Positions 1 to 64,000 of a stretch of DNA of 64,000 nucleotides are shown piece after piece. The notes beneath the pieces are model-generated. The model worked only from the letters and a program-made list of their open reading frames with translations. It was not told where the DNA came from and made no database searches. Numbering within the stretch: position 1 is the first letter of the stretch; each line of letters starts with the position of its first letter. The translations under genes and the position numbers were made by a program. The DNA is from an uncultured Actinomycetes bacterium (GTDB taxonomy: Bacteria; Actinomycetota; Acidimicrobiia; IMCC26256; PALSA-610), in contig CAWEUJ010000004.1 in the NCBI GenBank assembly GCA_963812205.1, positions 984,496 through 1,048,495 of the forward strand. Reading direction: 5' to 3'.

Positions 1-339
1 CGAGCGGGTTCCTCAGCGATTCCTTCGCCGCGCTACCGGCCCATGATGCGCGAGACGAGGTCGGTGCTGTACGCCGGCATCGGCGTGGAGTTGCTGGTGT
101 GGTTCGGCGCCTTCCGGCACACGATCAACAATTGGACGTTCGCCATCCTCACGGCTGTTCTCGTGACGTTGCTACCGTACGTCGCGGTGCTGGTCAATCC
201 GTCGGCGTCAGGGCGCACCGTGGCGGTCGGCGAATCCGCCGGGACCCCGCTCGAGTTGATCGGGATCGATCGCGCGTTCACCGCCGACGACCTGCGGGAG
301 ATCGATCACGGGCTCGGGATCGACGGGGTGCGCGCATGA
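1..339 (+). CDS. hypothetical membrane protein, C-terminal part (5' end outside window)
   Basis: Frame 1 is open from nt 1 to TGA 337-339. It has hydrophobic stretches (GIGVELLVWFGAF, FAILTAVLVTLLPYVAVLV). Its stop overlaps the next start (ATGA at 336-339), so it is probably co-operonic with the ABC ATPases. I cannot recognise the family by eye. Confidence 0.4.
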   Translation, partial: RAGSSAIPSPRYRPMMRETRSVLYAGIGVELLVWFGAFRHTINNWTFAILTAVLVTLLPYVAVLVNPSASGRTVAVGESAGTPLELIGIDRAFTADDLREIDHGLGIDGVRA

Positions 340-1103
340 CCGGCGAAGGCCTGCTGGTCGCCGAGCAGGTGACCGTCGAATTCGGCGGGAACCGCGCGCT
401 GTCGGAAATCGATCTCGACGCGCGCGCCGGCGAGATCACCGGTCTGATCGGTCCGAACGGCGCGGGAAAGACGACGCTGTTCAACGTCGTGACCGGTCTG
501 CAATCGCCCACGTCGGGCCGTGTGCGGTTCGACGGGCGCGACGTGAGCCGGCTCGACACGCACAAGCGCGCCCGGCTCGGTATCGCCCGTACGTTCCAGC
601 GGCTCGAGCTGTTCACCGATCTGACCGTGCGCGACAACCTGCGCGTCGCCGGCGAGATACGAAATGCGTGGGGCGGGCTCGCGGGCGGGATCCGGAGAGG
701 GTCGCAGCGCATCGACGTGGGGCGCGAGACCGAACGGGTGCTCGACCTGATCGGGCTGACCGCGCTCGCCGACGCCGACGTCTCCACCATCCCGACGGGC
801 ACCGCCCGTGTGGTCGAGCTCGGTCGGGCCCTGATGATCCGGCCGCGCCTCCTGTTGCTCGACGAGCCCGCGTCGGGTCAGTCCGACGAGGAGACGAGGG
901 CGTTCGAGGTGCTGTTGCGGCGGCTCGTGCGCGAGGACGGCCTCACGATCCTGCTCGTCGAGCACGACATGGCGCTGGTCATGGACGTGTGCGATCGCAT
1001 CCACGTACTCGACTTCGGCGAGATCATCGCGGTCGGTACGCCCGCGGAGGTACGCGACGACCCGCGCGTCCGCGACGCGTACCTGGGGGCCTCGGCGTCA
1101 TGA
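336..1103 (+). CDS. livG: Liv/HAAT-family ABC transporter ATP-binding protein (LivG-like)
   Basis: ATG at 336 lies inside the 99-1103 ORF. Walker A is GPNGAGKTT, the N-terminus is LivG-type (LLVAEQVTVEFGGNRALSEIDL) and Walker B is LLLLDEPASG. The first 79 codons of the tracked ORF are an Arg-rich GC artefact. Confidence 0.9.
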   Translation: MTGEGLLVAEQVTVEFGGNRALSEIDLDARAGEITGLIGPNGAGKTTLFNVVTGLQSPTSGRVRFDGRDVSRLDTHKRARLGIARTFQRLELFTDLTVRDNLRVAGEIRNAWGGLAGGIRRGSQRIDVGRETERVLDLIGLTALADADVSTIPTGTARVVELGRALMIRPRLLLLDEPASGQSDEETRAFEVLLRRLVREDGLTILLVEHDMALVMDVCDRIHVLDFGEIIAVGTPAEVRDDPRVRDAYLGASAS

Positions 1104-1822
1104 CCGACGTGACGACGGTCGGCGCCGATCTCGCGCTCGAGCTGCGGGGGGTGAGCGCCGCGTACGGGACCATCACGGCGTTGCGGGGCGTCGACCTCGC
1201 GGTTCCCTACGGCAGCATCGTCGCGCTGCTCGGCCCGAACGGTGGCGGCAAGTCGACGACGTTGCGCGTGATCGCGGGTCAGCTCCCCGTCTCCGACGGC
1301 GACGTCTTCGTCGCCGGTCGCCGGGTGAACGGCGCCGCGCCCGACGAACTCGCGCGGCGTGGTGTGTGCCTGATCCCGGAAGGCAAGGGCATCTTCCCCA
1401 ACCTTTCGGTACGCGAGAACCTCTGGATGGCGACGCACGGGGGAACTCCGCTGAAGGACATCGAAGAGGTCGCGTACGGCCGGTTCCCGCAACTCGGTCG
1501 GCGCCGGCGCCAGCTCGCGGGGACGATGTCCGGTGGCGAGCAGCAGATGCTCGCGATGGCACGCGCGTTGGCGACCGACCCCGCGCTGTTGCTGCTCGAC
1601 GAGTTGTCGATGGGCCTGGCTCCGATCATCGTCGAGCAGTTGTACGAGATCGTCGCCAACATCGCGCGGGAAGGTGTCTCGATCCTCGTCGTCGAGCAGT
1701 TCGCGCGGGCTGTTCTCGGTATCGTCGATCGGGTGGGGATCATGCTGCGCGGCCGGGTCACCAACTTCGGGACCCCGGCCGAGATGGAAGCCGAGTTGTC
1801 GACCGCATATCTGGGCGAATGA
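1100..1822 (+). CDS. livF: Liv/HAAT-family ABC transporter ATP-binding protein (LivF-like)
   Basis: ATG at 1100 overlaps the livG stop (ATGA). Walker A is GPNGGGKST, the signature is MSGGEQQMLAMARAL, Walker B is LLLLDELSMGLAP, and the C-terminus is AYLG as in LivF. Confidence 0.9.
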   Translation: MTDVTTVGADLALELRGVSAAYGTITALRGVDLAVPYGSIVALLGPNGGGKSTTLRVIAGQLPVSDGDVFVAGRRVNGAAPDELARRGVCLIPEGKGIFPNLSVRENLWMATHGGTPLKDIEEVAYGRFPQLGRRRRQLAGTMSGGEQQMLAMARALATDPALLLLDELSMGLAPIIVEQLYEIVANIAREGVSILVVEQFARAVLGIVDRVGIMLRGRVTNFGTPAEMEAELSTAYLGE

Positions 1823-1831
1823 GAGACACGC

Positions 1832-2203
1832 ATGACGGATGAAGCCAACGACCGCGCCGAGCAGTTCAAGGCCGAGATCGCCGACATGAAGTTGAAGACC
1901 GGGCGGATGAAGTCGGAGAGCATGCTGCAGCTGCTCGGCGTGGTCCTCATGGTCGGCGGCATCGTCATCGCGCTCGTCGCGTATTTGGCTTCGCTGAACG
2001 TCGCGGCCACCCCGGGCAGCAACGTCGACGTCCTCGACTCGAACTCGTACACCCCGCTCGCGATCGCGGGCCTGGCGGTGAGCGTTACCGGCGGATTCCT
2101 CTTCCTGCGCTACTCGCTCGCGAGGTTCCTGCGCTTTTGGTTGCTACGCCAGGCCTACGAACAGCGGACCGCGATCGAAGCGGCGGCGGGCCGCGACGCG
2201 TAG
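1832..2203 (+). CDS. small integral membrane protein, unknown function
   Basis: 123-aa ORF starting 10 nt after livF. It has two clear hydrophobic helices (LLGVVLMVGGIVIALVAYLASL and LAIAGLAVSVTGGFLFL). No family recognised. Confidence 0.5.
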   Translation: MTDEANDRAEQFKAEIADMKLKTGRMKSESMLQLLGVVLMVGGIVIALVAYLASLNVAATPGSNVDVLDSNSYTPLAIAGLAVSVTGGFLFLRYSLARFLRFWLLRQAYEQRTAIEAAAGRDA

Positions 2204-2206
2204 CGC

Positions 2207-3382
2207 TCAGGCGTTGCGGTCGGTAGGTTCGGCCACGACGCCGTAGCGCTCGACATACCCCGAGAAGCGCTCGGTCAGCTCGGCCGGGTCGAGCCCGTAC
2301 TCGGCGAGGTCGTAGCCGTGCACGCCCAAGCTGCCCTTGGCGTGTGCGGCAACGTACTCGGACATGGCGGCGCGAGATCGCAGATCGAGGGAAGCGCCGG
2401 CATCGACGGCGGAGTAGATCGCCGCGACCGTGCCGACCGGATCGCGCACGAGCGCGTCGTACTGCACGTCGACGATCGGATGTTCGGGATGTGCGGCGCG
2501 GAACGCGTCGATGCGGGCCACCGATTCCTCGAGCATCGCGACCCAGTGGTCGGCGATGTAGGCGCGGTGATCGGCGTCGGTGAACGTTCCCGACAACGTG
2601 TGGATGAGGCTGCACACCGACGCGCACAGCACGACCGGGTCGCGGTGCAACAGCACGAGCCGAGCGTCGGGATAGACGGCGGTGAGTGCCTCGAGCGCGA
2701 TGGCGTGATGCGGGCTCTTGAGCGTCCACCGGCCGCGGACGCCACCGCTCTGGAGCACCTTGAGCGCGAGGCGGTGGTACTCGTACGCAGAACGCTGGTC
2801 GACCTCGAGGAGCCAGGCGCCGTACGAGGGAACGTTCGCGATGGCCTCCCACGACAGGCTCTTGAAGTCCTGGCTCATGAGCGTGATGCACTCCGTCGGG
2901 CCGTCGGGCTCCTCGTGGTGGATCGCGCGGATGCGCGGATTGATCTGCTCCAGCATGTCGTTGCCGAAGCGGGCGGTCTCGATGCGCGGATCGTCGTGCA
3001 GCGTTTCCGGCGTGGGCGGAGGAACGCTCTCGCCGGCCTCCCACCGCAGCAGTGCACGGTTGCCGGCGTCCTGTTCGAGCAGATAGCTGAGGAACGTGGT
3101 TCCGGCCCGGAACATCCCGATCACGATCAGCGGCGCGTCGATCTGCTCGTCGGCGACATCGGGATGGCGGCTCGACCAGTCGACGATCCGCAGGCGGTTG
3201 ACGAGGCTGCCGACGATGTTGGCGTGGATCGCGGTCTCGCCGAGGTCGTTCAGCCGGGCTTGGGAGTTGACCGAGTCGCAGTAGACCGCCAGCCCCTCGC
3301 GGAAGCTGTCGCTGCCGAAGTCGTCCAGCCCGGCCACCCCGCGCGCTTCCGCGATCAGCCCGTCGGCAACCAGCTCCGTCAC
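2207..3382 (-). CDS. sulfotransferase family protein
   Basis: 391 aa. It has a PAPS-binding 5'-PSB-like loop (IGMFRAGTTFLSYLL) and a later RWTLKSPHH / LLHRDPV region typical of actinobacterial cytosolic sulfotransferases. Confidence 0.75.
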   Translation of the reverse strand: MTELVADGLIAEARGVAGLDDFGSDSFREGLAVYCDSVNSQARLNDLGETAIHANIVGSLVNRLRIVDWSSRHPDVADEQIDAPLIVIGMFRAGTTFLSYLLEQDAGNRALLRWEAGESVPPPTPETLHDDPRIETARFGNDMLEQINPRIRAIHHEEPDGPTECITLMSQDFKSLSWEAIANVPSYGAWLLEVDQRSAYEYHRLALKVLQSGGVRGRWTLKSPHHAIALEALTAVYPDARLVLLHRDPVVLCASVCSLIHTLSGTFTDADHRAYIADHWVAMLEESVARIDAFRAAHPEHPIVDVQYDALVRDPVGTVAAIYSAVDAGASLDLRSRAAMSEYVAAHAKGSLGVHGYDLAEYGLDPAELTERFSGYVERYGVVAEPTDRNA

Positions 3383-3426
3383 GCGGCCGACGGTACTAAG
3401 GAGGTCTACTTATGTCAAAGATCCGA

Positions 3427-4059
3427 TCACTCGGCCGACATGCCGGCCGCGACCATCGTCACCAGGTTCGCCACGAACGTCTCGTACTCGAGCTGCGGGC
3501 GCCCGCGCCGGCCCCGGCGGCCGAGCACGCGTGCACGGTCCGCGACCGCGCGCAGGATGAAGCCGGTGGCGAGCGCGAAACGTTCCGCGCGCACTTCCGG
3601 GCTGACGTCGGCCATGCGGGTCGCGAGCAGGTCGTACACCTGGTATCCGCCGGTGCGCGTCAACGCATCGGCGACGTCGCGGTCGAGGCTCGCGGGATCG
3701 TCCTCGACGAGCTCGGCGAGGATCACCAAGAAGCACCGTCCGCGCCAGCCGCTCTCGGCCAGCTCCGCGGCCGGGCGCACGATCGCCTCGACGACCGACT
3801 TCACGTCGTCGTCGGGCTTGGTCAACGCCACCTGCAGCAGTTCGCCCTCGCGGCGCGCGAGGAAGTCGACGTGTCGATCGAGCACCGCGCACAGCACGCC
3901 GTTGCGCGATCCGAAGTGGTAGTGAATCGCTCCCCGGTTGCGCTGCCCGGCGCGGCGTGTGATGTCGATCAACGACGCGCCGTACACGCCGTGCTCCGCG
4001 AACGCGCGCGCCGCCTCGTCGATCAACTTCTCTCTCGTGCGCGAGGCGTCCAGGGGCAT
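3427..4059 (-). CDS. TetR/AcrR family transcriptional regulator
   Basis: 210 aa. The N-terminal HTH is REKLIDEAARAFAEHGVYGASLIDITRRAGQRNRGAIHYHFGSRNGVL. Confidence 0.85.
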   Translation of the reverse strand: MPLDASRTREKLIDEAARAFAEHGVYGASLIDITRRAGQRNRGAIHYHFGSRNGVLCAVLDRHVDFLARREGELLQVALTKPDDDVKSVVEAIVRPAAELAESGWRGRCFLVILAELVEDDPASLDRDVADALTRTGGYQVYDLLATRMADVSPEVRAERFALATGFILRAVADRARVLGRRGRRGRPQLEYETFVANLVTMVAAGMSAE

Positions 4060-4118
4060 CGCCGGATCCTACGATTTCACCCTCCCGGTCTGAGTCGCCG
4101 ATGACAGATTCGTAGCTC

Positions 4119-5144
4119 TTGGCGTACGCTGCGCCGATGGCGAGTTCGGGCGTGCGCAAGGTGATCGCGGTCGGTGGCGTGGCGGCCTTGGCGGTGGTGC
4201 TGGCCGCGTGTTCGGGCGGCTCGTCGCGCGTGACTGCCGGCCCGGGCTCGACGCGCGCACCGCAGCGCACGACCTCCACGACTGCCCGGTCGTCGGTGAA
4301 CAAGCGGGTGACGACCACGACAAGGAAGCCCGTGTCGAGCAAGGTCCAGCCGAAGGCTCCGGCGAGGAGCTCCTCCACGGGATCGACCGTCGCTTCCGCC
4401 GGCGTTGGCGTGAACGGTTCGACGCAGCCGGCGGGAACGAGTTCGCTGCCGGCCTCGGTCAATTCGAGTGAAGAGTTCGTGATCGGTGCGCCCGACACAT
4501 CGCCGCAAACGTCGACGCCGACGACGGTCCCCGGCCCGAAGCCGTACGACCCGTCGAAGCCGATCGATCTGGGCGGCGAACCAGGTGTCACGCCCGCGGA
4601 ACAGGCGCGCGCCGAGCAGTTGGTGCGCGACACATTGCGCGATCTACCGAAGTATGCGAATCCGACAACCGCGTACGCCGACGGGTACCGCTCGATCAAC
4701 GACGGCGTGACGGGCACCGAGCACTACGTGAAATGGTCGTACGTCGACGACGGCCACATACTCGACTCGAAATACCCCGAATCGCTCGTCTACCAAATGC
4801 GCAACGGCGTGAAGACGTTGGTGTCGGCGATGTACATGCTGCCGCTCGGTTCCCGCTTCACCGACGTGCCGGACGTCGGCGGCGCGCTGACGCAGTGGCA
4901 TATCCACAACAACCTCTGCCTCGTCGACAACCCGTCGGACCCGCTGCAGAAGGTCGTCGGCGGCTTGACCGGCAGTGACGGCTCGTGTCCGCCGGGCACG
5001 ACGAAGGCCGCGTCGACGCCGATGCTGCACGTATGGATCGTCGCGAATCCGTGCGGCCCGTTCGCGCCGCTGGACGGCATCGAGGCCGGACAGGTTCCGG
5101 ACGGCCAGACGCCGCTCTGCGACACCGGCCACGGCTCCCAATAG
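4119..5144 (+). CDS. secreted lipoprotein, unknown function
   Basis: Signal peptide with lipobox (AALAVVLAAC SGGSS), followed by a Ser/Thr/Pro-rich linker and then a Cys-containing C-terminal domain. The start could be Met7 (4137). Confidence 0.65.
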   Translation: MAYAAPMASSGVRKVIAVGGVAALAVVLAACSGGSSRVTAGPGSTRAPQRTTSTTARSSVNKRVTTTTRKPVSSKVQPKAPARSSSTGSTVASAGVGVNGSTQPAGTSSLPASVNSSEEFVIGAPDTSPQTSTPTTVPGPKPYDPSKPIDLGGEPGVTPAEQARAEQLVRDTLRDLPKYANPTTAYADGYRSINDGVTGTEHYVKWSYVDDGHILDSKYPESLVYQMRNGVKTLVSAMYMLPLGSRFTDVPDVGGALTQWHIHNNLCLVDNPSDPLQKVVGGLTGSDGSCPPGTTKAASTPMLHVWIVANPCGPFAPLDGIEAGQVPDGQTPLCDTGHGSQ

Positions 5145-5148
5145 CTCG

Positions 5149-5580
5149 CTACCGGGCTTCTTTCTCGGCACCGGCCGCGAGGTCGGCGACGATCTCGGGA
5201 TAGAACGTGCGGAGCTTGCGGTGCACGATTCGGCCGAGGAGGGTCGGGTCCCACGTCGCCGCCCAGCGGATGCGGGTTCCTCCGGCGACGGGTGTGAGCG
5301 TCACCTCGGCCCGGTAGTTCCGCACCGGGATGCCGCGGATGACGGTGTAGACGATGCGGCGCCCCGGTTCGACCTCGAGCACCTGCTCGACCGTGGTCGT
5401 GCGGCGGTAGCGGAACCACTGGACGGCGCCGACCCGCGCGCCGTCGTCGCCGTCGTCCTCGTAGCCACCGGCGTTCCACGGTCCCCATTGCGGGTAGCGC
5501 TTCGCGTCGGCGACGAGCGACCAGACGGTCGCGGCCGGCGCTGCGGCCGTCGCTTCGGCCTCGACCTGGAGCGGGGTCAT
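5149..5580 (-). CDS. SRPBCC (polyketide cyclase/dehydrase-like) family protein
   Basis: Start taken at the internal Met (MTPLQVEAEATAAAPAATVWSLVAD...RYPQWGPW). 143 aa, with a typical SRPBCC N-terminus. The longer tracked ORF (to 5766) would run across the divergent TetR gene. Confidence 0.7.
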   Translation of the reverse strand: MTPLQVEAEATAAAPAATVWSLVADAKRYPQWGPWNAGGYEDDGDDGARVGAVQWFRYRRTTTVEQVLEVEPGRRIVYTVIRGIPVRNYRAEVTLTPVAGGTRIRWAATWDPTLLGRIVHRKLRTFYPEIVADLAAGAEKEAR

Positions 5581-5604
5581 CGGTTCCTCACCTCGGCTCG
5601 TTGT

Positions 5605-5638
5605 CCGTACCATCTGGTACATGTACCAGATGGTACGG
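5605..5638. promoter_or_regulatory. 34-bp perfect palindrome, probable TetR operator
   Basis: CCGTACCATCTGGTACATGTACCAGATGGTACGG equals its own reverse complement. It sits in the 64-bp gap between the divergent SRPBCC and TetR genes. Confidence 0.7.
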
Positions 5639-6211
5639 TCGGTCATGCCGTCCTCGCAAGCCCGCGACCGCTTGTTGGCCGCCGCCGTCGACCACGCGCT
5701 CGACGCCGGGATCGCCGACCTCAGCCTGCGAGAGCTCGCCGCCGCGATCGGCACGAGCCACCGCATGCTGATCTACCACTTCGGGTCGCGGGCCGGGCTC
5801 TTGGTGGCCGTCGCCCAGGCGGTCGAAGAAGCGCAACGGGAGACGGCGCTGGGCTCGGGCGCCGGCTCGGGCCCGCAAGACGCCCGGCGCTTCTGGAAGC
5901 GCATCAGCGACCCGAAGCTGTGGCCGCAGGAGCGGTTGTTCTTCGAGCTCTACGCCCACGCGCTGCTCGGCCGCCCGGGTACCGAAGGCTTCCTCGACGA
6001 TGTGATCGAGTCGTGGGTCGCGCCGCTCGCCGCGCAGATGATCGAGGCCGGCGCCGATCCGAAGACGGCCCGCGCCGACGCCCGCCTCGCGGTCGCGGCG
6101 ACCCGCGGGCTGCTCCTCGACCTTCTTGCGACCGGCGACCGCAAGGGCGTCACCGAGGCCTACGAACGATTCGTCCAGCTCACGATTCCCGCCGGCGCGC
6201 GTGACGTGTGA
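5621..6211 (+). CDS. TetR/AcrR family transcriptional regulator
   Basis: The HTH is ARDRLLAAAVDHALDAGIADLSLRELAAAIGTSHRMLIYHFGSRAGLL. The start is either 5621 (inside the palindrome) or Met9 at 5645. Confidence 0.85.
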   Translation: MYQMVRSVMPSSQARDRLLAAAVDHALDAGIADLSLRELAAAIGTSHRMLIYHFGSRAGLLVAVAQAVEEAQRETALGSGAGSGPQDARRFWKRISDPKLWPQERLFFELYAHALLGRPGTEGFLDDVIESWVAPLAAQMIEAGADPKTARADARLAVAATRGLLLDLLATGDRKGVTEAYERFVQLTIPAGARDV

Positions 6212-6248
6212 AGACGATCGTCCGACCTTGGCCCCGAGACCACCGTGG

Positions 6249-6983
6249 TCAGGGATGCGATGTGGTGGGCGCGGGCGTGGCCGCCGATGGTGTATCGGGG
6301 TGGAAGCTGTCGAGCGCCGCGTAGATCTGCGCCCGGCGTGCTGTCGCGTCGGCGCCGAGGACCATGTGCACGGTGAAGTCGCGGTTCCCGTCGGTGAACG
6401 TGGCGCCGAATGCGGTGATGCCGTTCGGCAGCGGGCATTCGGGCAGCCAATGGAGCAGCGAGGCACGGGCCGGGCGCGGCTCGGTTCCGTAGGTGCCCTC
6501 GCCGCGGATCCATTCGTAGATCCCGAGGTATGCACCGGCGCGGCCGATCGCGTCGACCGCGACCTTGGGGATCTCGCTCGGACAGGCGGCTTGGTTGCCG
6601 GGGAGCGGCGAGGGAACCACCGGCACGGTTGCGATGGAGAGGATCTCGTGCGGCGATTCGAGCCACGGTTCGAGTGGCTGTTCGCTGCGGAAATATCCGG
6701 CGGGGATCTCGATCGAGTAGCGGTGTGCTGCATCGCGGTACTCGACCGGGGGTGCCGGCGGCGCGGACGTGACGGTGGTGTTGCCCCCGACGCGGACTTG
6801 GTGCGCCGGCTTCGGACGAAGTGTCACGTACACGGGGAGCGCCAGTGCCGCGCCGAGGAACGCCGTCGCCGCGAGGCGAACCGCGGTACGCCGGCGACGC
6901 GCGCGGCGTAGCGCGCCCTCGATATCGGGGCCGCGAGTCGGTGTCTCGGCGGCCCGGGCGAGCAGGGTCGAGATGTCACCCAT
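6249..6983 (-). CDS. membrane-anchored protein, putative anti-sigma factor
   Basis: 244 aa. Its start overlaps the stop of the upstream ECF sigma gene by 8 nt. It has a short cytoplasmic N-terminus, one TM helix (AVRLAATAFLGAALALPVYV) and an extracytoplasmic domain. The role is inferred from position only. Confidence 0.5.
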   Translation of the reverse strand: MGDISTLLARAAETPTRGPDIEGALRRARRRRTAVRLAATAFLGAALALPVYVTLRPKPAHQVRVGGNTTVTSAPPAPPVEYRDAAHRYSIEIPAGYFRSEQPLEPWLESPHEILSIATVPVVPSPLPGNQAACPSEIPKVAVDAIGRAGAYLGIYEWIRGEGTYGTEPRPARASLLHWLPECPLPNGITAFGATFTDGNRDFTVHMVLGADATARRAQIYAALDSFHPDTPSAATPAPTTSHP

Positions 6984-7503
6984 CGAGGATCTCCTCGTCG
7001 ACGAATCCGGCCGCGCGTAGTCGGCCGATCGCCCGATGCGTGAGGGTCTTCACGGTTCCCTCCGGGCAGTCGAGCATCCGAGCGGTCTCACGCACCGAAC
7101 AATCAACGTAGAAGCGCAGCACGAGGACATCGCGTTCGCGTGTGGGCAACGCGGCGACGGCCGCGCGAATCGCGATCGCGTCTGCGTCCTCGTCGACCTG
7201 CGTGCGGTCGGCGCCACGCTTTCGCTCGGCGCGTGCTCGCGCGCGACCGCGCCGGAAGTGGGAGTGCGCGAGATTGCGGGCAACCTGGTGCAGCCACGCG
7301 CGCGGCGCATCCATCTCGCGTACCCGGCTCCAGTGGCGACAGGCCCGAGCGACCGCCTCCTGCGCGAGCTCTTGCGCGAGGTCGCGGTCACCCGTGTACA
7401 AGCTCAGCGCGCCGACGAGCCTCGGCCACTCCGCCTCGCAGAACGCGATGAGATCGGTCGGCGCCACCTCACGAGCCTCGCTCGACCGAGTCCATACCAA
7501 CAA
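6976..7503 (-). CDS. ECF-type RNA polymerase sigma-70 family factor
   Basis: 175 aa. The region 2 motif is DLAQELAQEAVARACRHW, and the region 4 HTH is LPTRERDVLVLRFYVDCSVRETARMLDCPEGTVKTLTHRA. Confidence 0.85.
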   Translation of the reverse strand: MLVWTRSSEAREVAPTDLIAFCEAEWPRLVGALSLYTGDRDLAQELAQEAVARACRHWSRVREMDAPRAWLHQVARNLAHSHFRRGRARARAERKRGADRTQVDEDADAIAIRAAVAALPTRERDVLVLRFYVDCSVRETARMLDCPEGTVKTLTHRAIGRLRAAGFVDEEILDG

Positions 7504-7687
7504 GACGCTCGAACCGCCCGATCGGTTTTGCTCGTCATGGCGCGATCGCAGCCGGCGAACCCCGCGGGCCGGGCAGAACGCCGCCGCGAACCAGCGCCCA
7601 AGAAGGAGCGCCTCGCGCCCGGGGTCGGGCCGTGCGGTCCCGCCCGTTCCGCGCCCGCTCCGGCTCGGTGTCGACGAGATGAGTGAG

Positions 7688-7761
7688 TACGCCCCCCGGG
7701 ACTCGAACCCGGAACCTGCAGATTAAGAGTCTGATGCTCTAACCAGTTGAGCTAGGGGCGC
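7688..7761 (-). tRNA. tRNA-Lys (anticodon CTT)
   Basis: The reverse complement folds as a cloverleaf: GCGCCCC TA GCTC AACTGGTTA GAGC A TCAGA CTCTTAA TCTGC AGGTT CCGGG TTCGAGT CCCGG GGGGCGT A. No CCA is encoded. There is one U-C mismatch at 27:43. Confidence 0.85.
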
Positions 7762-7803
7762 AAGGAGCGCACATGGTAACCCACGAGCCCGTACATTTCG
7801 GAT

Positions 7804-8707
7804 GTGGACATAGCGATCAGCGGCGCACGTGGGCTCTTGGGTTCGGCGCTCGCGGCATCGCTGCAGGCCGACGGCCATCGGGTCGTCCGGTTCGTGCGGG
7901 GCGGGATCAGCGCCGGCGACGAGATCGGATGGGACCCGGAGGCGGGGCGTATCGACGCACCGGCATTGGAGGGAATCGACGCGGTGGTGCACCTGGCCGG
8001 TGAGGGCATCGCCGACCATCGGTGGTCCGTCGCGCAGAAGCGGCGCATCATGGAGAGCCGCACGAAGGGCACAGCCGTGCTCGCGGCCGCGGTCGCGAGC
8101 CGCGAGCGCAAGCCCCGCGTGCTCGTCTCGGCGTCGGCGATCGGCTACTACGGCGACCGGGGCGACGAGTTGCTCACCGAGGACAGCCCGCCCGGTGCGG
8201 GTTTCCTCGCCGAGGTGTGCACGGCGTGGGAGGCGCAGACCCGGCCCGCGATCGACGCCGGCGTGCGTACCGTCACCGTCCGGACCGGCATCGTCCTCGC
8301 CCGCGACGGCGGCGCGCTCGAACAGATGCTGGTGCCGTTCCGGCTCGGCATCGGCGGCAAGCAGGGTTCCGGCAAGCAGTGGATGAGCTGGATCGCCATC
8401 GACGACGAGATCGCCGCGCTCCGCGCCGCGATCGACGACGAGCGGCTGCGCGGCCCGGTCAACCTGACCGCGCCGAACCCGGTGACGAACGCCGACTTCG
8501 CCCGCGCGCTCGGTCACGTCCTGCATCGTCCTACGGTGTTGCCCACGCCGATGTTGCCGCTGAAGCTTCGCTACGGAGGAGAGCTCGTCGACTCGCTGTT
8601 GCTCGCGAGCCAGCGGGTCACACCCGCCGCGGCTCGATGCGGTCTCGTTCCCCTTCCGGTACCCGGTCCTCGAACCCGCGCTCGAAGCGATCCTGCGCGG
8701 CGCCTGA
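7804..8707 (+). pseudogene. TIGR01777/YfcH-type NAD-dependent epimerase (DUF1731 C-terminus), interrupted by a +1 frameshift near 8623-8632
   Basis: GTG start. The Rossmann motif is ISGARGLLGS and the body matches the YfcH family up to LLLASQRVTP. The conserved C-terminus (RLDAVSFPFRYPVLEPALEAILRGA*) continues in the +1 frame and ends at TGA 8705-8707. The in-frame reading instead gives an Arg-rich tail to 9033. Confidence 0.75.
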
Positions 8708-9436
8708 GTGCGGCTCTGGATCGACACCGACGTCGGCGACAATCCCGACGACACCATCGCGCTGTGGTGCGCGGCGCAGGCCGCCGATGTCGATCTGGCC
8801 GGGGTCAGCACCGTCGACGGCGACGTCGAGCTGCGCGCGGCCTTCGTGCGGACGCTCCTACCCGACATCGACGTGGTCGCGGGCGCGCCGCCGGCGGGGC
8901 GCGTCGCCGACGTCGACGTGTTGCTCGGCATCGGACCGTGGACGCACCTCGCCGATCTCGCCGACGAGGGCGCGCTCCCGCGCCGGGTCGTGCTCATGGG
9001 CGGTGCGCTCGCACCCGTCAAGCACCGCGGTGAGCTGCGCCGCATCGAGCACAACGTCGGCGCCGATCCGGGCGCGGCCGCGCGCCTGATCGGCGGCACG
9101 GGCAACCTCATCGTCGTCCCGCTCGACGCCACCGCCCGCCTGCGGGCGCACGAGCACGACGAGACGGTGCTGCGGCGGTCGATCCCCGGGCTCGGCGAGC
9201 AACTCGACGCATGGCGCCAGGTCGAGGGCGACCTCCCGCTCATCCTGCACGACGTCGCCGCCCTCCTCGTCGCGCTCGGCGACCGGGTGGCGCGCATGGA
9301 GTCGCGCCGGCTCACGATCGAACCGGACGGCACGATGTGGGCGTCGGTCGACGGACCGCTCCAGCACGTCGTGGCGCACCTGAACGACGACGAGACACGC
9401 GCCAGGATGCGCGCGCTCGCGTCTGAGGGTGACTGA
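8708..9436 (+). CDS. inosine/uridine-preferring nucleoside hydrolase family protein
   Basis: GTG start one nt after the restored epimerase stop. The N-terminal metal-binding motif is WIDTDVGDNPDDTIAL (DxDxxxDD). 242 aa. Confidence 0.7.
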   Translation: MRLWIDTDVGDNPDDTIALWCAAQAADVDLAGVSTVDGDVELRAAFVRTLLPDIDVVAGAPPAGRVADVDVLLGIGPWTHLADLADEGALPRRVVLMGGALAPVKHRGELRRIEHNVGADPGAAARLIGGTGNLIVVPLDATARLRAHEHDETVLRRSIPGLGEQLDAWRQVEGDLPLILHDVAALLVALGDRVARMESRRLTIEPDGTMWASVDGPLQHVVAHLNDDETRARMRALASEGD

Positions 9437-9502
9437 CGGGATTCGAACCCGCGGCCTCCGGGACCACAACCAGGCGCTCTAACCAACTGAGCTACAGCCA
9501 CC
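9428..9502 (-). tRNA. tRNA-His (anticodon GTG)
   Basis: The reverse complement is G GTGGCTG TA GCTC AGTTGGTTA GAGC G CCTGG TTGTGGT CCCGG AGGCC GCGGG TTCGAAT CCCGT CAGTCAC C. It has the His-specific extra 5' G(-1) paired to C73. There is one U-C mismatch at 29:41 in the anticodon stem. Confidence 0.85.
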
Positions 9503-9600
9503 ATGTCTCCCCGGCCGAGGCGCGCCTCTGCCGGGACCACGCATTGTAGAGGCCGCCCCCGCAGGGCTTTCGAAAAAGTTCACCCGTACGGTGCCCTGCC

Positions 9601-10848
9601 GTGGGTCGCGGGCTTGTAACTTCGCCCGACCTGCAGCTTCGCCGGAGGTGGATCTTGGACGCATCGGGGGTCGGCTCGGGGGTCGGGCGGCACGCCGTCT
9701 GTGAGTTCTGGGGGGCCAAGCACCTCGATTCCGTCGAGCATGCCGAGCACGCGCTGCGCGCCGCCGCGGCCGCGGGCCAGGTCACGCTCATCGACGTGTT
9801 CGTGCACCAGTTCTCACCCCACGGCGTCTCCGGCATCGCCGTGATCGCCGAGAGCCATCTCGCGCTCCACACCTGGCCCGAGTTCGGCTACCTCGCCGCC
9901 GACCTGTTCACGTGCGGTGCCCACGTCGACATGGACGCCATCATCGGCGTGCTGCGCGACGCGTTCGAAGCCGACCACGTCGACATACGGTTCCTCGAGC
10001 GCGGGGTTCCGCCCGAGCTCGCCGCCCGCCGGTTCGAGGAGTTCGAGCCGGGGAGCGCGTCGCACGCGTCCTACGACATGTCGGTGGTGCTGGAGCAGCG
10101 CCGCACGCAGTTCCAAGAGGTCGTGCTGTTCGAGTCGCCCCGACTCGGTCGGGTCCTCGCCCTCGACGGCATCGTCCAGATGACCGACCTCGACACGTAC
10201 GTGTACCACGAGATGCTGGCGCATCCGGCGCTGTTCTCGCACCCGAACCCCCGCTCTGTGGCGGTGGTGGGCGGCGGCGACGTGCACCTGGTCGCGGAGG
10301 TGCTGAAGCACCCGGGGATCGAGCGCGTCTACCTGTTGGAGCTCGACGAGGAGATCGTGCACGTCGCGCGCAAGCACTACGAGGTTGCGCGCCTCGCACT
10401 CGCCGATCCGCGGGTCGAAGTCAGGCCCAGCGACGCGTTCGAGTCGATCGCGGAGCTGCGCGGTGAGCTCGACGTCATCATGGTCGATCTCACCGACCCG
10501 ATCGGTCCCGCCGCCCGGCTCTTCGAGGACGAGTTCTACGCGTTGTGCGAGCAGTCACTTCGCGCCGACGGCATCCTCGTCGCCCAGACGGAGTCGATCC
10601 ACTTCCATCCCGAGGTCGTGCGCGGCTGCTTCACCACGCTCGCGCGCCGGTTCGCGCACACCGAGCTGTTGTGGGCCGCGATCGCAACGTATCCGGGCGC
10701 GTTCTGGACGTTCGCCATCGCGTCGAAGCAACTCGACCCGCGCGTCGTACGCCGCACCGTCGACGTGGAGACGCGCCTCTACGACGCCGCCGCGCACGAG
10801 TGGTTCTTCATCCCCGAGCCGGTACGTCACCGCCTCCTCGGGGTCTGA
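9601..10848 (+). CDS. bifunctional S-adenosylmethionine decarboxylase (SpeH-type, pyruvoyl) / spermidine synthase (SpeE) fusion
   Basis: The N-terminal ~130 aa carry the self-processing site VIAESHLALHTWPE. The C-terminal ~280 aa carry VVGGGDVHLVAEV, MVDLTDPIGPA and LVAQTES. The start is uncertain: GTG 9601, or TTG 9655 preceded by GGAGG at 9644-9648. Confidence 0.85.
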   Translation: MGRGLVTSPDLQLRRRWILDASGVGSGVGRHAVCEFWGAKHLDSVEHAEHALRAAAAAGQVTLIDVFVHQFSPHGVSGIAVIAESHLALHTWPEFGYLAADLFTCGAHVDMDAIIGVLRDAFEADHVDIRFLERGVPPELAARRFEEFEPGSASHASYDMSVVLEQRRTQFQEVVLFESPRLGRVLALDGIVQMTDLDTYVYHEMLAHPALFSHPNPRSVAVVGGGDVHLVAEVLKHPGIERVYLLELDEEIVHVARKHYEVARLALADPRVEVRPSDAFESIAELRGELDVIMVDLTDPIGPAARLFEDEFYALCEQSLRADGILVAQTESIHFHPEVVRGCFTTLARRFAHTELLWAAIATYPGAFWTFAIASKQLDPRVVRRTVDVETRLYDAAAHEWFFIPEPVRHRLLGV

Positions 10849-10867
10849 GCGACTCGCCTGCGCGCGT

Positions 10868-11563
10868 CTACGACGCGGGGGGCGGAACCGCTTCGATGAA
10901 TTCGAGTGCGGCGTCGATGCAGTCGAACTCGCTCGGCGCGCGGAAGTGATCGACGCCCCGCAGCACGACGAGCTGTGTGTCCGGCAGCGCATCGACCAGC
11001 GGCTCGGGCGGCCCCGCGAAGTCGCGGTCGCCGATGATGACGAGCGTCGGGCACGTGACGCGCGCCGCGTCGGCAGGCGTGAAGGGTTCGGACGGGCGCC
11101 GTAGGCACGCCGCGATCGCCAAGGGGTCGTTCCCCGCGCTGCGCGCCAGCTGCACGAACAACCGGGCCGTGATGTCTTCGGGTTCGACGCCGCTCTCGAA
11201 GGTCTCGGCGAGCGTCTGCACGGGATCGGTGCGGAACATGTTCTCGCCGACACCGATGAGCACGAGCCGACCGAACCGCTCCGGCGTACGGGCCGCGACG
11301 CGCAGCAGCAGCTGCGCACCGAGCGAGAAGCCGACGGCATCGACCTCACCGTCGGGGAGCGCGGCCTCGACGGATGCGTCGAGGCGGTCGTACTCGGCCG
11401 GGTCGTGCGGAGCGTCGGCCGTTCCGTGGCCGAGGAGATCGACCGGGATCACCGGGCGGCCCGCGTCGGCGAGGAGGTCGACCCAGCCGCTGGCCCGCCA
11501 ACCGTGCTCGAACGACGAGCCGATTCCATGCACGAGCACAACGGGCTGGGTCCGCATGCGCAC
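10868..11563 (-). CDS. alpha/beta-fold hydrolase
   Basis: 231 aa. It has an HG oxyanion motif (VVLVHGIGSS), a nucleophile elbow GFSLG, and a C-terminal D...H (GDRD...VDHF). Confidence 0.8.
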   Translation of the reverse strand: MRMRTQPVVLVHGIGSSFEHGWRASGWVDLLADAGRPVIPVDLLGHGTADAPHDPAEYDRLDASVEAALPDGEVDAVGFSLGAQLLLRVAARTPERFGRLVLIGVGENMFRTDPVQTLAETFESGVEPEDITARLFVQLARSAGNDPLAIAACLRRPSEPFTPADAARVTCPTLVIIGDRDFAGPPEPLVDALPDTQLVVLRGVDHFRAPSEFDCIDAALEFIEAVPPPAS

Positions 11564-11925
11564 ACAGTACGGGGCAACAGAGAACGGCCCCCGTTCGAAT
11601 GTCGGGGGCCGCCGCTCTGATGTCCGGTTGTGGGCCGTTGTCGCCCTTGTTCACCAGCGAGCTCAGGGGGGAGAAGCCGCCGGGACATGAGATCTATCGG
11701 TCGCCCGGAGGCGGCCGTTCACCTCCGGCGGTCAACTGTGACGGGTTGCACTCTGCGCGAAGAGTCCGGTTCGCGCCACCTTCTCCGCTACCATGGGTCT
11801 GCACCGCACCGCCGGGTCTGTCCGCTGCACGTCAGCTTGGGCCTCAGCGAGCGTGAGATCGCTCCCCGGCGACTTCGCGAATATCGAAACTTTCGTGCGC
11901 GGTGCCGTCCAGAATCAGGAGCACT

Positions 11926-13218
11926 GTGTCAACCAGCTTTGCCGATCTCGGCGTTTCCGCCGACCTCATCGACGCGCTCGACCGGCGTCGCATCACCGAA
12001 CCCTTCCCCATCCAGGCCGCGTCGATCCCCGACGCCCTGGCCGGTCGCGACATCTCCGGCCGGGCCCCGACCGGCTCGGGCAAGACTCTCGCCTTCGGTA
12101 TCCCGATGGTCGAGCGTGTCCCCCGGGCGCGCCGCCTGCGTCCGGGTGGGCTCATCCTGGCGCCGACCCGTGAGCTCGCCGCCCAGATCCAGCGCGACCT
12201 CCTGCCGCTCGCCAAGACGCGCGGCCGGCGCGTGATTGCTGTCTACGGCGGTGTCGGCTACGAGACACAGATCCGCGAGCTGCGCCGGGGTGTCGACATC
12301 CTGGTCGCCTGCCCCGGTCGCTTGATCGACCTGGTCGAGCGCCGGGCCGTCGAGCTCGACGGTGTCGAGATCGTCGTGATCGACGAAGCCGATCGCATGG
12401 CCGACATGGGCTTCTTGCCCCAGGTGCGCAAGCTGCTCGATCTCGTCTCGGCGGACCGCCAGACGATCCTGTTCTCGGCGACGCTCGACGGCGACATCGG
12501 TCTCCTCGCCAAGAACTACCAGAACGATCCGGTGCGCCACGAGGTCGGCGACACCGAACCCGATCTCGAAGCGTCGACGCACGCGTTCTGGCACATCGAG
12601 GCGACCGAACGCCCGCGCCACACCGCGACGTTGATCAACGAGCACGGATCGACAATCGTGTTCTGCCGCACGCGCCACGGCGCCGATCGGCTGGTCAAGC
12701 AGCTCTCGGCCGCGGGTGTGACCGCGGCGTCGATCCATGGTGGTCGTTCGCAGGGGCAGCGCGATCGCGCGTTGCAGTCGTTCAAGCAGGGCGACGTCGA
12801 TGCGCTCATCGCCACCGATGTCGCCGCGCGCGGCATACACGTCGACGGCGTCGCGTGCGTCGTGCACTTCGACCTCGCCGAGGACGCCAAGGCGTACATG
12901 CACCGTTCGGGTCGTACCGGACGCGCCGGCGCCACCGGTGTGGTCGTCACGCTCGTCTCGGACGGATCGGTTCGCGACGTGCGGCGCCTGCAGAAGGACG
13001 TCGGGCTCGTGGGTGAGCTCGAGCGCGTCGGTCGTGCACCTTCGGGCGCGCCGAATGCCTCGCGGCCGGGCAACGACGCGACGACATCGACCCCGAGGCG
13101 TCCCGAAGCTCGGCCGGCCCGCGGTGCGCGCCGACCCGAGGCCGGCGCGCCGACGCGTCGCGCCGGACAGGGCGCCCGCGATCGCGCCCGCGGTCGCGGT
13201 CGCCAGCGGCGGGGCTAG
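11926..13218 (+). CDS. DEAD-box ATP-dependent RNA helicase
   Basis: It has a Q-motif region, motif I APTGSGKTLAF, motif II VIDEADRM, motif III SAT and motif VI HRSGRTGRAG, plus an Arg/Gly-rich tail. The GTG at 11926 is preferred over 11902 because AGGAG lies at 11917-11921. Confidence 0.9.
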   Translation: MSTSFADLGVSADLIDALDRRRITEPFPIQAASIPDALAGRDISGRAPTGSGKTLAFGIPMVERVPRARRLRPGGLILAPTRELAAQIQRDLLPLAKTRGRRVIAVYGGVGYETQIRELRRGVDILVACPGRLIDLVERRAVELDGVEIVVIDEADRMADMGFLPQVRKLLDLVSADRQTILFSATLDGDIGLLAKNYQNDPVRHEVGDTEPDLEASTHAFWHIEATERPRHTATLINEHGSTIVFCRTRHGADRLVKQLSAAGVTAASIHGGRSQGQRDRALQSFKQGDVDALIATDVAARGIHVDGVACVVHFDLAEDAKAYMHRSGRTGRAGATGVVVTLVSDGSVRDVRRLQKDVGLVGELERVGRAPSGAPNASRPGNDATTSTPRRPEARPARGARRPEAGAPTRRAGQGARDRARGRGRQRRG

Positions 13219-13262
13219 ATCCTCTTCACACGGACGGGCGGCGTGGCGCGCGAGCGCCGCGC

Positions 13263-13810
13263 CGCTTCCACGAACTCGTCGACGACCTCGTGGGGGCCGA
13301 TAGCCGCGCAACCACGATCGCGCCACGACCGGAACGGTCCCACCCGGGCGCAGTAGCGCTCCGGCGCCCGCCAGGCTTTGGGTGGTTTCGACCCGCAGTT
13401 CTGTCGAACGGAGAGCGTGCCCGATTCGGAGTCGGCGACGTCGTTGCCCGTCTCGGCGGCGACGAGTGCTTGATCCTCGCTGAACGTGTCGAGAGCGTCG
13501 CCGAGGCCCGAGAACTTGCGGATCGGTTGGCCGACAAGCTCGCCGAGCCGATCGCTTCGTTCTCGAGTTGGACCGCGCCAACGACACCTCCCTCATCCGG
13601 ATGATCATCGACCTCGGTCATCACCTCGGTCTCGTCGCCACCGAAGGCGTCGACGCGCCGTCGCAGTTCGACACCCTGCGAGAACTGGGATCGGACGTCA
13701 TCCAGGGGTACCTGTTCGCCCGCCCGATGCCCGCCGACCAGCTCGCGGCATGGTCGCGAGCACGAACCTCGACGGTTGGTCTGGGCGACCAGCCTGTCCG
13801 CCTGACGTAG
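13263..13810 (+). pseudogene. relic of a GGDEF-EAL signalling protein (truncated, internally deleted, frameshifted)
   Basis: Frame 3 reads ...GDVVARLGGDECLILAERVESVAEARELADRLADKLAEPIA, which is the GGDEF active-site half. It joins directly to frame 2, which reads FVLELDRANDTSLIRMIIDLGHHLGLVATEGVDAPSQFDTLRELGSDVIQGYLFARPMPADQL*, the last ~70 aa of an EAL domain. There is no N-terminus and no EAL/ELL catalytic motif. Confidence 0.6.
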
Positions 13811-14061
13811 AGCCCGCATCGGGAACACGTGCGCGCGATCCGCCTGCGAAGAGATTCGTTCGCGCCCTTGGCGAGACTCCTTTCGAACCTCCGGCTGCCA
13901 GAGGACACGCCGTGATTGGCACGTACCTTAGGGGTCGACGAAGGCGCGGCCAGTACGCCGGACACTGGCCTAGAAGTGCTCTGACCACGGAAAACGGGGT
14001 CTCAGGACGCCCCCAGGCCGCGAACAGGCCGCGGGAGGACGAGCTGGCTCGACGCGGCGAC

Positions 14062-14816
<755 letters not shown>

Positions 14817-14820
<4 letters not shown>

Positions 14821-17549
14821 GATTCTGCAGATGCGTCATGCAGCGTGCCGAGGTAAGCATCAGCGAGCCCTCGATCGCCACGAATGGTCGCAGGATCGCC
14901 TTCGAGAATCAACTCGCCGAAGTCGAGCACATAGATGTAGTCGCACACACCGAGCACCAACGAGATGTCGTGATCGACGAGCAGCACGGCCGTTCCGGTG
15001 TCTGCGATATCACGAATGCGCTTGCCGAGGCGCTGAGTATCAGCTGTATCGAGGCCCGCGGCCGGCTCGTCGAGCAGTAACACGGTCGGATCCGCGACGC
15101 ACGCTCTGGCGATCGACACGAGTTGACGTTCCCCTTGGCTGAGGTCTTCGGCGTGGCGATCGCGCACCTCGACGAGCCCAGCGCGATCGAGCGCTGCGGT
15201 TACGTGACGGTGACGGTGCTCGCGAGCAGTACTGAAGGCCGCGGCGCTGACGTTTTCCTCGACGGTCAGGTCGTCGTAGAGCTCGAGCGATTGGAAGGTT
15301 CGCGCCAAACCCTTTCGCACGCGCGCGTGGGCCGGGAGTCGGTCGATGCGAGCTCCGTTGAGCGTGACTGTTCCAGTCGAACGCGCGAAACCGGTGATCG
15401 CGTCAATGAGACTGGTCTTGCCCGCGCCGTTCGGTCCGATGAGACCGACGACTGCGCCCGAATCGACATGCAGCGTGACGTCGGAAACCGCGAGCACGCC
15501 GCCGTAGTTAACGGAAATGTGTTCGACCGCGAGCGCAGGGCCGGTCGCCGTGTCTGCCGCAGGTGGTTCGACGACGACGAGCGGCACCGGCCTCCGTTTC
15601 GTGCCGTGTCGCGGCCGCATGAGGTAGAGGTGTCCGAAGCGGCGCGCGAGGTTGTGCCCGCCCGACGCGAGCCCTTCAGGGTTCCGGATCAGCGTCGCAA
15701 TGAGCCCGATTCCTGTCAGCACGGCAAACCACTCGCCGACATGGACGGTGCGGTCGAGCGCCAGAAATGCAATACCGGAGCTCGCCAGAATTCCACCGAG
15801 TATGCCGCCCCAGACCGACGTGATGCCCGCGAGATAGACCGTCGCGAGCAAGGCGAGCCCGCCGAGCGCCGTGAACGACACGACGGTGATGACGCTCTGC
15901 CGGTACGCGAAGAGGCATCCGCCGATGCCGGCGATGAAGGAAGCGATCGCGAAGCTCACGATCTTCACCACGGTGACGTTGACACCGATGCCCGCGGCCG
16001 AGCGTTCGTTGGCGCGAACCGCGAGCATCGCCGAGCCGAGGGCACTCGTACGCAGGCGCGCCACTCCAATCGCGACAAGCACGAGCGTGAAGAGGCAGAG
16101 TATTCCGAACTGCATGCGCGGGAACGCCGCACCGGTGCCGACGCCGAGGTCGAGTCCGAACAATTTCGGCGTGGGTACGGACGCGCCGGCCGAACTCACG
16201 AATTGACCGTTACGGAACCAGGCAGCTTCGATCGCATAAGCAAGCGCCAGGGTCACGATGCCCAATGTGAGACCACGGAGTCGCAGCGCCGGCAGCCCGA
16301 CGATGACTCCTACTGCGGTTGCAATCGACGCGGCCAGGAGTGGCGCCAAAGGAAATCCGATGCCCCAACTGTTCATGATGCCGGAGAGCGCGAAGCCACC
16401 GACGCCCGCGAGTGTGAGTTGCGCGAGCGACACCTGCCCCGCGAAGCCGGTAACCACCACGTAGGAGAGGCCGAGAATGGCGGCGATGAACGTGCCGATT
16501 ACTGCGCTGCGCCAAGTACCTTCGGTTACGGCGAGCGCGACGACTCCCAGCGCCGTGCCGGCAACGGTGGGTACGAGCAACGACTGCGGCCTCGGTGCCC
16601 GTCCGAGCTGTTGGCGGACGAAACCGCTGCGCAACGGGATGCCGCGCCGACTGACGAGCAACGCGCCGAAGATCACGAGCAGCGGAATGAGTTCTGGCGA
16701 ACCGCTTTGCGGAAGCCACGAGTGTTGGGCTGCCAACGTCGACGCCTCGGACTGCAGCATGCCGATGCCGATGCCTGCTCCGACGGCCGGAACCATGTAC
16801 TCGAACTGACCGACGGCTGCGGCCGCGAGCGCGGGCACGACGGCCAAAGCGTACGCGGAGGGCGTGAGCGGGCTGATCGGCGCGATCAGGATGCCGGCGA
16901 TCCCCGCGACGACGGCGCTCGCCATCCAGTTCAGCAGCGCGATCCGGTCAGGGGAGACACCGCTCACGATCGCGCCTACCTGCGTCTCCGCCGCCGCTCG
17001 CGTGACCAGGCCGAAGCGAGTCCATCGATACAGCGCGGTAAGAGCGAGTGTGACGCCGAAAATCGTGATCGCGAGATAGAAACGATCAGAGAGAACGACG
17101 GCCGATCCCCAGTGCCAGGACTTCGACGGGAAGATCCCCGAAACACTGACCGGCGACTCGCCGACGCGATTCTCGATCAGCCCGCCCAGGACGACAAGAA
17201 CACCAAGCGACGCAACCGCGCGCGCCAATACGGGTGCCTGTCGAAGAGGTCGAAATACGAGCGCGTACAGCAGCGCGCCAAGCCCGGCGGTGAGCGCCAG
17301 CGCGAGGAGCGCGGCCGGTACGAAACCGAGTGAATGTCCGACGCCGACCTTCGTCGGGAGCCCAGGAATGAGGATGAGCAAGTCGCCCTCGCGAAGCGAC
17401 GCGTAGGTGTACGCGGTGAACAGCGAGATCGTTCCCGTCGCGAAGTTGACGACGCCCGAACTGCGATAGGTGAGGACCAGCGCAATCGCGAGCGCCGCGT
17501 AGACGCCGCCGTTGCCGAGGCCGAGGAGCAGGGAGGTGACGTGGGTCAT
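14817..17549 (-). CDS. Liv/HAAT ABC transporter fusion protein: LivH permease + LivM permease + LivG ATPase in one 910-aa chain
   Basis: The N-terminal ~290 aa are LivH-like (LLLGLGNGGVYAALAIALVLTYRSSGVVNFA). The middle ~320 aa are LivM-like (LSYVVVTGFAGQVSLAQLTLAGVGGF). The C-terminal ~260 aa are LivG-like (GLIGPNGAGKTS, LSQGERQLVSIARA, LLLDEPAAGLD). There is no internal stop. Confidence 0.85.
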
Positions 17550-17591
17550 GGCACCGGTTTGCGGTGACGGCCGACGACCTTCACCGCGTGG

Positions 17592-18890
17592 TCAGCCCGG
17601 GATCGGTTCGTTGTTGTCCACCTTGTAGCCCTCGGGCTCCCCCTTGGAATCGAGCGTCCCTGTCACTGTGCTGACCGAACAAATGGCCGGTCCCTCCGTG
17701 CTTGCCTTGCCATTGCAGCGGAAGACCCGGCCCCCCGAGGCCGGCAGCGTGGCGTTGTCCATCGACTTCATCGCGGCCGTGACCGACGCTGGTGTGACCG
17801 CGCCCTTCAGCGCCGCGGCTCCCAGGCTGATCGCGGCGACACTCTGGAAGACCGTCGTCGCCGGTTGGTCGGCAACGGGAACTTTGCCCTTGGCGTACTT
17901 GTCGAGAACGGCCGCGTATTGCTGCATCGAATGGTCGTTCATATCGCCGAACGGGGCCTCGGCTCCGAAACGCATGCCTTTCACGATGTCGCCGGAAACG
18001 GCTTTCCTCATCGCGTCGGTGATGCAGTACGAGATTGTGGTGAGGGTGCCCTGGAATCCAAGCGAGTGCAGTGCGTTCAGCGCGGGGATGCAGGTCACGT
18101 CGCTACCAATGATCGCAACGACGCCATCTGGGTTGTTCGCGATGACCTGTTGTATCTGCGGCGTGAGGTCTGCTTGTCCAAGCGGCACGGGGATCAGGGT
18201 GAAGTCCAGTCCCGCGTCCTTGAACCTCTGTTTCGTTGCATCGGTCTTGTAGATGTCGGTCGCGGTCGGAAAGTCGACGACGACGAGCGACAACTTCTTG
18301 GCGCCCTTGTCCTTCGCGACCGCGATCGGAAGGGTGACGGTCTGCGCCTCGGGGTCATAAGTGATGAACGTCGACTTCGCATCCTGGATGAGCGCCGGCT
18401 GCGTGGCCGAGTGGCTCACGACCGGAATACCGGCGTCGTGAAGGATCTTCCACTCGGTCTCGGTGATCCCGCTCGATCCGAGCACTACCGCGGCTGTCTT
18501 GTCGCGGATCATCTGGTTCGCGCAATCGGTGCCCTTGGCGGGGTCGTTGTTGTCGACGCACACATCCAGTGTCATCGGATGGCCGGCGAGCCCGTTGTTG
18601 TACTCGTTGAGCCAGTCGACACCGGCCTGCGCGGCGGGAGCCTCGTAGTTCGCAGTGCAACCGGAGCAGTTGCCGCCGGTGGTCAGCAACCCGACCTTCA
18701 CCGGGGTGCCGGTTGCCCGATGCACGGTACCGAGGAGATCTGCCGAATTCGGCGTGCCGGTCGAGTTCGTTGTCGGGTTCGTCGCGCTGGCGCTCCCTTT
18801 CGAGCTGCTTCCGCAGGCCGCGCTGCCGACAACGAGCAGCAGTGCGAGCCCAGCGGTGAGCGCACCGCGCCACTTCCTCGTGACCGGCAT
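17592..18890 (-). CDS. ABC transporter substrate-binding lipoprotein (type I periplasmic binding fold, LivJ/K-like)
   Basis: 432 aa. It has a lipoprotein signal (LLLVVGSAAC GSSSKG), and it is the first gene of the SBP / HMG-fusion / F operon. Confidence 0.85.
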   Translation of the reverse strand: MPVTRKWRGALTAGLALLLVVGSAACGSSSKGSASATNPTTNSTGTPNSADLLGTVHRATGTPVKVGLLTTGGNCSGCTANYEAPAAQAGVDWLNEYNNGLAGHPMTLDVCVDNNDPAKGTDCANQMIRDKTAAVVLGSSGITETEWKILHDAGIPVVSHSATQPALIQDAKSTFITYDPEAQTVTLPIAVAKDKGAKKLSLVVVDFPTATDIYKTDATKQRFKDAGLDFTLIPVPLGQADLTPQIQQVIANNPDGVVAIIGSDVTCIPALNALHSLGFQGTLTTISYCITDAMRKAVSGDIVKGMRFGAEAPFGDMNDHSMQQYAAVLDKYAKGKVPVADQPATTVFQSVAAISLGAAALKGAVTPASVTAAMKSMDNATLPASGGRVFRCNGKASTEGPAICSVSTVTGTLDSKGEPEGYKVDNNEPIPG

Positions 18891-19027
18891 TCGCGTGTCC
18901 TTCCCCCGAAAGTAGGCGTCCGCGGTCTTCCGCGAAAGCGTCAGTGGGCTGTCAACTTACGCGTGGCTCGAACACTTGGCAAGGCACCCGCGACCGCTGG
19001 AGCCGTTGTCGGCGCGCCTTGGAGAAA

Positions 19028-20695
19028 GTGACAGTCGTATGCCAAGAACGCTATGGTCTCGGTGTGGACGGCAGGAAATCTTGGCAAGCCGAGTACGAGG
19101 CGCAGCGCGTTCGCGACTCCGAATTTGCGACGCTGTCCGGCATCGAGGTTGACGCGGTCTACGGACCGGACAGCGGCGAGTATCCGGGTCAGTGGCCTTA
19201 CACGCGCGGCCTTTACGCGTCCATGTATCGCTCGAAGCTATGGACGATGCGACAGTTCGCCGGGTTCGGAACCGCCGAAGACACGAATTTGCGGTTCCGT
19301 CAACTGCTCGCGAGTGGCGGGAGCGGTCTCTCGACCGCGTTCGACATGCCGACGCTCATGGGCCGGGATTCCGACGATCCTCTGGCGCTCGGTGAGGTTG
19401 GGCGCGCGGGCGTCGCCGTGGACACCCTCGCTGATGTCGATGTTCTCTTCTCCGATATCGACCTCGGTGCGGTGACAACGTCGATGACGATCAACTCGGC
19501 CGCGCCGTATCTGCTCGCGATGTATGTCGTGCTCGCCGACACGAAGGGCGTCGAGAGAGCACGCCTGGGTGGGACCATCCAAAACGATATTCTCAAGGAG
19601 TATCAGGCGCAGAAGGAGTACATCTTTCCGCCTCGGCCGTCACTACGCCTCGTGACGGACACGATTGCCTTTTGCACCGCTGAGTTACCGCGGTGGCACC
19701 CAGTTTCGATTTCCGGGTACCACATCCGTGAGGCGGGATCGACGGCGGCGCAAGAACTCGCGTTCACCCTCGCCAACGGGTTCGCGTATGTCGAATCGGC
19801 GCTCAGGGCCGGACTCGACGTCGACGAGTTTGCACCGCGCTTGAGTTTCTTCTTCAACGCGCACATCGACTTCTTCGAAGAGATCGCGAAGTATCGAGCC
19901 GCTCGCCGCATCTGGGCGCGATGGATGCGAGATCGATACCACGCGCGCGACCCGCGATCCATGCAGCTGCGGTTCCACACCCAGACGGCGGGCGTATCGC
20001 TCACGGCCCAGCAACCGGAGGTGAACATCGCCAGGGTCGCGCTCGAGGCCCTTGCCGCTGTGCTCGGTGGCACGCAATCGCTCCACACCGACTCCTACGA
20101 CGAGGCCCTGGCGCTCCCGACGGAGCATGCGGCGCGTCTCGCGCTCCGGACACAACAAGTGATCGCGCATGAGACGGGGGCCGCCCACGTGGCCGATCCC
20201 CTCGGTGGCTCGTGGTACATCGAGGAACTTACGGACGAGCTCGAGCGAAGGGCGAAGACCGTGTTCGACCATCTCGCGGGAGTCGGGGACGGCTCGATGC
20301 TCGATGGCGTTGTGCAAGCGATCGAGGAGGGTTGGTTCCAGGGAGAGATCTCCGACGCGGCGTATGACTTCCAGCGGAAGCTGGCGTCGGGACGCTTCGT
20401 CCTCGTCGGCGTCAACGACTTCACTGAAGCTGGAGATGGCCCTGAACCTGCGACGCTCTACGTCGATGCAGAAGTTGAAGCTCGTCAGCTGGATCGCTTG
20501 AAGATGGTCAAGGCGAATCGCGATGCGCGAGGTGTCGAGGTCGCGCTCGACCGCATCCGAGCAGATGCGGTCGACCCGGCGGTCAATCTCATGCCGGCCC
20601 TGCTGGATGCGGCGCGCGCGTATGCAACCATCGGTGAGGTGACCAACGCGCTCACAACCGTGTTCGGTACCTGGACCGAGAGCGCGGTCGCGTAA
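19028..20695 (+). CDS. coenzyme B12-dependent acyl-CoA mutase, large (substrate-binding TIM barrel) subunit, ICM-like clade
   Basis: Motifs are WTMRQFAGFGTAEDTN, LSTAFDMPTLMGRDSDDP, GTIQNDILKEYQAQKEYIFPP and SISGYHIREAG. It has no B12 domain. The start is uncertain (GTG 19028 after GGAG, or GTG 19064); the tracked 18944 start adds an implausible N-terminus. Confidence 0.85.
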   Translation: MTVVCQERYGLGVDGRKSWQAEYEAQRVRDSEFATLSGIEVDAVYGPDSGEYPGQWPYTRGLYASMYRSKLWTMRQFAGFGTAEDTNLRFRQLLASGGSGLSTAFDMPTLMGRDSDDPLALGEVGRAGVAVDTLADVDVLFSDIDLGAVTTSMTINSAAPYLLAMYVVLADTKGVERARLGGTIQNDILKEYQAQKEYIFPPRPSLRLVTDTIAFCTAELPRWHPVSISGYHIREAGSTAAQELAFTLANGFAYVESALRAGLDVDEFAPRLSFFFNAHIDFFEEIAKYRAARRIWARWMRDRYHARDPRSMQLRFHTQTAGVSLTAQQPEVNIARVALEALAAVLGGTQSLHTDSYDEALALPTEHAARLALRTQQVIAHETGAAHVADPLGGSWYIEELTDELERRAKTVFDHLAGVGDGSMLDGVVQAIEEGWFQGEISDAAYDFQRKLASGRFVLVGVNDFTEAGDGPEPATLYVDAEVEARQLDRLKMVKANRDARGVEVALDRIRADAVDPAVNLMPALLDAARAYATIGEVTNALTTVFGTWTESAVA

Positions 20696-20719
20696 ACCGG
20701 TGAGCGTGTCGGTCGACCC

Positions 20720-21100
20720 ATGAGGGTCCTTGTCGCCAAGGTAGGGCTCGACGGGCACGATCGCGGCGTCAAGGTCGTCGCGCGCATCCTGCGAGACGCG
20801 GGCATCGAGGTCATCTACGGCGGTCTGCGCCAGACCCCGCAGACGATCGCGATCACGGCACGGGATGAAGATGTAGATGTCATCGGCCTTTCGCTGCACA
20901 ACGGCGCTCATCTGACGGTCGCGACCGCAGTGATTGCCGCGTTGCACGACCACGGGCTGACGACGCCGGTCGTCATCGGCGGCATCGTTCCGACGATCGA
21001 CATTCCGAAGCTCGAAGCGGCCGGCGTGGCCGCGGTCCTCAGGCCGGGTGCCTCCAACGAGGAGGTCGTCGCTTCCGTGCGTGCCGCGGCGACAACGTGA
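20720..21100 (+). CDS. acyl-CoA mutase small subunit (cobalamin-binding domain)
   Basis: 126 aa. It carries the base-off/His-on motif GLDGHDRG (DxHxxG), then the SxL/GG elements (IGLSLHNGAH, VIGG). Confidence 0.85.
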   Translation: MRVLVAKVGLDGHDRGVKVVARILRDAGIEVIYGGLRQTPQTIAITARDEDVDVIGLSLHNGAHLTVATAVIAALHDHGLTTPVVIGGIVPTIDIPKLEAAGVAAVLRPGASNEEVVASVRAAATT

Positions 21101-21123
21101 ACGCCGCGCCGGCGCAGATCGAG

Positions 21124-21900
21124 CTAGACGATCGCGCCGGCGCTGGTGTGGACGACCTGGCCCGTGATCTCGCTGCTTCCGGGGAGACAGAGGAAGCAAA
21201 TCACACTCGCGACGTCGCCGGCTTCGGACGCGTGGTGCGTGAGGTTCTCTTGCGGCCCCGAGCTTACGATTGCGTCGTATTGCTCGTCGGCAAGTTCCAC
21301 GCCGATCATCGAAGTCTTCGTGACTCCTGGAGCCACCGCGTTGACATTGATGCCGTGGGGCGCGAGATCACCGGCTGCGACACGCGTCAGTGCGTTGAGT
21401 CCCGCCTTCGAAGCGGCGTAGATCGGTGGCACCTGGCGCGCTTGGAACGCTGCGCTGGACGAGACGTTCACGATGCGGCCGCCACCGCCTCGATCAATCA
21501 TGTGTCGGCCGACCTCGCGCGTGAGGACGAACGGGGCGCGCAGGTTGATGTGCATGACCGTTTCGAATGCGTCATCGGTGAAGTCGACCGTGTTCTGGAG
21601 CTGGCCCGTGACGCCGGAAATCCCTGCACAGTTCACGAGGATGTCGATTCGGCCGAAGCCGTCTACGACGCCGCGAACCAACGGCGGCAGCCCTGAGGTG
21701 TCGGCGAGGTCGACCGTGAATCCCTTCGCGGTTCTGCCGCCGCGCTCGACCTCCGACGCGACACGCGCGAGACCCTCGCTATCGCGATCGACGACGGCGA
21801 TATTCGCGCCGTACTCGCTCAGTGCCAACGCGGTCGCGCGACCAATGCCCGAGGCACCGCCGGTGACGAGCGCGACGTGGTTTTCGAGCAGTGATGTCAC
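21124..21900 (-). CDS. short-chain dehydrogenase/reductase (SDR)
   Basis: Motifs are TGGASGIGRA, NCAG, and S...YAASK as the catalytic triad. The GTG at 21900 gives a normal SDR N-terminus (VTSLLENHVALVTGG); the tracked start at 21966 would add 22 aa. Confidence 0.8.
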   Translation of the reverse strand: MTSLLENHVALVTGGASGIGRATALALSEYGANIAVVDRDSEGLARVASEVERGGRTAKGFTVDLADTSGLPPLVRGVVDGFGRIDILVNCAGISGVTGQLQNTVDFTDDAFETVMHINLRAPFVLTREVGRHMIDRGGGGRIVNVSSSAAFQARQVPPIYAASKAGLNALTRVAAGDLAPHGINVNAVAPGVTKTSMIGVELADEQYDAIVSSGPQENLTHHASEAGDVASVICFLCLPGSSEITGQVVHTSAGAIV

Positions 21901-22028
21901 GGGCGATCTCAGCGCTGCTGCGGCTGTTGGTTCATCGCGCTGAAGCCGCCTGTGAGGAGGTAGCACCTTTCGTCCGAACCGTCGGCCGGCATCGGTCCTC
22001 CTGTGCCGTGGCGGAATGACACGCGAAC

Positions 22029-22046
22029 GTGACAGTGTAGTGTCAC
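22029..22046. promoter_or_regulatory. cluster operator motif, copy 1: GTGACA GTGTAG TGTCAC
   Basis: Inverted repeat in the divergent gap between the SDR (-) and the TauD-relic/SDR/ligase unit (+). Confidence 0.7.
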
Positions 22047-22101
22047 GTTACGGTGCGGCTCGATAACGGTCAAGGCGCGGGCCGCCGACAGGAGAACAAC
22101 A

Positions 22102-22356
22102 ATGGCTGCAGCCTCGCAACTCGAGGCCCGCGAACTAACGCCGGAGTTCGGTGCCGAGATCGTCGGACTTGAACCGAAGCAGCCGCTCGATTCTGAGACG
22201 GGCGAGTTCCTTCGATACCTGTTCGACCAGCGCGGTCTACAGCATGCGCGCCCGAACGTCCTCAACGATGGCCCGACGCGTACGCTGCGGAAGGTGGCGT
22301 TCCCTCTTCCCAAGCTCAACCGCGACGAGCTTCCGTCCTACAGCCGCGCCGAATGA
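22102..22356 (+). pseudogene. TauD/TfdA dioxygenase relic with an in-frame internal deletion (84-aa mini-ORF)
   Basis: The first ~42 aa (LEARELTPEFGAEIVGLEP...LFDQRGL) align with the N-termini of the intact paralogs at 48818 and 49696. The last ~40 aa (QHARPNVLNDGPTRTLRKVAFPLP...) align with their C-termini. The HxD...H core is absent. The stop overlaps the next start (ATGA at 22353-22356). Confidence 0.6.
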
Positions 22357-23135
22357 ATCCGTTCACCCTGAAAGGGAAAGTCGCGTTGGTTACCGGAGGC
22401 GGGCGCGGCATCGGCGCGACGATCGCGCGCGTGTTCGCCGAGGCCGGAGCTTCTGTCGCGGTCGCGGCCCGCACCGCCGATCAAGTTGCATCGGTCGCTC
22501 ACGAAATCACGTCGGCCGGCGGTCGCGCGATCGCTCTGACGGCGGACCTGTCCGACGCGGATCAGCTTCCCGATGTGATTCAGCGAACCGTTGGCGAACT
22601 TGGTGGTCTCGACGTGCTCGTGAACAATGCGGGCGGGGGAACCTCGCCCCCCTTCGTCGACACCCGTATCGAGCAGCTGGAGGCCGCGTTCCATATGAAC
22701 GTCGCGGTGCCGTTCGAGTTGGCACGGCTCGCGCTCCCGCATCTGCTCGAGCGGCCGGGCGCGTCGATTCTCAACATGAGCTCGATGGGCGCGCGTAAGG
22801 CAGCGCGGGGGAACCTCGCGTACCACGTTGCGAAGGCTTCGCTGGCGCACATGACGCGCCTCATGGCCGCCGATCTCGGGCCCCGCGTGCGCGTCAACGC
22901 GCTCCTCCCCGGTGCGATCGAAACCGCGGCGCTGGGAGGGGTTCTCGAGGCCCGGCCTCAGCTCCGGGAGCTGCTCATCGAGCACACGCGTATGCGCCGC
23001 ATCGGCGCTCCGAGCGACGTCGCGTATGCGGCACTGTATCTCGCTTCCGATGCTGCGTCATGGGTCACGGGTGTCCTCTTCGACATCAACGGCGGCGAGG
23101 TCGACGAACTCATGGCGTCGCAACCCGACCTCTGA
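22353..23135 (+). CDS. short-chain dehydrogenase/reductase (FabG-like SDR)
   Basis: Motifs are TGGGRGIGAT, NNAG, and S...YHVAK. Confidence 0.85.
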   Translation: MNPFTLKGKVALVTGGGRGIGATIARVFAEAGASVAVAARTADQVASVAHEITSAGGRAIALTADLSDADQLPDVIQRTVGELGGLDVLVNNAGGGTSPPFVDTRIEQLEAAFHMNVAVPFELARLALPHLLERPGASILNMSSMGARKAARGNLAYHVAKASLAHMTRLMAADLGPRVRVNALLPGAIETAALGGVLEARPQLRELLIEHTRMRRIGAPSDVAYAALYLASDAASWVTGVLFDINGGEVDELMASQPDL

Positions 23136-23149
23136 TACGCCCATCTGAC

Positions 23150-24727
23150 ATGACGACGATTCCGACGCTTCTCCGCAGCAGCGCGGCGCGGTTCGGAGGG
23201 CGCGACTACATCGTTACCTCCGAGCGTCGGCTCAGCTTCGCCGAAGCCGAGCTGCAATCCCGTCGACTTGCGAAACGGCTACTGAAGGCGGGCGTCGGCA
23301 AGGGCACGCGCGTCGGGATGGTGTTCCCCCAGGGGCCCGACTTCGTCGTGGCCTTTCTCGCAATCACGCGCATCGGAGCGCTCGCGGTTCCGCTGAGTAC
23401 GTTCTTTCGTGCGTCCGAGCTACGTCGCGCGGTAAGGCACGCGGACGCGCACGTGCTGCTCGCCTCGCGCGGCGCGGAAGCGTTGTTCGAGTCGACGTGG
23501 GCAGAACTGCCGAGCGCACTGGACGCCGAACTGTTTCTGAACAGCGCTCCGTACTTGCGACAGGTCTGGATCTGCGGGGGCGGCAGTGATCGCGCCTGGG
23601 CGATCGACACGCCCGACTTCACGCAGCTCGAAGACGAGAACGCGATCAGTGACGCCTTGTTGGAAGCGATCGAATCCGAGGTCACTCCCGCCGACGCCAT
23701 CGTCATGGTTCATACGTCGGGCGCGACGGCCGAACCGAAGGCCGTCGTGCACACGCACGGCGCGCAGGTTCGGCACGGTCGAGCGATGGCCGCGCTCCAC
23801 GGCGTCACCGACGAGACACGCAGCTTCACGACGATGCCCTTCTTCTGGGTCGGAGGACTCACGGTGATACTCCTGAGTCATCTCCATGCCGGTGCAACCG
23901 TCATCACGATCGAACGCGCCGACGCATCGCTGATGCTCGACCTCATCGAGAAGACGCATCCGACGCGGCTCATCGGATGGACGTTGGTCGAACGCATCAT
24001 GGCGGATCCGGCATTTGCTGATCGAGATCTCACGTGGCTGCTTCCCCTGCAGATTCCTTCGATGCTCGCGCCGGGACGGCGTCACAACTCCCTCGGGATG
24101 ACCGAGACCTCCGGGCCGCACACGGGAGTGCCATATCCCGAGAACACGGCCGATTTGCCGGAACGCCTGCGCGGGTCGTTCGGCGCGCCGCTGGCGGGCA
24201 TTCGACACAAGATCGTGAACCCTGAGACAGGATCGATCGTGGCGGAAGGCGACGAGGGCGAGATCTGCGTGCGTGGCTACAGCCTCATGGACGGGCTGTA
24301 TAAGAAAGAGCGCGGCGACACGTTCGACGTCGACGGCTGGTACCACACCGGTGACCGCGGTTTCTTTCGCGATGGGCTCTTGTTCTTCACGGGTCGACGG
24401 TCAGAGATGATCAAGACGGGTGGCGCGAACGTCTCGCCGCGCGAGGTGGAAGCGGCACTGGAGGCGTTGGCAGAAGTGAAGGCGGCGTTCGTCGTCGGGG
24501 TGCCGGACGATGAGCGGGGCGAGATCGTCGGCGCCGTGGTGTGTCCGGAGCCGGGGTGTCGGCTCGACCCGGCGGCGTTGACCGAACGACTGCGCGCTGA
24601 TTTGTCGAGCTACAAGCTTCCGAAGCGCATCGTCGTCGTGCCGTATGACGATGCGCCGTGGTTGGCGTCTGGCAAGATCAGCAAGCCTCGCATCGGTGAG
24701 TTGCTCCTGAGTGAAGCCGACGAATGA
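23150..24727 (+). CDS. acyl-CoA synthetase / AMP-dependent ligase
   Basis: Start at the internal ATG 23150 (MTTIPTLLRSSAARFG). The AMP-binding core is VHTSGATAEPKAV, with YHTGDRG and KTGGANVSP, and a C-terminal SGKISK lysine. Confidence 0.85.
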   Translation: MTTIPTLLRSSAARFGGRDYIVTSERRLSFAEAELQSRRLAKRLLKAGVGKGTRVGMVFPQGPDFVVAFLAITRIGALAVPLSTFFRASELRRAVRHADAHVLLASRGAEALFESTWAELPSALDAELFLNSAPYLRQVWICGGGSDRAWAIDTPDFTQLEDENAISDALLEAIESEVTPADAIVMVHTSGATAEPKAVVHTHGAQVRHGRAMAALHGVTDETRSFTTMPFFWVGGLTVILLSHLHAGATVITIERADASLMLDLIEKTHPTRLIGWTLVERIMADPAFADRDLTWLLPLQIPSMLAPGRRHNSLGMTETSGPHTGVPYPENTADLPERLRGSFGAPLAGIRHKIVNPETGSIVAEGDEGEICVRGYSLMDGLYKKERGDTFDVDGWYHTGDRGFFRDGLLFFTGRRSEMIKTGGANVSPREVEAALEALAEVKAAFVVGVPDDERGEIVGAVVCPEPGCRLDPAALTERLRADLSSYKLPKRIVVVPYDDAPWLASGKISKPRIGELLLSEADE

Positions 24728-24771
24728 CGCCGGATCCCTGGTTTGCCGTCGCGGACGCACTTCTGTAGATT

Positions 24772-24789
24772 CTGACAGTGATCTGCCAC
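24772..24789. promoter_or_regulatory. cluster operator motif, copy 2: CTGACA GTGATC TGCCAC
   Basis: It lies 24 nt upstream of ATG 24813. A TAnnnT hexamer, TAGATT (24766-24771), abuts its left edge. Confidence 0.7.
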
Positions 24790-24812
24790 AATTGCCCCGC
24801 GAGGAGCGCCGC

Positions 24813-26162
24813 ATGACCGTGACCGCCAACGACCGGGGATCTTCCTCTGCCGCCACTTCAGAGCCCTACGTCATCGTCTCGTGCGACACGCACATCGGTC
24901 CGCGTCTCGAGCAGGAACTCAGGCCGTACTGCCCCAAGGAACTGCTCGACGACTTCGATGCGTTCGCCGCCGGCATCCAGCAGAAGCGGGAGGCGGCGGC
25001 CGCCCGGCGCAAGAAACTCTCGTTCGGGGGCAACGACAACATCGGCGACGACTGGGGCGTGCGCTTCACCAACCTCGAAACCGAGGGCCACTACGACATG
25101 CACGCGCGCATACGCGATCTCGACAACGACGGCGTCGCGGCCGAGGTGATGTTCCACGACAGCCAGAACGGCGAGCCGATTCCGTTCCAGACCGAATCGA
25201 TCCTGATGCGCGGCGCCGATACCCGCGGCCAGGACTTCAATCTGCTCCGCGCCGGGCAACGCATGTACAACCAGTGGCTGGCCGACGTGTGCTCGATCGA
25301 ACCCGAGCGCCACATCGGGCTGATGCACCTGCCGATGTGGGACATCGACGCCGCAGTCGAAGAACTCACGTGGGCGCGCTCGCAGGGTTTGAAAGGCGTC
25401 AACTTCCCATCGCCGAAGCCGTACCTCACGCCGTACAACGACCCGGCATGGGAGCCGTTCTGGTCGGCGTGCGAAGACTTCGGCGTGACCTTCTGCAACC
25501 ACGGCGGCGCGGGCTCGAGCGGTGGCATGGGCCCCGGCGCGATGTCGATCGCGAAGTACGAGATCTCGATGATGGCGCGGATCTGCCCCATGGACCTCCT
25601 CATCTTCGGCGGCGTGTTCGAGCGGCACCCGAAGCTGCGCCTCGTGACGACCGAGTCGCCGGGCTTGTGGTGGAACTTCGTGCTCCAAGAGATGGACAGC
25701 ATCTATCTCACCGACACGCACAGCTACGGCCCCTCGGAGAAGCAGCGCGTTCCGCGCATGCCGAGCGAGTACGCGCGGGAGCAGGTGTTCATCGGTGCAA
25801 GCTTCCAGGCTCGCTTCGAGGCCGAGGACGCGATCGCGCAGGACTACGTCGACCGGATCATCTGGGGTTCCGACTACCCCCACTTCGAGGGCACCTACCA
25901 GAAGGACGCGACCGGTCCCAACGGCGAACCCATGACCTGGGCGTCGTTGCGTTTCACATACGCCGGGTTGCCGTCCGACGAAGTGGCGCGCATGCTCGGC
26001 AAGAACGCGATGAACGCGTACGACCTCGACTATGACGCGCTGAGGCAGGTGTCGGCGCGTATCAACGCGCCGAGCTACGACGACCTCAACGCGGAGAAGG
26101 TGGAGGCGCGCCCGAAGGACTCCGGCCACCTTGCGTTCCGCACGTTCGGCTTCTGGGCTTGA
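24813..26162 (+). CDS. amidohydrolase-2 (PF04909-like, ACMSD/LigI/LigW superfamily) metal-dependent hydrolase/decarboxylase
   Basis: ATG 24813 follows GAGGAG. The N-terminal metal ligand region is VSCDTHIGP and the C-terminal region is IIWGSDYPHFEG. 449 aa. Confidence 0.8.
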   Translation: MTVTANDRGSSSAATSEPYVIVSCDTHIGPRLEQELRPYCPKELLDDFDAFAAGIQQKREAAAARRKKLSFGGNDNIGDDWGVRFTNLETEGHYDMHARIRDLDNDGVAAEVMFHDSQNGEPIPFQTESILMRGADTRGQDFNLLRAGQRMYNQWLADVCSIEPERHIGLMHLPMWDIDAAVEELTWARSQGLKGVNFPSPKPYLTPYNDPAWEPFWSACEDFGVTFCNHGGAGSSGGMGPGAMSIAKYEISMMARICPMDLLIFGGVFERHPKLRLVTTESPGLWWNFVLQEMDSIYLTDTHSYGPSEKQRVPRMPSEYAREQVFIGASFQARFEAEDAIAQDYVDRIIWGSDYPHFEGTYQKDATGPNGEPMTWASLRFTYAGLPSDEVARMLGKNAMNAYDLDYDALRQVSARINAPSYDDLNAEKVEARPKDSGHLAFRTFGFWA

Positions 26163-26368
26163 ACCCGACGGTTCGGACACTCCGTCACGGGCGCCCGCGA
26201 TACGCCATCCAACAACTAAGGAAACCGGGGCAATGACGACCGAGTCGGTGCCGATGCGAGGTGACAGATCAACCCTGGTCGCTGTTCCTCGGCGGTCGGA
26301 AGAGCGATGCGACGCTCGAGGCCCGAGTTCGAGCGACCGGGCCAAGGTGTTCACGAAGGGCGCGCGTC

Positions 26369-28156
26369 ATGGGGGCTGACGGATTCGACTTCGATCCCGT
26401 CGCACTCAAGAAGAAGTACGACGAGGAGCGCGACAAGCGGCGGGCGATGCGGCCAGAAGGTCTCGCCCAGTTCCGCTCGATGACTGGCGAGCTCGAGCAC
26501 TACGCCGAAGACCCGTACACCCCCGTCGAGGAGCGAGCCCCGAAGCGGGTCGAGACCGATGTCGTGATCGTCGGCGGCGGGTTTGCCGGGATGCTCGCGG
26601 CGGCGCGCCTGACGAAGGAGGGCATCGACGACTTCCTCGTCCTCGAGCGCGGCGGAGATTTCGGGGGCACGTGGTACTGGAACCGCTACCCGGGTGCGGC
26701 ATGCGACGTCGAGTCGTACATCTACCTGCCCCTCCTCGAGGAGGTCGGCACGGTCCCCTCCATGAAGTACGTGTTCCAGCCGGAGATCTTCGCGCACTGC
26801 CAGGCCTTCGGTCGGACCTTCGACTTGTATCGGCGAGCGCTGTTCCACACCCGTGTTATCGACGCTCGCTTCGACGAGGCGACGTTCCGGTGGGTCATGA
26901 AGACCGACCGCGGCGACGAGCTGCACGCGCGGTTCGTCATCGTGGCCTCCGGCCACTACCGGGAGCCGAAGCTGCCGGGCATCCCCGGCATCGAGACCTT
27001 CTCCGGCCACAGCTTCCATACGAGCCGCTGGGACTACGACTACACGGGCGGCGCCCCGGGCGAGCCGATGGTCGGCCTCCGCGACAAGGCCGTCGGGATC
27101 GTCGGCACCGGTGCGACCGGAATCCAGTGCATCCCGCAGCTGGCGAAGGACGCCGGGCACCTCTACGTCTTCCAGCGCACGCCGTCGTCGGTCGACGTCC
27201 GGGCCAATGCACCCACTGATGTCGAGTGGTTCAAGTCCCAGCCGCCGGGTTGGCAGCAGGAGCGGATGGAGAACTTCGTCGCGCACTACCGCGGCACCGA
27301 CCCGGTCGATCTCATCCAGGACGGTTGGAGCCAGCTCATACACGGGATACAACGGCGAGCGAAGCCCGACATGACTGCGGAGGAGATGGCCGACCTGCTG
27401 CAGATGGTGGACTTCGAGATCATGGAGCGCATCCGCAAGCGGGCCGAGACCGTGGTGCGCGACCCGAAGACCGCCGAGGCGCTCAAGCCTTGGTACAACT
27501 GGCTGTGCAAGCGCCCGTGCTTCCACGACGAGTACCTCGAGGTGTTCAACCAGGACAACGTCACGCTGGTCGACACCGAGGGCCGAGGCATCGACCGCAT
27601 CAGCGGCAACGTCATCGTCGCCAACGGCGAGGAGTTCGAGCTCGACCTGTTGATCTTCGCCACGGGGTTCGAGTTGTCCCCGTACGAGGAAGGTTCCCCG
27701 CTCCCGGTGACCGGCCATGATGGTCGCACGCTGGCCGAGAAGTGGAAGGAGGGAGCCACCACGCTGCACGGCCAGCACGTGCACGGCTTTCCGAACCTGA
27801 TGCTGTCGACGACGCGCCAGGCCTCGTGGGAGAACAACTTCCCCTTCTCGCAGGACGTTGTGGCCACCCACCTCGCCAAGTTGATCCGCCACGCCCTGGA
27901 CGATGGCGTCGCGACCTTCGAGGTCACGGCGGAGGCGGAGGCGGAATGGGTCAGCTTCCATGAGGAGAAGAGCCGGCCGTCGCACGCGCGGTGGAAGGAG
28001 TGCACGCCGAGCTACTTCAACCAGGAGGGAAGCGGCGACGACCAGCGCATCCTGCGAAACGGCGGATTCGGCGGCTCGATCATCGAGCTGCGCGACATCC
28101 TCGCGGCGTGGCGGGAGGAGGGCATGCCCGGCCTGACGATGACGAGCGAGGCATGA
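26369..28156 (+). CDS. type I Baeyer-Villiger monooxygenase (FAD/NADPH, cyclohexanone-monooxygenase family)
   Basis: The first dinucleotide fold is VVIVGGGFAGM, the BVMO fingerprint is FSGHSFHTSRWD (FxGxxxHxxxWD), and the second fold is VGIVGTGATG. 595 aa. Confidence 0.85.
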   Translation: MGADGFDFDPVALKKKYDEERDKRRAMRPEGLAQFRSMTGELEHYAEDPYTPVEERAPKRVETDVVIVGGGFAGMLAAARLTKEGIDDFLVLERGGDFGGTWYWNRYPGAACDVESYIYLPLLEEVGTVPSMKYVFQPEIFAHCQAFGRTFDLYRRALFHTRVIDARFDEATFRWVMKTDRGDELHARFVIVASGHYREPKLPGIPGIETFSGHSFHTSRWDYDYTGGAPGEPMVGLRDKAVGIVGTGATGIQCIPQLAKDAGHLYVFQRTPSSVDVRANAPTDVEWFKSQPPGWQQERMENFVAHYRGTDPVDLIQDGWSQLIHGIQRRAKPDMTAEEMADLLQMVDFEIMERIRKRAETVVRDPKTAEALKPWYNWLCKRPCFHDEYLEVFNQDNVTLVDTEGRGIDRISGNVIVANGEEFELDLLIFATGFELSPYEEGSPLPVTGHDGRTLAEKWKEGATTLHGQHVHGFPNLMLSTTRQASWENNFPFSQDVVATHLAKLIRHALDDGVATFEVTAEAEAEWVSFHEEKSRPSHARWKECTPSYFNQEGSGDDQRILRNGGFGGSIIELRDILAAWREEGMPGLTMTSEA

Positions 28157-28995
28157 CCGTGCTGACGCTGCAGCCCACGGAGCTGGCGGCAGGCTTCACG
28201 TATGGCGAGGGGCCCCGTTGGCACGACGGCCGGCTCTGGTTCTCCGACATGCACGCCGACGTCGTTCGCACCGTAGACGCCGACGGCGTGGTCGGCGTCG
28301 GCGCGAGCTCCCATCACCCGTCGGGTATCGGCTGGACAGCGGACGGCGATTTGCTCGTGACATCGCTCGAGCACGCGGTGTTGCACCGGATCACGCCCGA
28401 CGGGCCGCAGGTGCACTGCGACCTCAGCGAGTTCGGGCCGTCGCTCAACGACATGGTGGCCCTGCCGGACGGACGCGTGTACGTCGACGTCTATACAAGG
28501 CGGGGCGGCGGGCCTCCGCCCGGCGACCTCGCGCTGGTCGCGCCCGACGGCACGGCGCAGATCGTCGCGAGCGGGCTGGCCACCCCGAACGGCCTGGCGG
28601 TCACGCCGGACGGCACCACGCTGGTGGCGGCCGAGACCTTCGGCAGCCGGCTGCAAGCATGGACGATCCAGGACGACGGGAGCCTCACCGACCAGCGGGT
28701 GTTCGCCGAGCTCGGTGAGCGCAAGCCCGACGGGATCTGCATCGACGTCGAGGGCGCGGTATGGGTCGGGTGCTTCCTCTCCAGTGAGTTCCTGCGCGTG
28801 CTCGATGGCGGCGAGATCACCCACCGCGTGCCCACGGGCCAGAGCTGGGCGGTGGCGCCCGCGCTTGGCGGGCAGGAGATGCGCACGCTCTATCTCGTCG
28901 TGAACGACACCACGTTCGCGGGGCTCGCCACCGGCGAGTCGACCTGCCGCATCGAGACTGTCGAGGTTGACGTTCCGGGCGCAGGTTCGCCCTGA
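28153..28995 (+). CDS. SMP-30/gluconolactonase/LRE-like beta-propeller lactonase
   Basis: ATGA overlap with the BVMO stop. Motifs are GEGPRW, PNGLAVTPDG and PDGICIDVEGAVWV. Confidence 0.8.
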   Translation: MTVLTLQPTELAAGFTYGEGPRWHDGRLWFSDMHADVVRTVDADGVVGVGASSHHPSGIGWTADGDLLVTSLEHAVLHRITPDGPQVHCDLSEFGPSLNDMVALPDGRVYVDVYTRRGGGPPPGDLALVAPDGTAQIVASGLATPNGLAVTPDGTTLVAAETFGSRLQAWTIQDDGSLTDQRVFAELGERKPDGICIDVEGAVWVGCFLSSEFLRVLDGGEITHRVPTGQSWAVAPALGGQEMRTLYLVVNDTTFAGLATGESTCRIETVEVDVPGAGSP

Positions 28996-29025
28996 GGTCG
29001 ACCCTTCCCTGCCGAGAGGAACGCC

Positions 29026-29790
29026 ATGAGACTCACAGGCCGCGTTGCACTTGTCATCGGTGGATCGTCAGGCATCGGACGCGCCTGCGTGGACGCCCTC
29101 GCTGCTGACGGCGCGGCCGTCGTGGTCGCAGATGTCAACGAGGCGGGAGGTGAACAGGCCGTCGCTGACGTGACCGCCGCCGGCGGCACGGCCGCCTTCG
29201 TCCGCACGACGATCCTGGAGGAGCAGTCCGTCGCCGATGCCGTCCGCTTCGCCGTCGACACCTTCGGCGGCCTCAACATTTTGGTCACGAGCGTCCTCGG
29301 CCGGCCACCAGAGGACGTCCGCGGTGGGCCCGAGGGGTGGAAGTACATGGTCGACCTGTTCCAGACCGGGCCGTACTACGCCAGTCGCCAGGCGCTGCCG
29401 GCGATCATCGAGAGCGGCAACGGGTCCGTGATCCACGTTGCGTCGATTGCCGGCATCCGCGGCTCGCTCATCGGCGACGTCGACACGACCGCCTACCCGA
29501 CCGCCAAGCACGGCGTCATCGGGCTGACGAAGAGCCTTGCGCTGCACTACGGCCCGAAGGGCGTCCGCGTCAACGCGATCTGCCCGGGCTACATCAAGAC
29601 GCAGGCGACGAAGCAGATCCATGAGGCGGACACCGAGGGTGCGTACATCCGCGACACGCTTCGCGTGCCGCTCGAGCGTTGGGGGCGACCCGAGGAGATC
29701 GGCACGGTCGCGTCCTTCCTCGCGTCGGATGACGCCTCGTTCATCACCGGTCAGGTGATCGTCGCCGACGGCGGTATGACGGCCCGTTAG
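29026..29790 (+). CDS. short-chain dehydrogenase/reductase (SDR)
   Basis: Motifs are IGGSSGIGRA, S...YPTAK and ADGGMTA. Confidence 0.85.
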   Translation: MRLTGRVALVIGGSSGIGRACVDALAADGAAVVVADVNEAGGEQAVADVTAAGGTAAFVRTTILEEQSVADAVRFAVDTFGGLNILVTSVLGRPPEDVRGGPEGWKYMVDLFQTGPYYASRQALPAIIESGNGSVIHVASIAGIRGSLIGDVDTTAYPTAKHGVIGLTKSLALHYGPKGVRVNAICPGYIKTQATKQIHEADTEGAYIRDTLRVPLERWGRPEEIGTVASFLASDDASFITGQVIVADGGMTAR

Positions 29791-29951
29791 ACGATCCGTC
29801 GGGGCCGACGGTCTTCGAGGAGTACACGTGTGAACTCGAAGGCGGCGCGGTCCTTGCCTCGGCTGCACACGTACCCGGACTGCGCTGCGAGCGTCTGCTC
29901 GCGGGCGAGACTCCGCGCCGGTGGACGTTGTCGTGAGCCAGCCGTTATTAT

Positions 29952-29969
29952 CTGACACTGGAGTGTCAC
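29952..29969. promoter_or_regulatory. cluster operator motif, copy 3: CTGACA CTGGAG TGTCAC
   Basis: It lies 23 nt upstream of GTG 29992. A TATTAT hexamer (29946-29951) abuts its left edge. Confidence 0.7.
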
Positions 29970-29991
29970 TTTTTTCGAGAGGGATGAGGGT

Positions 29992-31194
29992 GTGACGACC
30001 ACGACGTCGGATGTCAGCTTCGACCTGTACGACCGTGACCTCTACAAATCGCCCTACGCGATGTACCGACGCCTTCGCGACGAAGCGCCGCTGTACTACA
30101 ACGAGCAGTACAAGTACTACGCGGTCAGCCGCTTCGACGATGTTGGACGAGTGTTGAGCGATCGCGACGTCTTCATCTCGGGGAAGGGTGGCGTCTACGA
30201 GTTCGCGGCCGCGGGCATCGACATGCCGGACGGGCTCTTCATCTTCGAGGACCCGCCCGGGCACCCGATCCATCGCCGGCTCGTCTCCCGGCTCTTCACG
30301 CCGAAGGCGATCAGCGGACTCGAGCCGATGATTTCCACTCTGTTCCACCAGCGCGCGGAGTCTCTGGTCGGACAGGAGCGGTTCGACTACGTCAAGGATT
30401 TCGCGAACTACCTGCCCATTCAGGTCATCGGCATGCTCTTCGGACTCCCGGAGAAGGACTATGTCGCGTTGCGGGACACGTTCCACCGAACGATGAACGA
30501 AGGGACCGCAGACCGTGACGGCGATGCGCTCGGTGGCATCGCGGAAGTCGGCGTCTTCTTCAGCGAATATCTCGACTACCGGGCCGAGCACCCCAGTGAC
30601 GACCTGATGACCGAGTTGCTGAATCTCGAGTTCGAAGACCAGACCGGCACTCGACGACAGCTCCGCCGCGAGGAGCTGCTCACGTACTTGGTCCTCATCA
30701 CGGGCGCGGGAAGCGACACGACGGTGAACTCGATCGGTTGGATGGGGCAGCTGCTCGGCGATTATCCCGACCAGCGCCGCATGCTTGTCGCCGACCCGTC
30801 CCTTATCCCGAATGCGGTCGAGGAATCGCTGCGGTACGAGCCGCCCTCATACCACATCGCTCGAACCGTTGCCGTCGACGTCGAGCTTCACGGCACGACC
30901 GTGCCGGCCGGCAGCATCATCATCACCTTGCCCGGTGCTGCAAACCGCGACGACCGTCACTACGCGGACGGCGACACGTTCGACGTCACGCGCAGGGTCG
31001 ATCAGCAGTTCGCGTTTTCGTTCGGACCGCACTTCTGTCTCGGCGCCTCGCTCGCTCGCCTCGAGACGAGGATTGCGACCGAAGCGATCCTTCAGCGGTT
31101 CCCGGACTTCGCGGTCGACCACGACAACACGGCGCTGACCGAAGGAATCGCGACACGCGGTTGGGACAACCTGCCAGTGGAGGTATCGAGATGA
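29992..31194 (+). CDS. cytochrome P450
   Basis: The I-helix is LITGAGSDTT, the ExxR is EESLRY, and the heme loop is FSFGPHFCLGASLAR. 400 aa. Confidence 0.9.
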   Translation: MTTTTSDVSFDLYDRDLYKSPYAMYRRLRDEAPLYYNEQYKYYAVSRFDDVGRVLSDRDVFISGKGGVYEFAAAGIDMPDGLFIFEDPPGHPIHRRLVSRLFTPKAISGLEPMISTLFHQRAESLVGQERFDYVKDFANYLPIQVIGMLFGLPEKDYVALRDTFHRTMNEGTADRDGDALGGIAEVGVFFSEYLDYRAEHPSDDLMTELLNLEFEDQTGTRRQLRREELLTYLVLITGAGSDTTVNSIGWMGQLLGDYPDQRRMLVADPSLIPNAVEESLRYEPPSYHIARTVAVDVELHGTTVPAGSIIITLPGAANRDDRHYADGDTFDVTRRVDQQFAFSFGPHFCLGASLARLETRIATEAILQRFPDFAVDHDNTALTEGIATRGWDNLPVEVSR

Positions 31195-31260
31195 CCGACG
31201 ATCCGAGCTGGACGAGCCGCGTGGCTACCGAAACGCAATCGAAGGCGTAAGGAACGTTCG

Positions 31261-32454
31261 ATGACAACACACCAGCTCGGCTTTCCGGTCTACGACGCCG
31301 ACAACCACTTCTACGAACAAACCGATGCGTTCACGCGGCACCTCCCACGCGAATACGAAGGTTTGATCAAGTACGTAGAGGTGAAGGGGCGCACGAAGAT
31401 CGCAATCAAGAACGTGGTCTCCGACTACATCCCGAACCCGACATTCGAGGTCGTTGCGCGCCCCGGCGCGCAGCAGGAGTACTTCAAGCACGGCAACCCG
31501 GAAGGAAAGTCTCGCCGCGAGATCCTTGGCGAGCCGATGCGCGCAATCGATGCATTCTTTTCGCCCGAACCGCGGCTCGCGTTGCTCGACGAGCTCGGCA
31601 TCGACCGAACACTGATGTGGCCGACTCTCGCGAGCCTGCTCGAGGAGCGCTTGAGCGACGACCCGCGCGCCACCCACGCCGTCATCCACGCGTTCAACCA
31701 GTGGATGCACGACGAATGGACGTTCAACTACCGCGATCGCATCTTCCCGACACCGATCATCACGCTGCCGATCGTCGAGCGCGCGATCGAAGAGCTCGAA
31801 TGGGTACTAGAGCGCGGCGCGAAGATCGTCCTGATCCGTCCTGCGCCGGTGCCGGGATACGAGGGTATCCGCTCCTTCGCGCTCCCGGAGTTCGATCCGT
31901 TCTGGCAGAAGGTCGCGGAAGCAGACATCGCCGTTGGCATGCACTCGTCCGACGACGGCACCACCAAGTACCTCAACCTGTGGGAAGGCTGGAACGGCGA
32001 ATACCGGCCCTGGGGCAAGCAGAGCGCGTTCGAAGAAGTGTTCCGGCACCAGCACCGCGGGATCATGGACGCGATGATGTCGGCGGTTTGCCACGGGCTG
32101 TTCACGCGGTTCCCGACGCTTCGCGTGCTGCCTATCGAGACGGGATCGGTGTGGGTCGCGCCGCTCCTCAAACTGCTTGAGCACGGTTACGAGATGAATC
32201 CGACGCTGTTCGAGGAGGATCCCGTTTCGGTTTTCAAGCGCAACGTGTGGGTGCATCCGTTCCACGAGGACGACCCGATGGCACTCGTGCGGTTGATCGG
32301 TGCCGACCGCGTGCTGTTCGGATCTGACTACCCGCACCCCGAAGGTCTTGAGGAACCGCGCAGCTACGTCGACCGATTGAGCGAACTGCCGGCAGCGGAC
32401 ATCGCGCGCGTCATGGGCGGCAACCTCGCCGGAGTGATGAATTTCGCCGCGTGA
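31261..32454 (+). CDS. amidohydrolase-2 (PF04909-like) family protein
   Basis: The N-terminus is VYDADNHFYE and the C-terminus is VLFGSDYPHPEG. 397 aa. Confidence 0.8.
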   Translation: MTTHQLGFPVYDADNHFYEQTDAFTRHLPREYEGLIKYVEVKGRTKIAIKNVVSDYIPNPTFEVVARPGAQQEYFKHGNPEGKSRREILGEPMRAIDAFFSPEPRLALLDELGIDRTLMWPTLASLLEERLSDDPRATHAVIHAFNQWMHDEWTFNYRDRIFPTPIITLPIVERAIEELEWVLERGAKIVLIRPAPVPGYEGIRSFALPEFDPFWQKVAEADIAVGMHSSDDGTTKYLNLWEGWNGEYRPWGKQSAFEEVFRHQHRGIMDAMMSAVCHGLFTRFPTLRVLPIETGSVWVAPLLKLLEHGYEMNPTLFEEDPVSVFKRNVWVHPFHEDDPMALVRLIGADRVLFGSDYPHPEGLEEPRSYVDRLSELPAADIARVMGGNLAGVMNFAA

Positions 32455-32464
32455 GGGAGCGGCG

Positions 32465-32710
32465 TTGTCCGAGCACCGGCCACTCGAGAACAAGGTGGCG
32501 CTGATCACCGGCGCGAGCCGGGGCATCGGAAAGGGCCGTGCGCTCAGCTTCGCTGAGGCGGGTGCCGACCTGTTGCCGACGGTTCGCTCCATGGATGATC
32601 TCGAGAGGACCGCGAGACTGCGGCTGGCGAACTATCTCGGTCGCGGCGACTACACTGCCCCCGAACAAGCCGCGCTCAGAGCTTCGAGGAACCTTGCGTC
32701 GAGCGGATGA
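32465..32710 (+). pseudogene. SDR N-terminal stub (truncated relic)
   Basis: It reads LENKVALITGASRGIGKGRALSFAEAGADL...DDLERTA, which is the Rossmann start of an SDR. The rest is missing, and the ORF runs into the 3' end of the convergent thioesterase gene. Confidence 0.5.
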
Positions 32711-33503
32711 TCGCGTCCTGCACGAACGACGCGATCAATTCACCGTGCTCGGTGAACACGTTGCCGCGTCCGTAGCACCGGCCATGTCCGGCGTGCGAGG
32801 AGTGCTGCGAGAGCAGGAGCCACGCAGCCGCCGAGAAGGGCTCGTGGAACGTGATGGTGTGGCTGAGGACGCCGGTTGACAATGTCACGTGCGCCTGCGA
32901 CTGACCGACGCCTGCGTGCGGTCGCATCGCGGTACCAATAAGGAAGCCGTCGGTGGCGTACGCGAGCAAGGCTTGCGAGATGACGCGGTCGTCGGGCGCG
33001 CCGACGAAACGCGTCCACACATCGAGATCGGGCGGACCGATGAGTTCGGGGTCTCGGATGTCGACGCCGTCCGCGTAGCGGATCTCCCAGGGTCCCTCGT
33101 CGACGGCTCGTTCCTGCCCGTCACCGGGCGCTGGCACATCGGGCATCGGGTCGCCGTGATGGATGAGGTTTGGCTCGTCTGCGCTGAGTAGCACTTGCGC
33201 GCGGGCAATCAGGCGGTCGTCTTGCTTGAACGTCACGGTCGTGTTCGCGATGGCGCGGCCTCGGTGCAGGCACTCGACGATGATGTCGAGCGGGGCGTCC
33301 AACGAACCCGCGCGGGCGAACACTGCGTGGACCGTCTTCACCATCTTCTCGGGATCGACTGTGGTCGCCGCGACGATCGACTGCGCGAGCATCTGCCCGC
33401 CGAACACAACGGGACCGTCTGCATCCGTGTTCGGCGCGCGGTAGCGCCCTTCGCCGACCGATTCGAGCGAGAGCGACGCGAGCAGGCCGTCGAGTGTGAG
33501 CAT
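32676..33503 (-). CDS. acyl-CoA thioesterase II (TesB-like double hot-dog)
   Basis: 275 aa. Motifs are VFGGQMLAQS, HAVFARAG and a C-terminal half with HEPF...GRGNVFTEHGELIASFVQDA. Confidence 0.8.
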   Translation of the reverse strand: MLTLDGLLASLSLESVGEGRYRAPNTDADGPVVFGGQMLAQSIVAATTVDPEKMVKTVHAVFARAGSLDAPLDIIVECLHRGRAIANTTVTFKQDDRLIARAQVLLSADEPNLIHHGDPMPDVPAPGDGQERAVDEGPWEIRYADGVDIRDPELIGPPDLDVWTRFVGAPDDRVISQALLAYATDGFLIGTAMRPHAGVGQSQAHVTLSTGVLSHTITFHEPFSAAAWLLLSQHSSHAGHGRCYGRGNVFTEHGELIASFVQDAIIRSTQGSSKL

Positions 33504-33509
33504 CGGCCG

Positions 33510-34445
33510 TCAGGTATTCGGCGCGCGGTCGTCGCGAGGCCGAATCGCCGGCGCTTCGCGCCACGATGGCACCCCGTGCTCGGGTGTTCCCGTCGCGAAC
33601 TCGCCCTTCGTGATCCATGCCCAGTGTGAGTGGTTGAGCTCATGCAGTGTGAAGCAGGCGTTGAGCGCGTTGTAGAAGCCCATGTTGTCGACGGACTGGT
33701 TCACCGCTTCCTTGATCAGCAGCGCGGTCATTGTTGGGCGGTCGGCGATGCGGCGCGCAAACTCGAGCGTGCGATCGCGGAGCTCGTCGGCGGGGAAGAT
33801 CTTGCTGACCATGCCGATGGCGTGGGCCTCCTCGACGCTCATGGAGTCGCCGGTCAGCAGCAGTTCCTTGGCGCGGCGAGGGCCGAGTTCCCACGGGTGC
33901 GCGAAGTACTCCACGCCGCACATTCCGAGGCGGGCGCCGACGACGTCGGCGAAGGTGGTGTTGTCCGCCGCGACGATGAGATCGCACGCCCACATCAACA
34001 TGAGTCCGGCCGCGTACACCGGGCCGTGTACCTCGGCGATGGTGATCTTGCGCAGGTTGCGCCAGCGCCTCGTGCTGTCGAAGTAGTAGTGCCACTCCTG
34101 CAGCATCAGTGCCTCGGCGGCGTTGCGCGTACCGCCGTTGATGCGGCGGGTCGGATGTTGTTCGGGTCCGGGTAAGAACTCGCGGCGCTGGACGTCGGAT
34201 CCCATGTCGTGACCCGACGAGAACATCTTGCCGGCGCCTCCGAGGATCACAACCCGGACTTCATCGTCGGCCTCGGCGCGGAGAAACGCTTCGTTCAGCT
34301 CGACGAGCAGTCCGCGGTTCTGGGCGTTGCGGGCGTCGGGGCGGTTCAGCATGATGCGCGCGATCCGGCCGTCATCAACCGTTTCGTACGTGATGAAGCT
34401 GAAATCGGTCACGGTTTCCCCCTCGGTTTTCGGGAAGAGCGCCAT
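33510..34445 (-). CDS. enoyl-CoA hydratase/isomerase (crotonase) family protein
   Basis: Start at the internal ATG 34445 (MALFPKTEGE...). Motifs are IMLNRPDARNA, GGAGKMFSSGHD and PVYAAGLMLMWACD. The longer tracked ORF would cross the operator and the divergent gene. Confidence 0.8.
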   Translation of the reverse strand: MALFPKTEGETVTDFSFITYETVDDGRIARIMLNRPDARNAQNRGLLVELNEAFLRAEADDEVRVVILGGAGKMFSSGHDMGSDVQRREFLPGPEQHPTRRINGGTRNAAEALMLQEWHYYFDSTRRWRNLRKITIAEVHGPVYAAGLMLMWACDLIVAADNTTFADVVGARLGMCGVEYFAHPWELGPRRAKELLLTGDSMSVEEAHAIGMVSKIFPADELRDRTLEFARRIADRPTMTALLIKEAVNQSVDNMGFYNALNACFTLHELNHSHWAWITKGEFATGTPEHGVPSWREAPAIRPRDDRAPNT

Positions 34446-34455
34446 GGTCGCATTT

Positions 34456-34473
34456 CTGACAGTAGGTTGCCAC
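34456..34473. promoter_or_regulatory. cluster operator motif, copy 4: CTGACA GTAGGT TGCCAC
   Basis: It lies in the 75-bp divergent gap between the two crotonase genes: 11 nt from ATG 34445 (-) and 48 nt from ATG 34521 (+). Confidence 0.7.
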
Positions 34474-34520
34474 TTCGGGCACAGGGGTGCGCCGCGGATC
34501 GCTCCCGCTAGGGTCAGTTC

Positions 34521-35354
34521 ATGCCGACTTACGAAACACTCTTGTACGAAGAAAAAGACGGGGTCGCGATCGTCACGCTGAACCGTCCGGAAGTCATGAA
34601 CGCGTTCAACGCCAAGATGCGCGAGGAGATGCAGAACCTCTGGCGCTTCCTGCGTGGCCACGACGACGTTCGCTGCGTCATCCTGACCGGCGCCGGCGAG
34701 AAGGCGTGGTGCACCGGGATCGACCGCCACGAAAGCCTCGAGAACTACGGCGAGAAACGGTCACAGCGTCCCGACTACGACACGGCGATCGGCACCGTCG
34801 GCGGGCCGTACATGTTCAACGACCCGGGGGAGTTCCTGAACCCCAAGGAAAACGACTACTGGAAGCCGGTCGTCGCCGCCGTGAACGGCATGGCGTGTGG
34901 TGGTGCGCTTTACATGCTTGGCGAGGTCGACATCATCATCGCCGCCGAGCACGCGACATTCTTCGATCCGCACGTAACGTACGGCATGGTCAACGGATTC
35001 GAAGCAATGCACCTGCTGCAAAAGCTTCCGCTCGGTGAGACGCTTCGGGTCGCACTCCTCGGCGGTATGGAACGCATGTCCGCGGCGCGCGCGCACCAGC
35101 TTGGCCTCGTGTCCGAGGTGGTCCCCAAGGAAGAACTGCTCGAACGCGCGATGTGGGTCGCGAGCGCGATCGCATCGGCTCCGCCCGTCGCCATCCAAGG
35201 CACGTTGCGTGCTATCTGGACGGCGCACGATGTCGGTCGTCGCAACGCCATTGCGCAGGCTTCCACAATCGTGATGCTCGGGACGGTGCCCGAGAACCTG
35301 GCCGAAGGTCAGAACACGTTCAAGTCGAAACAGCGCGAGTGGCGTCTGCGCTAA
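34521..35354 (+). CDS. enoyl-CoA hydratase/isomerase family protein
   Basis: Motifs are VTLNRPEVMNA, TGAGEKAWCTGID and VNGMACGGAL. Confidence 0.85.
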   Translation: MPTYETLLYEEKDGVAIVTLNRPEVMNAFNAKMREEMQNLWRFLRGHDDVRCVILTGAGEKAWCTGIDRHESLENYGEKRSQRPDYDTAIGTVGGPYMFNDPGEFLNPKENDYWKPVVAAVNGMACGGALYMLGEVDIIIAAEHATFFDPHVTYGMVNGFEAMHLLQKLPLGETLRVALLGGMERMSAARAHQLGLVSEVVPKEELLERAMWVASAIASAPPVAIQGTLRAIWTAHDVGRRNAIAQASTIVMLGTVPENLAEGQNTFKSKQREWRLR

Positions 35355-35376
35355 AGGTCGGACGCCGGCTGTCGCT

Positions 35377-36162
35377 CTACTGTTCCCCGATGTCGGGGTA
35401 GACCGGCGTCTCTCCGGCTCGACTCGCGTGTAGCGCGATTTTCGAGTCGGGATAGTCCATCATCCGAGCCGTGAGGCTCTGCTCGTGCTCGTAGCCGGTG
35501 CGGATGTCACGAAATTCGATGTCATTCAGGCCGCGCTTGCCCATGCGGACCGCCGTGGGGCTGTAGGCAGCGACGCGTCGTGCTTCGGCTTGGGCCCGAC
35601 CGAGCAATTCCTCGCGCGGGACGACTGCGATCACCGCGCCGAGCGCGTGCATTTCTGCACCGCTCAACCGCTGACCGGTGAAGAACATCCAGCGAACCAT
35701 CGGTTGACCGACCAGCCGGCCGAGGTGACGCGCGCCGCCGTGCACCCCCACGCTGAGCTCGGGCAATCCGAAGCTTGCATCGTCGGCGGCGACGACGAAA
35801 TCGCATGACGCGGCGAGGACGAGGCCGGTACCGAGTGCGACACCGGCGACGGCGCCGATGACGGGAACGGCACACTCCTGGATCGCGAAGAAGGCCTCGC
35901 GCACATGGAACATGCGCTCGCGCACGTTGTCGCGATCCATCGTGGCGAAGTCGTCGAGGTCGTTGCCTGCACAGAAGTGTTTGCCGTTCCCCGTGAACAC
36001 AACGGCTCGTACGCCGGGGCCGATCTGGTCGATGTCGACGAACAGATCCCGAATCTGCCGGTACATGATCAGGTCGACGGCGTTGACGGGCGGCCGGTTC
36101 ATCGCGACAGTCGCGATTCCGTCGGCGAGATCGATCACGAGGCGGTCGAAAGGCTGGTCCAC
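35377..36162 (-). CDS. enoyl-CoA hydratase/isomerase family protein
   Basis: Motifs are VAMNRPPVNA, TGNGKHFCAGND and VAGVALGTGLVLAASCD. Confidence 0.85.
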   Translation of the reverse strand: MDQPFDRLVIDLADGIATVAMNRPPVNAVDLIMYRQIRDLFVDIDQIGPGVRAVVFTGNGKHFCAGNDLDDFATMDRDNVRERMFHVREAFFAIQECAVPVIGAVAGVALGTGLVLAASCDFVVAADDASFGLPELSVGVHGGARHLGRLVGQPMVRWMFFTGQRLSGAEMHALGAVIAVVPREELLGRAQAEARRVAAYSPTAVRMGKRGLNDIEFRDIRTGYEHEQSLTARMMDYPDSKIALHASRAGETPVYPDIGEQ

Positions 36163-36172
36163 GGGTTTGCTC

Positions 36173-37937
36173 CTATGACTTCAGTTGCGCGACGAGACGC
36201 GGCACGATGTCGCGCCAATCGCCGCAGATGCCGGTGTCGGCGTGTTGCCAGATTGGTGCGTCGCGTTCGGGGTTGATCGCGAGCACCGTTTGCGCGGCGC
36301 GGATGCCGACGGTGTGGTTGAACTTACCGCTCGCGCCGATGCTCACGAACAGGCGCGGCGCGATTGAGCGGCCCGTGATGCCGATCTGGCGTGAGCGGGG
36401 GAGCCAGCCCTTGTCGGTGACCTTTCGCGTCGCGCCGAGCTCGGCGCCCAGTTTGGTTCGGAGCGGTTCGAGCGCGTCGTACTCGTCGGGCGCGACACCC
36501 TGACCGATCCCGATCACCGTGCGCGCGTCGGCGAGGATGTCGATGTCGTCCTGACGTGTGCGGGCGAGGATCCGCACACGGCTGCGCCGCTCGATCGGGC
36601 GCGTGTGAAACGGCGCGTCAGCCGGTGGGTATTGGCGAGCAGGTCGCAGGGGCAGCACGCCCGGCCGCACGGTGACGATCTGGGGGTTGCGCCGGTAACC
36701 CACCGCGGCAATGAGCTGGCCACCGAATGCCGGCTTCCACGCGGTGAGTTGGTCGCGAGTGAGGTCGAGTTCCATCGCGTCGCCGACGAGTCCGGCACCT
36801 ATGTGGGCGGCAACGCGGGACGCCACCTCGCGCCCCCAGGCCGTGCTACCGACGAGCACGATCTCGGGGTTGCGTTGGTCGATCACCGTTTGCAGGCTCG
36901 CCGCGATGTCTTGTTCGACATTCTCGCCGTCGAGACGCATGACTTGGTCCGCGCCCCACGAAACGAGTGCCGGCACGTCGGCCCACTCGACCGTCACCGC
37001 GACGACGTTGCCGGTGAGGCGCGCGGCTTCACCGAGCAACTCGCGCGTCGTCTGCGCTCGATCGGGTTCGCACACGACCATCACGCACGGCGTGTGCGCG
37101 CGCGGCGGTGCAACCGGCTCCGTAGTGGCGGTCGTATCGGCGCGCAACGCGCCTCGTTCGTTGAGCACGTCGAGCGCGTGCGCGATCTGTGCGTCGATGC
37201 CCGCGTCGAACGCGAAGCTCTTCGCGCGTGCAACCTCCATCACCTTCACCGGGCCGACCCAAGTGGGTGACGCGGCATCGCCCCATGGCCCGTCGCCGAG
37301 CTCGGCTGCGGTCAGCGTGCGGATGCGTTCGACGGGCACTGCGGCGCGGCCGCCGGCGTCTACTTTCGCGGGATCGATCAATCGCTCCGCGCACGAGAGG
37401 ATCGCGGGTAGCTCGACGTCGGCTTGCACCCAGCCGTCGTCGTGCTCGCAGCGGGCGTGTACCGTCGTTCCTTCGAGCGCGAGGTGGCGCACGCCGGTGA
37501 GCAACGGGAGTTGCAGCAACTCGGCGACTTCGGCGGGAACTTGCCCGGTGTCGGCATCCACCGAGTTGCGGCCGGAGAGCACGAGATCGAACGGTCCGGC
37601 GTGTTCGAGTGCGGCGACGACCGCCCTCGCAGTCGCGAGCGTGTCGGAGCCCGCGAACGCGGGATCCGGTAATTAGCACGCCGTCTATGTCGACATTGCG
37701 GTCGAGGCCCCACGCGATCGCTTCGCGCAACGAATCCTCGGCCGGCGGCGGCCCGAGCGTAACCACCGTGACGCGTGTGTTCTCGCGTTCCGCGGCCAGT
37801 GCCACCGCCTGCGCGACCGCGCGCCGGCAGTACGGATTCATCTCGAGCTCGATGTCGTCGCGCACGAGCCGCCCGTCGGGCCCGAGCTTCAGCTCCTCGA
37901 ACCTCGGCACCTGCTTCACCAGAACGGCGATCCGCAT
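36173..37937 (-). pseudogene. electron transfer flavoprotein, EtfB-EtfA fusion, interrupted by a +1 frameshift at 37666/37667
   Basis: The EtfB N-terminus (MRIAVLVKQVPRFEELKL...IDGVLIT) is in one frame. After one extra G it continues as DPAFAGSDTLATARAVVAAL...LSGRNSVDADTGQVPAEVAELLQLP through an in-frame ~20-aa linker into EtfA (CVMVVCEPD...SIGASGKFNHTVG...LAINPERDAPIWQHAD). There is no stop between the two halves. Confidence 0.75.
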
Positions 37938-38035
37938 ACCAAGGTCTGCTGGAACGAGATCGGTATCGCTCGCCACTGCCCCAGATGTGAACCAGCCTGA
38001 CACTGAGCTTGACGCTATACGAGGTCGGCCATATC

Positions 38036-38053
38036 GTGACAGTTGAGTGTCAC
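38036..38053. promoter_or_regulatory. cluster operator motif, copy 5: GTGACA GTTGAG TGTCAC
   Basis: It lies in the divergent gap between etfBA (-) and an amidohydrolase (+). It is preceded by TTGACG (38008-38013), 17-18 nt, then TATCGT. Confidence 0.7.
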
Positions 38054-38081
38054 TTACGAACAAAAAGGATGCGAGGTAACA

Positions 38082-39353
38082 GTGGAGGAGCAGCGGCGCC
38101 AGGTCGTCATCTCGACCGACGGCCACGCGGGCGCCGACCTGTGGGACTACAAGCCTTACCTCGAGAGCCGGTACCACGAGCAGTTCGACGCTTGGGCAAG
38201 CACTTTCCACGACGCGTGGGCCGAGGACACCGATCAGGCGCGCCCGTTGAATCACCGGCTTGGAGTCGCGTCGGCGACCGCGCCGCTCAACTGGGATGCC
38301 GAGATGCGTCTCGAGTACCTCGACGGTCAGGGCATCGCCGCCGAAGTGCTCTTCCCGAATACCGCGCCGCCGTTCTACCCGTCGGGCGCCCTTACGTCGC
38401 CGGGCCCGCGTTCGAGCGAGGAGTTCGAACTGCGATTCGCGGGACTGCGCGCCCACAACCGCTGGATCGCCGATTTCTGCAGTGAGGCGCCGAACCGATG
38501 GGCCGGGTTCGCGCAGGTCTTTCTCGATGACATCGACGCCGCGGTGGCAGAAGTTCGGTGGGCGAAGGAAGCGGGCCTCCGGGGCGTTCTCCTCCCGAGC
38601 GACCACGTGCTGAAGATGGCGAACCTGTATTACCCGCACCTCGACCCGCTGTGGGCCGCTTGTGCGGAGGTGGAACTGCCCGTGCATCGACACGCGAGCT
38701 TCCCGACCGAGTCCGTGCGCGACGGTGGGAACGCGTCGGCACTTATCGGTATGCTCGAAACGCAGTTCTACATCCTCCGTTCGATAGGGCACATGATCTT
38801 GTCGGGTGCGTTCGAACGCCACCCGGACCTGATGTTTGTCATCACTGAGATCACCGCCGCGTCGGAAATCCCCGCCTATCTCATGCGGCTCGACGGCATG
38901 GCGGGGATGGGCCTCGGCGCGGGCACGCCGCTCTACGAGCACATCAAGGATGCGGCCGCTGCACTGCACCGCAAACCGAGCGAGTACTTCGCGACGAATT
39001 GCTACGTCGCGGGTCCGACTCACGATCTTCGCGCCGCCTTCGATCTCGGAACGCCGAACATCATGTGGGGTGCAGACGTTCCGCACGCCGAAGGCACGAG
39101 CCCCTTCACGCTCGAGGTTCTACGAACGACGATGCACGACCTCCCGGACACGGACATCACCGCATTGCTCTCGACCCGCGCGGCCGACGTCTACGGTTTC
39201 GACCTCGATGCGTTGCAAGCGGTGGCCGACCGGATCGGGCCGACGCTCGAGGAGATCAAGACGCCGCTCCCGCCGGAGCAGCGCCCGCGCTTTCCCGAAG
39301 ACACGCGGTGCACAGTCTTCCTGGATCGCACGGCGATGGCCGGCTCCCGGTGA
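38082..39353 (+). CDS. amidohydrolase-2 (PF04909-like) family protein
   Basis: GTG 38082 follows GCGAGG. Motifs are VVISTDGHAG, FPNT and a C-terminal IMWGADVPHAEG. The tracked start at 38043 lies inside the operator. Confidence 0.8.
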   Translation: MEEQRRQVVISTDGHAGADLWDYKPYLESRYHEQFDAWASTFHDAWAEDTDQARPLNHRLGVASATAPLNWDAEMRLEYLDGQGIAAEVLFPNTAPPFYPSGALTSPGPRSSEEFELRFAGLRAHNRWIADFCSEAPNRWAGFAQVFLDDIDAAVAEVRWAKEAGLRGVLLPSDHVLKMANLYYPHLDPLWAACAEVELPVHRHASFPTESVRDGGNASALIGMLETQFYILRSIGHMILSGAFERHPDLMFVITEITAASEIPAYLMRLDGMAGMGLGAGTPLYEHIKDAAAALHRKPSEYFATNCYVAGPTHDLRAAFDLGTPNIMWGADVPHAEGTSPFTLEVLRTTMHDLPDTDITALLSTRAADVYGFDLDALQAVADRIGPTLEEIKTPLPPEQRPRFPEDTRCTVFLDRTAMAGSR

Positions 39354-39367
39354 GAAGTGTCGCGAAA

Positions 39368-39385
39368 GTGGCAGACGACTGTCAT
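39368..39385. promoter_or_regulatory. cluster operator motif, copy 6: GTGGCA GACGAC TGTCAT (reverse complement ATGACA GTCGTC TGCCAC)
   Basis: It lies 42 nt upstream of ATG 39427, at the head of a ten-gene unit. Confidence 0.65.
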
Positions 39386-39426
39386 TATCTGATACCGTCG
39401 ATGCGGAACGCGTGAGGAGGACGGCG

Positions 39427-40638
39427 ATGCAATACAAGGCCATTTCCGCGGACGGCCACGTCAACGAGCCACCGAACCTGTGGGTCGAGAACCTGCCGCC
39501 GAGCATGCGCGAGCGCGGCCCTCACGTGATCGAGACACCCAAGACCAAGGGTCACGCCTGGATCATGGAGGGCCAGACGCGCCCCTCGCCGATGGGTTTC
39601 AACTCGATGTACTTCCGCTCCGCGAAGCGGTTCGACCGCGCGTCGCTCGTCGAGGGATTCAAACAGATCAAGGATCGTGGCGTCCGCTACGAAGACGTCT
39701 TCCCGGGTTCGTACGATCCGGCGGCACGTGTCGAAGAGATCACCGAAGACAAGACCGACGCCGAGGTCATCTTCAACGGGGTCGGCACGGTGTGGAACGG
39801 CATCAAGTTGTGCCCGGACAAGGAACTCTCGCTCGCCTGCTTCAAGGTCTACAACGACTGGATCGCGAGCTTTCAAGCGCACGCGCCCGAACGGTTCATC
39901 TGTAACGGCACCTTGCCGACGACCGGGTTGGACGACGCACTCGCGGAGCTGCAGCGCTGTGCAGAACTCGGGCTGCGGACTGTGCAGCTCGAGTCGTATC
40001 CCAGTGGCTCGTTCACCGATCCTTCGCCGGAAGACGATCGGTTTTGGGCAGCCGCGGTCGAGATCGGGATGCCGATCAACGTGCACACGCAGTTCTTCTT
40101 TCCCGCCGGCGACCTCGGGTCGAAGATCACGGCCGAGGGCGTGAAGGGCGGACGCGATCGCGCGAAGCGCATGGGCATCGATGTACAGGCCGGCAGCTTC
40201 CCCGTGATCCTGTGGCGCATGATGCAGTCGGGTGTCTTCGAGCGGTTCCCCGACCTGGCGTTCGTCGGCACCGAAGTCCACACGGGCTGGGTTCCGTACT
40301 ACCTCGAACAGTTCGACGATTCGGTCCTGCGTAACCGCAAGGATTGGGGCCTTCCGCTCCTGCCGAGCGAATACTTCCGACGCAACGTGTCGGTCGTGTA
40401 CATCGCCGACGAAGTCGGCGCGCACAACCGTTACGACATCGGCGTCGGCAACATCATGTGGGGCCCGGACTTCCCGCACTCCTCGTCGGCGTGGCCGGTC
40501 GACTACGAACTGGGCCGCGAGATCCTCGAACGCGCAGGGTGCACCGAAAGCGAGATCGAGCGCATCATGTGGAAGAACGCGGCCGACCTCTACAAGCTTC
40601 CGTACGACGCGCCCGGCACCGCCCGCGTCGCTGCCTGA
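39427..40638 (+). CDS. amidohydrolase-2 (PF04909-like) family protein
   Basis: ATG follows GAGGAGG. The N-terminus is AISADGHVNEP and the C-terminus is IMWGPDFPHSSS. Confidence 0.8.
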   Translation: MQYKAISADGHVNEPPNLWVENLPPSMRERGPHVIETPKTKGHAWIMEGQTRPSPMGFNSMYFRSAKRFDRASLVEGFKQIKDRGVRYEDVFPGSYDPAARVEEITEDKTDAEVIFNGVGTVWNGIKLCPDKELSLACFKVYNDWIASFQAHAPERFICNGTLPTTGLDDALAELQRCAELGLRTVQLESYPSGSFTDPSPEDDRFWAAAVEIGMPINVHTQFFFPAGDLGSKITAEGVKGGRDRAKRMGIDVQAGSFPVILWRMMQSGVFERFPDLAFVGTEVHTGWVPYYLEQFDDSVLRNRKDWGLPLLPSEYFRRNVSVVYIADEVGAHNRYDIGVGNIMWGPDFPHSSSAWPVDYELGREILERAGCTESEIERIMWKNAADLYKLPYDAPGTARVAA

Positions 40639-40639
40639 T

Positions 40640-41824
40640 ATGGCCGGGAACAACGTGTACAACCTGATCTCGTCGGAAGCGCACGTCGTCGAGCCCCCGG
40701 ACCTCTTCGAGGCCGGTCTTTCGTCGAAGCTGCGCGACCGCGCGCCGAAGTTCGTCACAAGCGACGGCGCGAGCATGTGGCACGTCGACGGCTTCGAGCC
40801 GGTGCCGCTGATGCCGACGACCGCGACCGGATCCGGGTGGCATCGGGCCGCGAACGGCCTTACGGCCACCGGCCCGGTGTCATGGGACGATGTGCTGCCG
40901 TCGATGTACGACCCGGCCGAGCGAGTCCGCGCGCAGAAGTCCGACAGCGTCGACGCCGAGTTCCTCTATCCGACGCCGAGCCTGTGGGACTCGATCAAGC
41001 AGATCGAGGACGCTGAACTTCAGTACGCGCTGGTGCGCGCGTACAACGACTGGCTCGCCGAGTTCTGCGCGTACGACTCGGCGCGCTTGTTCGGGCTCGC
41101 GAAGCTGCCGACGACGACACTCGAGGACGCCGTTGCGGAACTGTCGCGTTGCGTGACGGACCTCGGTTTTCGGGGTGCGATCCTCGACGCCTGGCCGAGC
41201 GGTGCTCGCGTGGCGGGCGACCCTTCCGACGAACCGTTCTGGGAAACGGTCAATGCGCTGGCAGTGCCGATCAGCCTTCACTACGGGTTCGGGCCGACCG
41301 AATCGACTGAGCCGCGCTCGGGCATCGCGCCTGGCTTGCGGCCGCCGATGGCCGACTCGCTCCTCCCGATGGTGGCCGGTGGTGTCTTCGACCGGTACCC
41401 CGACGTGAAGATGGTGTTCGCCCACGCCGACGCAGGCTGGGCGCTCCACTGGATGGAGTTCTTCGACATCAACTACGTGCGTCACAAGCACCTTTCGGAA
41501 TACGCGCTGCAGAACGACGACGCCGTTCCCTCCGACTACATGCGAAAGCACGCCTGGTTCACCTTCCATCAGGACCGACCGGCGGTGAAGAACCGCCACC
41601 GCCTCGGCGCCGTCCATCTGATGTGGGGAAGCCATTTCCCGTTCGAGGACTCGAACTGGCCCGACAGTCGGCAGCAGGCGATGCGCGTCACCGACGAAGT
41701 TCCGGCAGCCGACCGCCATGCGTTGTTGGCCGGCAACGTTGCCCGCCTTTACCGGCTCCCGGGATACGAGAAAGGCTTCACCGACGACGAGGTCACGTCG
41801 TTCGAGCAACTCGTGTATTTCTAG
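40640..41824 (+). CDS. amidohydrolase-2 (PF04909-like) family protein
   Basis: The start is 1 nt after the previous stop. The N-terminus is LISSEAHVVEP and the C-terminus is LMWGSHFPFEDS. Confidence 0.8.
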   Translation: MAGNNVYNLISSEAHVVEPPDLFEAGLSSKLRDRAPKFVTSDGASMWHVDGFEPVPLMPTTATGSGWHRAANGLTATGPVSWDDVLPSMYDPAERVRAQKSDSVDAEFLYPTPSLWDSIKQIEDAELQYALVRAYNDWLAEFCAYDSARLFGLAKLPTTTLEDAVAELSRCVTDLGFRGAILDAWPSGARVAGDPSDEPFWETVNALAVPISLHYGFGPTESTEPRSGIAPGLRPPMADSLLPMVAGGVFDRYPDVKMVFAHADAGWALHWMEFFDINYVRHKHLSEYALQNDDAVPSDYMRKHAWFTFHQDRPAVKNRHRLGAVHLMWGSHFPFEDSNWPDSRQQAMRVTDEVPAADRHALLAGNVARLYRLPGYEKGFTDDEVTSFEQLVYF

Positions 41825-41851
41825 GTCGCTGCTGCGACGAGAGGTGATCCG

Positions 41852-42742
41852 GTGAACGCCATCGACGTCGACCCCAAGAAGCTCGAAGTGGTGGCCGCGA
41901 CCTCGGCGCACGCGTACGAGCAGGGCATTGCGCACGTCGAGGCCGAGATCGCCGCTCGAGATCCGAGCAACCTCGGTCCGCTCGTCGGCACGCTCGCATC
42001 CGCAGGCCCATACGCCTACACGCTCATCCCCGAGGTCAGGGCCGATGGTTCGGTTCGCCTCCCTATCTTCACGACGCGCGAAGAGATCCACGAGGCGTAC
42101 ACGTTCATTCGCGGCGCGAGCGATCTGCTCGAAGTCGTCGGTCTCACCGAGATTCGGGGTGCGTGGTACCTGTTCCAGGACAACATCTCGCGCGGTCGTC
42201 GCAAGGGCGGCGACGTCATCAACAACAACGAGACTCTTGCACTGTTTCCGTCGGGTGAAGGCCCCGGCATCAAGGGCGAGTTGGTGTGGCTGCGCGTGCC
42301 CCGCTCGCGCCTCGGTGCCCCCGACGAGGCTGACACCATCGACGACGACCCGTTGCTCGCGCGACGTCAGGTGCAGGAGCAGTACGCGCGCTATCTCGAC
42401 GGGATCCGCGCGAATGATCTCGCGCGTGTGCTCGACGTGCTACACGACGGTGTCGGCTCAGCGGTGCGTGACTACGTTGACGACACCGGCACCCTTGTCG
42501 AACTGACGGGGAAGGATGCGCACCGGTCGTGGTACGAGCGCTTCTTCGGGAAGTACGACGTCGTGTCGGTGCAGCCACTCTGCCAGGTAACCGAGGATTG
42601 GTACGTCTTCGCGGAGTTGCGTATCACAGTGACCCCCCGCGCCGGCGGCGACACGCTCGCCTTCCACACGGCCGAGTTCCACATGCCTGCGAAGGACGGC
42701 CGGTTCATCGCGCGCATCGGCCACGGCACGGAGCCTGCGTGA
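41852..42742 (+). CDS. tandem NTF2-like (SnoaL/ketosteroid-isomerase-like) domain protein
   Basis: 296 aa. The C-terminal half (QEQYARYLDGIRANDLARVLDVLHD...EDWYVFAELRI...KDGRFIARIG) has the cone-fold pattern, and the N-terminal half shows a similar periodicity. The function is unknown. Confidence 0.55.
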   Translation: MNAIDVDPKKLEVVAATSAHAYEQGIAHVEAEIAARDPSNLGPLVGTLASAGPYAYTLIPEVRADGSVRLPIFTTREEIHEAYTFIRGASDLLEVVGLTEIRGAWYLFQDNISRGRRKGGDVINNNETLALFPSGEGPGIKGELVWLRVPRSRLGAPDEADTIDDDPLLARRQVQEQYARYLDGIRANDLARVLDVLHDGVGSAVRDYVDDTGTLVELTGKDAHRSWYERFFGKYDVVSVQPLCQVTEDWYVFAELRITVTPRAGGDTLAFHTAEFHMPAKDGRFIARIGHGTEPA

Positions 42743-43914
42743 GCGATCCGGCACGGTTCCCGCGCGCTCAGGTCGCGATCGTGGGTATCGGCTGCACGGA
42801 GTTCACCAAGGACTCCGGCGTCGGCGTCTTCACGCTTGCTGCGCAAGCGGTGCGGGCCGCGATCGAAGACGCGGGTCTCTCCTTCGCCGATATCGACGGC
42901 CTATGCACGTTTGGTACCAACGACTCGATTCCTCCGAACGTGCTTGCGCAAGCGCTCGGCATCCAGAGTTTGAGCTACTACGTCGACCAGTTCTATGGCG
43001 GCAGCGTGGCGCTCACGATGCTCGGCCAGGCCACGATCGCCCTCTCGGCGGGCGTTGCCGACTGCATCGTTGTCTACCGCGCGCTCAACGGTCGCTCGGG
43101 CGTGCGCAAGCGTGCGGCGGGGGAGGGCAGTCCGCGGCTGCCGTGGGACATGCAGTTCAAGGTCGCGGCCGGTGTCGTCGCACCGTCGCAGGAGATCGCG
43201 ATGGCCGCGCGCGCACACATGCTCAAGTACGGCACGACCAACGAAGACCTCGGCCGCATCGCGGTGTTCAGCCGCACGCACGCGCTCGATAACGAGCGGG
43301 CAATGATGCGCACGCCGATGACGATGGACGACTACCTGGCGAGTCGCTGGATCGTCGAGCCGTTTCGTAAGTTCGATTGTTGCCTCGAAACCGACGGCGG
43401 CGTCGCGGTGGTGCTTGTTCGGGCCGATCGCGCGAAGGATCTCGCACACCGGCCGGTGCTCGTGCAGGGCGCGGCATGGGGCGGCGGAATCACAGTTGTC
43501 AACAACGGCTACCGCGAGTTGACAGAGTCGCCGGCCAAGCCGATTGCCGACCGGCTGTACGCGGCCGCGGGGCTCGGGCCGTCAGATGTCGATTTCGCGG
43601 AGCTGTACGACTGCTTCACGTACAACGTGCTCTCGCAGATCGAGGGCTACGGCTTCGCCGAGCCGGGCACGGTCCCCGGCATGCTGTCCGAGAACGCGTT
43701 CGACCGCGCGACCGGATCGCTGCCGCTGAACACCCACGGCGGGTTGCTCTCGGAGGGCTATATCCACGGAATGAACCATGTGTACGAAGCGGTACAGCAG
43801 ATCCGGGGCGAGGCAGCGCACCGACAAGTAGACCGGCACGATGTCGCGCTGGTCACGGGGCAGCTCGGGTACGTCAGCGGTTACTCCTCGGCAGCGGTGC
43901 TGGTTGGTGCGTGA
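42739..43914 (+). CDS. SCP-x/Ltp-type thiolase-superfamily protein, apparently lacking the nucleophilic Cys (possible aldolase)
   Basis: GTGA overlap with the upstream gene. The thiolase-like N-terminus is VAIVGIGCTEFTK and the C-terminus is NTHGGLLSEGYIHGMNHVYEAVQQIRGEA. The expected CxSG nucleophile region reads QFYGGSVAL. Confidence 0.75.
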   Translation: MSDPARFPRAQVAIVGIGCTEFTKDSGVGVFTLAAQAVRAAIEDAGLSFADIDGLCTFGTNDSIPPNVLAQALGIQSLSYYVDQFYGGSVALTMLGQATIALSAGVADCIVVYRALNGRSGVRKRAAGEGSPRLPWDMQFKVAAGVVAPSQEIAMAARAHMLKYGTTNEDLGRIAVFSRTHALDNERAMMRTPMTMDDYLASRWIVEPFRKFDCCLETDGGVAVVLVRADRAKDLAHRPVLVQGAAWGGGITVVNNGYRELTESPAKPIADRLYAAAGLGPSDVDFAELYDCFTYNVLSQIEGYGFAEPGTVPGMLSENAFDRATGSLPLNTHGGLLSEGYIHGMNHVYEAVQQIRGEAAHRQVDRHDVALVTGQLGYVSGYSSAAVLVGA

Positions 43915-44297
43915 TGCTTCCCGTGCCGGATCTCGACACCGAGTCGTACTGGACGGCGCTCGCGCACGGTCGGTTCGTCATGCAGCACTGTCGCGACTGT
44001 GCGCGGTGGACATGGCCAGCGAGGCCCATGTGCTCCGGCTGTCACGGTGAGAACCTTGCGTGGGAGGAGCCCAATGGAACCGGTGAGGTGTATAGCTGGA
44101 TCGTCACGCACCAGCCGTACGGACCCGACTTCCCGGTTCCATACACTGTCGCGCTCGTCCGCCTCGCCGAGCAGGACGACATCCTGATTCCCGGGCTATT
44201 CGTCGCCGACACGGGAATTCACCAGGGCCTCCGGGTGCGCGCGGTACCCCAACAAAAGACCGACGACATCGGCATTCTCACCTGGGATGTCGCATGA
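43914..44297 (+). CDS. DUF35 OB-fold / zinc-ribbon acyl-CoA-associated protein
   Basis: 127 aa. The Cys4 ribbon is CRDCARWTWPARPMCSGC, followed by the OB-fold (GEVYSWIVTH...YTVALVRL). Confidence 0.8.
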   Translation: MLPVPDLDTESYWTALAHGRFVMQHCRDCARWTWPARPMCSGCHGENLAWEEPNGTGEVYSWIVTHQPYGPDFPVPYTVALVRLAEQDDILIPGLFVADTGIHQGLRVRAVPQQKTDDIGILTWDVA

Positions 44298-45167
44298 AGC
44301 CTTCCGCGTTCGAGTATCACACGCCCGAAAGCATCAGCGACGCGGTGAAATTGCTCTCTGAGTTGGGCGACGGCGCCAAAGTGATCGCCGGCGGACAGAG
44401 CCTGGTGCCGATGATCTCCCTCCGCCTCGCATACTTCGACCACCTCGTCGACATCGGTCGGATCGCCGACCTCCGCGGCATTCGGACCGAGCCGGATGCC
44501 GTCGTCATAGGCGCGACGACGGTCGATGCGGTGGTCGAGCGCGATCCCGACCTCGCCGCGCGCGTACCGCTGCTGGCGCGCGCAACGCCGCTCGTCGGGC
44601 ACTTCCAGATCCGCAACCGGGGCACCGTCGGCGGATCGATCGCGCACGCAGACCCCGCGGCGGAATATCCGGCAGTTGCGTTGACGCTCGACGCTGACAT
44701 CGAAGCGGCATCGCCTCGCGGGTCACGGCTGATACCTGCCCGCCGCGTTCTTCGACGGCATCTGGACGACTGCGCTCGCGCCCGACGAGGTGCTCACGGG
44801 AGTGCGCTTTCCGGTGTGGAGCGGGCGCTGCGGCTTCTCAATTCGGGAGTTCGCACGACGCTTCGGTGACTTCGCCATCGCAGGCGCAACCATCGCCGTG
44901 CAGCTCGACGCCGACGACCGCATCGAACGCTGTGCGGTCGGCATGTTCGGGCTCGGCCCGACGCCATTGCGTGCGGCCGGCGCCGAAGCAGCGGCGTTGG
45001 GACAGAAGGCTGACGTCTCGGCCGCGGAGTTGGGTCGGCTCGCGGTGTCCGACCTCGATGCGATTCCGTCCGATGTGCACGGGTCTGCGGATTACCGCCG
45101 TCGCGTCGGTGCGGCGATGGTGGAACGCGCGTGGAGCGACGCGATCGGGGAGGCAATACGTGGCTGA
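44294..45167 (+). pseudogene. molybdenum hydroxylase (xanthine dehydrogenase/CoxM-type) FAD-binding subunit, +1 frameshift at 44739-44741
   Basis: The N-terminus is FEYHTPESISDAVKLL...AGGQSLVPM...RNRGTVGGSIAHADPAAEYP. After IP, the correct reading AAAFFDGIWTTALAPDEVLTGVRFPVW...SADYRRRV continues in the +1 frame to TGA 45165-45167. Confidence 0.75.
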
Positions 45168-45639
45168 GGTGGAACTGGCGCTGACCGTGAACGGCGAAGC
45201 GACGCACGCTCGCGTCGAACCCCGTGTCACGCTCGCCGACTTCCTGCGCGAGGAATGCAGTCTGACGGGTACTCACCTCGGGTGTGAACATGGGGTGTGC
45301 GGCGCATGTACGGTCCTCGTCGACGGCGCGGCTGTGCGGTCGTGCCTCATGTTTGCAGTCCAGGCGGGCGGCGCCGAGGTGACAACTATCGAGGGCATGA
45401 ACCGCGCCGACGGTGAGCTGAACCAGGTACAAGAAGCCTTCCGCGCCGAACACGGTCTGCAATGCGGGTTCTGCACGCCAGGCTTCGTCGTATCGGTCAC
45501 CGCGTTCCTTCGCGACCACCCGAATCCGAACGACGCCGAGATCAGGGAAGCCCTGTCGGGGAACCTCTGTCGCTGCACTGGATATCAGGGCATCGTCAAC
45601 GCGGTACGGCGCGCGGCCATGACCGGAGCGTCAGAATGA
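45160..45639 (+). CDS. molybdenum hydroxylase small subunit, [2Fe-2S] x2 (CoxS-type)
   Basis: The first cluster is GCEHGVCGACTV and the second is QCGFCTPGF...NLCRCTGY. GTG 45160 follows GGGGAGG. Confidence 0.9.
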   Translation: MAEVELALTVNGEATHARVEPRVTLADFLREECSLTGTHLGCEHGVCGACTVLVDGAAVRSCLMFAVQAGGAEVTTIEGMNRADGELNQVQEAFRAEHGLQCGFCTPGFVVSVTAFLRDHPNPNDAEIREALSGNLCRCTGYQGIVNAVRRAAMTGASE

Positions 45640-47954
45640 CGTTCGCTGCGCGCTTCGTCGGCCAGCGCGTCGCGCGCCACGAAGACGCTCGTCTTGTCAC
45701 GGGCCGCGGTCGTTATGTCGACGACATCAAGGTGCCGAGGACGCTGCACGCTGCGTTCGCCCGCAGCGACGTCGCGCGCGGTCGGATCGTCTCGGTCGAC
45801 ACCGCCGCGGCGGCCGCGGTGCCCGGCGTGCGCGCGGTGTTCGTGGCATCGGATTTGAACCCTCTGGTGCACGACCACCGGGTCGACGACGAGCCGCCGG
45901 GTCGCGAGCGGCCATTCCGTCTGCTCGCCGACGGTGACGTCCGCTACGTCGGCGAGCCGATCGCGATAGTGGTTGCCGATTCGAGATACCACGCCGAGGA
46001 CGCGCTCGAAGCGATTGTCATCGACATCGAGGCAGAAGAACCGGTGCTCGTTGCTGAGCGAGCGCTCGAACCTGACGCCGCGGTCGTGCATCCGACCATG
46101 GAATCGAATCTGTACAACGAGATACCGAGCGCGCCGAATCCCGAGCTCGATGATGTGCTGGCGTCGGCGCCGGTGGTACTGACCGAGACCTTCGCTCAGC
46201 ACCGCTATCTCACGGTGCCGATGGAGACGCGCGGCATCCTCGCTGACTGGGATGCGAATCGCGACGAGCTCACGATTTGGATTTCGACGCAGGGCCCGCA
46301 CGGTGCTCGCGGCCAGATGGCGCGGCTCCTCGGTCTCGACGACAGCCAGGTGCGGGTGATCATGCCCGACGTCGGCGGCGCGTTCGGCTTGAAGATGCAG
46401 CCGGGGCGGGAGGAGATGGCGACTGTTCTCGCGACGAAGGTCTTGGGTCGGCCAGTGAAGTGGATCCAAGACCGCCGCGAAAATCTCACTGCCGACGAGC
46501 ATGCGCGCGACGACCGCGCCACGGTCACGATGGCCGCCGATCGGGACGGCACATTGCTCGGGGCGAAGGTCGAGTTCCTCGAGGTCGCGGGTGCGTTCCC
46601 GAGCGCGGGTGCGAGCGCGGCCGTGTTCACGACGGTCCTGTTCCCGGGCCCGTACCGTATTCCGGCCTACAGCGGGTCGGCCCAGACCGTCTTCACGAAC
46701 ACATCAGGCCGCGGTGCCTATCGGGGTCCGTGGATGATCGAGACCGTCGCGCGAGAACTCATGGTCGACTGTGTGGCGCGTCAACTCGGCATAGATCCGT
46801 TGGAGCTCCGCCGCCGGAACGTCATCCGCGACGAAGACCTGCCCTATGCGATGCCGACCGGCATGGTCTACGACCAGATCAGCGCCGCCGCAACGCTCGA
46901 ACAGGCGGCCGAAAAGATCGGCTACGACGAGTTTCGTGCACGCCAACGGGAGTGGCGTGCCGAGGGCCGCCTCGTCGGGCTCGGCATGAGCCTGCTTGTC
47001 GAGCCGTCCGCCATCTCGTTCGGGTTCATGAGCACCGACGCCGCGACTGTTCGTATCAGCCCAAATGGAAGAGTCGACGTCGCGCACACCGGGGCCAGCC
47101 ATGGACAGAGTCTCGAGACCACGATCGCGCAAGTCGTCGCCGACGAACTCGGTGTGGATGTCGGCCAAGTGCGCGTCGTGCAGGGCGACACCGACAGCAC
47201 GCCATTCGGGCCCGGCACCGGCGGAAGCCGGAGTGCGGTGATCCTCAGCGGTGCGGCGCGCAACGCCGCACGCGAGGTGCGTGACCGGATGCTGGCAATC
47301 GTCGCGCACCAGCTCGAAGCGTCGGAGGCAGACCTCGTTCTTGAGGACGGTCGGGTGTACGTCGCGGGGACTCCTTCGAGCGCCATGACAATCACCGAGA
47401 TCGCGCACCAGGCCTACTCTGCGCCGGCAGCGTTGCCTCCGGGTCTGCCACTGGGCCTCGAAGCGCAGGTGCGATGGGCGCCGGACTCGTTCGTCACTTG
47501 GTCGAACGCTTGCCATATATGCACCTGCGAGATCGATCCCGCGACCGGAGCGGTTGACATCATGCGATATGTCGTCAGCGAGGATTGCGGCATCATGATC
47601 AACCCGAACGTTGTCGAGGGTCAGATCGCCGGCGGAGTCGTGCAGGGAATCGGCGGCGTGCTGTACGAGCACATGCCGTATGACGATGCCGGAAACCCGC
47701 TCGCAGGCACATTCATGGACTACTTGCTTCCGACCGCAGTCGAAGCGCCCGAGATCGAATACGGACACATCGAGACGCCTGCGCCGTCGAATCCGGGTGG
47801 CCACAAGGGGCTCGGTGAAGGCGGAGCGATCGCGTCGCCGCCCGCAGTCGTCAATGCGATTGCGGATGCACTTGCGCCGCTCGGTGTCGCCGTGCGTTCG
47901 CAACCGCTCGGTCCCAGCGACATCGTCGCGCTACTGGAGATTGCGGGCCGGTGA
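45636..47954 (+). CDS. molybdenum hydroxylase large subunit (molybdopterin-binding, CoxL/XdhB-type; not form I CODH)
   Basis: 772 aa. Motifs are GGAFGLK, GRGAYRGPW (generic AYRG rather than the AYxCSFR of CO dehydrogenase) and GLGEGGAIASPPAV. Confidence 0.9.
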   Translation: MTFAARFVGQRVARHEDARLVTGRGRYVDDIKVPRTLHAAFARSDVARGRIVSVDTAAAAAVPGVRAVFVASDLNPLVHDHRVDDEPPGRERPFRLLADGDVRYVGEPIAIVVADSRYHAEDALEAIVIDIEAEEPVLVAERALEPDAAVVHPTMESNLYNEIPSAPNPELDDVLASAPVVLTETFAQHRYLTVPMETRGILADWDANRDELTIWISTQGPHGARGQMARLLGLDDSQVRVIMPDVGGAFGLKMQPGREEMATVLATKVLGRPVKWIQDRRENLTADEHARDDRATVTMAADRDGTLLGAKVEFLEVAGAFPSAGASAAVFTTVLFPGPYRIPAYSGSAQTVFTNTSGRGAYRGPWMIETVARELMVDCVARQLGIDPLELRRRNVIRDEDLPYAMPTGMVYDQISAAATLEQAAEKIGYDEFRARQREWRAEGRLVGLGMSLLVEPSAISFGFMSTDAATVRISPNGRVDVAHTGASHGQSLETTIAQVVADELGVDVGQVRVVQGDTDSTPFGPGTGGSRSAVILSGAARNAAREVRDRMLAIVAHQLEASEADLVLEDGRVYVAGTPSSAMTITEIAHQAYSAPAALPPGLPLGLEAQVRWAPDSFVTWSNACHICTCEIDPATGAVDIMRYVVSEDCGIMINPNVVEGQIAGGVVQGIGGVLYEHMPYDDAGNPLAGTFMDYLLPTAVEAPEIEYGHIETPAPSNPGGHKGLGEGGAIASPPAVVNAIADALAPLGVAVRSQPLGPSDIVALLEIAGR

Positions 47955-48136
47955 CCGACGCGCCAGTCGAGTTCCAGTATGTGTTGCGGTGTCCCTGCGG
48001 CGCGACGCTCACGGGAGATACCGAAGACGAGATCGTCGACGTCTCATTCGCCCACCTACGCGAGAATCATCCCGACCTCGCCGACGAATACGAACGTGAA
48101 CACATCTTGTTCATGGCCGTGAAGCTCCGGAAATAG
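47951..48136 (+). CDS. DUF1059-like small metal-binding protein
   Basis: 61 aa with GTGA overlap with the large-subunit stop. It shows the pattern CPCG...TEDEIV...HLRENHP. Confidence 0.55.
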   Translation: MTDAPVEFQYVLRCPCGATLTGDTEDEIVDVSFAHLRENHPDLADEYEREHILFMAVKLRK

Positions 48137-48141
48137 GGCGG

Positions 48142-48600
48142 ATGCGAAGGCTCATTACCGGCGTCAACGCCGACGGTCGCTCATGCATGATCGAGAACAC
48201 CGAATTCACAACGGTCGCGGCCGCCGGTCACGGCGTCAGCATCGCCCGCGTCTACGCGACCACTGAGAACCCGCTTCCGCCGCGACCCGCAGGCCTCGGC
48301 GAGCGCATCGACGTGCAACTCGCGCCGGGTCTGCTGCGGTGGAACGTCGTCGATCACGGGCCGCAAGAGATGCACGAAGGCTCAGTGACCTCGACGACGA
48401 TGCATCACAAGGACACGCTTGATCTTGTCTTTGTCCAGGATGGGACGGCGCAACTTGTCCTCCAAGACGGTAGCTACGACGTAGGGCCGGGCGACTTCGT
48501 CGTAATGCCCGGCATCGATCACGCGTGGAACGTCGGCCCCAATGGGTGCCGCCTCGTCGTGGTCACGGTCGGATCGCTCCCGCGCGCAACGAACGTATGA
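48142..48600 (+). CDS. cupin domain protein
   Basis: 152 aa. The C-terminal cupin barrel reads MHHKDTLDLVFVQDGTAQLVL...GDFVVMPGIDHAW. Confidence 0.6.
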   Translation: MRRLITGVNADGRSCMIENTEFTTVAAAGHGVSIARVYATTENPLPPRPAGLGERIDVQLAPGLLRWNVVDHGPQEMHEGSVTSTTMHHKDTLDLVFVQDGTAQLVLQDGSYDVGPGDFVVMPGIDHAWNVGPNGCRLVVVTVGSLPRATNV

Positions 48601-48817
48601 CGCGCTCGGAGTCTTGGCATTCTCGATCCGCGGGCGAGAGGACGCCGCTAGGGAGCAGAGGAAGACGGCCGCCGACGTCACGTCGTCCACGGTTCCCAGA
48701 TGAATCCGTGCGCGATCTTGGCGCCGATGTCCGGTAAGGAACGTGACCGGGTGAGTCGGTGCGTCTTGACGATTGACGCGGGCATGCGGATGGACGCGAG
48801 GTCGGCTTCCCCCGGCG

Positions 48818-49663
48818 TCATCCTTTCGAGTAGGTAGGCATCTGTTCCTTGGTCAGGACCGGCATGGGCGCTGCGACCTTACGGAGCGTTCTCGTCGGCC
48901 CCTGTTCGGCGACGTTGGGACGTCCGTGCTGCGCGGCGAGGTTGTCCCACACGACGAGGTCACCTGTTCGCCACTGGTGGTCGAGCCGATCTTCCTCGCG
49001 GTACAAGACAGCAAAGAGCTCTTCGAGCAGTGACTCGCTGTCGCCTTCGCCGAGTTCCACGATCGACTTCGTCATCTGCTCACACGCGTACAGCAGGGAG
49101 CGCCCCGTGCGGGGGTGAGTTATCTGGATCGGCTTGATCGTCGTGGGAGGGTTCGCGACCTCTGTGAGGATCACGTTTGACATGTCTCCACGACGTACCT
49201 CACCGGCCGTGTGTAGGGCGTGACGGCCGGCGACGCGCGATCGGAGATCGTCGCTCAAGGCTGCCCATGCGCGTGCAGTACTGACGAAAGTCGTCGGGGA
49301 TACCGGCGGCTCAACCTCGACAGCGTAGAGCGAGACCAACTCACACGGCAGCTCGCTCCACATCATGTCCGAATGGAACTGCAGGCGGCCATACGGCGCT
49401 GCCGACTTCTTGCGACGGTTTGAGATGTACCACCGGTCCTCCCGGGGAGTTCCCGGCCCGAGCTCCTTTTGGATCAACACTTCGGCGAGGCGGAGCTGCG
49501 AGGTGTGGGTGAGGTCGAGGTCACGGAACACCAGCAGGGCTCGATCGTCGAACAGTTGCTGGAGCTGTCGGCACACAGCATCGTCATCGAGGAGGTCTTC
49601 GCAGAACCCCTTCACCTCAGCGCCCAGTGCCGGGTTTAGATCCACCGATTGCAGCGCAACCAT
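48818..49663 (-). CDS. TauD/TfdA-family Fe(II)/2-oxoglutarate dioxygenase
   Basis: ATG 49663 follows GAGGAG. The HxD is in LQFHSDMMW and the distal His is in DHQWRTGDLVVWDNLAAQH. 281 aa. Confidence 0.8.
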   Translation of the reverse strand: MVALQSVDLNPALGAEVKGFCEDLLDDDAVCRQLQQLFDDRALLVFRDLDLTHTSQLRLAEVLIQKELGPGTPREDRWYISNRRKKSAAPYGRLQFHSDMMWSELPCELVSLYAVEVEPPVSPTTFVSTARAWAALSDDLRSRVAGRHALHTAGEVRRGDMSNVILTEVANPPTTIKPIQITHPRTGRSLLYACEQMTKSIVELGEGDSESLLEELFAVLYREEDRLDHQWRTGDLVVWDNLAAQHGRPNVAEQGPTRTLRKVAAPMPVLTKEQMPTYSKG

Positions 49664-49695
49664 GTGGTCACTCCTCTTGTGTGTCTTCCCTGACT

Positions 49696-50577
49696 TCAGC
49701 CTGCAGTCGCGAAACGGGGAGGTGTTGGTTTCGCGCTGCGCGGGGGAATCGGTGCGAACACCTTGCGCAGTGTGCGCACGGGACCTTCGAGCGCCACGTT
49801 GGGGCGCGCGTGCTGCACCGCGATGTTGTCCCACGCGGCGAGGTCACCGTTGCGCCACTCGTGCGTGTAGAGGAACTCGTCGCGGTACAGGTGCGAGAAC
49901 AGTTCCTCGAGCAGCGCTTCGCTTTCGGCGTTGTCGAGTCCGGCGATCTCCTGCGTCTGCTGCTGCGACACGTACAGAATCGTTTCGCCGGTGCGCGGAT
50001 GCGTGTATCCGATGGGCGTCGTGCGCATGCGCGCATTGTCGAAGGTCGAAACCAGCACGTCGGGATCGCCACCGGCACGCGCCCGCTCCTGCTCGGCGTG
50101 GCCCTGGATGGCCGACAGCGACGCGACTCTCTCGCGGAGGTCGTCGGGCAACGTCGCCCACGCGTACACGCCGCTCGCGAAGAGCGTCGGTGCGACCGGC
50201 GGTGCGACTTCGACGGCATAGAGCGACAAGATCTGGAACGTGTGATCGGACCACATCATGTCGGAGTGGTAGAGGAGGCGGCCGTACGGTGCCCCGCCCT
50301 TTTCCTCCTTGTTCGAGACGAAGAACGTTTCGCCGCCGGGCCGCCCCGAAGGCGTCTCGTCCGGCCCGAGGGGATCCATGCGGATGAGCATGCGCAGGAG
50401 GTTGGCCTGGGTGACCTCGTCGATGTCGAGGTCCCGGAACACGAGGACACCGCGCGTGTCGAACTGCTGTTGCAACATCGCGCAGGTGGAGGTATCGGCC
50501 AGGGTGGCCGCGGCATCGAGACCGATGATCTCGGTCCCGAACGCGGGGGTCAGCTCGCGGAGCTGGAGCTCGGTCAT
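49696..50577 (-). CDS. TauD/TfdA-family Fe(II)/2-oxoglutarate dioxygenase
   Basis: The HxD is in LLYHSDMMW and the distal His is in THEWRNGDLAAWDNIAVQH. 293 aa. It is a tandem paralog of the previous gene. Confidence 0.85.
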   Translation of the reverse strand: MTELQLRELTPAFGTEIIGLDAAATLADTSTCAMLQQQFDTRGVLVFRDLDIDEVTQANLLRMLIRMDPLGPDETPSGRPGGETFFVSNKEEKGGAPYGRLLYHSDMMWSDHTFQILSLYAVEVAPPVAPTLFASGVYAWATLPDDLRERVASLSAIQGHAEQERARAGGDPDVLVSTFDNARMRTTPIGYTHPRTGETILYVSQQQTQEIAGLDNAESEALLEELFSHLYRDEFLYTHEWRNGDLAAWDNIAVQHARPNVALEGPVRTLRKVFAPIPPRSAKPTPPRFATAG

Positions 50578-50578
50578 A

Positions 50579-50596
50579 GTGGCAGTCTAGTGTCAG
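50579..50596. promoter_or_regulatory. cluster operator motif, copy 7: GTGGCA GTCTAG TGTCAG
   Basis: It starts 2 nt from the TauD ATG (50577, minus strand) and ends 32 nt before GTG 50628 (+). Confidence 0.65.
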
Positions 50597-50627
50597 TTTG
50601 ACGTTTGTCGAGCGGGGGGATCCGGCA

Positions 50628-51569
50628 GTGACGATCAATTTTACGGACCAAGTTGTCGTCGTGACTGGCGCCGGTCGTGGGCTTGGCCGGTTGTACGCGC
50701 TCGACATGGCGAGCCGGGGCGCCGCGGTCATTGTCAACGACATCGGTGGGGCGATGAGCGGCGAGGGAAAGGATCCGAGCGTCGCCGACGCGGTTGTCGC
50801 CGAAATCGAGGTCACAGGCGGCCGGGCCGTCGCCAACCACGAGTCCGTGGACACGCCCGAGGGCGGTCAGGCCATCGTCGACCACGCGGTCGACGCCTTC
50901 GGCCGGCTCGACGCGGTGGTGAGCAATGCGGGCATCTTCCAGACGCTGCCCTTCGAGGAACTCACGGTCGACGACTGGCGGCGGATGCTCCAGGTGCACC
51001 TCGACGGCGCGTTCTTCCTCACCCAACCCGCGTATCGTGTGATGAAGACGCAGGGCTACGGACGGCTCGTGATGATCGCCTCATCGGCGGGACTCTTTGG
51101 TCAGCCGCTTGCCGCGCATTACGCAGCCGCCAAGGCGGGCATTTTCGGACTGACGAACGTGATCGCGGTCGAAGGTGCGCCCCACGGGATCTTGGCCAAC
51201 GCGGTATTGCCGTTCGGCCAGACGCGCATGGTCTGGGAAACAATCGGCCGGGAGCCGCCGCCGGATGGCGAGAGTGAGGGGTTCACCGGCGCGATCCGGC
51301 CGGAACTCGTCGTAGCGATCGTCACGTATCTCGCGAGCCGCGCCTGCACGTTCAGTCATCGCAACTACTCAGCTGGCGGCGGTCGCTTCGCGCGCGTGTT
51401 TGCCGGCCTCGGACCCGGTTGGCTCGCGTCGAACGAGAATTTGCCCACGGCCGACGACATCGACGCGCACATCGACGAGGTTTCCGCGACCGAGCCGTTC
51501 ACGGTCCCGATGTCGATTGTCGACGAAGTGATCGACATCTGCAATCGCATCGGCATTCAGCTCGGCTAG
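50628..51569 (+). CDS. SDR of the MFE-2/Hsd4A type ((3R)-hydroxyacyl-CoA dehydrogenase-like)
   Basis: It reads VVVVTGAGRGLGRLYALDMASRGAAVIVNDIGG, which is the MFE-2 N-terminal signature, with S...YAAAK. GTG 50628 follows GGGGGGA; TTG 50598 is possible but abuts the operator. Confidence 0.8.
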   Translation: MTINFTDQVVVVTGAGRGLGRLYALDMASRGAAVIVNDIGGAMSGEGKDPSVADAVVAEIEVTGGRAVANHESVDTPEGGQAIVDHAVDAFGRLDAVVSNAGIFQTLPFEELTVDDWRRMLQVHLDGAFFLTQPAYRVMKTQGYGRLVMIASSAGLFGQPLAAHYAAAKAGIFGLTNVIAVEGAPHGILANAVLPFGQTRMVWETIGREPPPDGESEGFTGAIRPELVVAIVTYLASRACTFSHRNYSAGGGRFARVFAGLGPGWLASNENLPTADDIDAHIDEVSATEPFTVPMSIVDEVIDICNRIGIQLG

Positions 51570-51572
51570 CGT

Positions 51573-51698
51573 TCAGCCGGCATCGACGACGCGGTTCGTC
51601 GCCGGGCGGCTGACCGGCATTGACGGTGCGGGCGCAATCACTTTGCGAAGCACCCGTGCGGGACCATCGAGCGTGAGCTCGCGGATCCGGACGCTCAC
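51573..51698 (-). pseudogene. C-terminal relic of a TauD/TfdA paralog (41-aa tail)
   Basis: It reads VSVRIRELTLDGPARVLRKVIAPAPSMPVSRPATNRVVDAG*. This aligns with the tails RPNVALEGPVRTLRKVFAPIPP...AG* and RPNVAEQGPTRTLRKVAAPMP...KG* of the intact genes. Its GTG overlaps the NTF2 stop (GTGA). Confidence 0.45.
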
Positions 51699-52126
51699 AA
51701 GTCGCCTTCGGTGTCGACGCGCAGACGGCGCAGAGTGGAACTCTTGAGCCGCCAGCCGTCGCATGTGCGCGCGTACTCCTCGTGGTAGTGGCCGTAGCCG
51801 CGCAGTACGTACGAACCGCCGCCGGGAAGCGGGATGTCCACGTAGTCGTTCATGGCCCAAATCCCTCTGGCTGTGTCAGGACCGGTGACGACGATCTCGG
51901 GGTTGTGCACGTGGTGGACCGTGACGGCCTCCGCGAGTGCCTGCGAGACGAAGTCGACGACTGCGTCGCGCCCCGTGTGTACCCCGCCCTCGCTGTCGAG
52001 GACGGTGTCATCGGTCAGGCAAGCGGCGTAGCCGGCCCAATCCTTGGTATCGACGCAGCGGCAGTATCTCGCCTTCAGTTGCGTGATCTCGTACACGGTC
52101 GTGAGGATTGCAATTTCATCCTGCAT
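51695..52126 (-). CDS. NTF2-like / SnoaL_4 family protein
   Basis: Start at the internal Met (MQDEIAILTTVYEITQLKARYCRCVDTKDW...). 143 aa. It overlaps the CoA-transferase stop by 11 nt. Confidence 0.7.
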   Translation of the reverse strand: MQDEIAILTTVYEITQLKARYCRCVDTKDWAGYAACLTDDTVLDSEGGVHTGRDAVVDFVSQALAEAVTVHHVHNPEIVVTGPDTARGIWAMNDYVDIPLPGGGSYVLRGYGHYHEEYARTCDGWRLKSSTLRRLRVDTEGDL

Positions 52127-54592
52127 GGGCCGCCACCGGTTCGGAGTGCCCCGCCACGACGCGGTCTTCGTGCAACTGCTCGATCTCGGCATCGCCGTAC
52201 CCGATCTCGGTGAGGAGCGCGCGGGTGTGCTCGCCGAACTCGCAGAAGGGCAAGGCGCGGCTGGGCGTGTCCGAGCAGGAAATCACCGGTGCATACCGCC
52301 AATAGGTGCCGATGCTCGGGTGGGAAACCTTCGTCATGATTTCGATTGCTTGCGCCTGTGGATCGTCATAGAGGAAGGCGAAGTGCGACAACTCGTCCGC
52401 GACCACGCAGCCGACGTTCGCGTCCAGGAGACGTCGTTCCCACTCGGACGCGGAGTGTCTGAGAAAGACGGGCTCGAGAAGCGTTTCCAGGTCGCGGCGG
52501 TTCGTTGCGCGGGCGGAGGCACTCGCAAACTTCGGGTCGGAACCAATGTGTTCGACGTCGGCCTCCGCACAGAACCGGGCGAATGCCTCGTCGTCGACAG
52601 CGGAGAACATCACCCAACGCGGATCGGGGTTGTGGGTCTTCGGACGGTCGACGTCTTGCGCAGCCGAGGCGGTCTCGTACAGCCGATGCGTTGCGCCGGT
52701 TCCGAACTGACGCGGGTCGACCGCGGGACGAGGCGGCTTGCCGGCGTACGAGAACGCGTCGTCGTAGTTGAGGTAGATGTTCGACACGATCATCGCGGAC
52801 TCGACGAGTTGCGCTTGCCCCGTCCGATGGCGTGCGAAGAGTCCAAGCATCAGCGCTGCCGCGTGTCCTGCAGCTGCCGCTGGGTCGGCACCGCTTTCGC
52901 GTAGCGGCGGATTGCCCTCGCCGGTTTGGTACGCCGTTTGACCCGCGAAGGCCGCGATCACAGGGTCGATTGCCGGCTGGCGCGCATAGGGGCCTTGCGA
53001 ACCGTATGAGGCGGCGTAGTGATACACGAGATCGGGTTTGATGGCCCGCAGGGTTTCGAAATCTATGCCCAACGACTCAGGGACGTGACCGCGGAAGCTG
53101 TGTACGAACACGTCCGCGCCGGCCACCAGACGGTTGAGAATCGCCCGGCCGCGCTCGTCCTTCAAGTTGAGTGCGATCGATTCCTTGCCCTGCATAGCGC
53201 GCACCATGTTGTTGTGACCGAGCGCGGCGACGGGGTCTCCGCCACCCCGGCCGAGCAAGCGATAGGGATCGCCGTTGATCGGCTCGATCTTGATCACCCG
53301 CGCGCCCAGCTCCGCGAGCAACGCAGTCGCGAACGGCGTGGCGTAGTAATACGCAGCCTCGACGATCGTGATGCCTTCGAGCGGCCCGGCGAGCCGTTCG
53401 CGCGTAGCTGCGGGGACCTCGACCGGCACGACCTCCGCGGCGCGCACGGCGTCGGTGTGCTCACCGGGCTCCGGTGCGGAACGCGTCACGTCCGCCGGTG
53501 CGTTCGGGAGTTTTGCCAGCGGGCCGATTTGCAGCATGCGACCGACTCGCGGGTCGTCGAACTCGACGACAAGATCGGTGGAGACCACCTGCGGATGGCG
53601 AAGCGCATCCTGCGTCGTCTGGATCACGTCGGCGCACACGTCGCCGTTGGCCAGGTACTCCTCCATCCACTCGGCTGCGGTCTTCTCCTTCATGCGCGCC
53701 TGAAGGCGCTCGACGAGTTCGACCTTGGCGTCGTCATCGGGGAATCGTGTCGGTGCGCCCTTGAACCGCTCGTCGTTCCAGATCCAATCGAAGCCGACCG
53801 CGCTGATCCACGCCGGAAAGAAGTGGGGTTCCGAAAGTGAGTGCATGATCCATTTGCCGTCGCGGCACTGGACCATCATCCCGGTGAGCGTTACCTGCGC
53901 GGATCACGGTGGTGCGCGAGCGGGTTGATCGCGTCGGACACCGTTTCCGTCGACGCCACGCGGTCGACCGGCAGCTCTTCGCCCTCGCGTAGAAGCCAGC
54001 GGACCTGCGGGTTCTGCCGGCACGTAATCGCCTGCAACATATTGACGTCGACGCGTTGGCCGCGACCGGTCAGGTCGCGCGCTCGGAGCGCGGCGAGGAT
54101 GCCCTGCACGGCGAGCATGCCGGCGAAATACGAGCCGTCGGGACACGAACGGTAGATGGGGCGTTTCCCATCGCGTTCCCAGCCCGGTTGATCGCGAAAG
54201 ATGCCGGCCTTCGCCATCACGAGCCAGTCGTCGGCCGGGACGCTCGCGTATGGCCCGGTCGTGCCGAACCCCGTCAGCTCGCAGAACACGACCGCGGGAT
54301 TGATCGACGAGAGTTGCGCGTAGTCGATCTTCTCGCTGTCGACAACGACGTCGACACCGGGCACGAGACGATGGAATTCGGCGCGCCCGCCGGCGGACGA
54401 TCGGTCGAGGGTGATGCTCTGCTTCCCGCGGTGCAGCAACGGGTAGGCGGGCAGTGTCGCGACCGGATCGGCTCCCGGCGACTCGACGCGAATGACCTCC
54501 GCGCCGAAGTCTGCGAGCACCATCGTCGCGAGCGCGCCCGCGGGGCCGCGGCTGCAGTCGAGTACTCGAATGCCCGCACACGCTCCCGGCAT
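52116..54592 (-). pseudogene. double-domain family III (CaiB/BaiF) CoA-transferase, -1 frameshift at 53894-53903
   Basis: Domain 1 is IRVLDCSRGPAGALATMVLADFGAEVIRVE...GQRVDVNM, and domain 2 is ITIVEAAYYYATPFATALLAELGARVIKIE. The two tracked ORFs (53891-54592 and 52116-53879) are consecutive parts of domain 1, and the total length is 3n+2. Confidence 0.75.
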
Positions 54593-54648
54593 GCGATCCC
54601 CTTTCCGGTCGTGGCCGTGCTCGGCATCCTACGGCGGCCGGACGTGAA

Positions 54649-54666
54649 GTGACAGTCCTCTGCCAC
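54649..54666. promoter_or_regulatory. cluster operator motif, copy 8: GTGACA GTCCTC TGCCAC
   Basis: It lies in the divergent gap: 14 nt before GTG 54680 (+) and 57 nt from ATG 54592 (-). Confidence 0.7.
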
Positions 54667-54679
54667 TAGTCTCGGCGGC

Positions 54680-55870
54680 GTGCTCGAGCCCGGAGGCGAC
54701 CTCGACGAGCTGCGGCAAGGGGTCCGCGACTGGTGCGCCGCGCACGTTCCACAGAAGTGGCGGGACGAGCAGCGCGGTGCCAGCCATGCCGACCTCGTCG
54801 CATTCATGCGGTGGTGGGGCGCGCAATTGCGCGAGGCCGGCCTCCTGACGCCGCACTGGCCGCAGGAGTGGGGTGGTGGGTTCTCGATTTCCGAACAGAT
54901 CGTGATCGCCGAGGAGCTCGCGCGGGGCGACGTACCCCGCAACGGCTTGTATCACGTCGGGATTTTCAACGTGGCGCCGACACTCGTTCACAGCGCGACC
55001 GACGCGCAGCGACGACGCTTTCTTCGCGGTATCCGCGACGGCGAAGTGTGGTGCCAAGGATTCTCGGAACCCAACGCGGGCTCCGATCTCGCGAGCCTCC
55101 AGACTCGCGCCGTGCGCGACGGCGACCGCTACGTGGTGAACGGTCAGAAGGTGTGGACGAGCTGGGCGAAGGAAGCCGACTGGTGCATGCTGCTCGTTCG
55201 CACGGATCCCGAAGCCTCGAAGCACAAGGGCATCAGCTGCCTCATCGTCGACATGCGTTCGCCCGGGATCGAGGTGCGGCCCATTACGCAGGCGTGGGGA
55301 CCGGCCGACTTCAACGAGGTGTTCTTCGACGACGTGGAGGTGCCAGTCGAAGGCCTCCTCGGCGCGGAGAACAACGGCTGGGCAGTCGCGCAGGGCACGC
55401 TCGCCGCGGAGCGGGCAATCGCGATCTTGGAAGCAACCGAGCGACTGCGCTGTAACGGCATCGAGGCCGCAGTCGCAGAAGCAGTCGATTGGCGTCTCGA
55501 AACGGGCCAACCGGCGCTCGAGGACGGCGCAGTGCGGGAGTTCCTCGCCGAGTGCTTGTCCGAGGTGTCCGCGTTGCGACACATGCTCAACGACATGATC
55601 GATGCGATCATCCGCGGCGCCGATGTCGGTGGCACGTCGTCGATCATCAAGGTGTTCTACAGCGAGCTGCTGCTCAAGCTGATGGAGTACATGACCGGCC
55701 TGCAGGGCGTCGCCGGCCAACTCGATGGTCCCGTGCTGGCGTGCGCGGGTTGGGAGACGGGCTTCTGGATGAACGACTACATCCACGCGTTCGGCTGGCT
55801 CATCGGGGGCGGCACGAACGAGATCCAGAGAAATGTGATCGCCGAGCGAATGCTCGGTCTTCCTCGATAG
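54680..55870 (+). CDS. acyl-CoA dehydrogenase (alpha-type, with GGTNEIQRN C-terminal motif)
   Basis: 396 aa. Motifs are WCQGFSEPNAGSD and IGGGTNEIQRNVIAERMLGLP. Confidence 0.85.
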   Translation: MLEPGGDLDELRQGVRDWCAAHVPQKWRDEQRGASHADLVAFMRWWGAQLREAGLLTPHWPQEWGGGFSISEQIVIAEELARGDVPRNGLYHVGIFNVAPTLVHSATDAQRRRFLRGIRDGEVWCQGFSEPNAGSDLASLQTRAVRDGDRYVVNGQKVWTSWAKEADWCMLLVRTDPEASKHKGISCLIVDMRSPGIEVRPITQAWGPADFNEVFFDDVEVPVEGLLGAENNGWAVAQGTLAAERAIAILEATERLRCNGIEAAVAEAVDWRLETGQPALEDGAVREFLAECLSEVSALRHMLNDMIDAIIRGADVGGTSSIIKVFYSELLLKLMEYMTGLQGVAGQLDGPVLACAGWETGFWMNDYIHAFGWLIGGGTNEIQRNVIAERMLGLPR

Positions 55871-55880
55871 GAGCGCGTGA

Positions 55881-57008
55881 ATGAGCCTGACCAGTGCCGA
55901 GCGAGACGAGCTTCGCTCGACCGCGCGCGACCTGCTGGGCCGGGAGAATGTGCGCACCTCCGTGGCCGAGGCGCGCGGGTTCGATCGCGATCTGTGGCGT
56001 CAGATGGTGGAGCTGGGCTGGACCACGATCCATGTGCCCGAAGGGCTCGGCGGCGCGGGGTGCGGGTACGCCGACGTCGCCGTCGTTCTCCACGAGATGG
56101 GCCGCGCCGTGACGTCTTCGCCGTTTCTCGCGAGCGCGGTGCTCGCGACCAGCGCGCTGTTGCTCGCGGCTCCCGACGGTGGGGCCCACGAGCAGCTCGG
56201 CGCGCTCGTCAGAGGCGACGCGATCGGGACCGTCGCGCTCGCGAGCTCTGACGGTTCCTACGAGCTGTCACGGGTGACGACAACCTGGCGGTCGTCGGGC
56301 GCGTCGGTCCGCCTCACGGGCGCATCCGGATTCGTGCTCGATGCCGACCTCGCCGACGTCCTGATCGTGACTGCGCTCGACGGCGACGGAACCGTTGCCC
56401 TCTTCGCGGTCGACGGTCGCGCGCCGGGCGTCCGAATTGAACGAGCCCCGACGGTTGACCAAACCCGACGCCTCTTCAGCGTGACGTTCGACGACGTTGA
56501 GGTCGCGACCGAGCGCATGCTCTGCGACCCGGGTCGACAAACTGAAGAGCTGCTCGACGACGTGCTCTCCATCGGCGCCATCGCGTCGTCGTGCGACGCG
56601 GTCGGCGTCGCGGAGCGGGCACTCGACGGCGCGGCCGAGTATGCCAAGACACGTGTGCAGTTCGGCAAGCCGATCGGATCGTTTCAGGCCGTGAAGCACC
56701 ACTGCGCCAACATGGCCATCGCGGTCGAGGCAAGCCGGGCCGCGGTACGCGGCGCGACGGAGGCACTTGATGGCGACCGCGCGGACTGGGCGCGGAACGC
56801 GGCAGCAACCGCGTCCTACGTGGGGCCTGCGTGCTCCCACGCGTGTTCGCTCGCATTGCTCGTCCACGGCGGCATCGGATTCACATGGGAACACGAGTCG
56901 CACCTCTATCTGAAACGGGCGAAACTCGACGAAGTGTTGTTCGGCACGCCGTCGTGGCATCGTCGCCGCCTCGCCGACGCCGTCTTTCCCGCCTTGGCGG
57001 CGTCGTGA
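55881..57008 (+). CDS. acyl-CoA dehydrogenase-family protein (beta-type, C-terminal GGTxEIxRN motif absent)
   Basis: 375 aa with the ACAD fold (TRVQFGKPIGSFQAVKHHCANM). The C-terminus reads LFGTPSWHRRRLADAVF. Confidence 0.8.
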   Translation: MSLTSAERDELRSTARDLLGRENVRTSVAEARGFDRDLWRQMVELGWTTIHVPEGLGGAGCGYADVAVVLHEMGRAVTSSPFLASAVLATSALLLAAPDGGAHEQLGALVRGDAIGTVALASSDGSYELSRVTTTWRSSGASVRLTGASGFVLDADLADVLIVTALDGDGTVALFAVDGRAPGVRIERAPTVDQTRRLFSVTFDDVEVATERMLCDPGRQTEELLDDVLSIGAIASSCDAVGVAERALDGAAEYAKTRVQFGKPIGSFQAVKHHCANMAIAVEASRAAVRGATEALDGDRADWARNAAATASYVGPACSHACSLALLVHGGIGFTWEHESHLYLKRAKLDEVLFGTPSWHRRRLADAVFPALAAS

Positions 57009-58220
57009 CAAAGCACACGCCGCGCGAGCTGAACGAAGCAACGATGGTCGAGGTCCGTCGCCGCATCGGTATCCCGGTGCGCTACTCGCCTCGCCAGCAC
57101 AACGAGGCGTCGTCGACAGACTCGTTCCGTCACTTCGCGCTCGCGTACGGCGACGACAACCCGCTCTACATCGACCCGGCATACGCGCAGCGGTCGTCGT
57201 GGGGGTCGTCGATCGCGCCGCCGCTGTATCCGTTTACAGCCGGCGTCGCCCGGCCGGTCCAGCTCTCGGACGACGAAAAGGCGCTGATGAAGTCCGGCGA
57301 TCCGCTGGCCGGCATCGGTCAGTACATGTGCGGCGAGCGCTGGTTGTTCCCGAAACCGATCCGTGCCGGCGACGTCTTGTGGCAGACGCAGACGCTGCAC
57401 TCCGCCGATCTGCGGCCGAGTTCGTTCGGCGGCGGGACGGGTGCGCTCGTCTCGCACCGGGTCAGCTGGGAGGACGACCGCGGCGCGCCGTACGCGTTGC
57501 GGTTCCTCGATTTCTGGCACGCGGATCGCGAGAAGTCGAACGCGGCGGGCAAGAACCGCACCATTGAGCGCCCGTACTACACCGCGGACGACCTGGCACG
57601 CATCGACGCGTGCTACGAGGCCGAGGAGGTACGCGGCGCGCAGCCGCGGCTCGCGAGCGAAGTGCAAGTCGACGACCCGCTCGGCCCGATCGCGAAGGGA
57701 CCCACGAGCGTGACCGACATGGTGGCGTGGCACGCTGGTGTCGGCTGGGGAATGTACGGCGGCGGCGCGTCGAAGGTGGCGTACAAGAACCGCAAGCGGA
57801 TTCCGAAGTTCTACACGGCGAACGACCTCGGCTTCTGGGACTCGGCCCAGCGGTGCCACTGGGACGACGCGTGGGCGCAGCGCATGGGCCACCCTGGCGC
57901 TTACGACTACGGCGTCATGCGTTCGAACTGGATGGTTCATCTCGTGACCAACTGGATGGGTGACAACGCGTGGATCTGGAAGATGTCCGCATCCGTCCGC
58001 AAGTTCAACTACCTCGGCGACATGCATTTCATGTCGGGTGTCGTTCGGGAGGTCGACAAGGCGGGGGACACCGTCACGGTGGACGTGTGGGGCAAGAATC
58101 GAGCGCGGCGAAACCACCTGTGACGGGCGCATTGTCGTGATCCTTCCGCCCGCGAGTGGCGGCCACGCCATCATTCCCGAATACGACGATTCGCAGGTTC
58201 CGAAAGCGTCGGCGCCGTGA
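57005..58220 (+). pseudogene. MaoC-like double hot-dog (R)-specific enoyl-CoA hydratase, +1 frameshift near 58089-58102
   Basis: GTGA overlap with the ACAD stop. The body runs to ...DTVTVDVWGKN in one frame. The conserved end (I)ERGETTCDGRIVVILPPASGG...* continues in the +1 frame and stops at 58218-58220, overlapping the next GTG. Confidence 0.7.
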
Positions 58221-60364
58221 GCGATCACGCACGACGGGCCGAGTTCCTCACCGGCGTCAGTGTGCTCGAGCTCGGCGACGGTGTGGCCGGCGCGGCTGCC
58301 GCCAACATCCTCTGGTCACTCGGCGCGAATGTCACGACCGTGATCGACGGCTCAAGTCCGCACCGTCGTGCGCGGCCGCGTGTGCTTCGCGCCGGCGCCG
58401 AGGTGAGCTTGCTCTCCATCGTTCTCGACCGCGGCAAACACTGCGCTCGCACGCTCGACGATGTTGACGTCTCGGCGTACGATGTCGTGCTCTTCGACCG
58501 GGTAATTGGGCCGCGCGGTGCGCTTGCGTCGTTCGCCGATCGCGACGCGTACCTCGAATACGTCGCGCGTCATAACCGGAGCGCCTGGATAACGGTCAGC
58601 GCGTTCGGTCTGACTGGCCCACGTGCAGGCGACGCCGCAACGGAGCTCACCGTCGCCGCGGCCGGCGGCATGCTCTCTGCCGTGCGCGACGAGCGCACGG
58701 GCCAGCCACTCAAGCTCGGCGGTCAGCAGTCGCTCCTCAACACCGGCCAAGCCGCGGCGCTTGCCGCGTGCCACGCGATCGATCTCGCCGCGGGTGATGA
58801 ACCGGTGCACCTTGATCTGTCAGCGGTCGAGGCGACCGTGGCGATGGGTCCGGTGCTCGAGGTCGGTGGCCTGCTCCTGAACACAGGCAGTCTCGGCGGC
58901 GCGAAACGTTATGGCGCGCCGGCTTCCTTCTACGAGTGCACCGACGGACTCATCCGCATCTCGGCAATGGAAGACCACCAGTGGCAAGGGGTGGTCACAG
59001 CCATGGGATCGCCGGAATGGGCGGACAAGTTCGCGACGGTTCAGGCTCGCATTGATGCCACCGACGACGTCGACGAGTACGTCTCCGCCTGGGCCCGCAC
59101 GCGTTCCAAGGGGGATGCAGAGGCGGTTCTGCAGGCGAACGGTGTTCCCGCTACCGCGGTGTACTCGCCGGAGGAAATCCTTGCGTCGCCGCAGCTCGCG
59201 CACCGCGATGCCTTCGAACCGATTGCGATTGGTGACGGGCGCGAAGCGAAGGTCGTCGGCTTGCCGTTTCGCATCGTCGACCGCGGAACGACCGTACGCC
59301 GCCGGGCGCTTTCGGGATTGCGCATGCTGGAAGCGAGTCGGGTTCTCGCAGTTCCGCTCGCGGGCGCCATGCTCGGCGCCTTGGGTGTCGAGGTGACGAA
59401 GCTCGAGGATCTTCCGCGTCTCGACATGTACCGGCGTCGCGGTCCGTACATCGACGGTGAGGCGGGCATGGAGCGGTCGGCGTACTTCGCACTCATGAAC
59501 CACTCCAAGCGGAGCGCGGCGTTCGATATCGACGCCGACCGCTCGCGCCTCGACGCGATGCTCGACGCAACCGACGTGGTGATCGAGAATCTCGGACCCA
59601 AGCGCGCCGGTGCGTTGGAGCTTGGCGCGACGACCGCGTTGGCGCGACACCCCGACCTGCTGGCGGTGACCTCTTCGGGCTTCGGGCTCGATGGTCCGCA
59701 CGCGCGCTACCGCGCCTATGCATACAACCTGCAAGCGTCGTGCGGGCTTGGCTACCTCACGCGTAACCAAGAGGGCGAGAGCGCCGAGATCGACATCGCA
59801 TGGGCCGACCTCATCGCTGCGTACTCCCTTGCGACGATCATCGCCGCCTGGGCCGTCGGGCCGGAGGGCAACGCGGGCGCAGGCGTCGACTTCGCGATGG
59901 CCGACCTCGTTGTGGCTCACTTCAACGACTGTGTCGCGGCAGCCAGCCTCGATCCTGAATCCGACGCCTCGGTCGATCGGGCAAACGAGCTGACGCCCTA
60001 CGCGCCGTGCGGCGTCTATCCGACGCTCGATGGATGGATCGCGATTTCGGTCGATGACGACGAGCATCTTCGGCAGCTCACGAAGGTCTTGGGTGCCGAT
60101 GCGACCTCCGACGCGCAGATCGCGGACGCGACGCGTGGGCGTCACGCATCAGACCTCGCGGGAGAGTTGCGTGAGGTTGGCGTGCTGGCTGAACGCGTGC
60201 TCGACGCCGCCGACCTGCTCGCCAGCGAACAGCTCACCGCGCGCGAGTTCTTCGTGCCGGTCGAGCATGCCGAGTGGGGGCGCCGAGGTCTTGTCGGCCT
60301 GCCCTGGCGGCCTCTCGGCGAAGCACCATTTCCGCTCGGCACACCGCCGCATCTCACGCAATAG
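58217..60364 (+). CDS. double-domain family III (CaiB/BaiF) CoA-transferase
   Basis: 715 aa. Domain 1 is VSVLELGDGVAGAAAANILWSLGANV and domain 2 is LRMLEASRVLAVPLAGAMLGALGVEVTKLE, with ...TPYAPCGVYPTLDGWIAISV. Confidence 0.8.
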   Translation: MSDHARRAEFLTGVSVLELGDGVAGAAAANILWSLGANVTTVIDGSSPHRRARPRVLRAGAEVSLLSIVLDRGKHCARTLDDVDVSAYDVVLFDRVIGPRGALASFADRDAYLEYVARHNRSAWITVSAFGLTGPRAGDAATELTVAAAGGMLSAVRDERTGQPLKLGGQQSLLNTGQAAALAACHAIDLAAGDEPVHLDLSAVEATVAMGPVLEVGGLLLNTGSLGGAKRYGAPASFYECTDGLIRISAMEDHQWQGVVTAMGSPEWADKFATVQARIDATDDVDEYVSAWARTRSKGDAEAVLQANGVPATAVYSPEEILASPQLAHRDAFEPIAIGDGREAKVVGLPFRIVDRGTTVRRRALSGLRMLEASRVLAVPLAGAMLGALGVEVTKLEDLPRLDMYRRRGPYIDGEAGMERSAYFALMNHSKRSAAFDIDADRSRLDAMLDATDVVIENLGPKRAGALELGATTALARHPDLLAVTSSGFGLDGPHARYRAYAYNLQASCGLGYLTRNQEGESAEIDIAWADLIAAYSLATIIAAWAVGPEGNAGAGVDFAMADLVVAHFNDCVAAASLDPESDASVDRANELTPYAPCGVYPTLDGWIAISVDDDEHLRQLTKVLGADATSDAQIADATRGRHASDLAGELREVGVLAERVLDAADLLASEQLTAREFFVPVEHAEWGRRGLVGLPWRPLGEAPFPLGTPPHLTQ

Positions 60365-60376
60365 GAGAGGAAACAG

Positions 60377-61304
60377 ATGGGGACGCTCGAGGGGAAATCC
60401 GTCGTGATTACGGGCGGTGGTCGGGGCCTCGGACGCGCGACTGCGATTGCCGCCGCCGCGGAGGGCGCGCAGGTCGTCGTCGCCGACTACGGCGGCGAGC
60501 TCGATCAGCGCGCAGGGGCGTCGTCCGCCGCGGCTGACGAGGTCGTGTCCGAGATCACCGCCACTGGCGGCCGAGCGATCGCAGCCGCGGAGGATGTGTC
60601 GACGATGGACGGTGGCCGGCGCATCGTGCAGGCCGCGATCGATGCGTTCGGCCGTCTCGACGGAATGGTGTGCTTCGCGGGCATCACCGTCATGAAGTAT
60701 CTCTGGGAACTCGAAGAACACGAGTGGGACGACGTCCTCGCGGTGCACCTCAAGGGCCATTTCAGCTCGCGCGCAAGCTGCCGCGCGCGTGATGATGCCG
60801 CAAGGCGCGGGCAGTCTCGTGTTCATCGGCAGCGGCGCGATGAATGGCACGCCCAACATGCCCAGCTACGCGACCGCGAAGGCGGGCATCCTGGGGCTGA
60901 CATGGAGCACCGCGTACGCGCTGGCCGAATACGGCATCACGACGAACTGTGTCGTTCCCAGTGCGGCGACGCGCATGTCCGACAGCATTTACGGCACCGC
61001 GGAGATGTTGAGTGATCAGGTCGGCGAGACGATTCGCAGCGATCTCGCCGCCGGTACCTACCGAGATCCGGCCAACGTCGCGCCGATCGTGCTCTACCTC
61101 CTGAGCGACGCGGCGCGACGTGTCAACGGCCAGGTGTTCCGCGCCCAGGGGTACGAGGTCGCACACCTCGGAGGTCTCGTGTGGGACAAGGTCATGAAGA
61201 ACGAGGGACCGTGGGACGTTGCCACGATCGAGGCGCGGCTTCCCGAAGAACTTGGTCCCACGCTCACACTTCGGCCGGTCCCGTGGCCGGAGCGGCCGCG
61301 ATGA
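60377..61304 (+). pseudogene. SDR of the MFE-2/Hsd4A type, +1 frameshift near 60754-60763
   Basis: The N-terminus is VVITGGGRGLGRATAIAAAAEGAQVVVADYGG to ...AVHLKGH. It then continues in the +1 frame as SARAQAAARVMMPQGAGSLVFIGSGAMNG...YATAKAG to stop 61302-61304. Confidence 0.75.
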
Positions 61305-61314
61305 GCTACCTTTT

Positions 61315-61332
61315 GTGACAGTGGACTGTCGG
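61315..61332. promoter_or_regulatory. cluster operator motif, copy 9: GTGACA GTGGAC TGTCGG
   Basis: It lies 8 nt upstream of ATG 61340. The right half-site has one mismatch. Confidence 0.6.
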
Positions 61333-61339
61333 TTTTGCA

Positions 61340-62119
61340 ATGGGTGACGAGCTGAGAGTCGAGCGGCGCGGACCGGTGCTGGTCGCGACGATCGACCGTC
61401 CGGAGCGCATGAACTCGCTGAGCCCGGACATACACGAAGACTTCCTTGCGACGTGGACGTCGCTGCGGTCCGACCCTTCGGTGCGCGCCATCGTGATCAC
61501 CGGCGCGGGCGAGCGCGCATTCTGCACGGGCATGGATGTCAAGGCAGCGGCCGAGCGCGGCAGCCTGCGGCCGGTGAAGGATGACGTGCACGAGGAACTG
61601 CGCCTCACGCCGCTGCACTGCGATGTCTGGCTCCCGACGATCGTTGCCGTGAACGGCGTCTGCACCGGAGCCGGCTTGCACTTCATCGCCGACGCGGACG
61701 TGGTGGTGGCCTCGTCGTCGGCGACCTTCCTCGACACGCATGTGAGCGTCGGGCAGGTGACGGCCATCGAGCCGATCACGTTGCTCCCACGGATCGGACT
61801 GGGCAACGCGCTCCGGCTCGCGGTGCTCGGCCGCCACTTGCGCATCAACGCGCAGGAAGCGTTGCGGATATCCCTCATCGACGAAGTTGTCGAACCCGAG
61901 GTGCTGCTCGAGCGCGCCGTCACGCTCGCCGAACAGGCCGCATCGGGATCGCCGGCCGCCATCGAGGCGTCGAAGCGAGCGATACGCAGTGCGCTCGAGC
62001 GGCCGATGTCCGACGCCATGCAGTACGGCTGGGAGCTGTTGCTCGCACAGCGCGAGCACCCCGACAGCATCGAGGGCCCGAGGGCGTTCGCAGAGAAGCG
62101 GGTACCGAAGTGGCAGTGA
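61340..62119 (+). CDS. enoyl-CoA hydratase/isomerase family protein
   Basis: Motifs are ATIDRPERMNS, TGAGERAFCTGMD and VNGVCTGAGLHF. Confidence 0.85.
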   Translation: MGDELRVERRGPVLVATIDRPERMNSLSPDIHEDFLATWTSLRSDPSVRAIVITGAGERAFCTGMDVKAAAERGSLRPVKDDVHEELRLTPLHCDVWLPTIVAVNGVCTGAGLHFIADADVVVASSSATFLDTHVSVGQVTAIEPITLLPRIGLGNALRLAVLGRHLRINAQEALRISLIDEVVEPEVLLERAVTLAEQAASGSPAAIEASKRAIRSALERPMSDAMQYGWELLLAQREHPDSIEGPRAFAEKRVPKWQ

Positions 62120-63330
62120 CCGAAGTCGACGCGGTCATCACCGAAGTCGATCAGTTCTTGCGCGAGCTGCTGCCCACCGCGTGGGTGAGAGCAGTCGACG
62201 ACGACGACTTCGCAAAGCTGGGTGTGGTGCGCCGAGAAGGAAATCCGGACGAGCTGTGGCGGCAGATCGGCGCCGCCGGGTACATCGCACCGACGTGGCC
62301 CGAGAAGTACGGCGGTCTCGGCGTCACGCCGAAGGTGGGCGCCGCGATTGCGCGCGCGCTCGGCCGGTATCGCATTCCGGGTTTCAGCAATACGGTTGGC
62401 GTCGACCTCGCCGGTCCGGCCATCTTGCGCTGGGGGAGCGACGAGCAGAAGGAGCGGTTCGTGCGCGCCATCGCGCGCTACGACGACATCTGGTGCCAGC
62501 TGTTCTCCGAGCCGGGCGCGGGTTCCGACCTCGCGACCCTGGCGACAAGAGCGGAGCGCGACGGCGACTCGTGGACCCTTCGCGGCCAGAAAGTCTGGAC
62601 GAGCTTGGGAGATGTGTCGCGGTACGGCCTGCTGCTGGCGCGCACGGATCCCGATGTGCCGAAGCACAAAGGGATCACCGCGTTTCTCGTGCCGATGGTG
62701 CATCCCGGCGTCACGGTGCGGCCGCTTCGGCAGATCACCGGCGACGCGGAGTTCTGCGAAGTCTTTTTCGACGACGCGCGCATCGACGACTCGATGCGGT
62801 TGGGCGCCGTGAACGAGGGCTGGCGGGTCGCCATCTCCGTGCTGATGAACGAGCGGCAGTCCGTGAGCGGCGGCGATGCCGCGCTGCCCGGCACCGTCAC
62901 GGGCCGATCCGTTGCCGGCCTCATCCAGCGGCACGCGCCGGTCACCGACCCAGTGCTGCGACAACGCCTCGCGCAGGCCTATATCGAGGACCGGCTCGTG
63001 ACGATGACGAAGCAGCGGGCTGCTGCCCGCCGCCGCGCCGGGCAGCAGCCGGGACCGGAAGCCTCGGTCACGAAGCTGTTCTTCAGCGAGCACACGCAGC
63101 GCCTGCAGAACCTCGCGGTCGACCTGGAAGGTGTGGCCGCACAGGCCTGGTCCGAGCACGATCGCTGGATGCAGAACACCGCGTGGTCCTTCCTTCGCGT
63201 GCGTTCGAAGACAATCGCGGGCGGGACGTCGGAGGTGCAGCGCAACATCCTCGGTGAACGCGTGCTGGGGCTGCCGAGAGAGCCGGAGCTCGATCGATCC
63301 ATACCGTGGTCCAAGGTTCCGCGTTCGTGA
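62110..63330 (+). CDS. acyl-CoA dehydrogenase
   Basis: 406 aa. Motifs are WCQLFSEPGAGSD and IAGGTSEVQRNILGERVLGLP. It overlaps the upstream stop. Confidence 0.85.
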   Translation: MAVTEVDAVITEVDQFLRELLPTAWVRAVDDDDFAKLGVVRREGNPDELWRQIGAAGYIAPTWPEKYGGLGVTPKVGAAIARALGRYRIPGFSNTVGVDLAGPAILRWGSDEQKERFVRAIARYDDIWCQLFSEPGAGSDLATLATRAERDGDSWTLRGQKVWTSLGDVSRYGLLLARTDPDVPKHKGITAFLVPMVHPGVTVRPLRQITGDAEFCEVFFDDARIDDSMRLGAVNEGWRVAISVLMNERQSVSGGDAALPGTVTGRSVAGLIQRHAPVTDPVLRQRLAQAYIEDRLVTMTKQRAAARRRAGQQPGPEASVTKLFFSEHTQRLQNLAVDLEGVAAQAWSEHDRWMQNTAWSFLRVRSKTIAGGTSEVQRNILGERVLGLPREPELDRSIPWSKVPRS

Positions 63331-64000
63331 CGACCGCAGCGAACGATCCTACGAGCCTCGCCGACATCGCCCTACGCCGCTGCCAACGCGACCCGGAAAC
63401 AACGTTCTTGCTTACGGTTGATGACCGAGAGCCCGATGCGATTCGCACGCACACGTATGGCGAGATCATCGAACGCGCGCGGGCCTTGGCGCGCGTGCTC
63501 GCAGAGGCGGGCGTCTCTCGCGGGCATCGCGTCGGTTGTTACCTCCCCAACTCACCGAGCTGGGTTGTCGCGTCGCTTGCCACCTGGTTCAACGGTGGCG
63601 CAGTCGCGGCCGCCGGAACGCTGCTGCCGGCAACGGAAGCCGCCGGATTGTTCGCGTTGGCAGATGTCGCGACCGTCGTGACGACGACCGACGCGCCGGA
63701 GCTCGCGGATCGCTATCACGTCGTACGCATCGACGACGACGGGTGGCTTGGAGACGGCGCCGATGTGGTCGGCGATGACTTCTCGTTGCCCGGTCCCGAC
63801 GACCTCGCCGTCGCCATCTTCACGTCGGGGACGACGGGCCGCCCGAAGGGCATCACGCACACCCATTACGACATCGTCGCGGCCGCTCGCCGCGTCGCGG
63901 CGGGGTACGCGCGCAGTAGTGACTACCGACCCGATCCGGCGCCGGCGCATCTCGCGCCCGGTCTGTTGTTCAATCCGTTCGGTCACATGGCGGGTTACAG
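63327..64000 (+). CDS. acyl-CoA synthetase / AMP-dependent ligase (partial, 3' end outside window)
   Basis: This gene is not in the ORF track because no stop falls inside the window. GTG 63327 overlaps the ACAD stop (GTGA). My own translation gives ...HTYGEIIERARALARVLAEAGVSRGHRVGCYLPNSPSWV... and the AMP motif FTSGTTGRPKGITHTH. Confidence 0.8.
   Translation, partial: MTTAANDPTSLADIALRRCQRDPETTFLLTVDDREPDAIRTHTYGEIIERARALARVLAEAGVSRGHRVGCYLPNSPSWVVASLATWFNGGAVAAAGTLLPATEAAGLFALADVATVVTTTDAPELADRYHVVRIDDDGWLGDGADVVGDDFSLPGPDDLAVAIFTSGTTGRPKGITHTHYDIVAAARRVAAGYARSSDYRPDPAPAHLAPGLLFNPFGHMAGY

Follow-up and report, generated by a model that had tools for sequence, protein, structure and literature searches.

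A conserved gene cluster for the proposed CoA-thioester oxidation of a bulky carboxylic acid in an uncultured Acidimicrobiia bacterium

In the tailoring of platensimycin, a CoA ligase, PtmU3, 2OG dioxygenases, short-chain dehydrogenases (SDRs) and a P450 act on diterpenoid-CoA esters. PtmU3 is a beta-hydroxylase that takes CoA-ligated diterpenoids (PMC7782822), and diterpenoids are also hydroxylated by the diiron enzyme DitZ (PMC13154177). Amidohydrolase-related dinuclear oxygenases (AROs) share the signature D-x-H plus D-x-P-H-x-[DE] (PMC13154177).

Gene content and proposed function

Gene calling was based on codon usage, and Pfam was run on each call. This gave 39 genes between positions 21124 and 64000 of the window, the 64,000-nucleotide stretch that was analysed as a whole, and every one is an enzyme or an enzyme accessory. 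An earlier sequence-only reading had counted approximately 45 genes, a number that did not hold, and all families that it listed were recovered, including six SDRs, some of them MFE-2-like (coordinates are given below for five), two AMP-ligases, four crotonases, three acyl-CoA dehydrogenases (ACADs), two double-domain family III CoA-transferases, five PF04909 proteins, two SnoaL-type proteins, two TauD genes, CoxM/S/L, a cupin, a fused ETF, a MaoC-like protein, and a thiolase-like protein with DUF35. The genes lie in 10 strand runs, and core genes overlap by 4 nt and are translationally coupled. Pfam calls and a regex scan of 21124-64000 recovered neither a regulator or transporter nor a ferredoxin or Rieske ORF. 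This confirms the reported lack of an embedded regulator; the reported lack of a transporter applies inside the region and fails just upstream, where a Liv-type ABC importer is located. In relatives, TetR regulators and a binding protein are found inside the cluster. As anticipated, the cluster continues beyond the window end: contig L106, which is collinear, has genes for a CoA-transferase of 409 aa and a dienelactone hydrolase after that of the ligase.

None of the enzymes of the region reached an NCBIfam equivalog cut-off, thus no step could be assigned by orthology, in agreement with the earlier statement that no characterised pathway matches. The region is a genuine catabolic gene cluster, and the earlier views that it acts at the CoA-thioester level and on a bulky, alicyclic or branched target are both supported. 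Since its backbone recurs in related contigs, and three of the five PF04909 proteins carry the ARO signature, with a fourth coming close, the substrate that the cluster oxidises is most likely a bulky ring-containing acid in the form of a CoA ester. We put the probability at roughly 60% that it serves the CoA-thioester oxidation of a bulky alicyclic or branched carboxylic acid, be it terpenoid-, resin-acid- or steroid-like; gene content, diagnostic motifs and gene order are observed, from which we infer the substrate class, and the reaction steps are read from family membership. Such an acid would be taken up and then oxidised as a thioester, which the two AMP-ligases and the two CoA-transferases would make and exchange.

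Putative dinuclear oxygenases, P450 and TauD proteins

The five PF04909 proteins, AH1 to AH5, had been taken for amidohydrolases, but PtmU3 and DitZ are their best matches, and the evidence favours kinship to these diiron oxygenases over a hydrolase function. When tested against the published ARO signature (PMC13154177), AH1, AH2, and AH3 carry it in full, AH4 has a fixed variant, and AH5 fails. AH1 (24792-26162, plus strand), a backbone protein with the motifs DTH at 32-34 and DYPHFE at 361, has PtmU3 (6omp) as best PDB match (E 6e-30) and a 91% identical orthologue in contig L086, and an AH1-like copy of 67-70% identity follows CoA-transferase 2 in L096, L102 and L116. AH2 (31261-32454, plus), with DNH, and DYPHPE at 356, belongs to an accessory block. 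The core oxygenase trio is formed by AH3 (38082-39353), AH4 (39427-40638) and AH5 (40640-41824), all on the plus strand, with AH5 starting 1 nt after AH4. The DitZ-like AH4 aligns over its full length with DitZ (8uyr, E 4e-38), and its orthologues, more than 100 proteins at 77-98% identity, retain the variant motif DFPHSS in 118 of 120 cases. AH5 matches PtmU3 (5e-31) and DitZ (1.5e-27) in the PDB and has a degenerate metal site that lacks four ligands, and its orthologues keep EAH and HFP[FY]ED; judged from these motifs, it is a conserved degenerate partner. As the final ARO motif residue is missing in AH4 and the four ligands in AH5, oxygenase activity of both is uncertain. The two may work together as a heteromer in the manner of AibH1H2. 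By a regex scan for ferredoxin and Rieske ORFs, neither the P450 nor the AROs have a redox partner in the window. High-potential AROs typically have no adjoining Rieske ferredoxin, and the lack of one in the region was therefore counted in favour of the ARO assignment.

The backbone cytochrome P450 (29992-31194, plus) contains the heme loop FSFGPHFCLG and the ExxR motif, and its orthologues are 88% (L086), 68% (L087) and 65% (L144) identical. It had been described as having no adjacent ferredoxin or reductase, and the scan indeed brought up neither a ferredoxin nor a Rieske ORF in the region. The two intact TauD genes reported before are present as TauD1 (48818-49663) and TauD2 (49696-50577), both on the minus strand and with the HxD motif, and a third TauD (22102-22356, plus) is a remnant with an internal deletion and keeps the N- and C-terminal ends. 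TauD2 belongs to the backbone, with orthologues of 60-82% identity in L085-L087, L102 and L106. The nearest solved relative of the TauD proteins, RdpA, is distant (E 1e-24). The argument that such enzymes are foreign to alicyclic routes does not hold, since platensimycin tailoring uses 2OG dioxygenases. Together with the P450 and both Fe/2OG dioxygenases, three to four oxygenases of the PtmU3/DitZ type (AH1-AH4) form an uncommonly large oxygenase set that would hydroxylate C-H bonds. It may introduce hydroxyl groups at positions closed to an acyl-CoA dehydrogenase, for example beside a quaternary carbon.

The best match of the AROs being PtmU3, and weak matches of the BVMO and TauD proteins to the pentalenolactone enzymes PtlE and PtlD, could also suggest a biosynthetic cluster for the platensimycin-like tailoring of a terpenoid natural product, and approximately 1,600 of about 17,000 AROs do lie in biosynthetic clusters (PMC13154177). 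However, a terpene synthase, prenyltransferase, PKS, NRPS and resistance or export gene are absent from the 64 kb and from the collinear loci, beta-oxidation genes, ETF and CoA-transferases dominate, and the occurrence of the backbone in many metagenome contigs and MAGs would be more in keeping with core catabolism than with the making of a specialised product, which makes a biosynthetic role very improbable.

A collinear CoA-thioester backbone

Gene order was compared with contigs L085/L106, L086/L142, L087, L102, L144, L090, L096 and L110-L116. A backbone made up of AH1, P450, ECH3, AH3-AH4-AH5, SnoaL, Ltp2, DUF35 and TauD, followed by CoA-transferase, ACAD pair, double hot-dog hydratase, CoA-transferase, ECH, ACAD and ligase, is found again in related metagenome and MAG contigs with 60-95% identity. 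BVMO-lactonase-SDR, CoxMSL and AH2-TE-ECH1-ECH2 are add-ons. As independent contigs share the collinear backbone, the genes have not come together by chance. Nevertheless, the region is a conserved backbone with add-ons and not the single unit that had been proposed. As its genes lie in ten strand runs and several modules are add-ons, their co-expression in a single regulon is unproven. It might instead be a juxtaposition of unrelated small catabolic operons from paralogue-rich families of the kind that is common in Acidimicrobiia, acting on different substrates and with no single pathway. The strand runs, the BVMO triplet in unrelated contexts, CoxMSL being present or absent between close relatives, the replaceable ETF, AH2-TE-ECH1-ECH2 and SDR5, and the ETF neighbourhoods of 80 species representatives, which are unlike that of the region, all fit this explanation. 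We consider it unlikely, however, as about 20 backbone genes hold order and orientation across the independent contigs, core genes are translationally coupled, and orthologues of the ligase Lig1 and of AH4 share contigs that are 43 to 63 kb long.

The region begins with SDR1 (21124-21900, minus; Pfam adh_short, E 2e-57). The TauD remnant, SDR2 (22353-23135, plus) and the acyl-CoA ligase Lig1 (23150-24727, plus) form a backbone trio that has the same order in L142, with an intact TauD of 286 aa, and SDR2 and Lig1 at 82% and 72%. In L086, L087 and L144, orthologues of the crotonase ECH3 (35377-36162, minus; Pfam ECH_1) with 76-87% identity lie next to either Lig1 or the AH3/AH4 core. The genes for a 296-aa SnoaL-like protein (41852-42742), an Ltp2-type retro-aldolase (42739-43914) and a stand-alone DUF35 protein (43911-44297), all on the plus strand, are translationally coupled and keep their order in L085, L086, L087, L102 and L144. 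Only 238 of 1.84 billion representatives belong to the SnoaL-like family. Ltp2 matches TcLtp2 (6ok1, E 3e-81), with the catalytic Tyr in YDCF at 290 and the Tyr344 equivalent kept. In a pairwise alignment it has a Leu at the Cys of TcLtp2 that is taken as the thiolase nucleophile position, so that no true thiolase is present. A plasmid of Mycobacterium branderi carries a similar module of AH, thiolase-like, OB-fold and small ORF, with a divergent 820-aa CoA-transferase and a TetR protein.

Further downstream, SDR4 (323 aa; 50598-51569, plus) and SnoaL_4 (51695-52126, minus) have counterparts of 84% and 69% in L106, and CoA-transferase 1 (52116-54592, minus) has an intact 834-aa orthologue in L087 and relatives of 66-83% in L090, L096, L102 and L106. 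ACAD1 (54680-55870), ACAD2 (55881-57008) and a fused double hot-dog hydratase (57005-58123), whose gene overlaps that of ACAD2 by 4 nt, follow on the plus strand, in an order kept in at least eight contigs. The best NCBIfam matches, both below cut-off, are PimC-large for ACAD1 and IpdE2/PimD-small for ACAD2, and profile comparison with the PDB likens the N-terminal half of the hydratase to HadA/HadC/ChsH1 and the C-terminal half to HadB/ChsH2. Going by these similarities, the best reading of the three genes is an igr-like dehydrogenase plus hydratase. The plus-strand genes CoA-transferase 2 (58217-60364), SDR5 (60377-61304), ECH4 (61340-62119), ACAD3 (62110-63330) and Lig2 (63306 to beyond 64000) keep their order at 58-86% identity in L102, L106, L110, L111, L113 and L116, and an AH1-like ARO takes the SDR5 slot in several of these.

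An igr-like content, comprising P450, heteromeric-type ACAD pair, ChsH-like hot-dog hydratase and Ltp2-like aldolase with DUF35, the weak ligase matches to the CasG and FadD3 models, and IpdE2 as best match of ACAD2 might point to a steroid or bile-acid degradation cluster for side-chain removal and ring degradation. Such a role is doubtful, and less probable than separate operons, as every steroid-model score is far below cut-off, the hydratase matches ChsH1/ChsH2 only at E ~0.01, and the ring-opening hallmarks (KshA-type Rieske oxygenase, KstD, HsaA-D and class I IpdAB CoA-transferase) are absent by Pfam from the window, as noted before, and from the sampled collinear loci. With a bulky alicyclic or branched acid as substrate, the heteromeric ACAD1/ACAD2, the hydratase and the Ltp2-DUF35 retro-aldolase would remove carbon in an igr-like manner, the latter cutting a C-C bond at a ring or branch carbon to give a ketone or aldehyde and a short acyl-CoA, and SDRs, crotonases and ACAD3 would complete beta-oxidation.

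Add-on modules, frame changes and upstream neighbours

The type I BVMO (26369-28156, plus) carries the fingerprint FSGHSFHTSRWD and two Rossmann motifs, and its best matches are PtlE in NCBIfam (643 bits, below the cut-off of 1100) and 5mq6 in the PDB (E 9e-124). It overlaps by 4 nt with an SGL/SMP-30 lactonase gene (28153-28995, plus), which is followed by SDR3 (29026-29790, plus). This triplet stays together in L001, L002 and L004 (77-92% identity), where its flanks are unrelated, and the collinear contigs L085/L106 and L086/L142 lack it in their sampled parts. By these comparisons it is a separately mobile module outside the backbone, and not, as had been proposed, the core logic of the pathway. 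The triplet could convert a ring ketone via a lactone into a hydroxy-acid.

The Mo hydroxylase subunits CoxM (44294-45167), CoxS (45160-45639) and CoxL (45636-47954), all on the plus strand, are present in L085 and L086, where CoxM is intact (290 aa), and missing from L087, L102 and L144 at the compared locus. CoxL matches glyceraldehyde dehydrogenase alpha best in NCBIfam (592 bits, below the cut-off of 790), and its loop AYRGPWM corresponds to neither CODH form; the enzyme could oxidise an aldehyde or a ring carbon. The adjoining ORF for a Cys-containing protein of 61 aa (47951-48136, plus) is kept in all five contigs, even where CoxMSL is missing, and is followed by a cupin gene (48187-48600, plus). 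The accessory block of AH2, a TesB-like thioesterase (TE; 32676-33503, minus), ECH1 (33510-34445, minus) and ECH2 (34521-35354, plus) has no counterpart between the orthologues of P450 and ECH3 that L086 and L087 carry, and the fused beta-alpha ETF (~589 aa; 36173-37940, minus; Pfam ETF, ETF_alpha), absent from the corresponding position in the same two contigs, is probably a further add-on. Its best species-representative match is only 63-64% identical.

Frame changes interrupt the ETF (near 37665), CoxM (near 44735), CoA-transferase 1 (near 53885) and SDR5 (near 60768). Alignment of the latter three to intact orthologues revealed single-base indels; in CoA-transferase 1 both pieces contain CoA_transf_3. 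The beta N-terminus of the ETF lies in the other frame, and an intact orthologue in L022 measures 622 aa. These changes could be assembly errors or recent mutations, and unless they are assembly errors, this copy of the cluster may be partly inactive.

Two sets of genes abut the region start. A split B12-dependent acyl-CoA mutase (19019-21100, plus) consists of a large subunit (19019-20695; Pfam MM_CoA_mutase, 692 bits) and a B12-binding small subunit (20720-21100). Its closest solved relative is the 2-hydroxyisobutyryl-CoA mutase HcmA (4r3u, E 1.8e-165, compared with 1e-135 for methylmalonyl-CoA mutase), and it reached no NCBIfam equivalog cut-off. The Liv-type importer (14062-18890, minus; Peripla_BP_6, BPD_transp_2, ABC_tran), outside the studied region, comprises a solute-binding protein (17592-18890), a 910-aa fused permease-permease-ATPase (14817-17549) and an ATPase (14062-14820), and its adjacency suggests a functional link with the cluster. 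Mutase and importer are possibly add-on modules as well. G+C falls from ~0.70 to ~0.65 at ~14 kb, and in L142 the Lig1 orthologue is followed by a Liv-type binding protein that is non-orthologous to the one found here.

Gene content and integrity of the cluster

The window has a G+C content of 0.62-0.72 and its raw ORF lists are crowded with spurious frames; genes were called with a self-trained codon model, and a Pfam search was run on every called gene. Between positions 21124 and 64000, 39 genes were found, each encoding an enzyme or an enzyme accessory. The order starts with SDR1 (minus strand), the remnant of a TauD dioxygenase gene, SDR2 and the acyl-CoA ligase Lig1, followed by the PF04909 protein AH1, the BVMO, the SMP-30-type lactonase SGL and SDR3, the P450, and a second PF04909 protein, AH2. 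It continues with a thioesterase (TE) and the crotonase ECH1 (both minus strand), ECH2, ECH3 and the fused ETF (the last two again on the minus strand), and the PF04909 proteins AH3, AH4 and AH5. Next come a 296-aa SnoaL-like protein, the thiolase-like protein Ltp2, a DUF35 protein, CoxM, CoxS, CoxL, a 61-aa protein and a cupin, then TauD1 and TauD2 (both minus strand), a 323-aa SDR, and, on the minus strand, a SnoaL_4 protein and the double-domain CoA-transferase 1. The last stretch contains the acyl-CoA dehydrogenases ACAD1 and ACAD2, a MaoC-like protein, the double-domain CoA-transferase 2, SDR5, ECH4, ACAD3 and the ligase Lig2, which is truncated by the window end.

The enzyme families listed in the sequence-only reading were all recovered by Pfam in this stretch, and the reading was also right that no regulator or transporter is embedded there; ferredoxin and Rieske ORFs are likewise absent from 21124-64000. 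Its four oxygenases (a P450, a BVMO and two TauD proteins) are present, and the motifs of the BVMO, P450 and TauD proteins are intact, but the total rises to eight or nine when amidohydrolase-related dinuclear oxygenases (AROs) are counted. In an NCBIfam search, no protein reached an equivalog cut-off.

Four genes change frame midway: the ETF (~37665), CoxM (~44735), CoA-transferase 1 (~53885) and SDR5 (~60768). Orthologues are uninterrupted (CoxM, 290 aa; CoA-transferase, 834 aa; ETF, 622 aa), and alignment to intact orthologues covering the CoxM, CoA-transferase 1 and SDR5 sites revealed single-base indels in these three. Homopolymer error was rejected as their cause, since the three sites, which were read individually, lie outside homopolymer runs. 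The frameshifts may be assembly errors or recent mutations (pseudogenisation), and the data are compatible with either. Outside the cluster, an epimerase gene at ~8610 likely carries a fifth frame change. The TauD remnant (22102-22356), an 84-aa ORF, consists of the N- and C-terminal ends only, the middle (~200 residues) having been lost in frame; in a related locus (L142) the corresponding position ahead of SDR2 and Lig1 is occupied by a complete TauD gene (286 aa). The remnant is a genuine deletion.

Conserved gene order and add-on modules in this genome

The gene neighbourhoods of homologues, mostly on metagenome contigs, were compared using AH4, the MaoC-like protein (the hydratase, 57005-58123) and Lig1 as anchors. 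The JGI contig Ga0247727_10001682 (loci L085 and L106) is collinear with the window from 38 to 64 kb and further, and L106 served to extend the view past the window end. Contig Ga0073934_10002115 (L142 and L086) contains TauD-SDR2-Lig1, then AH1, the P450 and ECH3, and then the core, which starts with AH3, includes CoxMSL and ends with TauD2 and SDR4. The core in L087 and L102 is without CoxMSL, cupin and SDR4, and leads directly into CoA-transferase 1, ACAD1, ACAD2 and the hydratase; from there L102 proceeds with CoA-transferase 2, an AH1-like ARO, ECH4, ACAD3 and Lig2. The same blocks occur in a different orientation in L144, ~8 kb from a Lig1 orthologue, and part of the ACAD1-to-Lig2 run is repeated in six more contigs. 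TetR genes and a binding protein lie within the cluster in relatives. Since gene order recurs in the AH4-, hydratase- and Lig1-anchored contigs, a backbone can be delineated from collinearity. It comprises TauD-SDR2-Lig1, AH1, the P450, ECH3, AH3-AH4-AH5-SnoaL-Ltp2-DUF35, the 61-aa ORF, TauD2, CoA-transferase 1 and ACAD1-ACAD2-hydratase-CoA-transferase 2, followed by a slot that is filled by either SDR5 or an ARO, and by ECH4-ACAD3-Lig2. By the same comparison, BVMO-SGL-SDR3, AH2-TE-ECH1-ECH2, and CoxMSL with the cupin are classed as add-ons of the window's genome, and the ETF is probably another. These add-ons, together with the ten strand runs, would fit a mosaic of unrelated operons, but such an origin is at odds with the synteny of the backbone and we regard it as unlikely.

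The sequence-only reading had placed the BVMO and the lactonase at the core of the pathway logic. When the comparison was anchored on the BVMO, only BVMO-SGL-SDR3 stayed joined (77-92% identity) and the flanks varied among loci; this module appears as an add-on that moves independently of the backbone, rather than as the core. The BVMO, a long form of 595 aa, is translationally coupled to the SGL lactonase, which is followed by the SDR. It is a type I enzyme, in which the fingerprint FxGxxxHxxxW[P/D] is matched by FSGHSFHTSRWD at 211 and the two GxGxxG motifs read GGGFAG at 69 and GTGATG at 246, and its matches among solved structures include 5mq6 (E 9e-124) and PAMO (1e-79). By its gene content the module would take an alcohol via the ketone and the lactone to a hydroxy acid, as BVMO modules of cycloalkanone and terpenoid pathways do (cyclopentadecanone and cyclododecanone monooxygenases; PtlE). 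It differs from these in its lactonase, an SGL/SMP-30 beta-propeller instead of an alpha/beta esterase, and in being a mobile add-on.

CoxL active-site loops read AYxCSFR (form I) or AYRGAGR (form II). The loop GRGAYRGPWM of the CoxL found here corresponds to neither, and an aerobic CO dehydrogenase was rejected on this loop; the protein scored 572 bits against NCBIfam CO_dehy_Mo_lg (cut-off 991). On its sequence, CoxL is classified as a Mo hydroxylase of the xanthine oxidase family. The genes for DUF35 and CoxM share 4 nt. The 61-aa protein (47951-48136) contains a CPCG motif, is 59-82% identical in relatives and has no Pfam match; we take it to resemble small metal-binding proteins. Its gene follows CoxL when CoxMSL is present and DUF35 directly when CoxMSL is absent.

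Among species-representative genomes, the fused ETF matched almost exclusively Acidimicrobiia MAGs, at 64% identity or less. As a synteny anchor it was uninformative on the backbone, with the top match only 63-64% identical and differing neighbourhoods. In loci of species-representative Acidimicrobiia (L006-L060), a same-strand P450 follows the fused ETF in ~25 of 58 and a PF04909 protein in 35 of 58; in one of them (L022) the ETF and the P450 are separated by an opposite-strand gene for a DoxX-like membrane protein. Because P450 and PF04909 genes are often located downstream of a fused ETF, the question arises whether it may feed oxygenases, and not only accept electrons from ACADs.

The cluster is directly preceded by a minus-strand ABC importer of the Liv type (14062-18890), which includes a 910-aa fused permease-permease-ATPase, and, divergent from it, a split B12 acyl-CoA mutase (19019-21100) closest to the 2-hydroxyisobutyryl-CoA mutase HcmA. 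At ~14 kb the G+C content falls from ~0.70 to ~0.65, and at this shift an 80-aa ORF (13568-13810) contains only the last ~50 residues of an EAL domain; its gene may have been cut short at the edge of an insertion or interrupted by a further frameshift. In view of the upstream importer and mutase, the drop in G+C and the EAL tail, the cluster may start near 14 kb, and mutase and importer are putative members of it. Two more ATPase genes of Liv-type ABC transporters are located at the window start (336-1822); their DNA is 72-79% complementary to the ATPase parts of the importer (14062-15458), and they represent a paralogous transporter set. The sole RNA features found were tRNA-Lys(CTT) (7687-7761) and tRNA-His(GTG) (9427-9501), both on the minus strand and flanking the frame-shifted epimerase gene. 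Rfam, tRNA and repeat scans gave no riboswitch, mobile element or island boundary, and a promoter and terminator scan remained at chance level.

The source contig measures 1.58 Mb. It is not a known plasmid, as a megablast of 22 kb against PLSDB returned just two short crotonase matches, and tblastn of AH4 against plasmids found homologues that were only 26-32% identical, of which one, in Mycobacterium branderi, had an informative context. Among named homologues, those nearest to the BVMO, AH4 and Lig1 are in Acidimicrobiia or Acidimicrobiales MAGs, the many closer ones being unnamed metagenome proteins, and all relatives found are uncultured Acidimicrobiia, represented by MAGs or metagenome contigs only. 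In exact-protein look-ups CoxL was not on record and ECH4 occurred only on a 1.5-kb contig.

PF04909 proteins and dinuclear oxygenases

AH1 (24792-26162), AH2 (31261-32454), AH3 (38082-39353), AH4 (39427-40638) and AH5 (40640-41824) had been taken for five amidohydrolases, a label that closer comparison makes improbable. In searches of four of the five (AH1, AH2, AH4 and AH5) the top solved structures were the oxygenases PtmU3 (6omp) and DitZ (8uyr), with E 4e-38 over the full length for AH4 versus DitZ and E 6e-30 for AH1 versus PtmU3; identity to both is low in the alignments. PtmU3 is a beta-hydroxylase acting on CoA-ligated diterpenoids (PMC7782822), and DitZ is a diiron diterpenoid hydroxylase (PMC13154177). 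AROs are defined by two motifs, D-x-H near the N-terminus and D-x-P-H-x-[D/E] near the C-terminus (PMC13154177), the former holding the site 1 ligands on the first beta strand and the latter the site 2 ligands in a loop. All five proteins match PF04909, and their C-terminal motifs lie at residues 345-361, beyond the required ~200 residues of TIM barrel. The full signature is present in AH1 (DTH and DYPHFE), AH2 (DNH and DYPHPE) and AH3 (DGH and DVPHAE). AH4 has DGH and DFPHSS, which deviates at the final C-terminal position, and in AH5 (EAH and HFPFED) both motifs deviate. Alignment using the metal ligands listed for AibH2 (PMC7782822) revealed that the mid-barrel His (equivalent of AibH2 His211) is invariant in all five, and that the bridging Glu (equivalent of AibH2 Glu265) is kept in AH1-AH4 and is a His in AH5. 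The PF04909 proteins are therefore probably oxygenases rather than hydrolases, with two-metal, O2-dependent hydroxylation as the predicted reaction. The annotation "amidohydrolase" conceals such oxygenases, and three to four of the eight to nine in this cluster would go unnoticed.

The DFPHSS motif was found in 118 of the 120 AH4 orthologues (P0121-P0240; 77-100% identity), and the AH5 pattern, including EAH, is conserved among AH5 orthologues. Because both are kept in orthologues, the variant motif of AH4 and the degenerate site of AH5 are, on these alignments, not due to decay. As DFPHSS is fixed in the AH4 clade, the published ARO motif filter would miss this clade. The two genes are separated by 1 nt. 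AibH1H2, the 2-aminoisobutyrate hydroxylase of Rhodococcus wratislaviensis, is encoded by an adjacent PF04909 gene pair (PMC10401708, PMC7782822) and forms an (alpha-beta)2 enzyme in which one subunit has a dinuclear site and the other a reduced one (PMC10401708). AH4 and AH5 are likewise neighbouring PF04909 genes, one with a reduced site, and by analogy we infer that their products may form a heteromer; a degenerate yet conserved AH5 beside AH4 suggests heteromeric AROs beyond the AibH1H2 system. In contrast to that system, the window has no Rieske protein AibG or flavin reductase AibF, and AH4 and AH5 are nearer to DitZ and PtmU3, from which they differ in the fixed D-F-P-H-S-S of AH4 and the conserved degenerate copy, AH5.

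The residue between Asp and His of the N-terminal motif is Thr, Asn or Gly, whereas low-potential AROs have Val or Ile there (PMC13154177). On our reading of the PtmU3 and DitZ sequences, this residue would be the gamma-1 position of that study. Together with the lack of a Rieske ferredoxin near the window's AROs, a trait shared with other high-potential AROs, the intervening residue makes the AH proteins appear to fit the high-potential (diiron) class.

An igr-like cleavage module and a candidate pathway

[quoted passage not shown] The window resembles this operon and the actinobacterial steroid side-chain cleavage system Ltp2-ChsH1/ChsH2-ChsE1/ChsE2 (TcLtp2-ChsH2DUF35, 6OK1) in its P450, two-gene ACAD pair, MaoC/hot-dog hydratase, and thiolase-fold aldolase paired with a DUF35 protein of the zinc-ribbon/OB type. 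This composition of the igr operon is partly supported by PMC12329534, and aldolase catalysis is ascribed to a Tyr in YD[H/C][F/Y] and a general acid, either TcLtp2 Tyr344 or the motif Cys in CtSal (PMC12329534).

Ltp2 (42739-43914) carries Pfam Thiolase_C_1 and matches the steroid side-chain aldolase TcLtp2 (6ok1) over residues 12-376 with E 3e-81. At residue 290 it has YDCF, as in TbSLP and near the YDCY of CtSal, in place of the catalytic Y294DHF of TcLtp2, and it keeps the Tyr aligned to TcLtp2 Tyr344 (SEGYIHGMN), so that, like TcLtp2, it has both catalytic tyrosines. In the pairwise alignment with TcLtp2, a Leu (GGSVALTM) is aligned to a Cys of TcLtp2 (GGGAACGT), and we presume this column to be the canonical thiolase nucleophile position. 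The DUF35 gene (43911-44297; zf-ChsH2 and OB_ChsH2_C) overlaps Ltp2 by 4 nt, and the pair is kept in all collinear loci; in TcLtp2-ChsH2DUF35 this domain is a tail of the hydratase, whereas here it stands alone. The hydratase is also organised differently from ChsH1/H2, being a single fused double hot-dog protein of remote similarity. A plain sequence search of solved structures gave no close relative, and a profile from 12 orthologues matched HadA/HadC/ChsH1-like folds with its N-terminal and HadB/ChsH2-like folds with its C-terminal hot dog (E about 0.01 for ChsH1/H2). Heteromeric (alpha2beta2) ACADs are encoded by two adjacent genes, and one subunit alone is catalytic. ACAD1 and ACAD2, a putative pair of this type, are adjacent (10-nt gap), and in NCBIfam the large subunit (PimC, 227 bits) and the small subunits (IpdE2, 188; PimD, 154) of such enzymes are their top matches, all scoring below cut-off. 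In the window, unlike in igr, the aldolase and the ACAD/hydratase genes are ~10 kb apart. The 296-aa SnoaL-like protein (41852-42742) has no solved relative by sequence. Its family is very small, with 238 of 1.84 billion cluster representatives matching at E ≤0.001, and it could be used as a marker for this cluster type. Single-sequence AlphaFold models of this protein (pLDDT 41) and of the hydratase (pLDDT 31) scored too low to be used.

A steroid degradation cluster would fit the igr-like module, but the ring-opening hallmarks of such clusters are all absent from the window and the sampled relatives, and we consider this reading improbable. Their absence had been claimed from the sequence alone, and the Pfam results bear this out, with no PF00355, PF00848, extradiol or PF01144 match on window genes and no Rieske motif in a coding frame. 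The window thus differs from the igr/steroid system in having no steroid ring-degradation genes; KshA, KstD, HsaA-D and IpdAB were not found within it, and the rest of the genome could still hold them.

A large mixed cluster with a P450, CoA ligase, SDRs and a DitZ-type ARO is also known from resin-acid degraders. The dit cluster of Pseudomonas abietaniphila and Paraburkholderia xenovorans degrades abietane resin acids, which are tricyclic diterpenoid acids, and contains P450s, the CoA ligase gene ditJ, the sterol-carrier-like ditF, SDRs and a DitZ-type ARO (PMC13063091, PMC10710418, PMC13154177); ditA1 is essential (PMC10710418). In contrast to dit, the window has no counterpart of the Rieske dioxygenase DitA1A2A3 or the extradiol dioxygenase DitC, and therefore ring opening, if any, would not proceed via an aromatised ring.

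The window's AROs lie alongside a CoA ligase, 2OG dioxygenases, SDRs and a P450. PtmU3 occurs with the same company in platensimycin/platencin tailoring. This likeness and that to PtlE could point to a biosynthetic tailoring cluster, but no Pfam match for a terpene synthase/cyclase or prenyltransferase was present in the window or the annotated collinear loci, and the setting differs from that of PtmU3 in being catabolic, with four to five ARO copies in one locus. We consider a biosynthetic role very improbable.

Clusters that break down alicyclic acids as CoA esters, with an igr-like cleavage step and numerous oxygenases, are a known kind, to which the locus probably belongs. As far as our searches reach, its enzyme set is undescribed. 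It stands out by several AROs that include a fixed variant and a degenerate partner, by the rare SnoaL-like protein, by a DUF35 encoded on its own and by the fusion of two hot-dog domains in the hydratase; in the literature we found no specific description of such an Acidimicrobiia cluster or of a PF04909/P450/CoA catabolic pathway. Our tentative reading, to which we give a probability of roughly one in four, is that AH4/AH5, the SnoaL-like protein, Ltp2 and DUF35 form an undescribed device for C-C cleavage, in which a non-canonical ARO heteromer would beta-hydroxylate an acyl-CoA with a fully substituted alpha or beta carbon, at which dehydrogenase and hydratase cannot proceed, and the retro-aldolase would then cut it, and that this device and the rest of the backbone constitute an uncharacterised pathway of metagenome-only Acidimicrobiia for alicyclic acids rich in quaternary carbons, such as resin acids or the debris of hopanoids and other terpenoids. 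Gene content, motifs and conserved order are observed here, and the reaction steps are inferred. In the most likely scheme for the cluster an acid would be imported and converted to its CoA thioester by the ligases and CoA-transferases, and C-H bonds would be hydroxylated by the P450, the 2OG dioxygenases and the AROs, the PtmU3-type AROs possibly hydroxylating the carbon beta to the thioester in cases where dehydrogenation is prevented by a fully substituted carbon next to it. SDRs would oxidise the alcohols, the ACAD pair, hydratase and Ltp2-DUF35 would remove carbon by retro-aldol cleavage, and crotonases, ACAD3 and SDRs could complete beta-oxidation. Two add-ons of the window's genome could contribute further, the BVMO with the lactonase by opening a ring ketone and the Mo hydroxylase by oxidising the aldehyde or ketone released by the aldolase.

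If the coupling of oxygenase and retro-aldolase is true, it would be a new bypass of the beta-oxidation block at fully substituted carbons, with relevance to bioremediation of resin acids, naphthenic acids and terpenoids and to biocatalysis. The diet of these Acidimicrobiia relatives is largely deduced from genomes, and the cluster offers a concrete, conserved and tractable candidate pathway for recalcitrant alicyclic acids; its chief value is as a defined experimental target. A locus on plasmid pJCM12687 of Mycobacterium branderi (L145; NZ_AP022607.1, 35851-60996) encodes an amidohydrolase, a thiolase, an OB-fold protein, a small ORF and an SDR, as well as a divergent 820-aa CoA-transferase and a TetR protein, with ~30-40% identity to the window core. 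M. branderi is cultured, and its plasmid locus is a possible experimental handle. A locus with a comparable gene mix was also observed in Nocardia vaccinii.

Follow-up and report, generated by a model that had tools for sequence, protein, structure and literature searches.

Which protein reads an 18-bp palindrome that recurs before the transcription units of a catabolic gene cluster in which no regulator gene is found? The stretch of DNA analyzed here (64,000 nucleotides, "the window") contains a degradative cluster of about 50 kb from an uncultured Acidimicrobiia-type actinobacterium (Table 1). It encodes an ABC transporter, a B12-dependent acyl-CoA mutase, SDRs, acyl-CoA ligases, five Amidohydro_2 proteins, a BVMO-like monooxygenase, a lactonase, a P450, ECHs, ETF, a thiolase-like gene with DUF35, a Mo-hydroxylase, TauD dioxygenases, CoA-transferases, ACADs, and MaoC. 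The GC content of the cluster is ~65%, versus ~70% to the left of 14 kb. An initial annotation had begun the cluster further to the right; its true start is at ~14 kb, and two copies of the palindrome lie in the gap between the ABC transporter and the mutase. Pfam searches found no HTH protein among the tested open reading frames between 14 and 64 kb, in agreement with the earlier statement that the cluster holds no regulator gene within the window.

The window contains nine exact matches to TGRCA-N6-TGYCA against 0.08 expected, a number reached in none of 100 shuffles. Scanning for further copies with a 26-nt position weight matrix (PWM) produced a bimodal score distribution, with ten strong sites at 21.6 to 32.7 bits, position 18938 ranked eleventh, position 47960 next at 11.1 bits, and all others at 5.6 bits or below. 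The consensus of the 18-mer and its flanks is wwww-sTGRCAGT-nn-AsTGYCAs-ww. The nine 18-mers listed in the initial annotation are all correct in coordinates and sequence, and eight of them match exactly, as it claimed, the copy with one mismatch being that at 61315. Its total of nine was too low: one exact match (19029 to 19044) had been overlooked, and a degenerate tenth candidate that it mentioned, at 18938 to 18955, is a weak copy whose 16.4 bits stand above a background of at most 11 bits, giving ten strong sites and one weak one. The 18-bp palindrome is real, conserved, and far above chance.

Table 1. Predicted operators and the cluster that contains them, in window coordinates
Feature	Position	Strand	Match and PWM score	Context
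Regulated catabolic cluster	14062..64000			Pfam; runs off right end of window
Weak, degenerate predicted operator GCGTCAGTGGGCTGTCAA	18938..18955		16.4 bits	Divergent gap between ABC-transporter binding protein and mutase, nearer the binding-protein gene
Predicted operator GTGACAGTCGTATGCCAA	19028..19045		Exact; 26.1 bits	Upstream of B12-dependent acyl-CoA mutase gene
Predicted operator	22029..22046		Exact; 31.5 bits	Divergent gap between SDR (21124-21966, minus) and TauD fragment + SDR (22102 onward, plus)
Predicted operator	24772..24789		Exact; 29.0 bits	Upstream of Amidohydro_2 (start ~24813); -10-like TAGATT (24766-24771) adjoins
Predicted operator	29952..29969		Exact; 32.4 bits	Upstream of P450 gene (start 29992); -10-like TATTAT (29946-29951) adjoins
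Predicted operator	34456..34473		Exact; 21.6 bits, lowest of ten strong sites	Divergent gap between two enoyl-CoA hydratase genes (minus, start ~34445; plus, start 34521)
Promoter-operator unit	38009..38053	+	32.7 bits, window maximum	-35 TTGACG (38009-38014), 17 nt, -10 TATCGT (38032-38037), operator GTGACAGTTGAGTGTCAC (38036-38053); upstream of Amidohydro_2 (start 38094), ETF genes divergent
Predicted operator	39368..39385		Exact; 31.9 bits	Between first and second Amidohydro_2 genes of the 38-42 kb operon
Predicted operator	50579..50596		Exact; 30.7 bits	Divergent gap between TauD (start codon 50577, minus) and SDR (GTG 50628, plus)
Predicted operator	54649..54666		Exact; 27.3 bits	Divergent gap between CoA-transferase (minus) and ACAD operon (plus)
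Predicted operator, one core mismatch (TGTCG)	61315..61332		30.0 bits	Upstream of ECH-ACAD-AMP-ligase operon

All 11 sites fall in noncoding DNA, which makes up 4.2% of positions 14062 to 64000; they occupy all six divergent gaps and none of the five convergent ones. Four start codons (19064, 24813, 34445, and 50628) were placed downstream of the longest-ORF start, using Pfam alignment coordinates, ortholog alignments, and ribosome-binding-site positions, so that for their four sites the noncoding call is not fully independent of the sites themselves. With this caveat, the earlier observations that every site is intergenic and that the sites cover the operon boundaries hold, and essentially every promoter region is marked.

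The motif is physically attached to sigma70-type promoters. An nAnnnT hexamer overlaps or abuts the site, with a -35 element matching in at least four of six positions 16 to 18 nt away, at 12 of 29 strong sites; the hexamer either overlaps site positions -3 to +2 or adjoins the site. Three of the four promoter-like calls between 18.8 and 38.7 kb touch a copy. The -10-like hexamers described earlier at 24766 and 29946 are both present, as is the promoter near 38 kb (TTGACG-17-TATCGT, 38009 to 38037), and the promoter scan independently called the latter and 29922 to 29951 (TGGACG-18-TATTAT). The unit at 38009 to 38053 is the best defined of the cluster; when this region is aligned with L019, L020, and L021, conservation is seen at the -35, the -10, and the operator alone. 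At 22029, a minus-strand TTGACC-17-TAACGT overlaps the edge of the site. At 19028, the left half doubles as a -35-like element (GTGACA-18-TATGGT, -10 at 19052 to 19057), and the in-frame GTG at 19064, 6 nt past the -10, suggests a leaderless or short-leader mutase mRNA. The TauD mRNA may be leaderless, the copy at 50579 lying 1 nt from the TauD start with a minus-strand TAGACT in its spacer, 6 nt before the ATG. The copy at 54649 is followed by TAGTCT (54667 to 54672), 7 nt before GTG 54680. No convincing -10 or -35 was identified at 39368, 61315, or 34456 (plus strand).

Overlap with or contact to the -10 indicates a repressor operator, and the sites cover or adjoin the -10 and the transcription start, where the initial annotation had predicted a repressor to sit. 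RNA polymerase would be blocked there by a bound dimer, except at the mutase and ACAD promoters, where the dimer would lie over the -35 and the spacer. Six sites have their center less than 41 nt from the plus-strand start codon, closer than a class II activator would allow.

Footprinting of orthologous clusters had been set beforehand as a test, and in these clusters the motif is kept while its flanks diverge. Sites occur at orthologous places in L019, L020, L021, L022, L029, L040, and L041, and in alignments of the orthologous gaps of metagenomic relatives conservation is limited to the -35 (CTTGAC), the -10, and the 18-mer. Around 24772, the 26 nt TATAGATTCTGACAGTGATCTGCCAC are identical in L019, with diverged flanks; L019 also keeps the copy at 29952 (at 5328). 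The copy at 39368 is retained in L019, L029, and L022 and absent in L020, where the gap measures 27 nt. Orthologs of the last two sites are found in L040 at 1954 (20.3 bits; 54649) and in L041 at 15446 (61315), the latter site being identical in Logan contig L001, and comparable sites stand upstream of an ECH-containing operon in L043 (14310), L042 (16915), and L040 (7800). In 376 kb of more distant related loci, no PWM score exceeds 11.6 bits. The motif is also absent from clusters whose amidohydrolase is ~65 to 75% identical, loci that end short of the region where a TetR gene is found in closer relatives.

That region answers the apparent puzzle of a regulon without a regulator: the window ends inside the cluster, at ACAD and AMP-ligase genes that a TetR gene follows in relatives. 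It had been proposed to look beyond nucleotide 64000 for such a gene preceded by the same site, and relatives show this pattern. Eight related contigs share the gene order ACAD, AMP-ligase, TetR, divergent operon, with L045 a ninth TetR context of different order. In each of the six contexts represented by DNA, the TetR divergent gap holds the site with the top score of its locus (32.1, 33.0, 31.0, 30.2, 34.4, and 32.2 bits). The five TetR orthologs retrieved differ very little in their HTH region. Protein P0162, the probable source-genome ortholog, is 59 to 72% identical to the TetRs of relatives, while the enzymes are 80 to 94% identical. It is encoded on a contig of 1,583,261 bp, exactly as long as the one carrying P0001, which is 100% identical to the window ACAD; this agreement in length and the synteny of relatives make P0162 a likely neighbor of the cluster. 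Gene order in relatives places the TetR gene ~1 to 3 kb past the window end. We consider it probable that the 18-mers are operators of one TetR-family repressor controlling the whole island.

The nearest characterized relative of P0162 is MftR, whose model is also its top hit among curated families (TIGR03968, E = 9e-20, full length, 71 bits). MftR (MSMEG_1420 in Mycobacterium smegmatis, Rv0691c in M. tuberculosis) is a TetR-family repressor with a TetR_C_14 domain; its footprinted operator Omft reads ATTC-TGGCA-CTCGA-TGCCA-TATAT, with A/T-rich flanks, and it is released by acyl-CoA, its effectors being long-chain acyl-CoAs (PMC8728441). Both systems share half-sites (TGGCA/TGCCA versus TGRCA/TGYCA) and A/T-rich flanks, and release by acyl-CoA fits the CoA-thioester pathway of this cluster. 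The earlier claim that the motif matches no known operator of a lipid regulon was therefore not quite right, since MftR shares the half-site, although with a spacer one base shorter. The Omft spacer is N5 rather than N6, so the operator similarity suggests kinship and does not identify the binder; in the present sites, R is mostly A (TGACA). P0162 scores 71 bits against a cutoff of 224.9 and hence is not an MftR equivalog, and no mycofactocin genes were seen near the cluster. A single operator has been footprinted for MftR, at -79 to -53 relative to the mftA start, whereas here at least 10 predicted operators lie at the -10 and transcription start across more than 50 kb.

A factor encoded elsewhere in the genome, such as a CRP/FNR, IclR, GntR, or MarR dimer, might read the palindrome, with the TetR a mere regulon member. 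The 5-6-5 geometry equals that of CRP/GlxR sites (TGTGA-N6-TCACA), and the link from the TetR to this DNA is indirect. We nevertheless regard this as unlikely: no DNA-binding gene other than the TetR goes with the motif in all contexts examined (6/6), the divergent gap of the TetR itself holds the strongest site each time, a classical TetR autoregulatory layout, and MftR, its closest characterized relative, recognizes this half-site as well. The overlap with the -10 speaks against activation of the CRP type.

Less probable still is a pathway-specific ParB/StrR-like HTH protein as the reader, with the TetR controlling only that regulator. Several related clusters do encode such a protein (~315 to 345 aa, with a ParB/Srx-like N-terminal domain and a central HTH), directly upstream of the amidohydrolase ortholog in L022, L024, L025, L026, and L028 and, in L042 and L043, on the other side of the gap from the divergent MftR-like TetR, where the best site immediately precedes the ParB-like gene. 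The gene is, however, absent from the window, L019, L040, L044, and L045, and from the L029/L041 contig (~64% of 51.9 kb sampled), despite strong sites in all of them, while L023, L026, and L028 carry the gene and no site of 12 bits or more. Sites over the -10 and transcription start do not fit an activator, and the repeats bound by the StrR family are longer, with a spacer of 11 nt.

That the palindromes are a structural element (a REP- or MITE-like intergenic repeat, or RNA hairpins serving as terminators or attenuators) is highly improbable, for although they are short inverted repeats confined to intergenic DNA and the copy at 29953 to 29968 is flagged terminator-like (a hairpin, then a T-run), they are missing from the convergent gaps, where 3′ ends lie, and present in every divergent one, hold a constant position relative to the -35 and -10 across species, show no extended repeat unit in alignments, form stems of only 5 to 6 bp, and have perfectly complementary 5-nt cores at just 3 of 10 sites (TGACA pairs with TGCCA in four), which points to constraint on half-site sequence, not base pairing.

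The most likely reading is an ordinary operator of a TetR-family repressor encoded just past the window end. Other TetR repressors of fatty acid degradation (Bacillus FadR/YsiA, Thermus FadR, and Pseudomonas PsrA) respond to acyl-CoAs, binding as dimers to 14- to 18-bp palindromes that overlap promoters until acyl-CoAs release them; their targets are β-oxidation-type genes (ACAD, ECH, ETF, and acyl-CoA ligase). Their half-sites are unlike those here, and the similarity of P0162 to Bacillus FadR is weak (22.5 bits, cutoff 200). A PsrA-like palindrome, CAAAC-N4/5-GTTTG, adjoins another TetR (TetR_C_24) in L024, L025, and L028 and is distinct from the TGRCA motif. KstR and KstR2 are TetR-family proteins with regulons for cholesterol catabolism in mycobacteria and Rhodococcus, where, as predicted here, one TetR repressor and a short palindromic operator repeated before many units govern a large lipid-type cluster; divergent promoters are frequent, and the inducer is a CoA-thioester or an intermediate of the pathway. 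Their operators (TnnAACnnGTTnnA for KstR and AnCAAGnnCTTGnT for KstR2) differ from the 18-mer, P0162 reaches 24 bits where the KstR cutoff is 280, and here the host belongs to a different, Acidimicrobiia-type clade and the genes present are other than the canonical steroid set.

The repressor would be a homodimeric MftR-like TetR (PF00440 + PF17754). Its gene would follow the ACAD, AMP-ligase, and, in most relatives, CoA-transferase genes and diverge from a DLH/PrpD/aconitase-X operon; the best operator in the shared gap suggests that the TetR also controls this operon and, probably, its own expression. Release from DNA may be brought about by an acyl-CoA intermediate of the pathway, as MftR and other lipid TetRs suggest. 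The regulated island would begin no later than 14 kb, end past 64 kb, and comprise at least 45 genes in ~12 to 14 transcription units, a predicted cluster-wide TetR regulon of the KstR style that appears solid and not very surprising.

Within the 64-kb window, the palindrome TGRCA-N6-TGYCA matches exactly at nine places where shuffles that preserve dinucleotides predict 0.08, and none of 100 shuffles reached nine. All nine 18-mers reported in the initial annotation were recovered with the same positions and sequences; eight are exact matches, the copy at 61315 carries one core mismatch, and the remaining exact match, at 19029-19044, had been overlooked. A symmetrised 26-nt position weight matrix (PWM) was built from these ten sites, and both strands of the whole window, coding DNA included, were scanned. 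The scores are bimodal. The ten sites score 21.6 to 32.7 bits, the degenerate candidate proposed earlier at 18938 stands above the noise as a weak site (16.4 bits), a sequence at 47960 reaches 11.1 bits, and everything else scores 5.6 bits or less; in a control of 376 kb of more distantly related loci the maximum was 11.6 bits. The nine copies are real, and the count is now ten strong sites and one weak one. With curated start codons, all 11 are non-coding, and the similar density in coding sequence named earlier as a refutation is not seen in the window.

The motif is broader than the core first described, with A/T-rich flanks and inner spacer positions that are partly symmetric (CAGT-nn-ACTG or AGTG). 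In symmetrised counts, the eight core positions that are not degenerate reach 19 or 20 of 20 and the R and Y positions split 14:6, and the spacer is N6 in all sites. The dyad symmetry, with TGRCA and TGYCA half-sites separated by 6 nt, suits a homodimer with two HTH domains. Searching the literature for the motif as a text string returned no match. The sub-threshold sequence at 47960 sits where the stop of the Mo-hydroxylase large subunit meets a 61-aa ORF of no assigned function, and may be a decayed site or a chance match.

As a caveat to the placement, four start codons were shifted downstream of the longest-ORF start on the basis of Pfam coordinates, ortholog alignments, and RBS positions. 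Under this curation, 4.2% of the region from 14062 to 64000 is non-coding, and 11/11 sites fall in it. Sites are present in 6/6 divergent gaps and 0/5 convergent gaps, and four further sites lie upstream of co-directional genes. At six sites the centre is 16.5 to 40.5 nt from the downstream start codon, leaving no space for an activator centred at -41.5 or farther upstream. In 24 of the 29 strong sites from the window and its relatives, the promoter-proximal edge is overlapped or abutted by an nAnnnT hexamer, and 12 of those 24 have in addition a -35 matching at least 4/6 at 16 to 18 nt. An independent promoter scan of 18.8 to 38.7 kb made four calls, three of them attached to sites: at 19028 the left half-site doubles as the -35, and at 29952 and 38036 the -10 precedes the site. 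Further, the promoter CTTGAC(A/G)-17/18-TAwTsT, with its -10 at site positions -3 to +2, is conserved between the window (38036) and the metagenomic or related loci L019, L020, L021, and L040 to L045. The scan and the conserved alignments bear out the earlier reading of the -10-like hexamers.

Taken together, the arrangement of sites and promoters has the geometry expected of a repressor: the operator appears to overlap core promoter elements or the transcription start, which would allow steric repression. The repressor-operator reading made previously is supported by this sequence-level and comparative evidence. At the mutase, TauD, and ACAD promoters (see table), a TAnnnT hexamer stands 6 to 7 nt before the predicted start codon, with no recognisable Shine-Dalgarno sequence at any of the three; the sequence suggests that these mRNAs are leaderless.

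No TetR_N (PF00440) gene is linked to the operator within the window, and no HTH domain was detected in any ORF tested between 14 and 64 kb. The window terminates within an AMP-ligase gene, and the regulator was searched for through homologs of the last complete gene, an ACAD, in close relatives on long contigs; one protein, P0001, is 100% identical to this ACAD. Eight contexts have the order ACAD, AMP-ligase, usually CoA-transferase, and next, on the other strand, a TetR gene, and in a ninth TetR context (L045) the gene order on that side differs. The TetR gene is divergent from a DLH/PrpD/aconitase-X/PrpD/Amidohydro_3 operon or, in L042 and L043, from a ParB/StrR-like HTH gene instead. In 6/6 contexts with DNA, the top-scoring site of the locus is in the TetR gap, always preceded by the conserved CTTGAC(A/G) promoter. 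A homolog search with the relatives' TetR identified P0162, a putative source-genome ortholog of 195 aa whose HTH (TTTEEIAERxGVSPRTFFRYFxTKESVLF) is nearly identical to theirs. The contigs that carry P0001 and P0162 have the same length, 1,583,261 bp. P0162 matches PF00440, its orthologs add a mostly weak match to PF17754 (TetR_C_14), and no close solved structure was found.

Given the TetR layout in relatives and the homolog P0162 with its near-identical HTH, the missing regulator most likely lies 1 to 3 kb beyond the window end, and P0162 would adjoin this cluster in the source genome and bind the operator. The initial annotation had found no regulator gene inside the cluster, which holds for 14 to 64 kb, while the resulting puzzle of an orphan regulon looks like an effect of the window edge. 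It had also pointed to the DNA just beyond 64000 as a place for a TetR gene with the same site; the divergent TetR layout and the site are found in 6/6 related contexts with DNA.

Coordinates of features in the window and in related loci (best site, highest-scoring operator in the gap upstream of the TetR gene)
Feature	Locus	Position	Strand	Details
First TetR gene	window	3427-4059	minus	
SRPBCC gene	window	5149-5766	minus	polyketide cyclase/SRPBCC
34-bp palindrome	window	5605-5638		CCGTACCATCTGGTACA+TGTACCAGATGGTACGG
Second TetR gene	window	5621-6211	plus	
244-aa ORF	window	6249-6983	minus	no Pfam match
ECF-type sigma factor	window	6976-7503	minus	Sigma70_r2 + r4
EAL fragment	window	13568-13810		C-terminal
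Mutase promoter	window	19052-19064		start GTG 19064
84-aa ORF	window	22102-22356		reads like TauD N-terminus
Operator copy	window	29953-29978		upstream of P450 gene, then CTTTTTT
SDR fragment	window	32465-32710		N-terminal, 81 aa
Amidohydrolase	window	38094-39353		metagenome query
61-aa ORF	window	47951-48136		CxC motif, no Pfam match
Sub-threshold sequence	window	47960-47977		GCGCCAGTCGAGTTCCAG
TauD promoter	window	50575-50596	minus	start ATG 50577
ACAD promoter	window	54667-54680		start GTG 54680
Split SDR	window	60377-61015, 60789-61304		two overlapping frames
ACAD, last complete gene	window	62110-63330		regulator search query
Amidohydrolase gap	L020	1653-1681		27 nt, no operator
Amidohydrolase region	L029	1-2568		first gene 5'-truncated, residues 207-417 only
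Weak motif-like sequences	L029	1409, 1436		~15 bits each
TetR_C_24 module	L024	200-400		Bacillus-FadR-like, PsrA-like palindrome
TetR_C_24 module	L025	780-940		Bacillus-FadR-like, PsrA-like palindrome
TetR_C_24 module	L028	1200-1480		Bacillus-FadR-like, PsrA-like palindrome
ParB-like gene	L022	2-889		
ParB-like gene	L024	384-1340		
ParB-like gene	L025	919-1953		
ParB-like gene	L026			
ParB-like gene	L028			
ParB-like gene	L042	8970-9911	minus	
ParB-like gene	L043	8857-9891	minus	
Best site	L040			32.1 bits
Best site	L041			33.0 bits
Best site	L042			31.0 bits
Best site	L043			30.2 bits
Best site	L044			34.4 bits
Best site	L045			32.2 bits

In M. smegmatis, the operator of MftR footprinted with DNase is TCCATTC-TGGCA-CTCGA-TGCCA-TATAT, its conserved palindrome is T-N2-GGCA-N5-TGCC-N2-A, and long-chain acyl-CoAs detach MftR from DNA (PMC8728441). 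The best curated match of P0162 is to MftR (TIGR03968), aligned over its full length at 71.1 bits (74.4 bits for P0232, another protein scored beside it); because the cutoff is 224.9 bits, P0162 is MftR-like rather than MftR. The window sites share the half-sites (GRCA/TGYC) and A/T flanks of the MftR operator but have an N6 instead of an N5 spacer. The earlier remark that the motif fits none of the familiar operators of lipid or steroid regulons needs correcting, since the MftR operator has the same half-sites with a spacer one base shorter. The shared half-sites and flanks support the MftR-like TetR assignment and suggest an acyl-CoA effector; this effector, like the transcription start positions, is one that we infer. 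Gene neighborhoods differ: the MftR gene adjoins mftA-F, whereas here the neighbors encode CoA-transferase, AMP-ligase, DLH, PrpD, and aconitase-X, and no mft-type genes were found in any TetR context examined.

In the proposed mechanism, one MftR-like TetR, with P0162 as the candidate, would repress the island promoters through the 18-mer operators. It would sit divergent from the DLH/PrpD operon with an operator in the shared gap, an autoregulatory layout, and by the precedent of MftR an acyl-CoA would release it. The closest architectural analogue is the KstR regulon, in which one TetR acts through many operators on a large lipid-type catabolic cluster, but operator and protein both differ from those here. 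P0162 scores 24.1 bits against KstR (cutoff, 280), and the half-sites of the window motif differ from the KstR consensus, TnnAACnnGTTnnA.

Alternatively, the sites could be read by an unlinked factor, for example of the CRP type, which we consider unlikely. The 5-6-5 geometry is indeed that of CRP/FNR sites, but the half-site is TGACA rather than TGTGA, and no cNMP-binding or CRP gene was seen in the window or in the gene tables of the loci. A CRP/FNR-type activator site was rejected because fewer than 41 nt separate six of the centres from the start codon and the conserved -10 overlaps the site. Against any unlinked factor stand the invariant TetR linkage, the -10 overlap, the half-site shared with MftR, and a layout typical of autoregulation.

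It is less probable still that the palindrome is read, alone or jointly with TetR, by the recurrent ParB/StrR-like HTH protein of L022 to L028, L042, and L043. This protein of ~315 to 345 aa combines a central HTH with a ParB/sulfiredoxin-like motif (VVDGxHRVAAA) at the N terminus, a StrR-like architecture, with no NCBIfam match and only faint Pfam HTH matches, and its gene always adjoins a TetR gene or lies directly upstream of the amidohydrolase. However, the window, L019, L040, L044, L045, and those parts of the L029/L041 contig that were sampled (~64% of 51.9 kb) lack the gene, yet all of them have strong sites, and L023, L026, and L028 carry it without sites. The protein is more readily seen as a member of the regulon than as the one that binds the sites. 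Were it the binder, control of a large catabolic island, not of an antibiotic pathway, would fall to a regulator with a ParB fold and possibly a nucleotide switch, and the window organism would carry a rewired TetR-only version or would supply the ParB-like factor in trans.

A REP/MITE-like repeat or intrinsic terminator is very unlikely, given the restriction to divergent over convergent gaps, perfectly complementary cores in only 3/10 sites (in the other 7/10, not), the frequent pairing of TGACA with TGCCA, which indicates that half-site sequence, rather than base pairing, is constrained, and a T-run behind only one copy. The copy upstream of the P450 gene was flagged as terminator-like and could also serve to terminate the SDR operon that precedes it. 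A sigma-54 promoter has the form TGGCAC-N5-TTGCA; here the GG-to-GC spacing is off by one and the motif is symmetric, and actinobacteria are not known to have RpoN. An ECF promoter was rejected, the half-sites being 6 nt apart, not 16 to 17 nt.

No site above 1.3 bits exists in 1 to 14 kb, where the two window TetR genes lie (3.4 and 5.6 kb, described earlier as distant), and both were rejected as the regulator. The unrelated palindrome previously ascribed to the second of them is a perfect 34 bp (17 + 17 nt, no spacer); it overlaps the predicted start of that gene, is divergent from the SRPBCC gene, and is probably this TetR's own operator rather than a TGRCA site. The ORF at 22102-22356, directly behind the best-looking palindrome, was considered as a hidden regulator but resembles a TauD N-terminal fragment and has no Pfam HTH. 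A TetR_C_24 gene in L025 was rejected too: the "site" there overlaps the -35, is not conserved in L024 or L028, and is probably fortuitous. The TetR_C_24 gap in these three loci has a conserved TTGACA-17-TTCAAT promoter followed by a CAAAC-N4/5-GTTTG palindrome, and this second TetR forms a separate regulatory module in more distant relatives. Outside the cluster, the ECF-type sigma factor gene is overlapped by 8 nt by a 244-aa ORF that may encode an anti-sigma factor.

For comparative analysis, metagenomes were scanned with the amidohydrolase, yielding relatives 69 to 91% identical and closer than the genome collection, in which the nearest genomes are Acidimicrobiaceae MAGs with an amidohydrolase only 65% identical. 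Sites of at least 18 bits are present in six contigs at 76 to 91% identity, and L019, L020, L021, L022, and L029 have sites at orthologous positions. The conservation in orthologous clusters proposed as a check is thereby seen in the closer relatives. No motif was found in relatives at 65 to 75% identity, and the Acidimicrobiaceae MAG loci show neither the motif nor an alternative recurring palindrome, making them useless for footprinting. When the gaps upstream of the amidohydrolase are aligned, only CTTGAC (-35), the -10 (TATCGT, TATTGT, TATTCT, or TAATCT), and the 18-mer are conserved. Similarly, upstream of the gene at 24813, L019 shares with the window an identical stretch of 26 nt that takes in TAGATT and the site, with diverged flanks. 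Site turnover and rearrangement occur in L020, where the gap between two amidohydrolase genes has no operator, and in L029, where two weak motif-like sequences lie upstream of a truncated amidohydrolase; L029 and L041 are one contig, that of the closest relative.

The catabolic island delimited by the sites runs from ~14 kb to beyond 64 kb, exceeding the 43 kb first assigned to it, and has at least 45 genes within the window. Its Pfam content is CoA-thioester-based: a branched-chain-type ABC transporter, a B12-dependent acyl-CoA mutase, several SDRs and acyl-CoA ligases, five Amidohydro_2 proteins, a BVMO-like monooxygenase and lactonase, a P450, enoyl-CoA hydratases, ETF, a thiolase-like gene with DUF35, a three-subunit Mo-hydroxylase, two TauD dioxygenases, Family III CoA-transferases, ACAD pairs, and a MaoC hydratase. 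Protein similarity places the window in an Acidimicrobiia-type actinobacterium; homologs in public records carry Acidimicrobiales names, and megablast of 36-56 kb against annotated plasmids gave no match. GC content steps from ~69-72% (1 to 14 kb) to ~63-69% (14 to 64 kb) near 14000, coinciding with the left edge of the regulon, and may mark an acquired island. The TauD, SDR, and EAL fragments and the split SDR, a single SDR of 309 to 312 aa in relatives, could reflect gene decay or assembly errors.

Mechanistically, this follows the standard TetR paradigm and would not surprise a specialist; it is a well-defined, new instance of a familiar repressor system and a useful handle on the pathway. 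The motif serves as a regulon tag that delimits a large catabolic island in an uncultured soil/peat Acidimicrobiia-type lineage, and it would add the DLH/PrpD/aconitase-X operon past the window to the genes within it. With P0162 and the 18-mer, a candidate repressor-operator pair is named that could act as a biosensor for the inducing metabolite, which in turn would point to the substrate of the island. The MftR-like branch of TetR regulators would gain a second operator geometry, with the same half-site and an N6 in place of an N5 spacer.

Follow-up and report, generated by a model that had tools for sequence, protein, structure and literature searches.

To our knowledge, mechanisms have been defined for just two aldolases with a thiolase fold, the steroid enzymes Ltp2 and Sal. 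Enzymes of this kind attract interest as biocatalysts for C-C bonds. The Ltp2-ChsH2(DUF35) system, a retro-aldolase of the steroid side chain, is represented by a complex from Thermomonospora curvata (6OK1) and by Rv3540c/Rv3542c of Mycobacterium tuberculosis; the 3-hydroxyacyl-CoA that Ltp2-type enzymes cleave is 17-hydroxy-3-oxo-4-pregnene-20-carboxyl-CoA. The T. curvata enzyme, TcLtp2, uses Tyr294 as a base and Tyr344 as an acid, and His296 of its conserved YDHF motif is part of a proposed oxyanion hole (PMC12329534). CtSal of Comamonas testosteroni, paired with ShyDUF35 (9MYR) and concerned with the bile-acid C5 side chain, has Tyr302 and Cys304 as its catalytic residues, and Ltp2-like active sites have been proposed to have evolved from Sal-like ones (PMC12329534). 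A third couple, Atf1-ChsH4 of the M. neoaurum HBC operon, combines a thiolase-fold aldolase with a stand-alone DUF35 protein; it has been described genetically, is related to the Sal-Shy couple and takes a steroid C5 side-chain intermediate as the substrate of Atf1, and ChsH4 has been proposed to act as a 'molecular staple' (PMC10398937).

The gene pair that we compare with these systems lies in a 64,000-nucleotide stretch of contig CAWEUJ010000004.1 from an uncultured member of the Acidimicrobiia (the window). Its surroundings contain the following features, where ARO stands for amidohydrolase-related dinuclear oxygenase, a group with the signature D-x-P-H-x-D/E.

38043..39353, plus strand: Amidohydro_2 paralogue with canonical ARO motifs (DGH; DVPHAE), the first gene of the pair's plus-strand run
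39403..40638 (start approximate), plus strand: DitZ/PtmU3-type Amidohydro_2 protein (ARO-like) with DGH and a variant DFPHSS motif; matches DitZ (8UYR, 3.5e-38)
40640..41824, plus strand: second DitZ/PtmU3-like Amidohydro_2 protein, whose metal motifs are degenerate (EAH; HFPFED); matches PtmU3 (6OMP, 4.9e-31) and DitZ (1.7e-27)
41852..42742, plus strand: tandem NTF2/SnoaL-like protein, 296 residues; AlphaFold2 model with pLDDT 90.5
42739..43914, plus strand: Ltp2-like thiolase-fold protein, 391 residues, GTG start; best PDB match 6OK1_A
43914..44297, plus strand: free-standing DUF35 protein, 127 residues, Cys4 zinc ribbon and OB fold; best PDB match 6OK1_B
44294..47954, plus strand: CoxM/CoxS/CoxL-type molybdenum hydroxylase genes, directly 3′ of the pair
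49696..50577, minus strand: TauD/TfdA-family Fe(II)/2-oxoglutarate dioxygenase, which adjoins the DUF35 gene in several related loci
52116..54628, minus strand: two open reading frames for family III CoA-transferases
54653..57008, plus strand: adjacent pair of acyl-CoA dehydrogenase genes, PimC-like and IpdE2/PimD-like, which resemble the large and small subunits of a heteromeric enzyme
57005..58123, plus strand: hot-dog (MaoC/FAS1_DH-type) putative enoyl-CoA hydratase, 372 residues, with no DUF35 domain
58124-60364, plus strand: further family III CoA-transferase

The coordinates of the Ltp2-like gene are exact: the GTG at 42739 opens a frame of 391 residues that ends at 43914, and a database protein (P0001) is identical to its product over the full length. 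Homologues are 390-394 residues long. Pfam finds Thiolase_C_1 (PF22691, 2.5e-35), and together with a full-length alignment to 6HSJ (8e-29) this places the protein in the SCP-x/SCP2 thiolase fold. Its best solved-structure match is 6OK1_A, at a similarity far beyond chance (E 3e-81) and with 42.9% identity to TcLtp2 (BLASTP). The resemblance to Ltp2 that the earlier note had drawn is a specific one, as both proteins of the pair match 6OK1 chains best, PRK07855 is the top NCBIfam model and both TcLtp2 tyrosines are retained. Judged by its sequence, the protein is nonetheless not a strict member of the Ltp2 family. It scores 362.7 bits against PRK07855, a lipid-transfer-protein model that we take to represent Ltp2 (Rv3540c), below the curated cutoff of 469; identity to TcLtp2 is modest at the value above; and a rough neighbour-joining tree puts it in a clade apart from the Ltp2 clade with its YDHF motif and second Tyr (YDHF/Tyr). 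CtSal falls in a different group from it in the same tree. The protein belongs to a large uncharacterised subfamily, mainly from uncultured Acidimicrobiia and including Microthrixaceae and Acidimicrobiaceae, that forms an abundant clade in the Acidimicrobiia of soil and wastewater.

Active-site residues were read off HMMER alignments of the protein to solved structures, and the geometry of the site rests on the alignment at 42.9% identity. An AlphaFold2 model (pLDDT 46, pTM 0.47) was discarded as too poor for active-site geometry or a fold search; the underlying alignment of 38 orthologues, at 77% identity or more, was too shallow. In zebrafish SCP2-thiolase (6HSJ) the nucleophile lies in NNC-STGS; its aligned counterpart here is Phe85 of DQF-YGGS, where TcLtp2 has Gly, and the HMMER alignment places no Cys anywhere in the nucleophile strand-helix junction. 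The His of the thiolase HDCF motif aligns with Tyr290, and the His of the GH loop with Tyr341 in SEGYIHG (EAYIHG in TcLtp2). The earlier note had thus read correctly both the stretch without Cys at the SCP-x nucleophile and the Tyr that replaces His in the GH motif. Its wider claim, that the catalytic Cys and His are lost, holds for the nucleophilic Cys and for both His, but not for the second Cys: the xDCx motif of thiolases retains its acid/base Cys here, as Cys292 of YDCF. It had also allowed that a nucleophile might have been mis-positioned by eye, in GIGCTEF or CIVVYRA. We rejected both as alternative nucleophiles, since Cys19 (GIGCTEF) aligns with the Met of GVGMTKF in SCP2-thiolase and Cys109 (ADCIVVY) with the non-catalytic Cys of ADCVLAL.

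Compared with the two characterised aldolases, Tyr290 and Tyr341 align with Tyr294 and Tyr344 of TcLtp2, whereas His296 of its YDHF motif is unmatched and gives way to Cys292. The Sal-type residues Tyr302 and Cys304 (YDCY) are both present as Tyr290 and Cys292, with Phe instead of Tyr as the fourth motif residue, and CtSal has Gln at the position of Tyr341. Because the YDCF motif keeps a Cys that is catalytic in Sal-type aldolases, alongside the Ltp2 tyrosines, the aligned active site reads as a Sal/Ltp2 hybrid and not simply as an Ltp2 site. Across 121 orthologues of at least 76% identity, Y290, D291, C292, F293, Y341 and H343 are invariant, and position 85 varies among F, H, Y and N without ever being C. 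Among relatives the third position of YDxF varies widely (C, A, G, H or N), which leaves the identity of the proton donor and of the oxyanion hole uncertain. The commonest active-site state among near relatives is YDCF with the second Tyr (YDCF/Tyr), carried by 34 of 148 aligned sequences from the nearest clusters; the YDHF/Tyr state of Ltp2 appears in eight. The characterised state is therefore a minority within a larger family, and the co-existence of a Sal-type Cys and an Ltp2-type second Tyr in one protein makes the route from Sal-like to Ltp2-like sites directly testable (PMC12329534).

The DUF35 gene starts at an ATG at 43914 that shares one base with the preceding TGA (TGATG). Its product contains zf-ChsH2 (PF12172, 3.4e-13) and OB_ChsH2_C (PF01796, 6.7e-12), its best PDB match is ChsH2(DUF35) (6OK1_B, E 4.8e-14), and its rubredoxin-like zinc ligands, C-x2-C...C-x2-C (CRDC...CSGC), align with those of ChsH2-DUF35. 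The absence of a MaoC fusion, remarked in the earlier note, extends well beyond the window: a stand-alone DUF35 gene of 129-155 residues lies 3′ of the aldolase-like gene in each of the 27 related loci, a set that ranges in identity from 83% to 38%, and the two genes usually overlap at their stop and start codons. A free-standing DUF35 partner is not new, as Atf1-ChsH4 provides the precedent, with the same two-gene layout and a DUF35-only protein of about 138 residues (PMC10398937).

For both proteins, the Ltp2-ChsH2(DUF35) system is the best structural and sequence match. It shares with the window pair a thiolase fold without the nucleophilic Cys, the catalytic tyrosines and a Cys4 zinc-ribbon DUF35 partner, and differs in its YDHF motif, its clade and a DUF35 that forms the C-terminal part of a MaoC hydratase. 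The next-best complex is 9MYR, which both proteins also match (3.7e-43 and 4.4e-8). CtSal likewise couples a thiolase-fold aldolase to a DUF35 partner and has the Tyr and Cys of YDC(Y/F), but it is 31.5% identical to the window protein, and in Shy the DUF35 is joined to a MaoC domain and has a Cys3His zinc site in contrast to the free Cys4 protein here. Atf1, compared by description only, is tied to Sal-Shy, whereas for the window protein the closest system is Ltp2. The SCP2-thiolase-like protein of Trypanosoma brucei (TbSLP, 5AB4) has the same YDCF motif and no nucleophilic Cys, yet it is eukaryotic and distant in sequence (E 4.5e-15). The benzoylsuccinyl-CoA thiolase BbsAB and the archaeal thiolase/HMGCS/DUF35 complex combine an SCP-x-type fold with a free-standing DUF35, as the window pair does, but keep the Cys/His machinery and match much more weakly (7PXP, 5.5e-22; 6ESQ, 2e-21).

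At GTGA, the stop codon of the NTF2-like gene and the start codon of the Ltp2-like gene overlap. The AlphaFold2 model of the NTF2-like protein comes closest in fold to the polyether epoxide hydrolases Lsd19 and MonBI/BII and to limonene epoxide hydrolase. An NTF2-like gene lies immediately 5′ of the Ltp2-like gene in 11 related loci, and the match lists of the two proteins apparently share about 30 contigs, which suggests a wider co-occurrence. Further upstream, the protein encoded at 39403..40638 is an 84-88% identical neighbour in most Acidimicrobiia loci. The Amidohydro_2 neighbours were also considered as LigW/ACMSD-type decarboxylases or hydrolases, an assignment that was dropped as DitZ and PtmU3 match better by 15-25 orders of magnitude. 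An oxygenase role for them is not established, because the two nearest the aldolase lack the full D-x-P-H-x-D/E signature. The abietane dit cluster contains a sterol-carrier-like protein (DitF; PMC13063091), which may be a relative.

On the other side of the pair, the start of coxM overlaps the DUF35 stop, and the gene has an apparent +1 frameshift near 44740; Cox-type genes recur beside the pair in several related loci (L003/L007, L006, L008, L011, L013, L014). The acyl-CoA dehydrogenase genes are syntenic with the aldolase-DUF35 pair in six loci (L010, L011, L015, L016, L018, L019), and the hot-dog gene directly follows the dehydrogenase pair in six loci. These dehydrogenase and hydratase genes lie 10-14 kb downstream of the pair here and adjoin it in several other genomes, and they are not nearby in L001, L009 and L012-L014. 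The earlier note had overlooked this likely hydratase and dehydrogenase. The hot-dog protein contains FAS1_DH_region (1.5e-12) and a below-cutoff MaoC_dehydratas match (1.3e-4), and its N-terminal hydratase motif, read by eye, is GDDNPLY, with Tyr where His is expected; compared with the ChsH1, ChsH2 and Shy structures it shows no detectable similarity, its sole match being a weak one to Rv0637. Across the Acidimicrobiia the conserved cluster comprises the pair together with DitZ/PtmU3-like proteins, the tandem NTF2-like protein, CoA-transferases, a heteromeric acyl-CoA dehydrogenase and a MaoC-like hydratase. With the dehydrogenases, the hot-dog protein and the CoA-transferases, it links the pair to the enzyme classes of ChsE1E2, ChsH1H2 and Ltp2, and as in the Ltp2 cluster two heteromeric-subunit-like dehydrogenase genes accompany a hot-dog hydratase. 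The conserved cluster points to a catabolic pathway for bulky carboxylic acids.

By analogy with the described complexes, we infer that the two proteins are probably subunits of a thiolase-fold retro-aldolase, most likely acting on a bulky 3-hydroxyacyl-CoA. In the assembly, as in 6OK1 and 9MYR, two copies of the Ltp2-like protein would probably form a central dimer, flanked on each side by one DUF35 protein. Because the nucleophilic Cys is replaced by Phe85, thiolysis is not expected. Tyr290 of YDCF would instead take a proton from the β-hydroxyl of the substrate, the Cα-Cβ bond would be cleaved with release of a ketone or an aldehyde, and the acyl-CoA enolate would receive a proton from Tyr341 as the Ltp2-type acid or from Cys292 as the Sal-type acid, to give acetyl- or propionyl-CoA. 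The DUF35 protein may stabilise and solubilise the aldolase and partly shape the substrate cleft. With no hydratase fused to it, it would leave the aldolase without a covalent tether to the preceding enzyme. Drawing on the conserved Acidimicrobiia cluster, the putative order of steps begins with a family III CoA-transferase that would activate a bulky carboxylic acid, probably alicyclic or terpenoid-like. The heteromeric dehydrogenase would then desaturate the acyl-CoA, the MaoC-like hydratase or a crotonase would hydrate it, and the aldolase would remove a C2 or C3 acyl-CoA unit where the thiolase route is blocked.

It is quite unlikely that the protein is a true Ltp2 orthologue that takes the final C3 unit, as propionyl-CoA, off a steroid side chain within a steroid cluster of the Acidimicrobiia, even though the closest structure and NCBIfam model are of the Ltp2 type and both catalytic tyrosines are present. 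The heteromeric dehydrogenase genes, with their IpdE2-like subunit, would suit such a cluster, as would a P450 that has CYP130, a reconstructed ancestor of CYP125 and a vitamin D3 hydroxylase among its best PDB matches. Against an orthologue stand the sub-cutoff PRK07855 score, the 42.9% identity, the separate clade in the rough tree, YDCF in place of the conserved YDHF, a DUF35 unfused to a ChsH2-type MaoC domain and a hydratase unrelated in sequence to ChsH1 and ChsH2. A scan of roughly 34 genes between 24.7 and 62.1 kb recognised no KshA, KstD or Hsa-type genes, the context is no recognisable steroid cluster, and the nearest neighbours are DitZ/PtmU3-like proteins, which are tied to diterpenoids. 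Less likely still is catalysis through an acyl-enzyme on a non-canonical Cys, as a BbsAB-type thiolase or a PhlC-type acyltransferase. The thiolase fold and the xDCx Cys292 are indeed present, and a stand-alone DUF35 is typical of BbsAB, PhlBC and the archaeal thiolase/HMGCS complex, all of them weaker PDB matches. However, the nucleophile position holds Phe (F, H, Y or N in orthologues), Tyr occupies both catalytic His positions, and Cys19 and Cys109 fall at non-catalytic positions. The BbsAB equivalogs score far below their cutoffs (BbsB, 89 bits against 750; BbsA, 17 against 250), similarity to 7PXP (BbsB), 6ESQ and PhlC is far below that to Ltp2, and CtSal, which likewise has this Cys but lacks the nucleophile, has been described as incapable of thiolysis (PMC12329534).

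The variable third motif position and the translational coupling of the pair to the NTF2-like protein would also fit another reaction or none, such as decarboxylation of an acyl- or malonyl-CoA, a synthetic aldol condensation or a non-catalytic scaffold for the DitZ-like and NTF2-like neighbours. TbSLP, which shares YDCF, has very slow malonyl-CoA decarboxylation as its only reported activity, although successors of the authors who described it now propose such proteins as aldolases. We consider these alternatives unlikely: the putative catalytic residues are strictly conserved in the 121 orthologues, which argues for catalysis, and the CoA-transferases, dehydrogenases, hydratases and oxygenases form a catabolic context, which speaks against a biosynthetic condensation.

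Within the retro-aldolase reading, a more speculative extension is that YDCF/Tyr proteins, which carry both candidate proton donors, stand between Sal-type (Tyr/Cys) and Ltp2-type (Tyr/Tyr) enzymes as an intermediate or as the ancestral state and that, jointly with the DitZ/PtmU3-like proteins, they carry out an oxygenase-primed retro-aldol cleavage of the rings or side chains of diterpenoid-like acids. A DitZ/PtmU3-like oxygenase would install the β-hydroxyl on an α-blocked acyl-CoA, and the aldolase would then cut the C-C bond. PtmU3 reportedly installs a hydroxyl at C-5 before A-ring cleavage in platensimycin biosynthesis. We give this combined proposal a small chance of being correct. Cultured Novosphingobium sp. 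CF614 and Sphingomonas sp. YR710 carry orthologues at 71-74% identity and offer a tractable experimental entry to the family.

The thiolase-fold protein (hereafter the Ltp2-like protein) and its DUF35 partner are encoded by two ORFs that coincide exactly with the coordinates proposed for them in the earlier note, in a window of high G+C content (about 66%). They lie in a run from 38043 to 47954 in which every gene is on the + strand and neighboring genes are separated by minute gaps or overlaps. The Ltp2-like protein matches database protein P0001 from end to end at 100% identity, and its more than 120 cluster representatives, at 76–91% identity, are each 377–412 aa long, so that the GTG start call is sound.

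Gene pair and neighboring features in the window
24711-26162: Amidohydro_2 paralogue
31195-32454: Amidohydro_2 paralogue
38043-39353, + strand: Amidohydro_2 paralogue, first of three that open the run
39403-40638, + strand: Amidohydro_2 paralogue
40640-41824, + strand: Amidohydro_2 paralogue
41852-42742, + strand: SnoaL/NTF2-like gene, 296 aa; its stop overlaps the Ltp2-like start
42739-43914, + strand: Ltp2-like gene, GTG start, 391 aa
43914-44297, + strand: DUF35 gene, ATG start, 127 aa; its A is shared with the upstream TGA stop
after the DUF35 gene to 47954, + strand: coxM/coxS/coxL-type molybdenum hydroxylase genes; the coxM start overlaps the DUF35 stop

Pfam places Thiolase_C_1 in the Ltp2-like protein (2.5e-35). 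Among solved structures it best matches 6OK1 chain A, from the Thermomonospora curvata Ltp2-ChsH2(DUF35) complex (E = 3e-81; 42.9% identity by BLASTP). Below it come 4U4E, an uncharacterised Sphaerobacter 'thiolase', and the Comamonas testosteroni Sal aldolase 9MYR_A (3.7e-43), and only after these do true SCP2 thiolases appear (zebrafish 6HSJ, 8e-29). The DUF35 protein, whose zinc ligands CRDC...CSGC line up with those of ChsH2-DUF35, finds its top match in 6OK1 chain B, ChsH2(DUF35) (4.8e-14), with the Shy DUF35 domain of 9MYR next.

The earlier note had claimed that the catalytic Cys and His were lost. HMMER alignment to 6HSJ bears this out for the nucleophilic Cys, replaced by Phe85 (NNC-STGSTALFM aligned with DQF-YGGSVALTM), and for both thiolase histidines (ELHDCF with ELYDCF; GGLISKGHPLG with GGLLSEGYIHG, including the Tyr already read in SEGYIHG), but not for the second thiolase Cys, the acid/base residue of xDCx, which was overlooked and is kept as Cys292. 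The cysteines feared to be substitute nucleophiles are excluded, as Cys19 (GIGCTEF) pairs with Met and Cys109 (CIVVYRA) with a non-catalytic Cys. In T. curvata Ltp2 (TcLtp2), the nucleophile position is Gly.

Characterised aldolases place these residues in context. In TcLtp2 the base is Tyr294, from a conserved YDHF motif, and the acid is Tyr344, with His296 part of the oxyanion hole; C. testosteroni Sal (CtSal) relies on Tyr302 and Cys304 of YDCY, with Gln where TcLtp2 has Tyr344; and the motif is YDCF in TbSLP, the Trypanosoma brucei SCP2-thiolase-like protein, and HDCF in SCP2 thiolases (Rolfe et al. 2025, PMC12329534). By position in the 6OK1 alignment, the window protein's equivalents of TcLtp2 Tyr294 and Tyr344 are Tyr290 and Tyr341. 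Because both tyrosines match and Cys292 is kept, the predicted active site is a hybrid motif, joining the Ltp2 tyrosine pair to the Sal/SLP cysteine. We compared the site across 148 aligned sequences. A complete HMMER scan of 1.84 billion proteins supplied 133 of them, out of its 150 top-ranked representatives of 50%-identity clusters; the others were 10 close orthologues, 4 PDB references and the window protein. At the third position of the motif, C is the most frequent residue (49 sequences), ahead of A (18), G (12), H (11) and N (9), and Tyr occupies the Tyr341 position in 91. YDCF with this Tyr is the commonest combination (34/148), while the canonical YDHF with Tyr occurs in 8/148. In a rough neighbor-joining tree, built without support values from sampling biased toward the query, the window clade groups among the YDCF/Tyr proteins, apart from the TcLtp2 clade and CtSal.

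From the observed residues, homology and synteny, which uphold the Ltp2-type aldolase reading of the earlier note, we infer an activity like that of the Ltp2/Sal aldolases, and with it the stoichiometry of the complex, the order of the steps and the substrate class. The pair probably forms a retro-aldolase that cleaves a bulky 3-hydroxyacyl-CoA. In this scheme Tyr290 would serve as the base, Tyr341 and/or Cys292 would protonate the enolate, and the DUF35 protein would steady the dimer and shape the cleft, with substrate delivered by the CoA-transferase, acyl-CoA dehydrogenase (ACAD) and hydratase of the surrounding cluster. A true steroid Ltp2 would share the tyrosine pair and the closest structural match, and is less likely: the best NCBIfam model, the lipid-transfer-protein model PRK07855, which we take to be Ltp2-type, scores 362.7 bits, under its cutoff of 469, and the protein is not a strict Ltp2 family member. 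A residual thiolase, which the retained Cys292 could suggest, is likewise the less probable reading of a site with neither nucleophile nor histidines. We also give less weight to other chemistry or a non-catalytic role. Across 121 orthologues, Y290, D291, C292, F293, Y341 and H343 are all invariant and position 85 varies between F, H, Y and N; since 141 of the 391 positions are invariant, the invariance of catalytic residues is by itself weak evidence. The pair is chiefly of value as a natural test case for the relationship between Sal-type and Ltp2-type active sites.

The DUF35 partner is free-standing, as the earlier note had it. The ChsH2-type zinc ribbon (3.4e-13) and ChsH2 C-terminal OB fold (6.7e-12) are the only Pfam domains in the window ORF, and a separate DUF35 ORF of 129–155 aa lies directly downstream of the Ltp2-like gene in 27/27 related loci with sequence there (metagenome contigs, GTDB species representatives and one Rhodococcus plasmid; 83% down to 38% identity), with a stop/start overlap of mostly 1 or 4 bases. 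Because the aldolase-like gene is directly upstream and the ORF stops some 400 nt further on, DUF35 is unfused, and a MaoC fusion is impossible in any of the 27 loci. The aldolases Ltp2, Sal and AedK each have a DUF35 that lies within a MaoC hydratase (ChsH2, Shy and AedL, respectively). A stand-alone partner is nonetheless already known: M. neoaurum ChsH4 is a stand-alone 138-aa DUF35 protein, encoded beside the aldolase gene atf1, and genetic work has shown that the HBC branch of sterol degradation requires it (PMC10398937). The adjacent atf1 and chsH4 genes thus provide a precedent for the architecture of the pair.

The wider window is a catabolic island. Its oxidative genes encode a Baeyer-Villiger-type flavin monooxygenase, a CYP125/CYP130-like P450, two TauD dioxygenases and SDRs; its acyl-CoA genes encode three family III CoA-transferases, two adjacent ACADs and one hot-dog protein; and two further Amidohydro_2 genes, an SGL lactonase, a thioesterase, four crotonases, an ETF and a cupin are also present. 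Comparing window proteins by tblastn with 29 fetched loci, we found a conserved order of P450, crotonase (−), DitZ-like, DitZ/PtmU3-like, tandem NTF2, Ltp2-like, DUF35, (CoxM / TauD (−) / cupin), two CoA-transferases (−), ACAD, ACAD, MaoC-like and CoA-transferase. This Acidimicrobiia cluster is contiguous in L010, L015, L016, L018 and L019, and in L011 to its end at the MaoC-like gene; the pair is its sole universal part, as most neighbors are missing in L001, L009 and L012. Cox-type genes adjoin the pair in seven loci, two of them alphaproteobacterial. The ACADs resemble heteromeric subunits, one PimC-like and one IpdE2/PimD-like, and the hot-dog protein matches FAS1_DH_region (1.5e-12) and MaoC weakly, with no DUF35 domain and no similarity to ChsH1/H2 found. 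These are likely the dehydrogenase and hydratase partners missing from the earlier note, and their sharing a cluster with the Ltp2-like protein means that dehydrogenase, hydratase and aldolase functions are all predicted to be encoded, as in the igr/ChsE-ChsH-Ltp2 system, although here DUF35 is detached. The pair is also of value as a marker of an uncharacterised catabolic cluster.

The two Amidohydro_2 neighbors of the pair find far better matches in the diiron diterpenoid hydroxylase DitZ (8UYR, 3.5e-38) and in PtmU3 (6OMP, 4.9e-31) than in any decarboxylase or hydrolase; these two of the five paralogues were the ones compared with the PDB. DitZ and PtmU3 are 'amidohydrolase-related dinuclear oxygenases' with motifs D-x-H and D-x-P-H-x-D/E (PMC13154177). 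By eye, translations of 38043-39353, 24711-26162 and 31195-32454 contain both motifs, while of the two conserved neighbors of the pair one is variant (DFPHSS) and one degenerate (EAH / HFPFED), which leaves their oxygenase function uncertain and recalls AibH1H2, a catalytic/non-catalytic pair. The NTF2-like gene is directly upstream of the Ltp2-like gene in 11 related loci and is translationally coupled to it. Its product, with no sequence match in the PDB, yields a good model (pLDDT 90.5) of a tandem NTF2 fold, nearest to the polyether epoxide hydrolases Lsd19 and MonBI/BII and to limonene epoxide hydrolase; target-normalised TM-scores are about 0.7–0.84 per domain and only about 0.4 for the whole chain, so the likeness is at fold level only. 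The DitZ/PtmU3-like neighbors, the P450 and the Baeyer-Villiger monooxygenase and lactonase genes are a hint that the substrates may be alicyclic acids, terpenoid-like or other. The flavin monooxygenase, an SMP-30/gluconolactonase-like lactonase and an SDR are consecutive at 26237-29790, a typical cyclic-ketone ring-opening set that could use the ketone released by the aldolase; the trio is not kept beside the pair in other loci.

Close relatives of the Ltp2-like protein come from Acidimicrobiia MAGs (Microthrixaceae, Acidimicrobiaceae), many in one large soil/wastewater series. Orthologues of the pair (71–74% identity; 10001-11577 of each locus) also occur in two cultured Alphaproteobacteria, Novosphingobium sp. 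CF614 and Sphingomonas sp. YR710, where they adjoin CoxMSL-type genes, a P450 and TauD. Their presence there suggests horizontal transfer with Acidimicrobiia and makes both strains possible experimental hosts. On the Rhodococcus sp. DMU1 plasmid NZ_CP050953.1, a homologue (48.9% identity by tblastn; YDAF/Tyr) belongs to a stretch, 7722-13863 of the locus, with the gene order phytanoyl-CoA-dioxygenase-family gene, Ltp2-like, stand-alone DUF35 (10146-10562, unannotated), cupin and CoA-transferase, so that oxygenases recur beside such pairs.

Two reading frames in the window appear to be broken. The coxM-like FAD-subunit gene (44294-45167) occupies two frames, seemingly through one extra C in GCCCGCCGCG, with the shift near 44738-44750; its orthologue in L003, another related locus, is intact (11531-12406, 291 aa), and the window gene is either misassembled or a pseudogene. 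Within 36173-38000 (− strand), the ETF beta-subunit gene changes frame at ACCGGATCC (GVLITG, then DPAFAGSDTLATA), near 37665-37675, by an apparent 1-nt insertion, and the remaining ETF-beta and ETF-alpha form a single 500-aa frame. The occurrence of two such shifts within 64 kb suggests that the assembly contains homopolymer errors. Translations of 14062-18956 and 18884-20695, which precede the catabolic genes, indicate an ABC transporter of the branched-chain-amino-acid type, one of its ORFs being a 925-aa permease/ATPase fusion, as well as a methylmalonyl-CoA-mutase-like gene; a comparable transporter lies directly upstream of the pair in L001.
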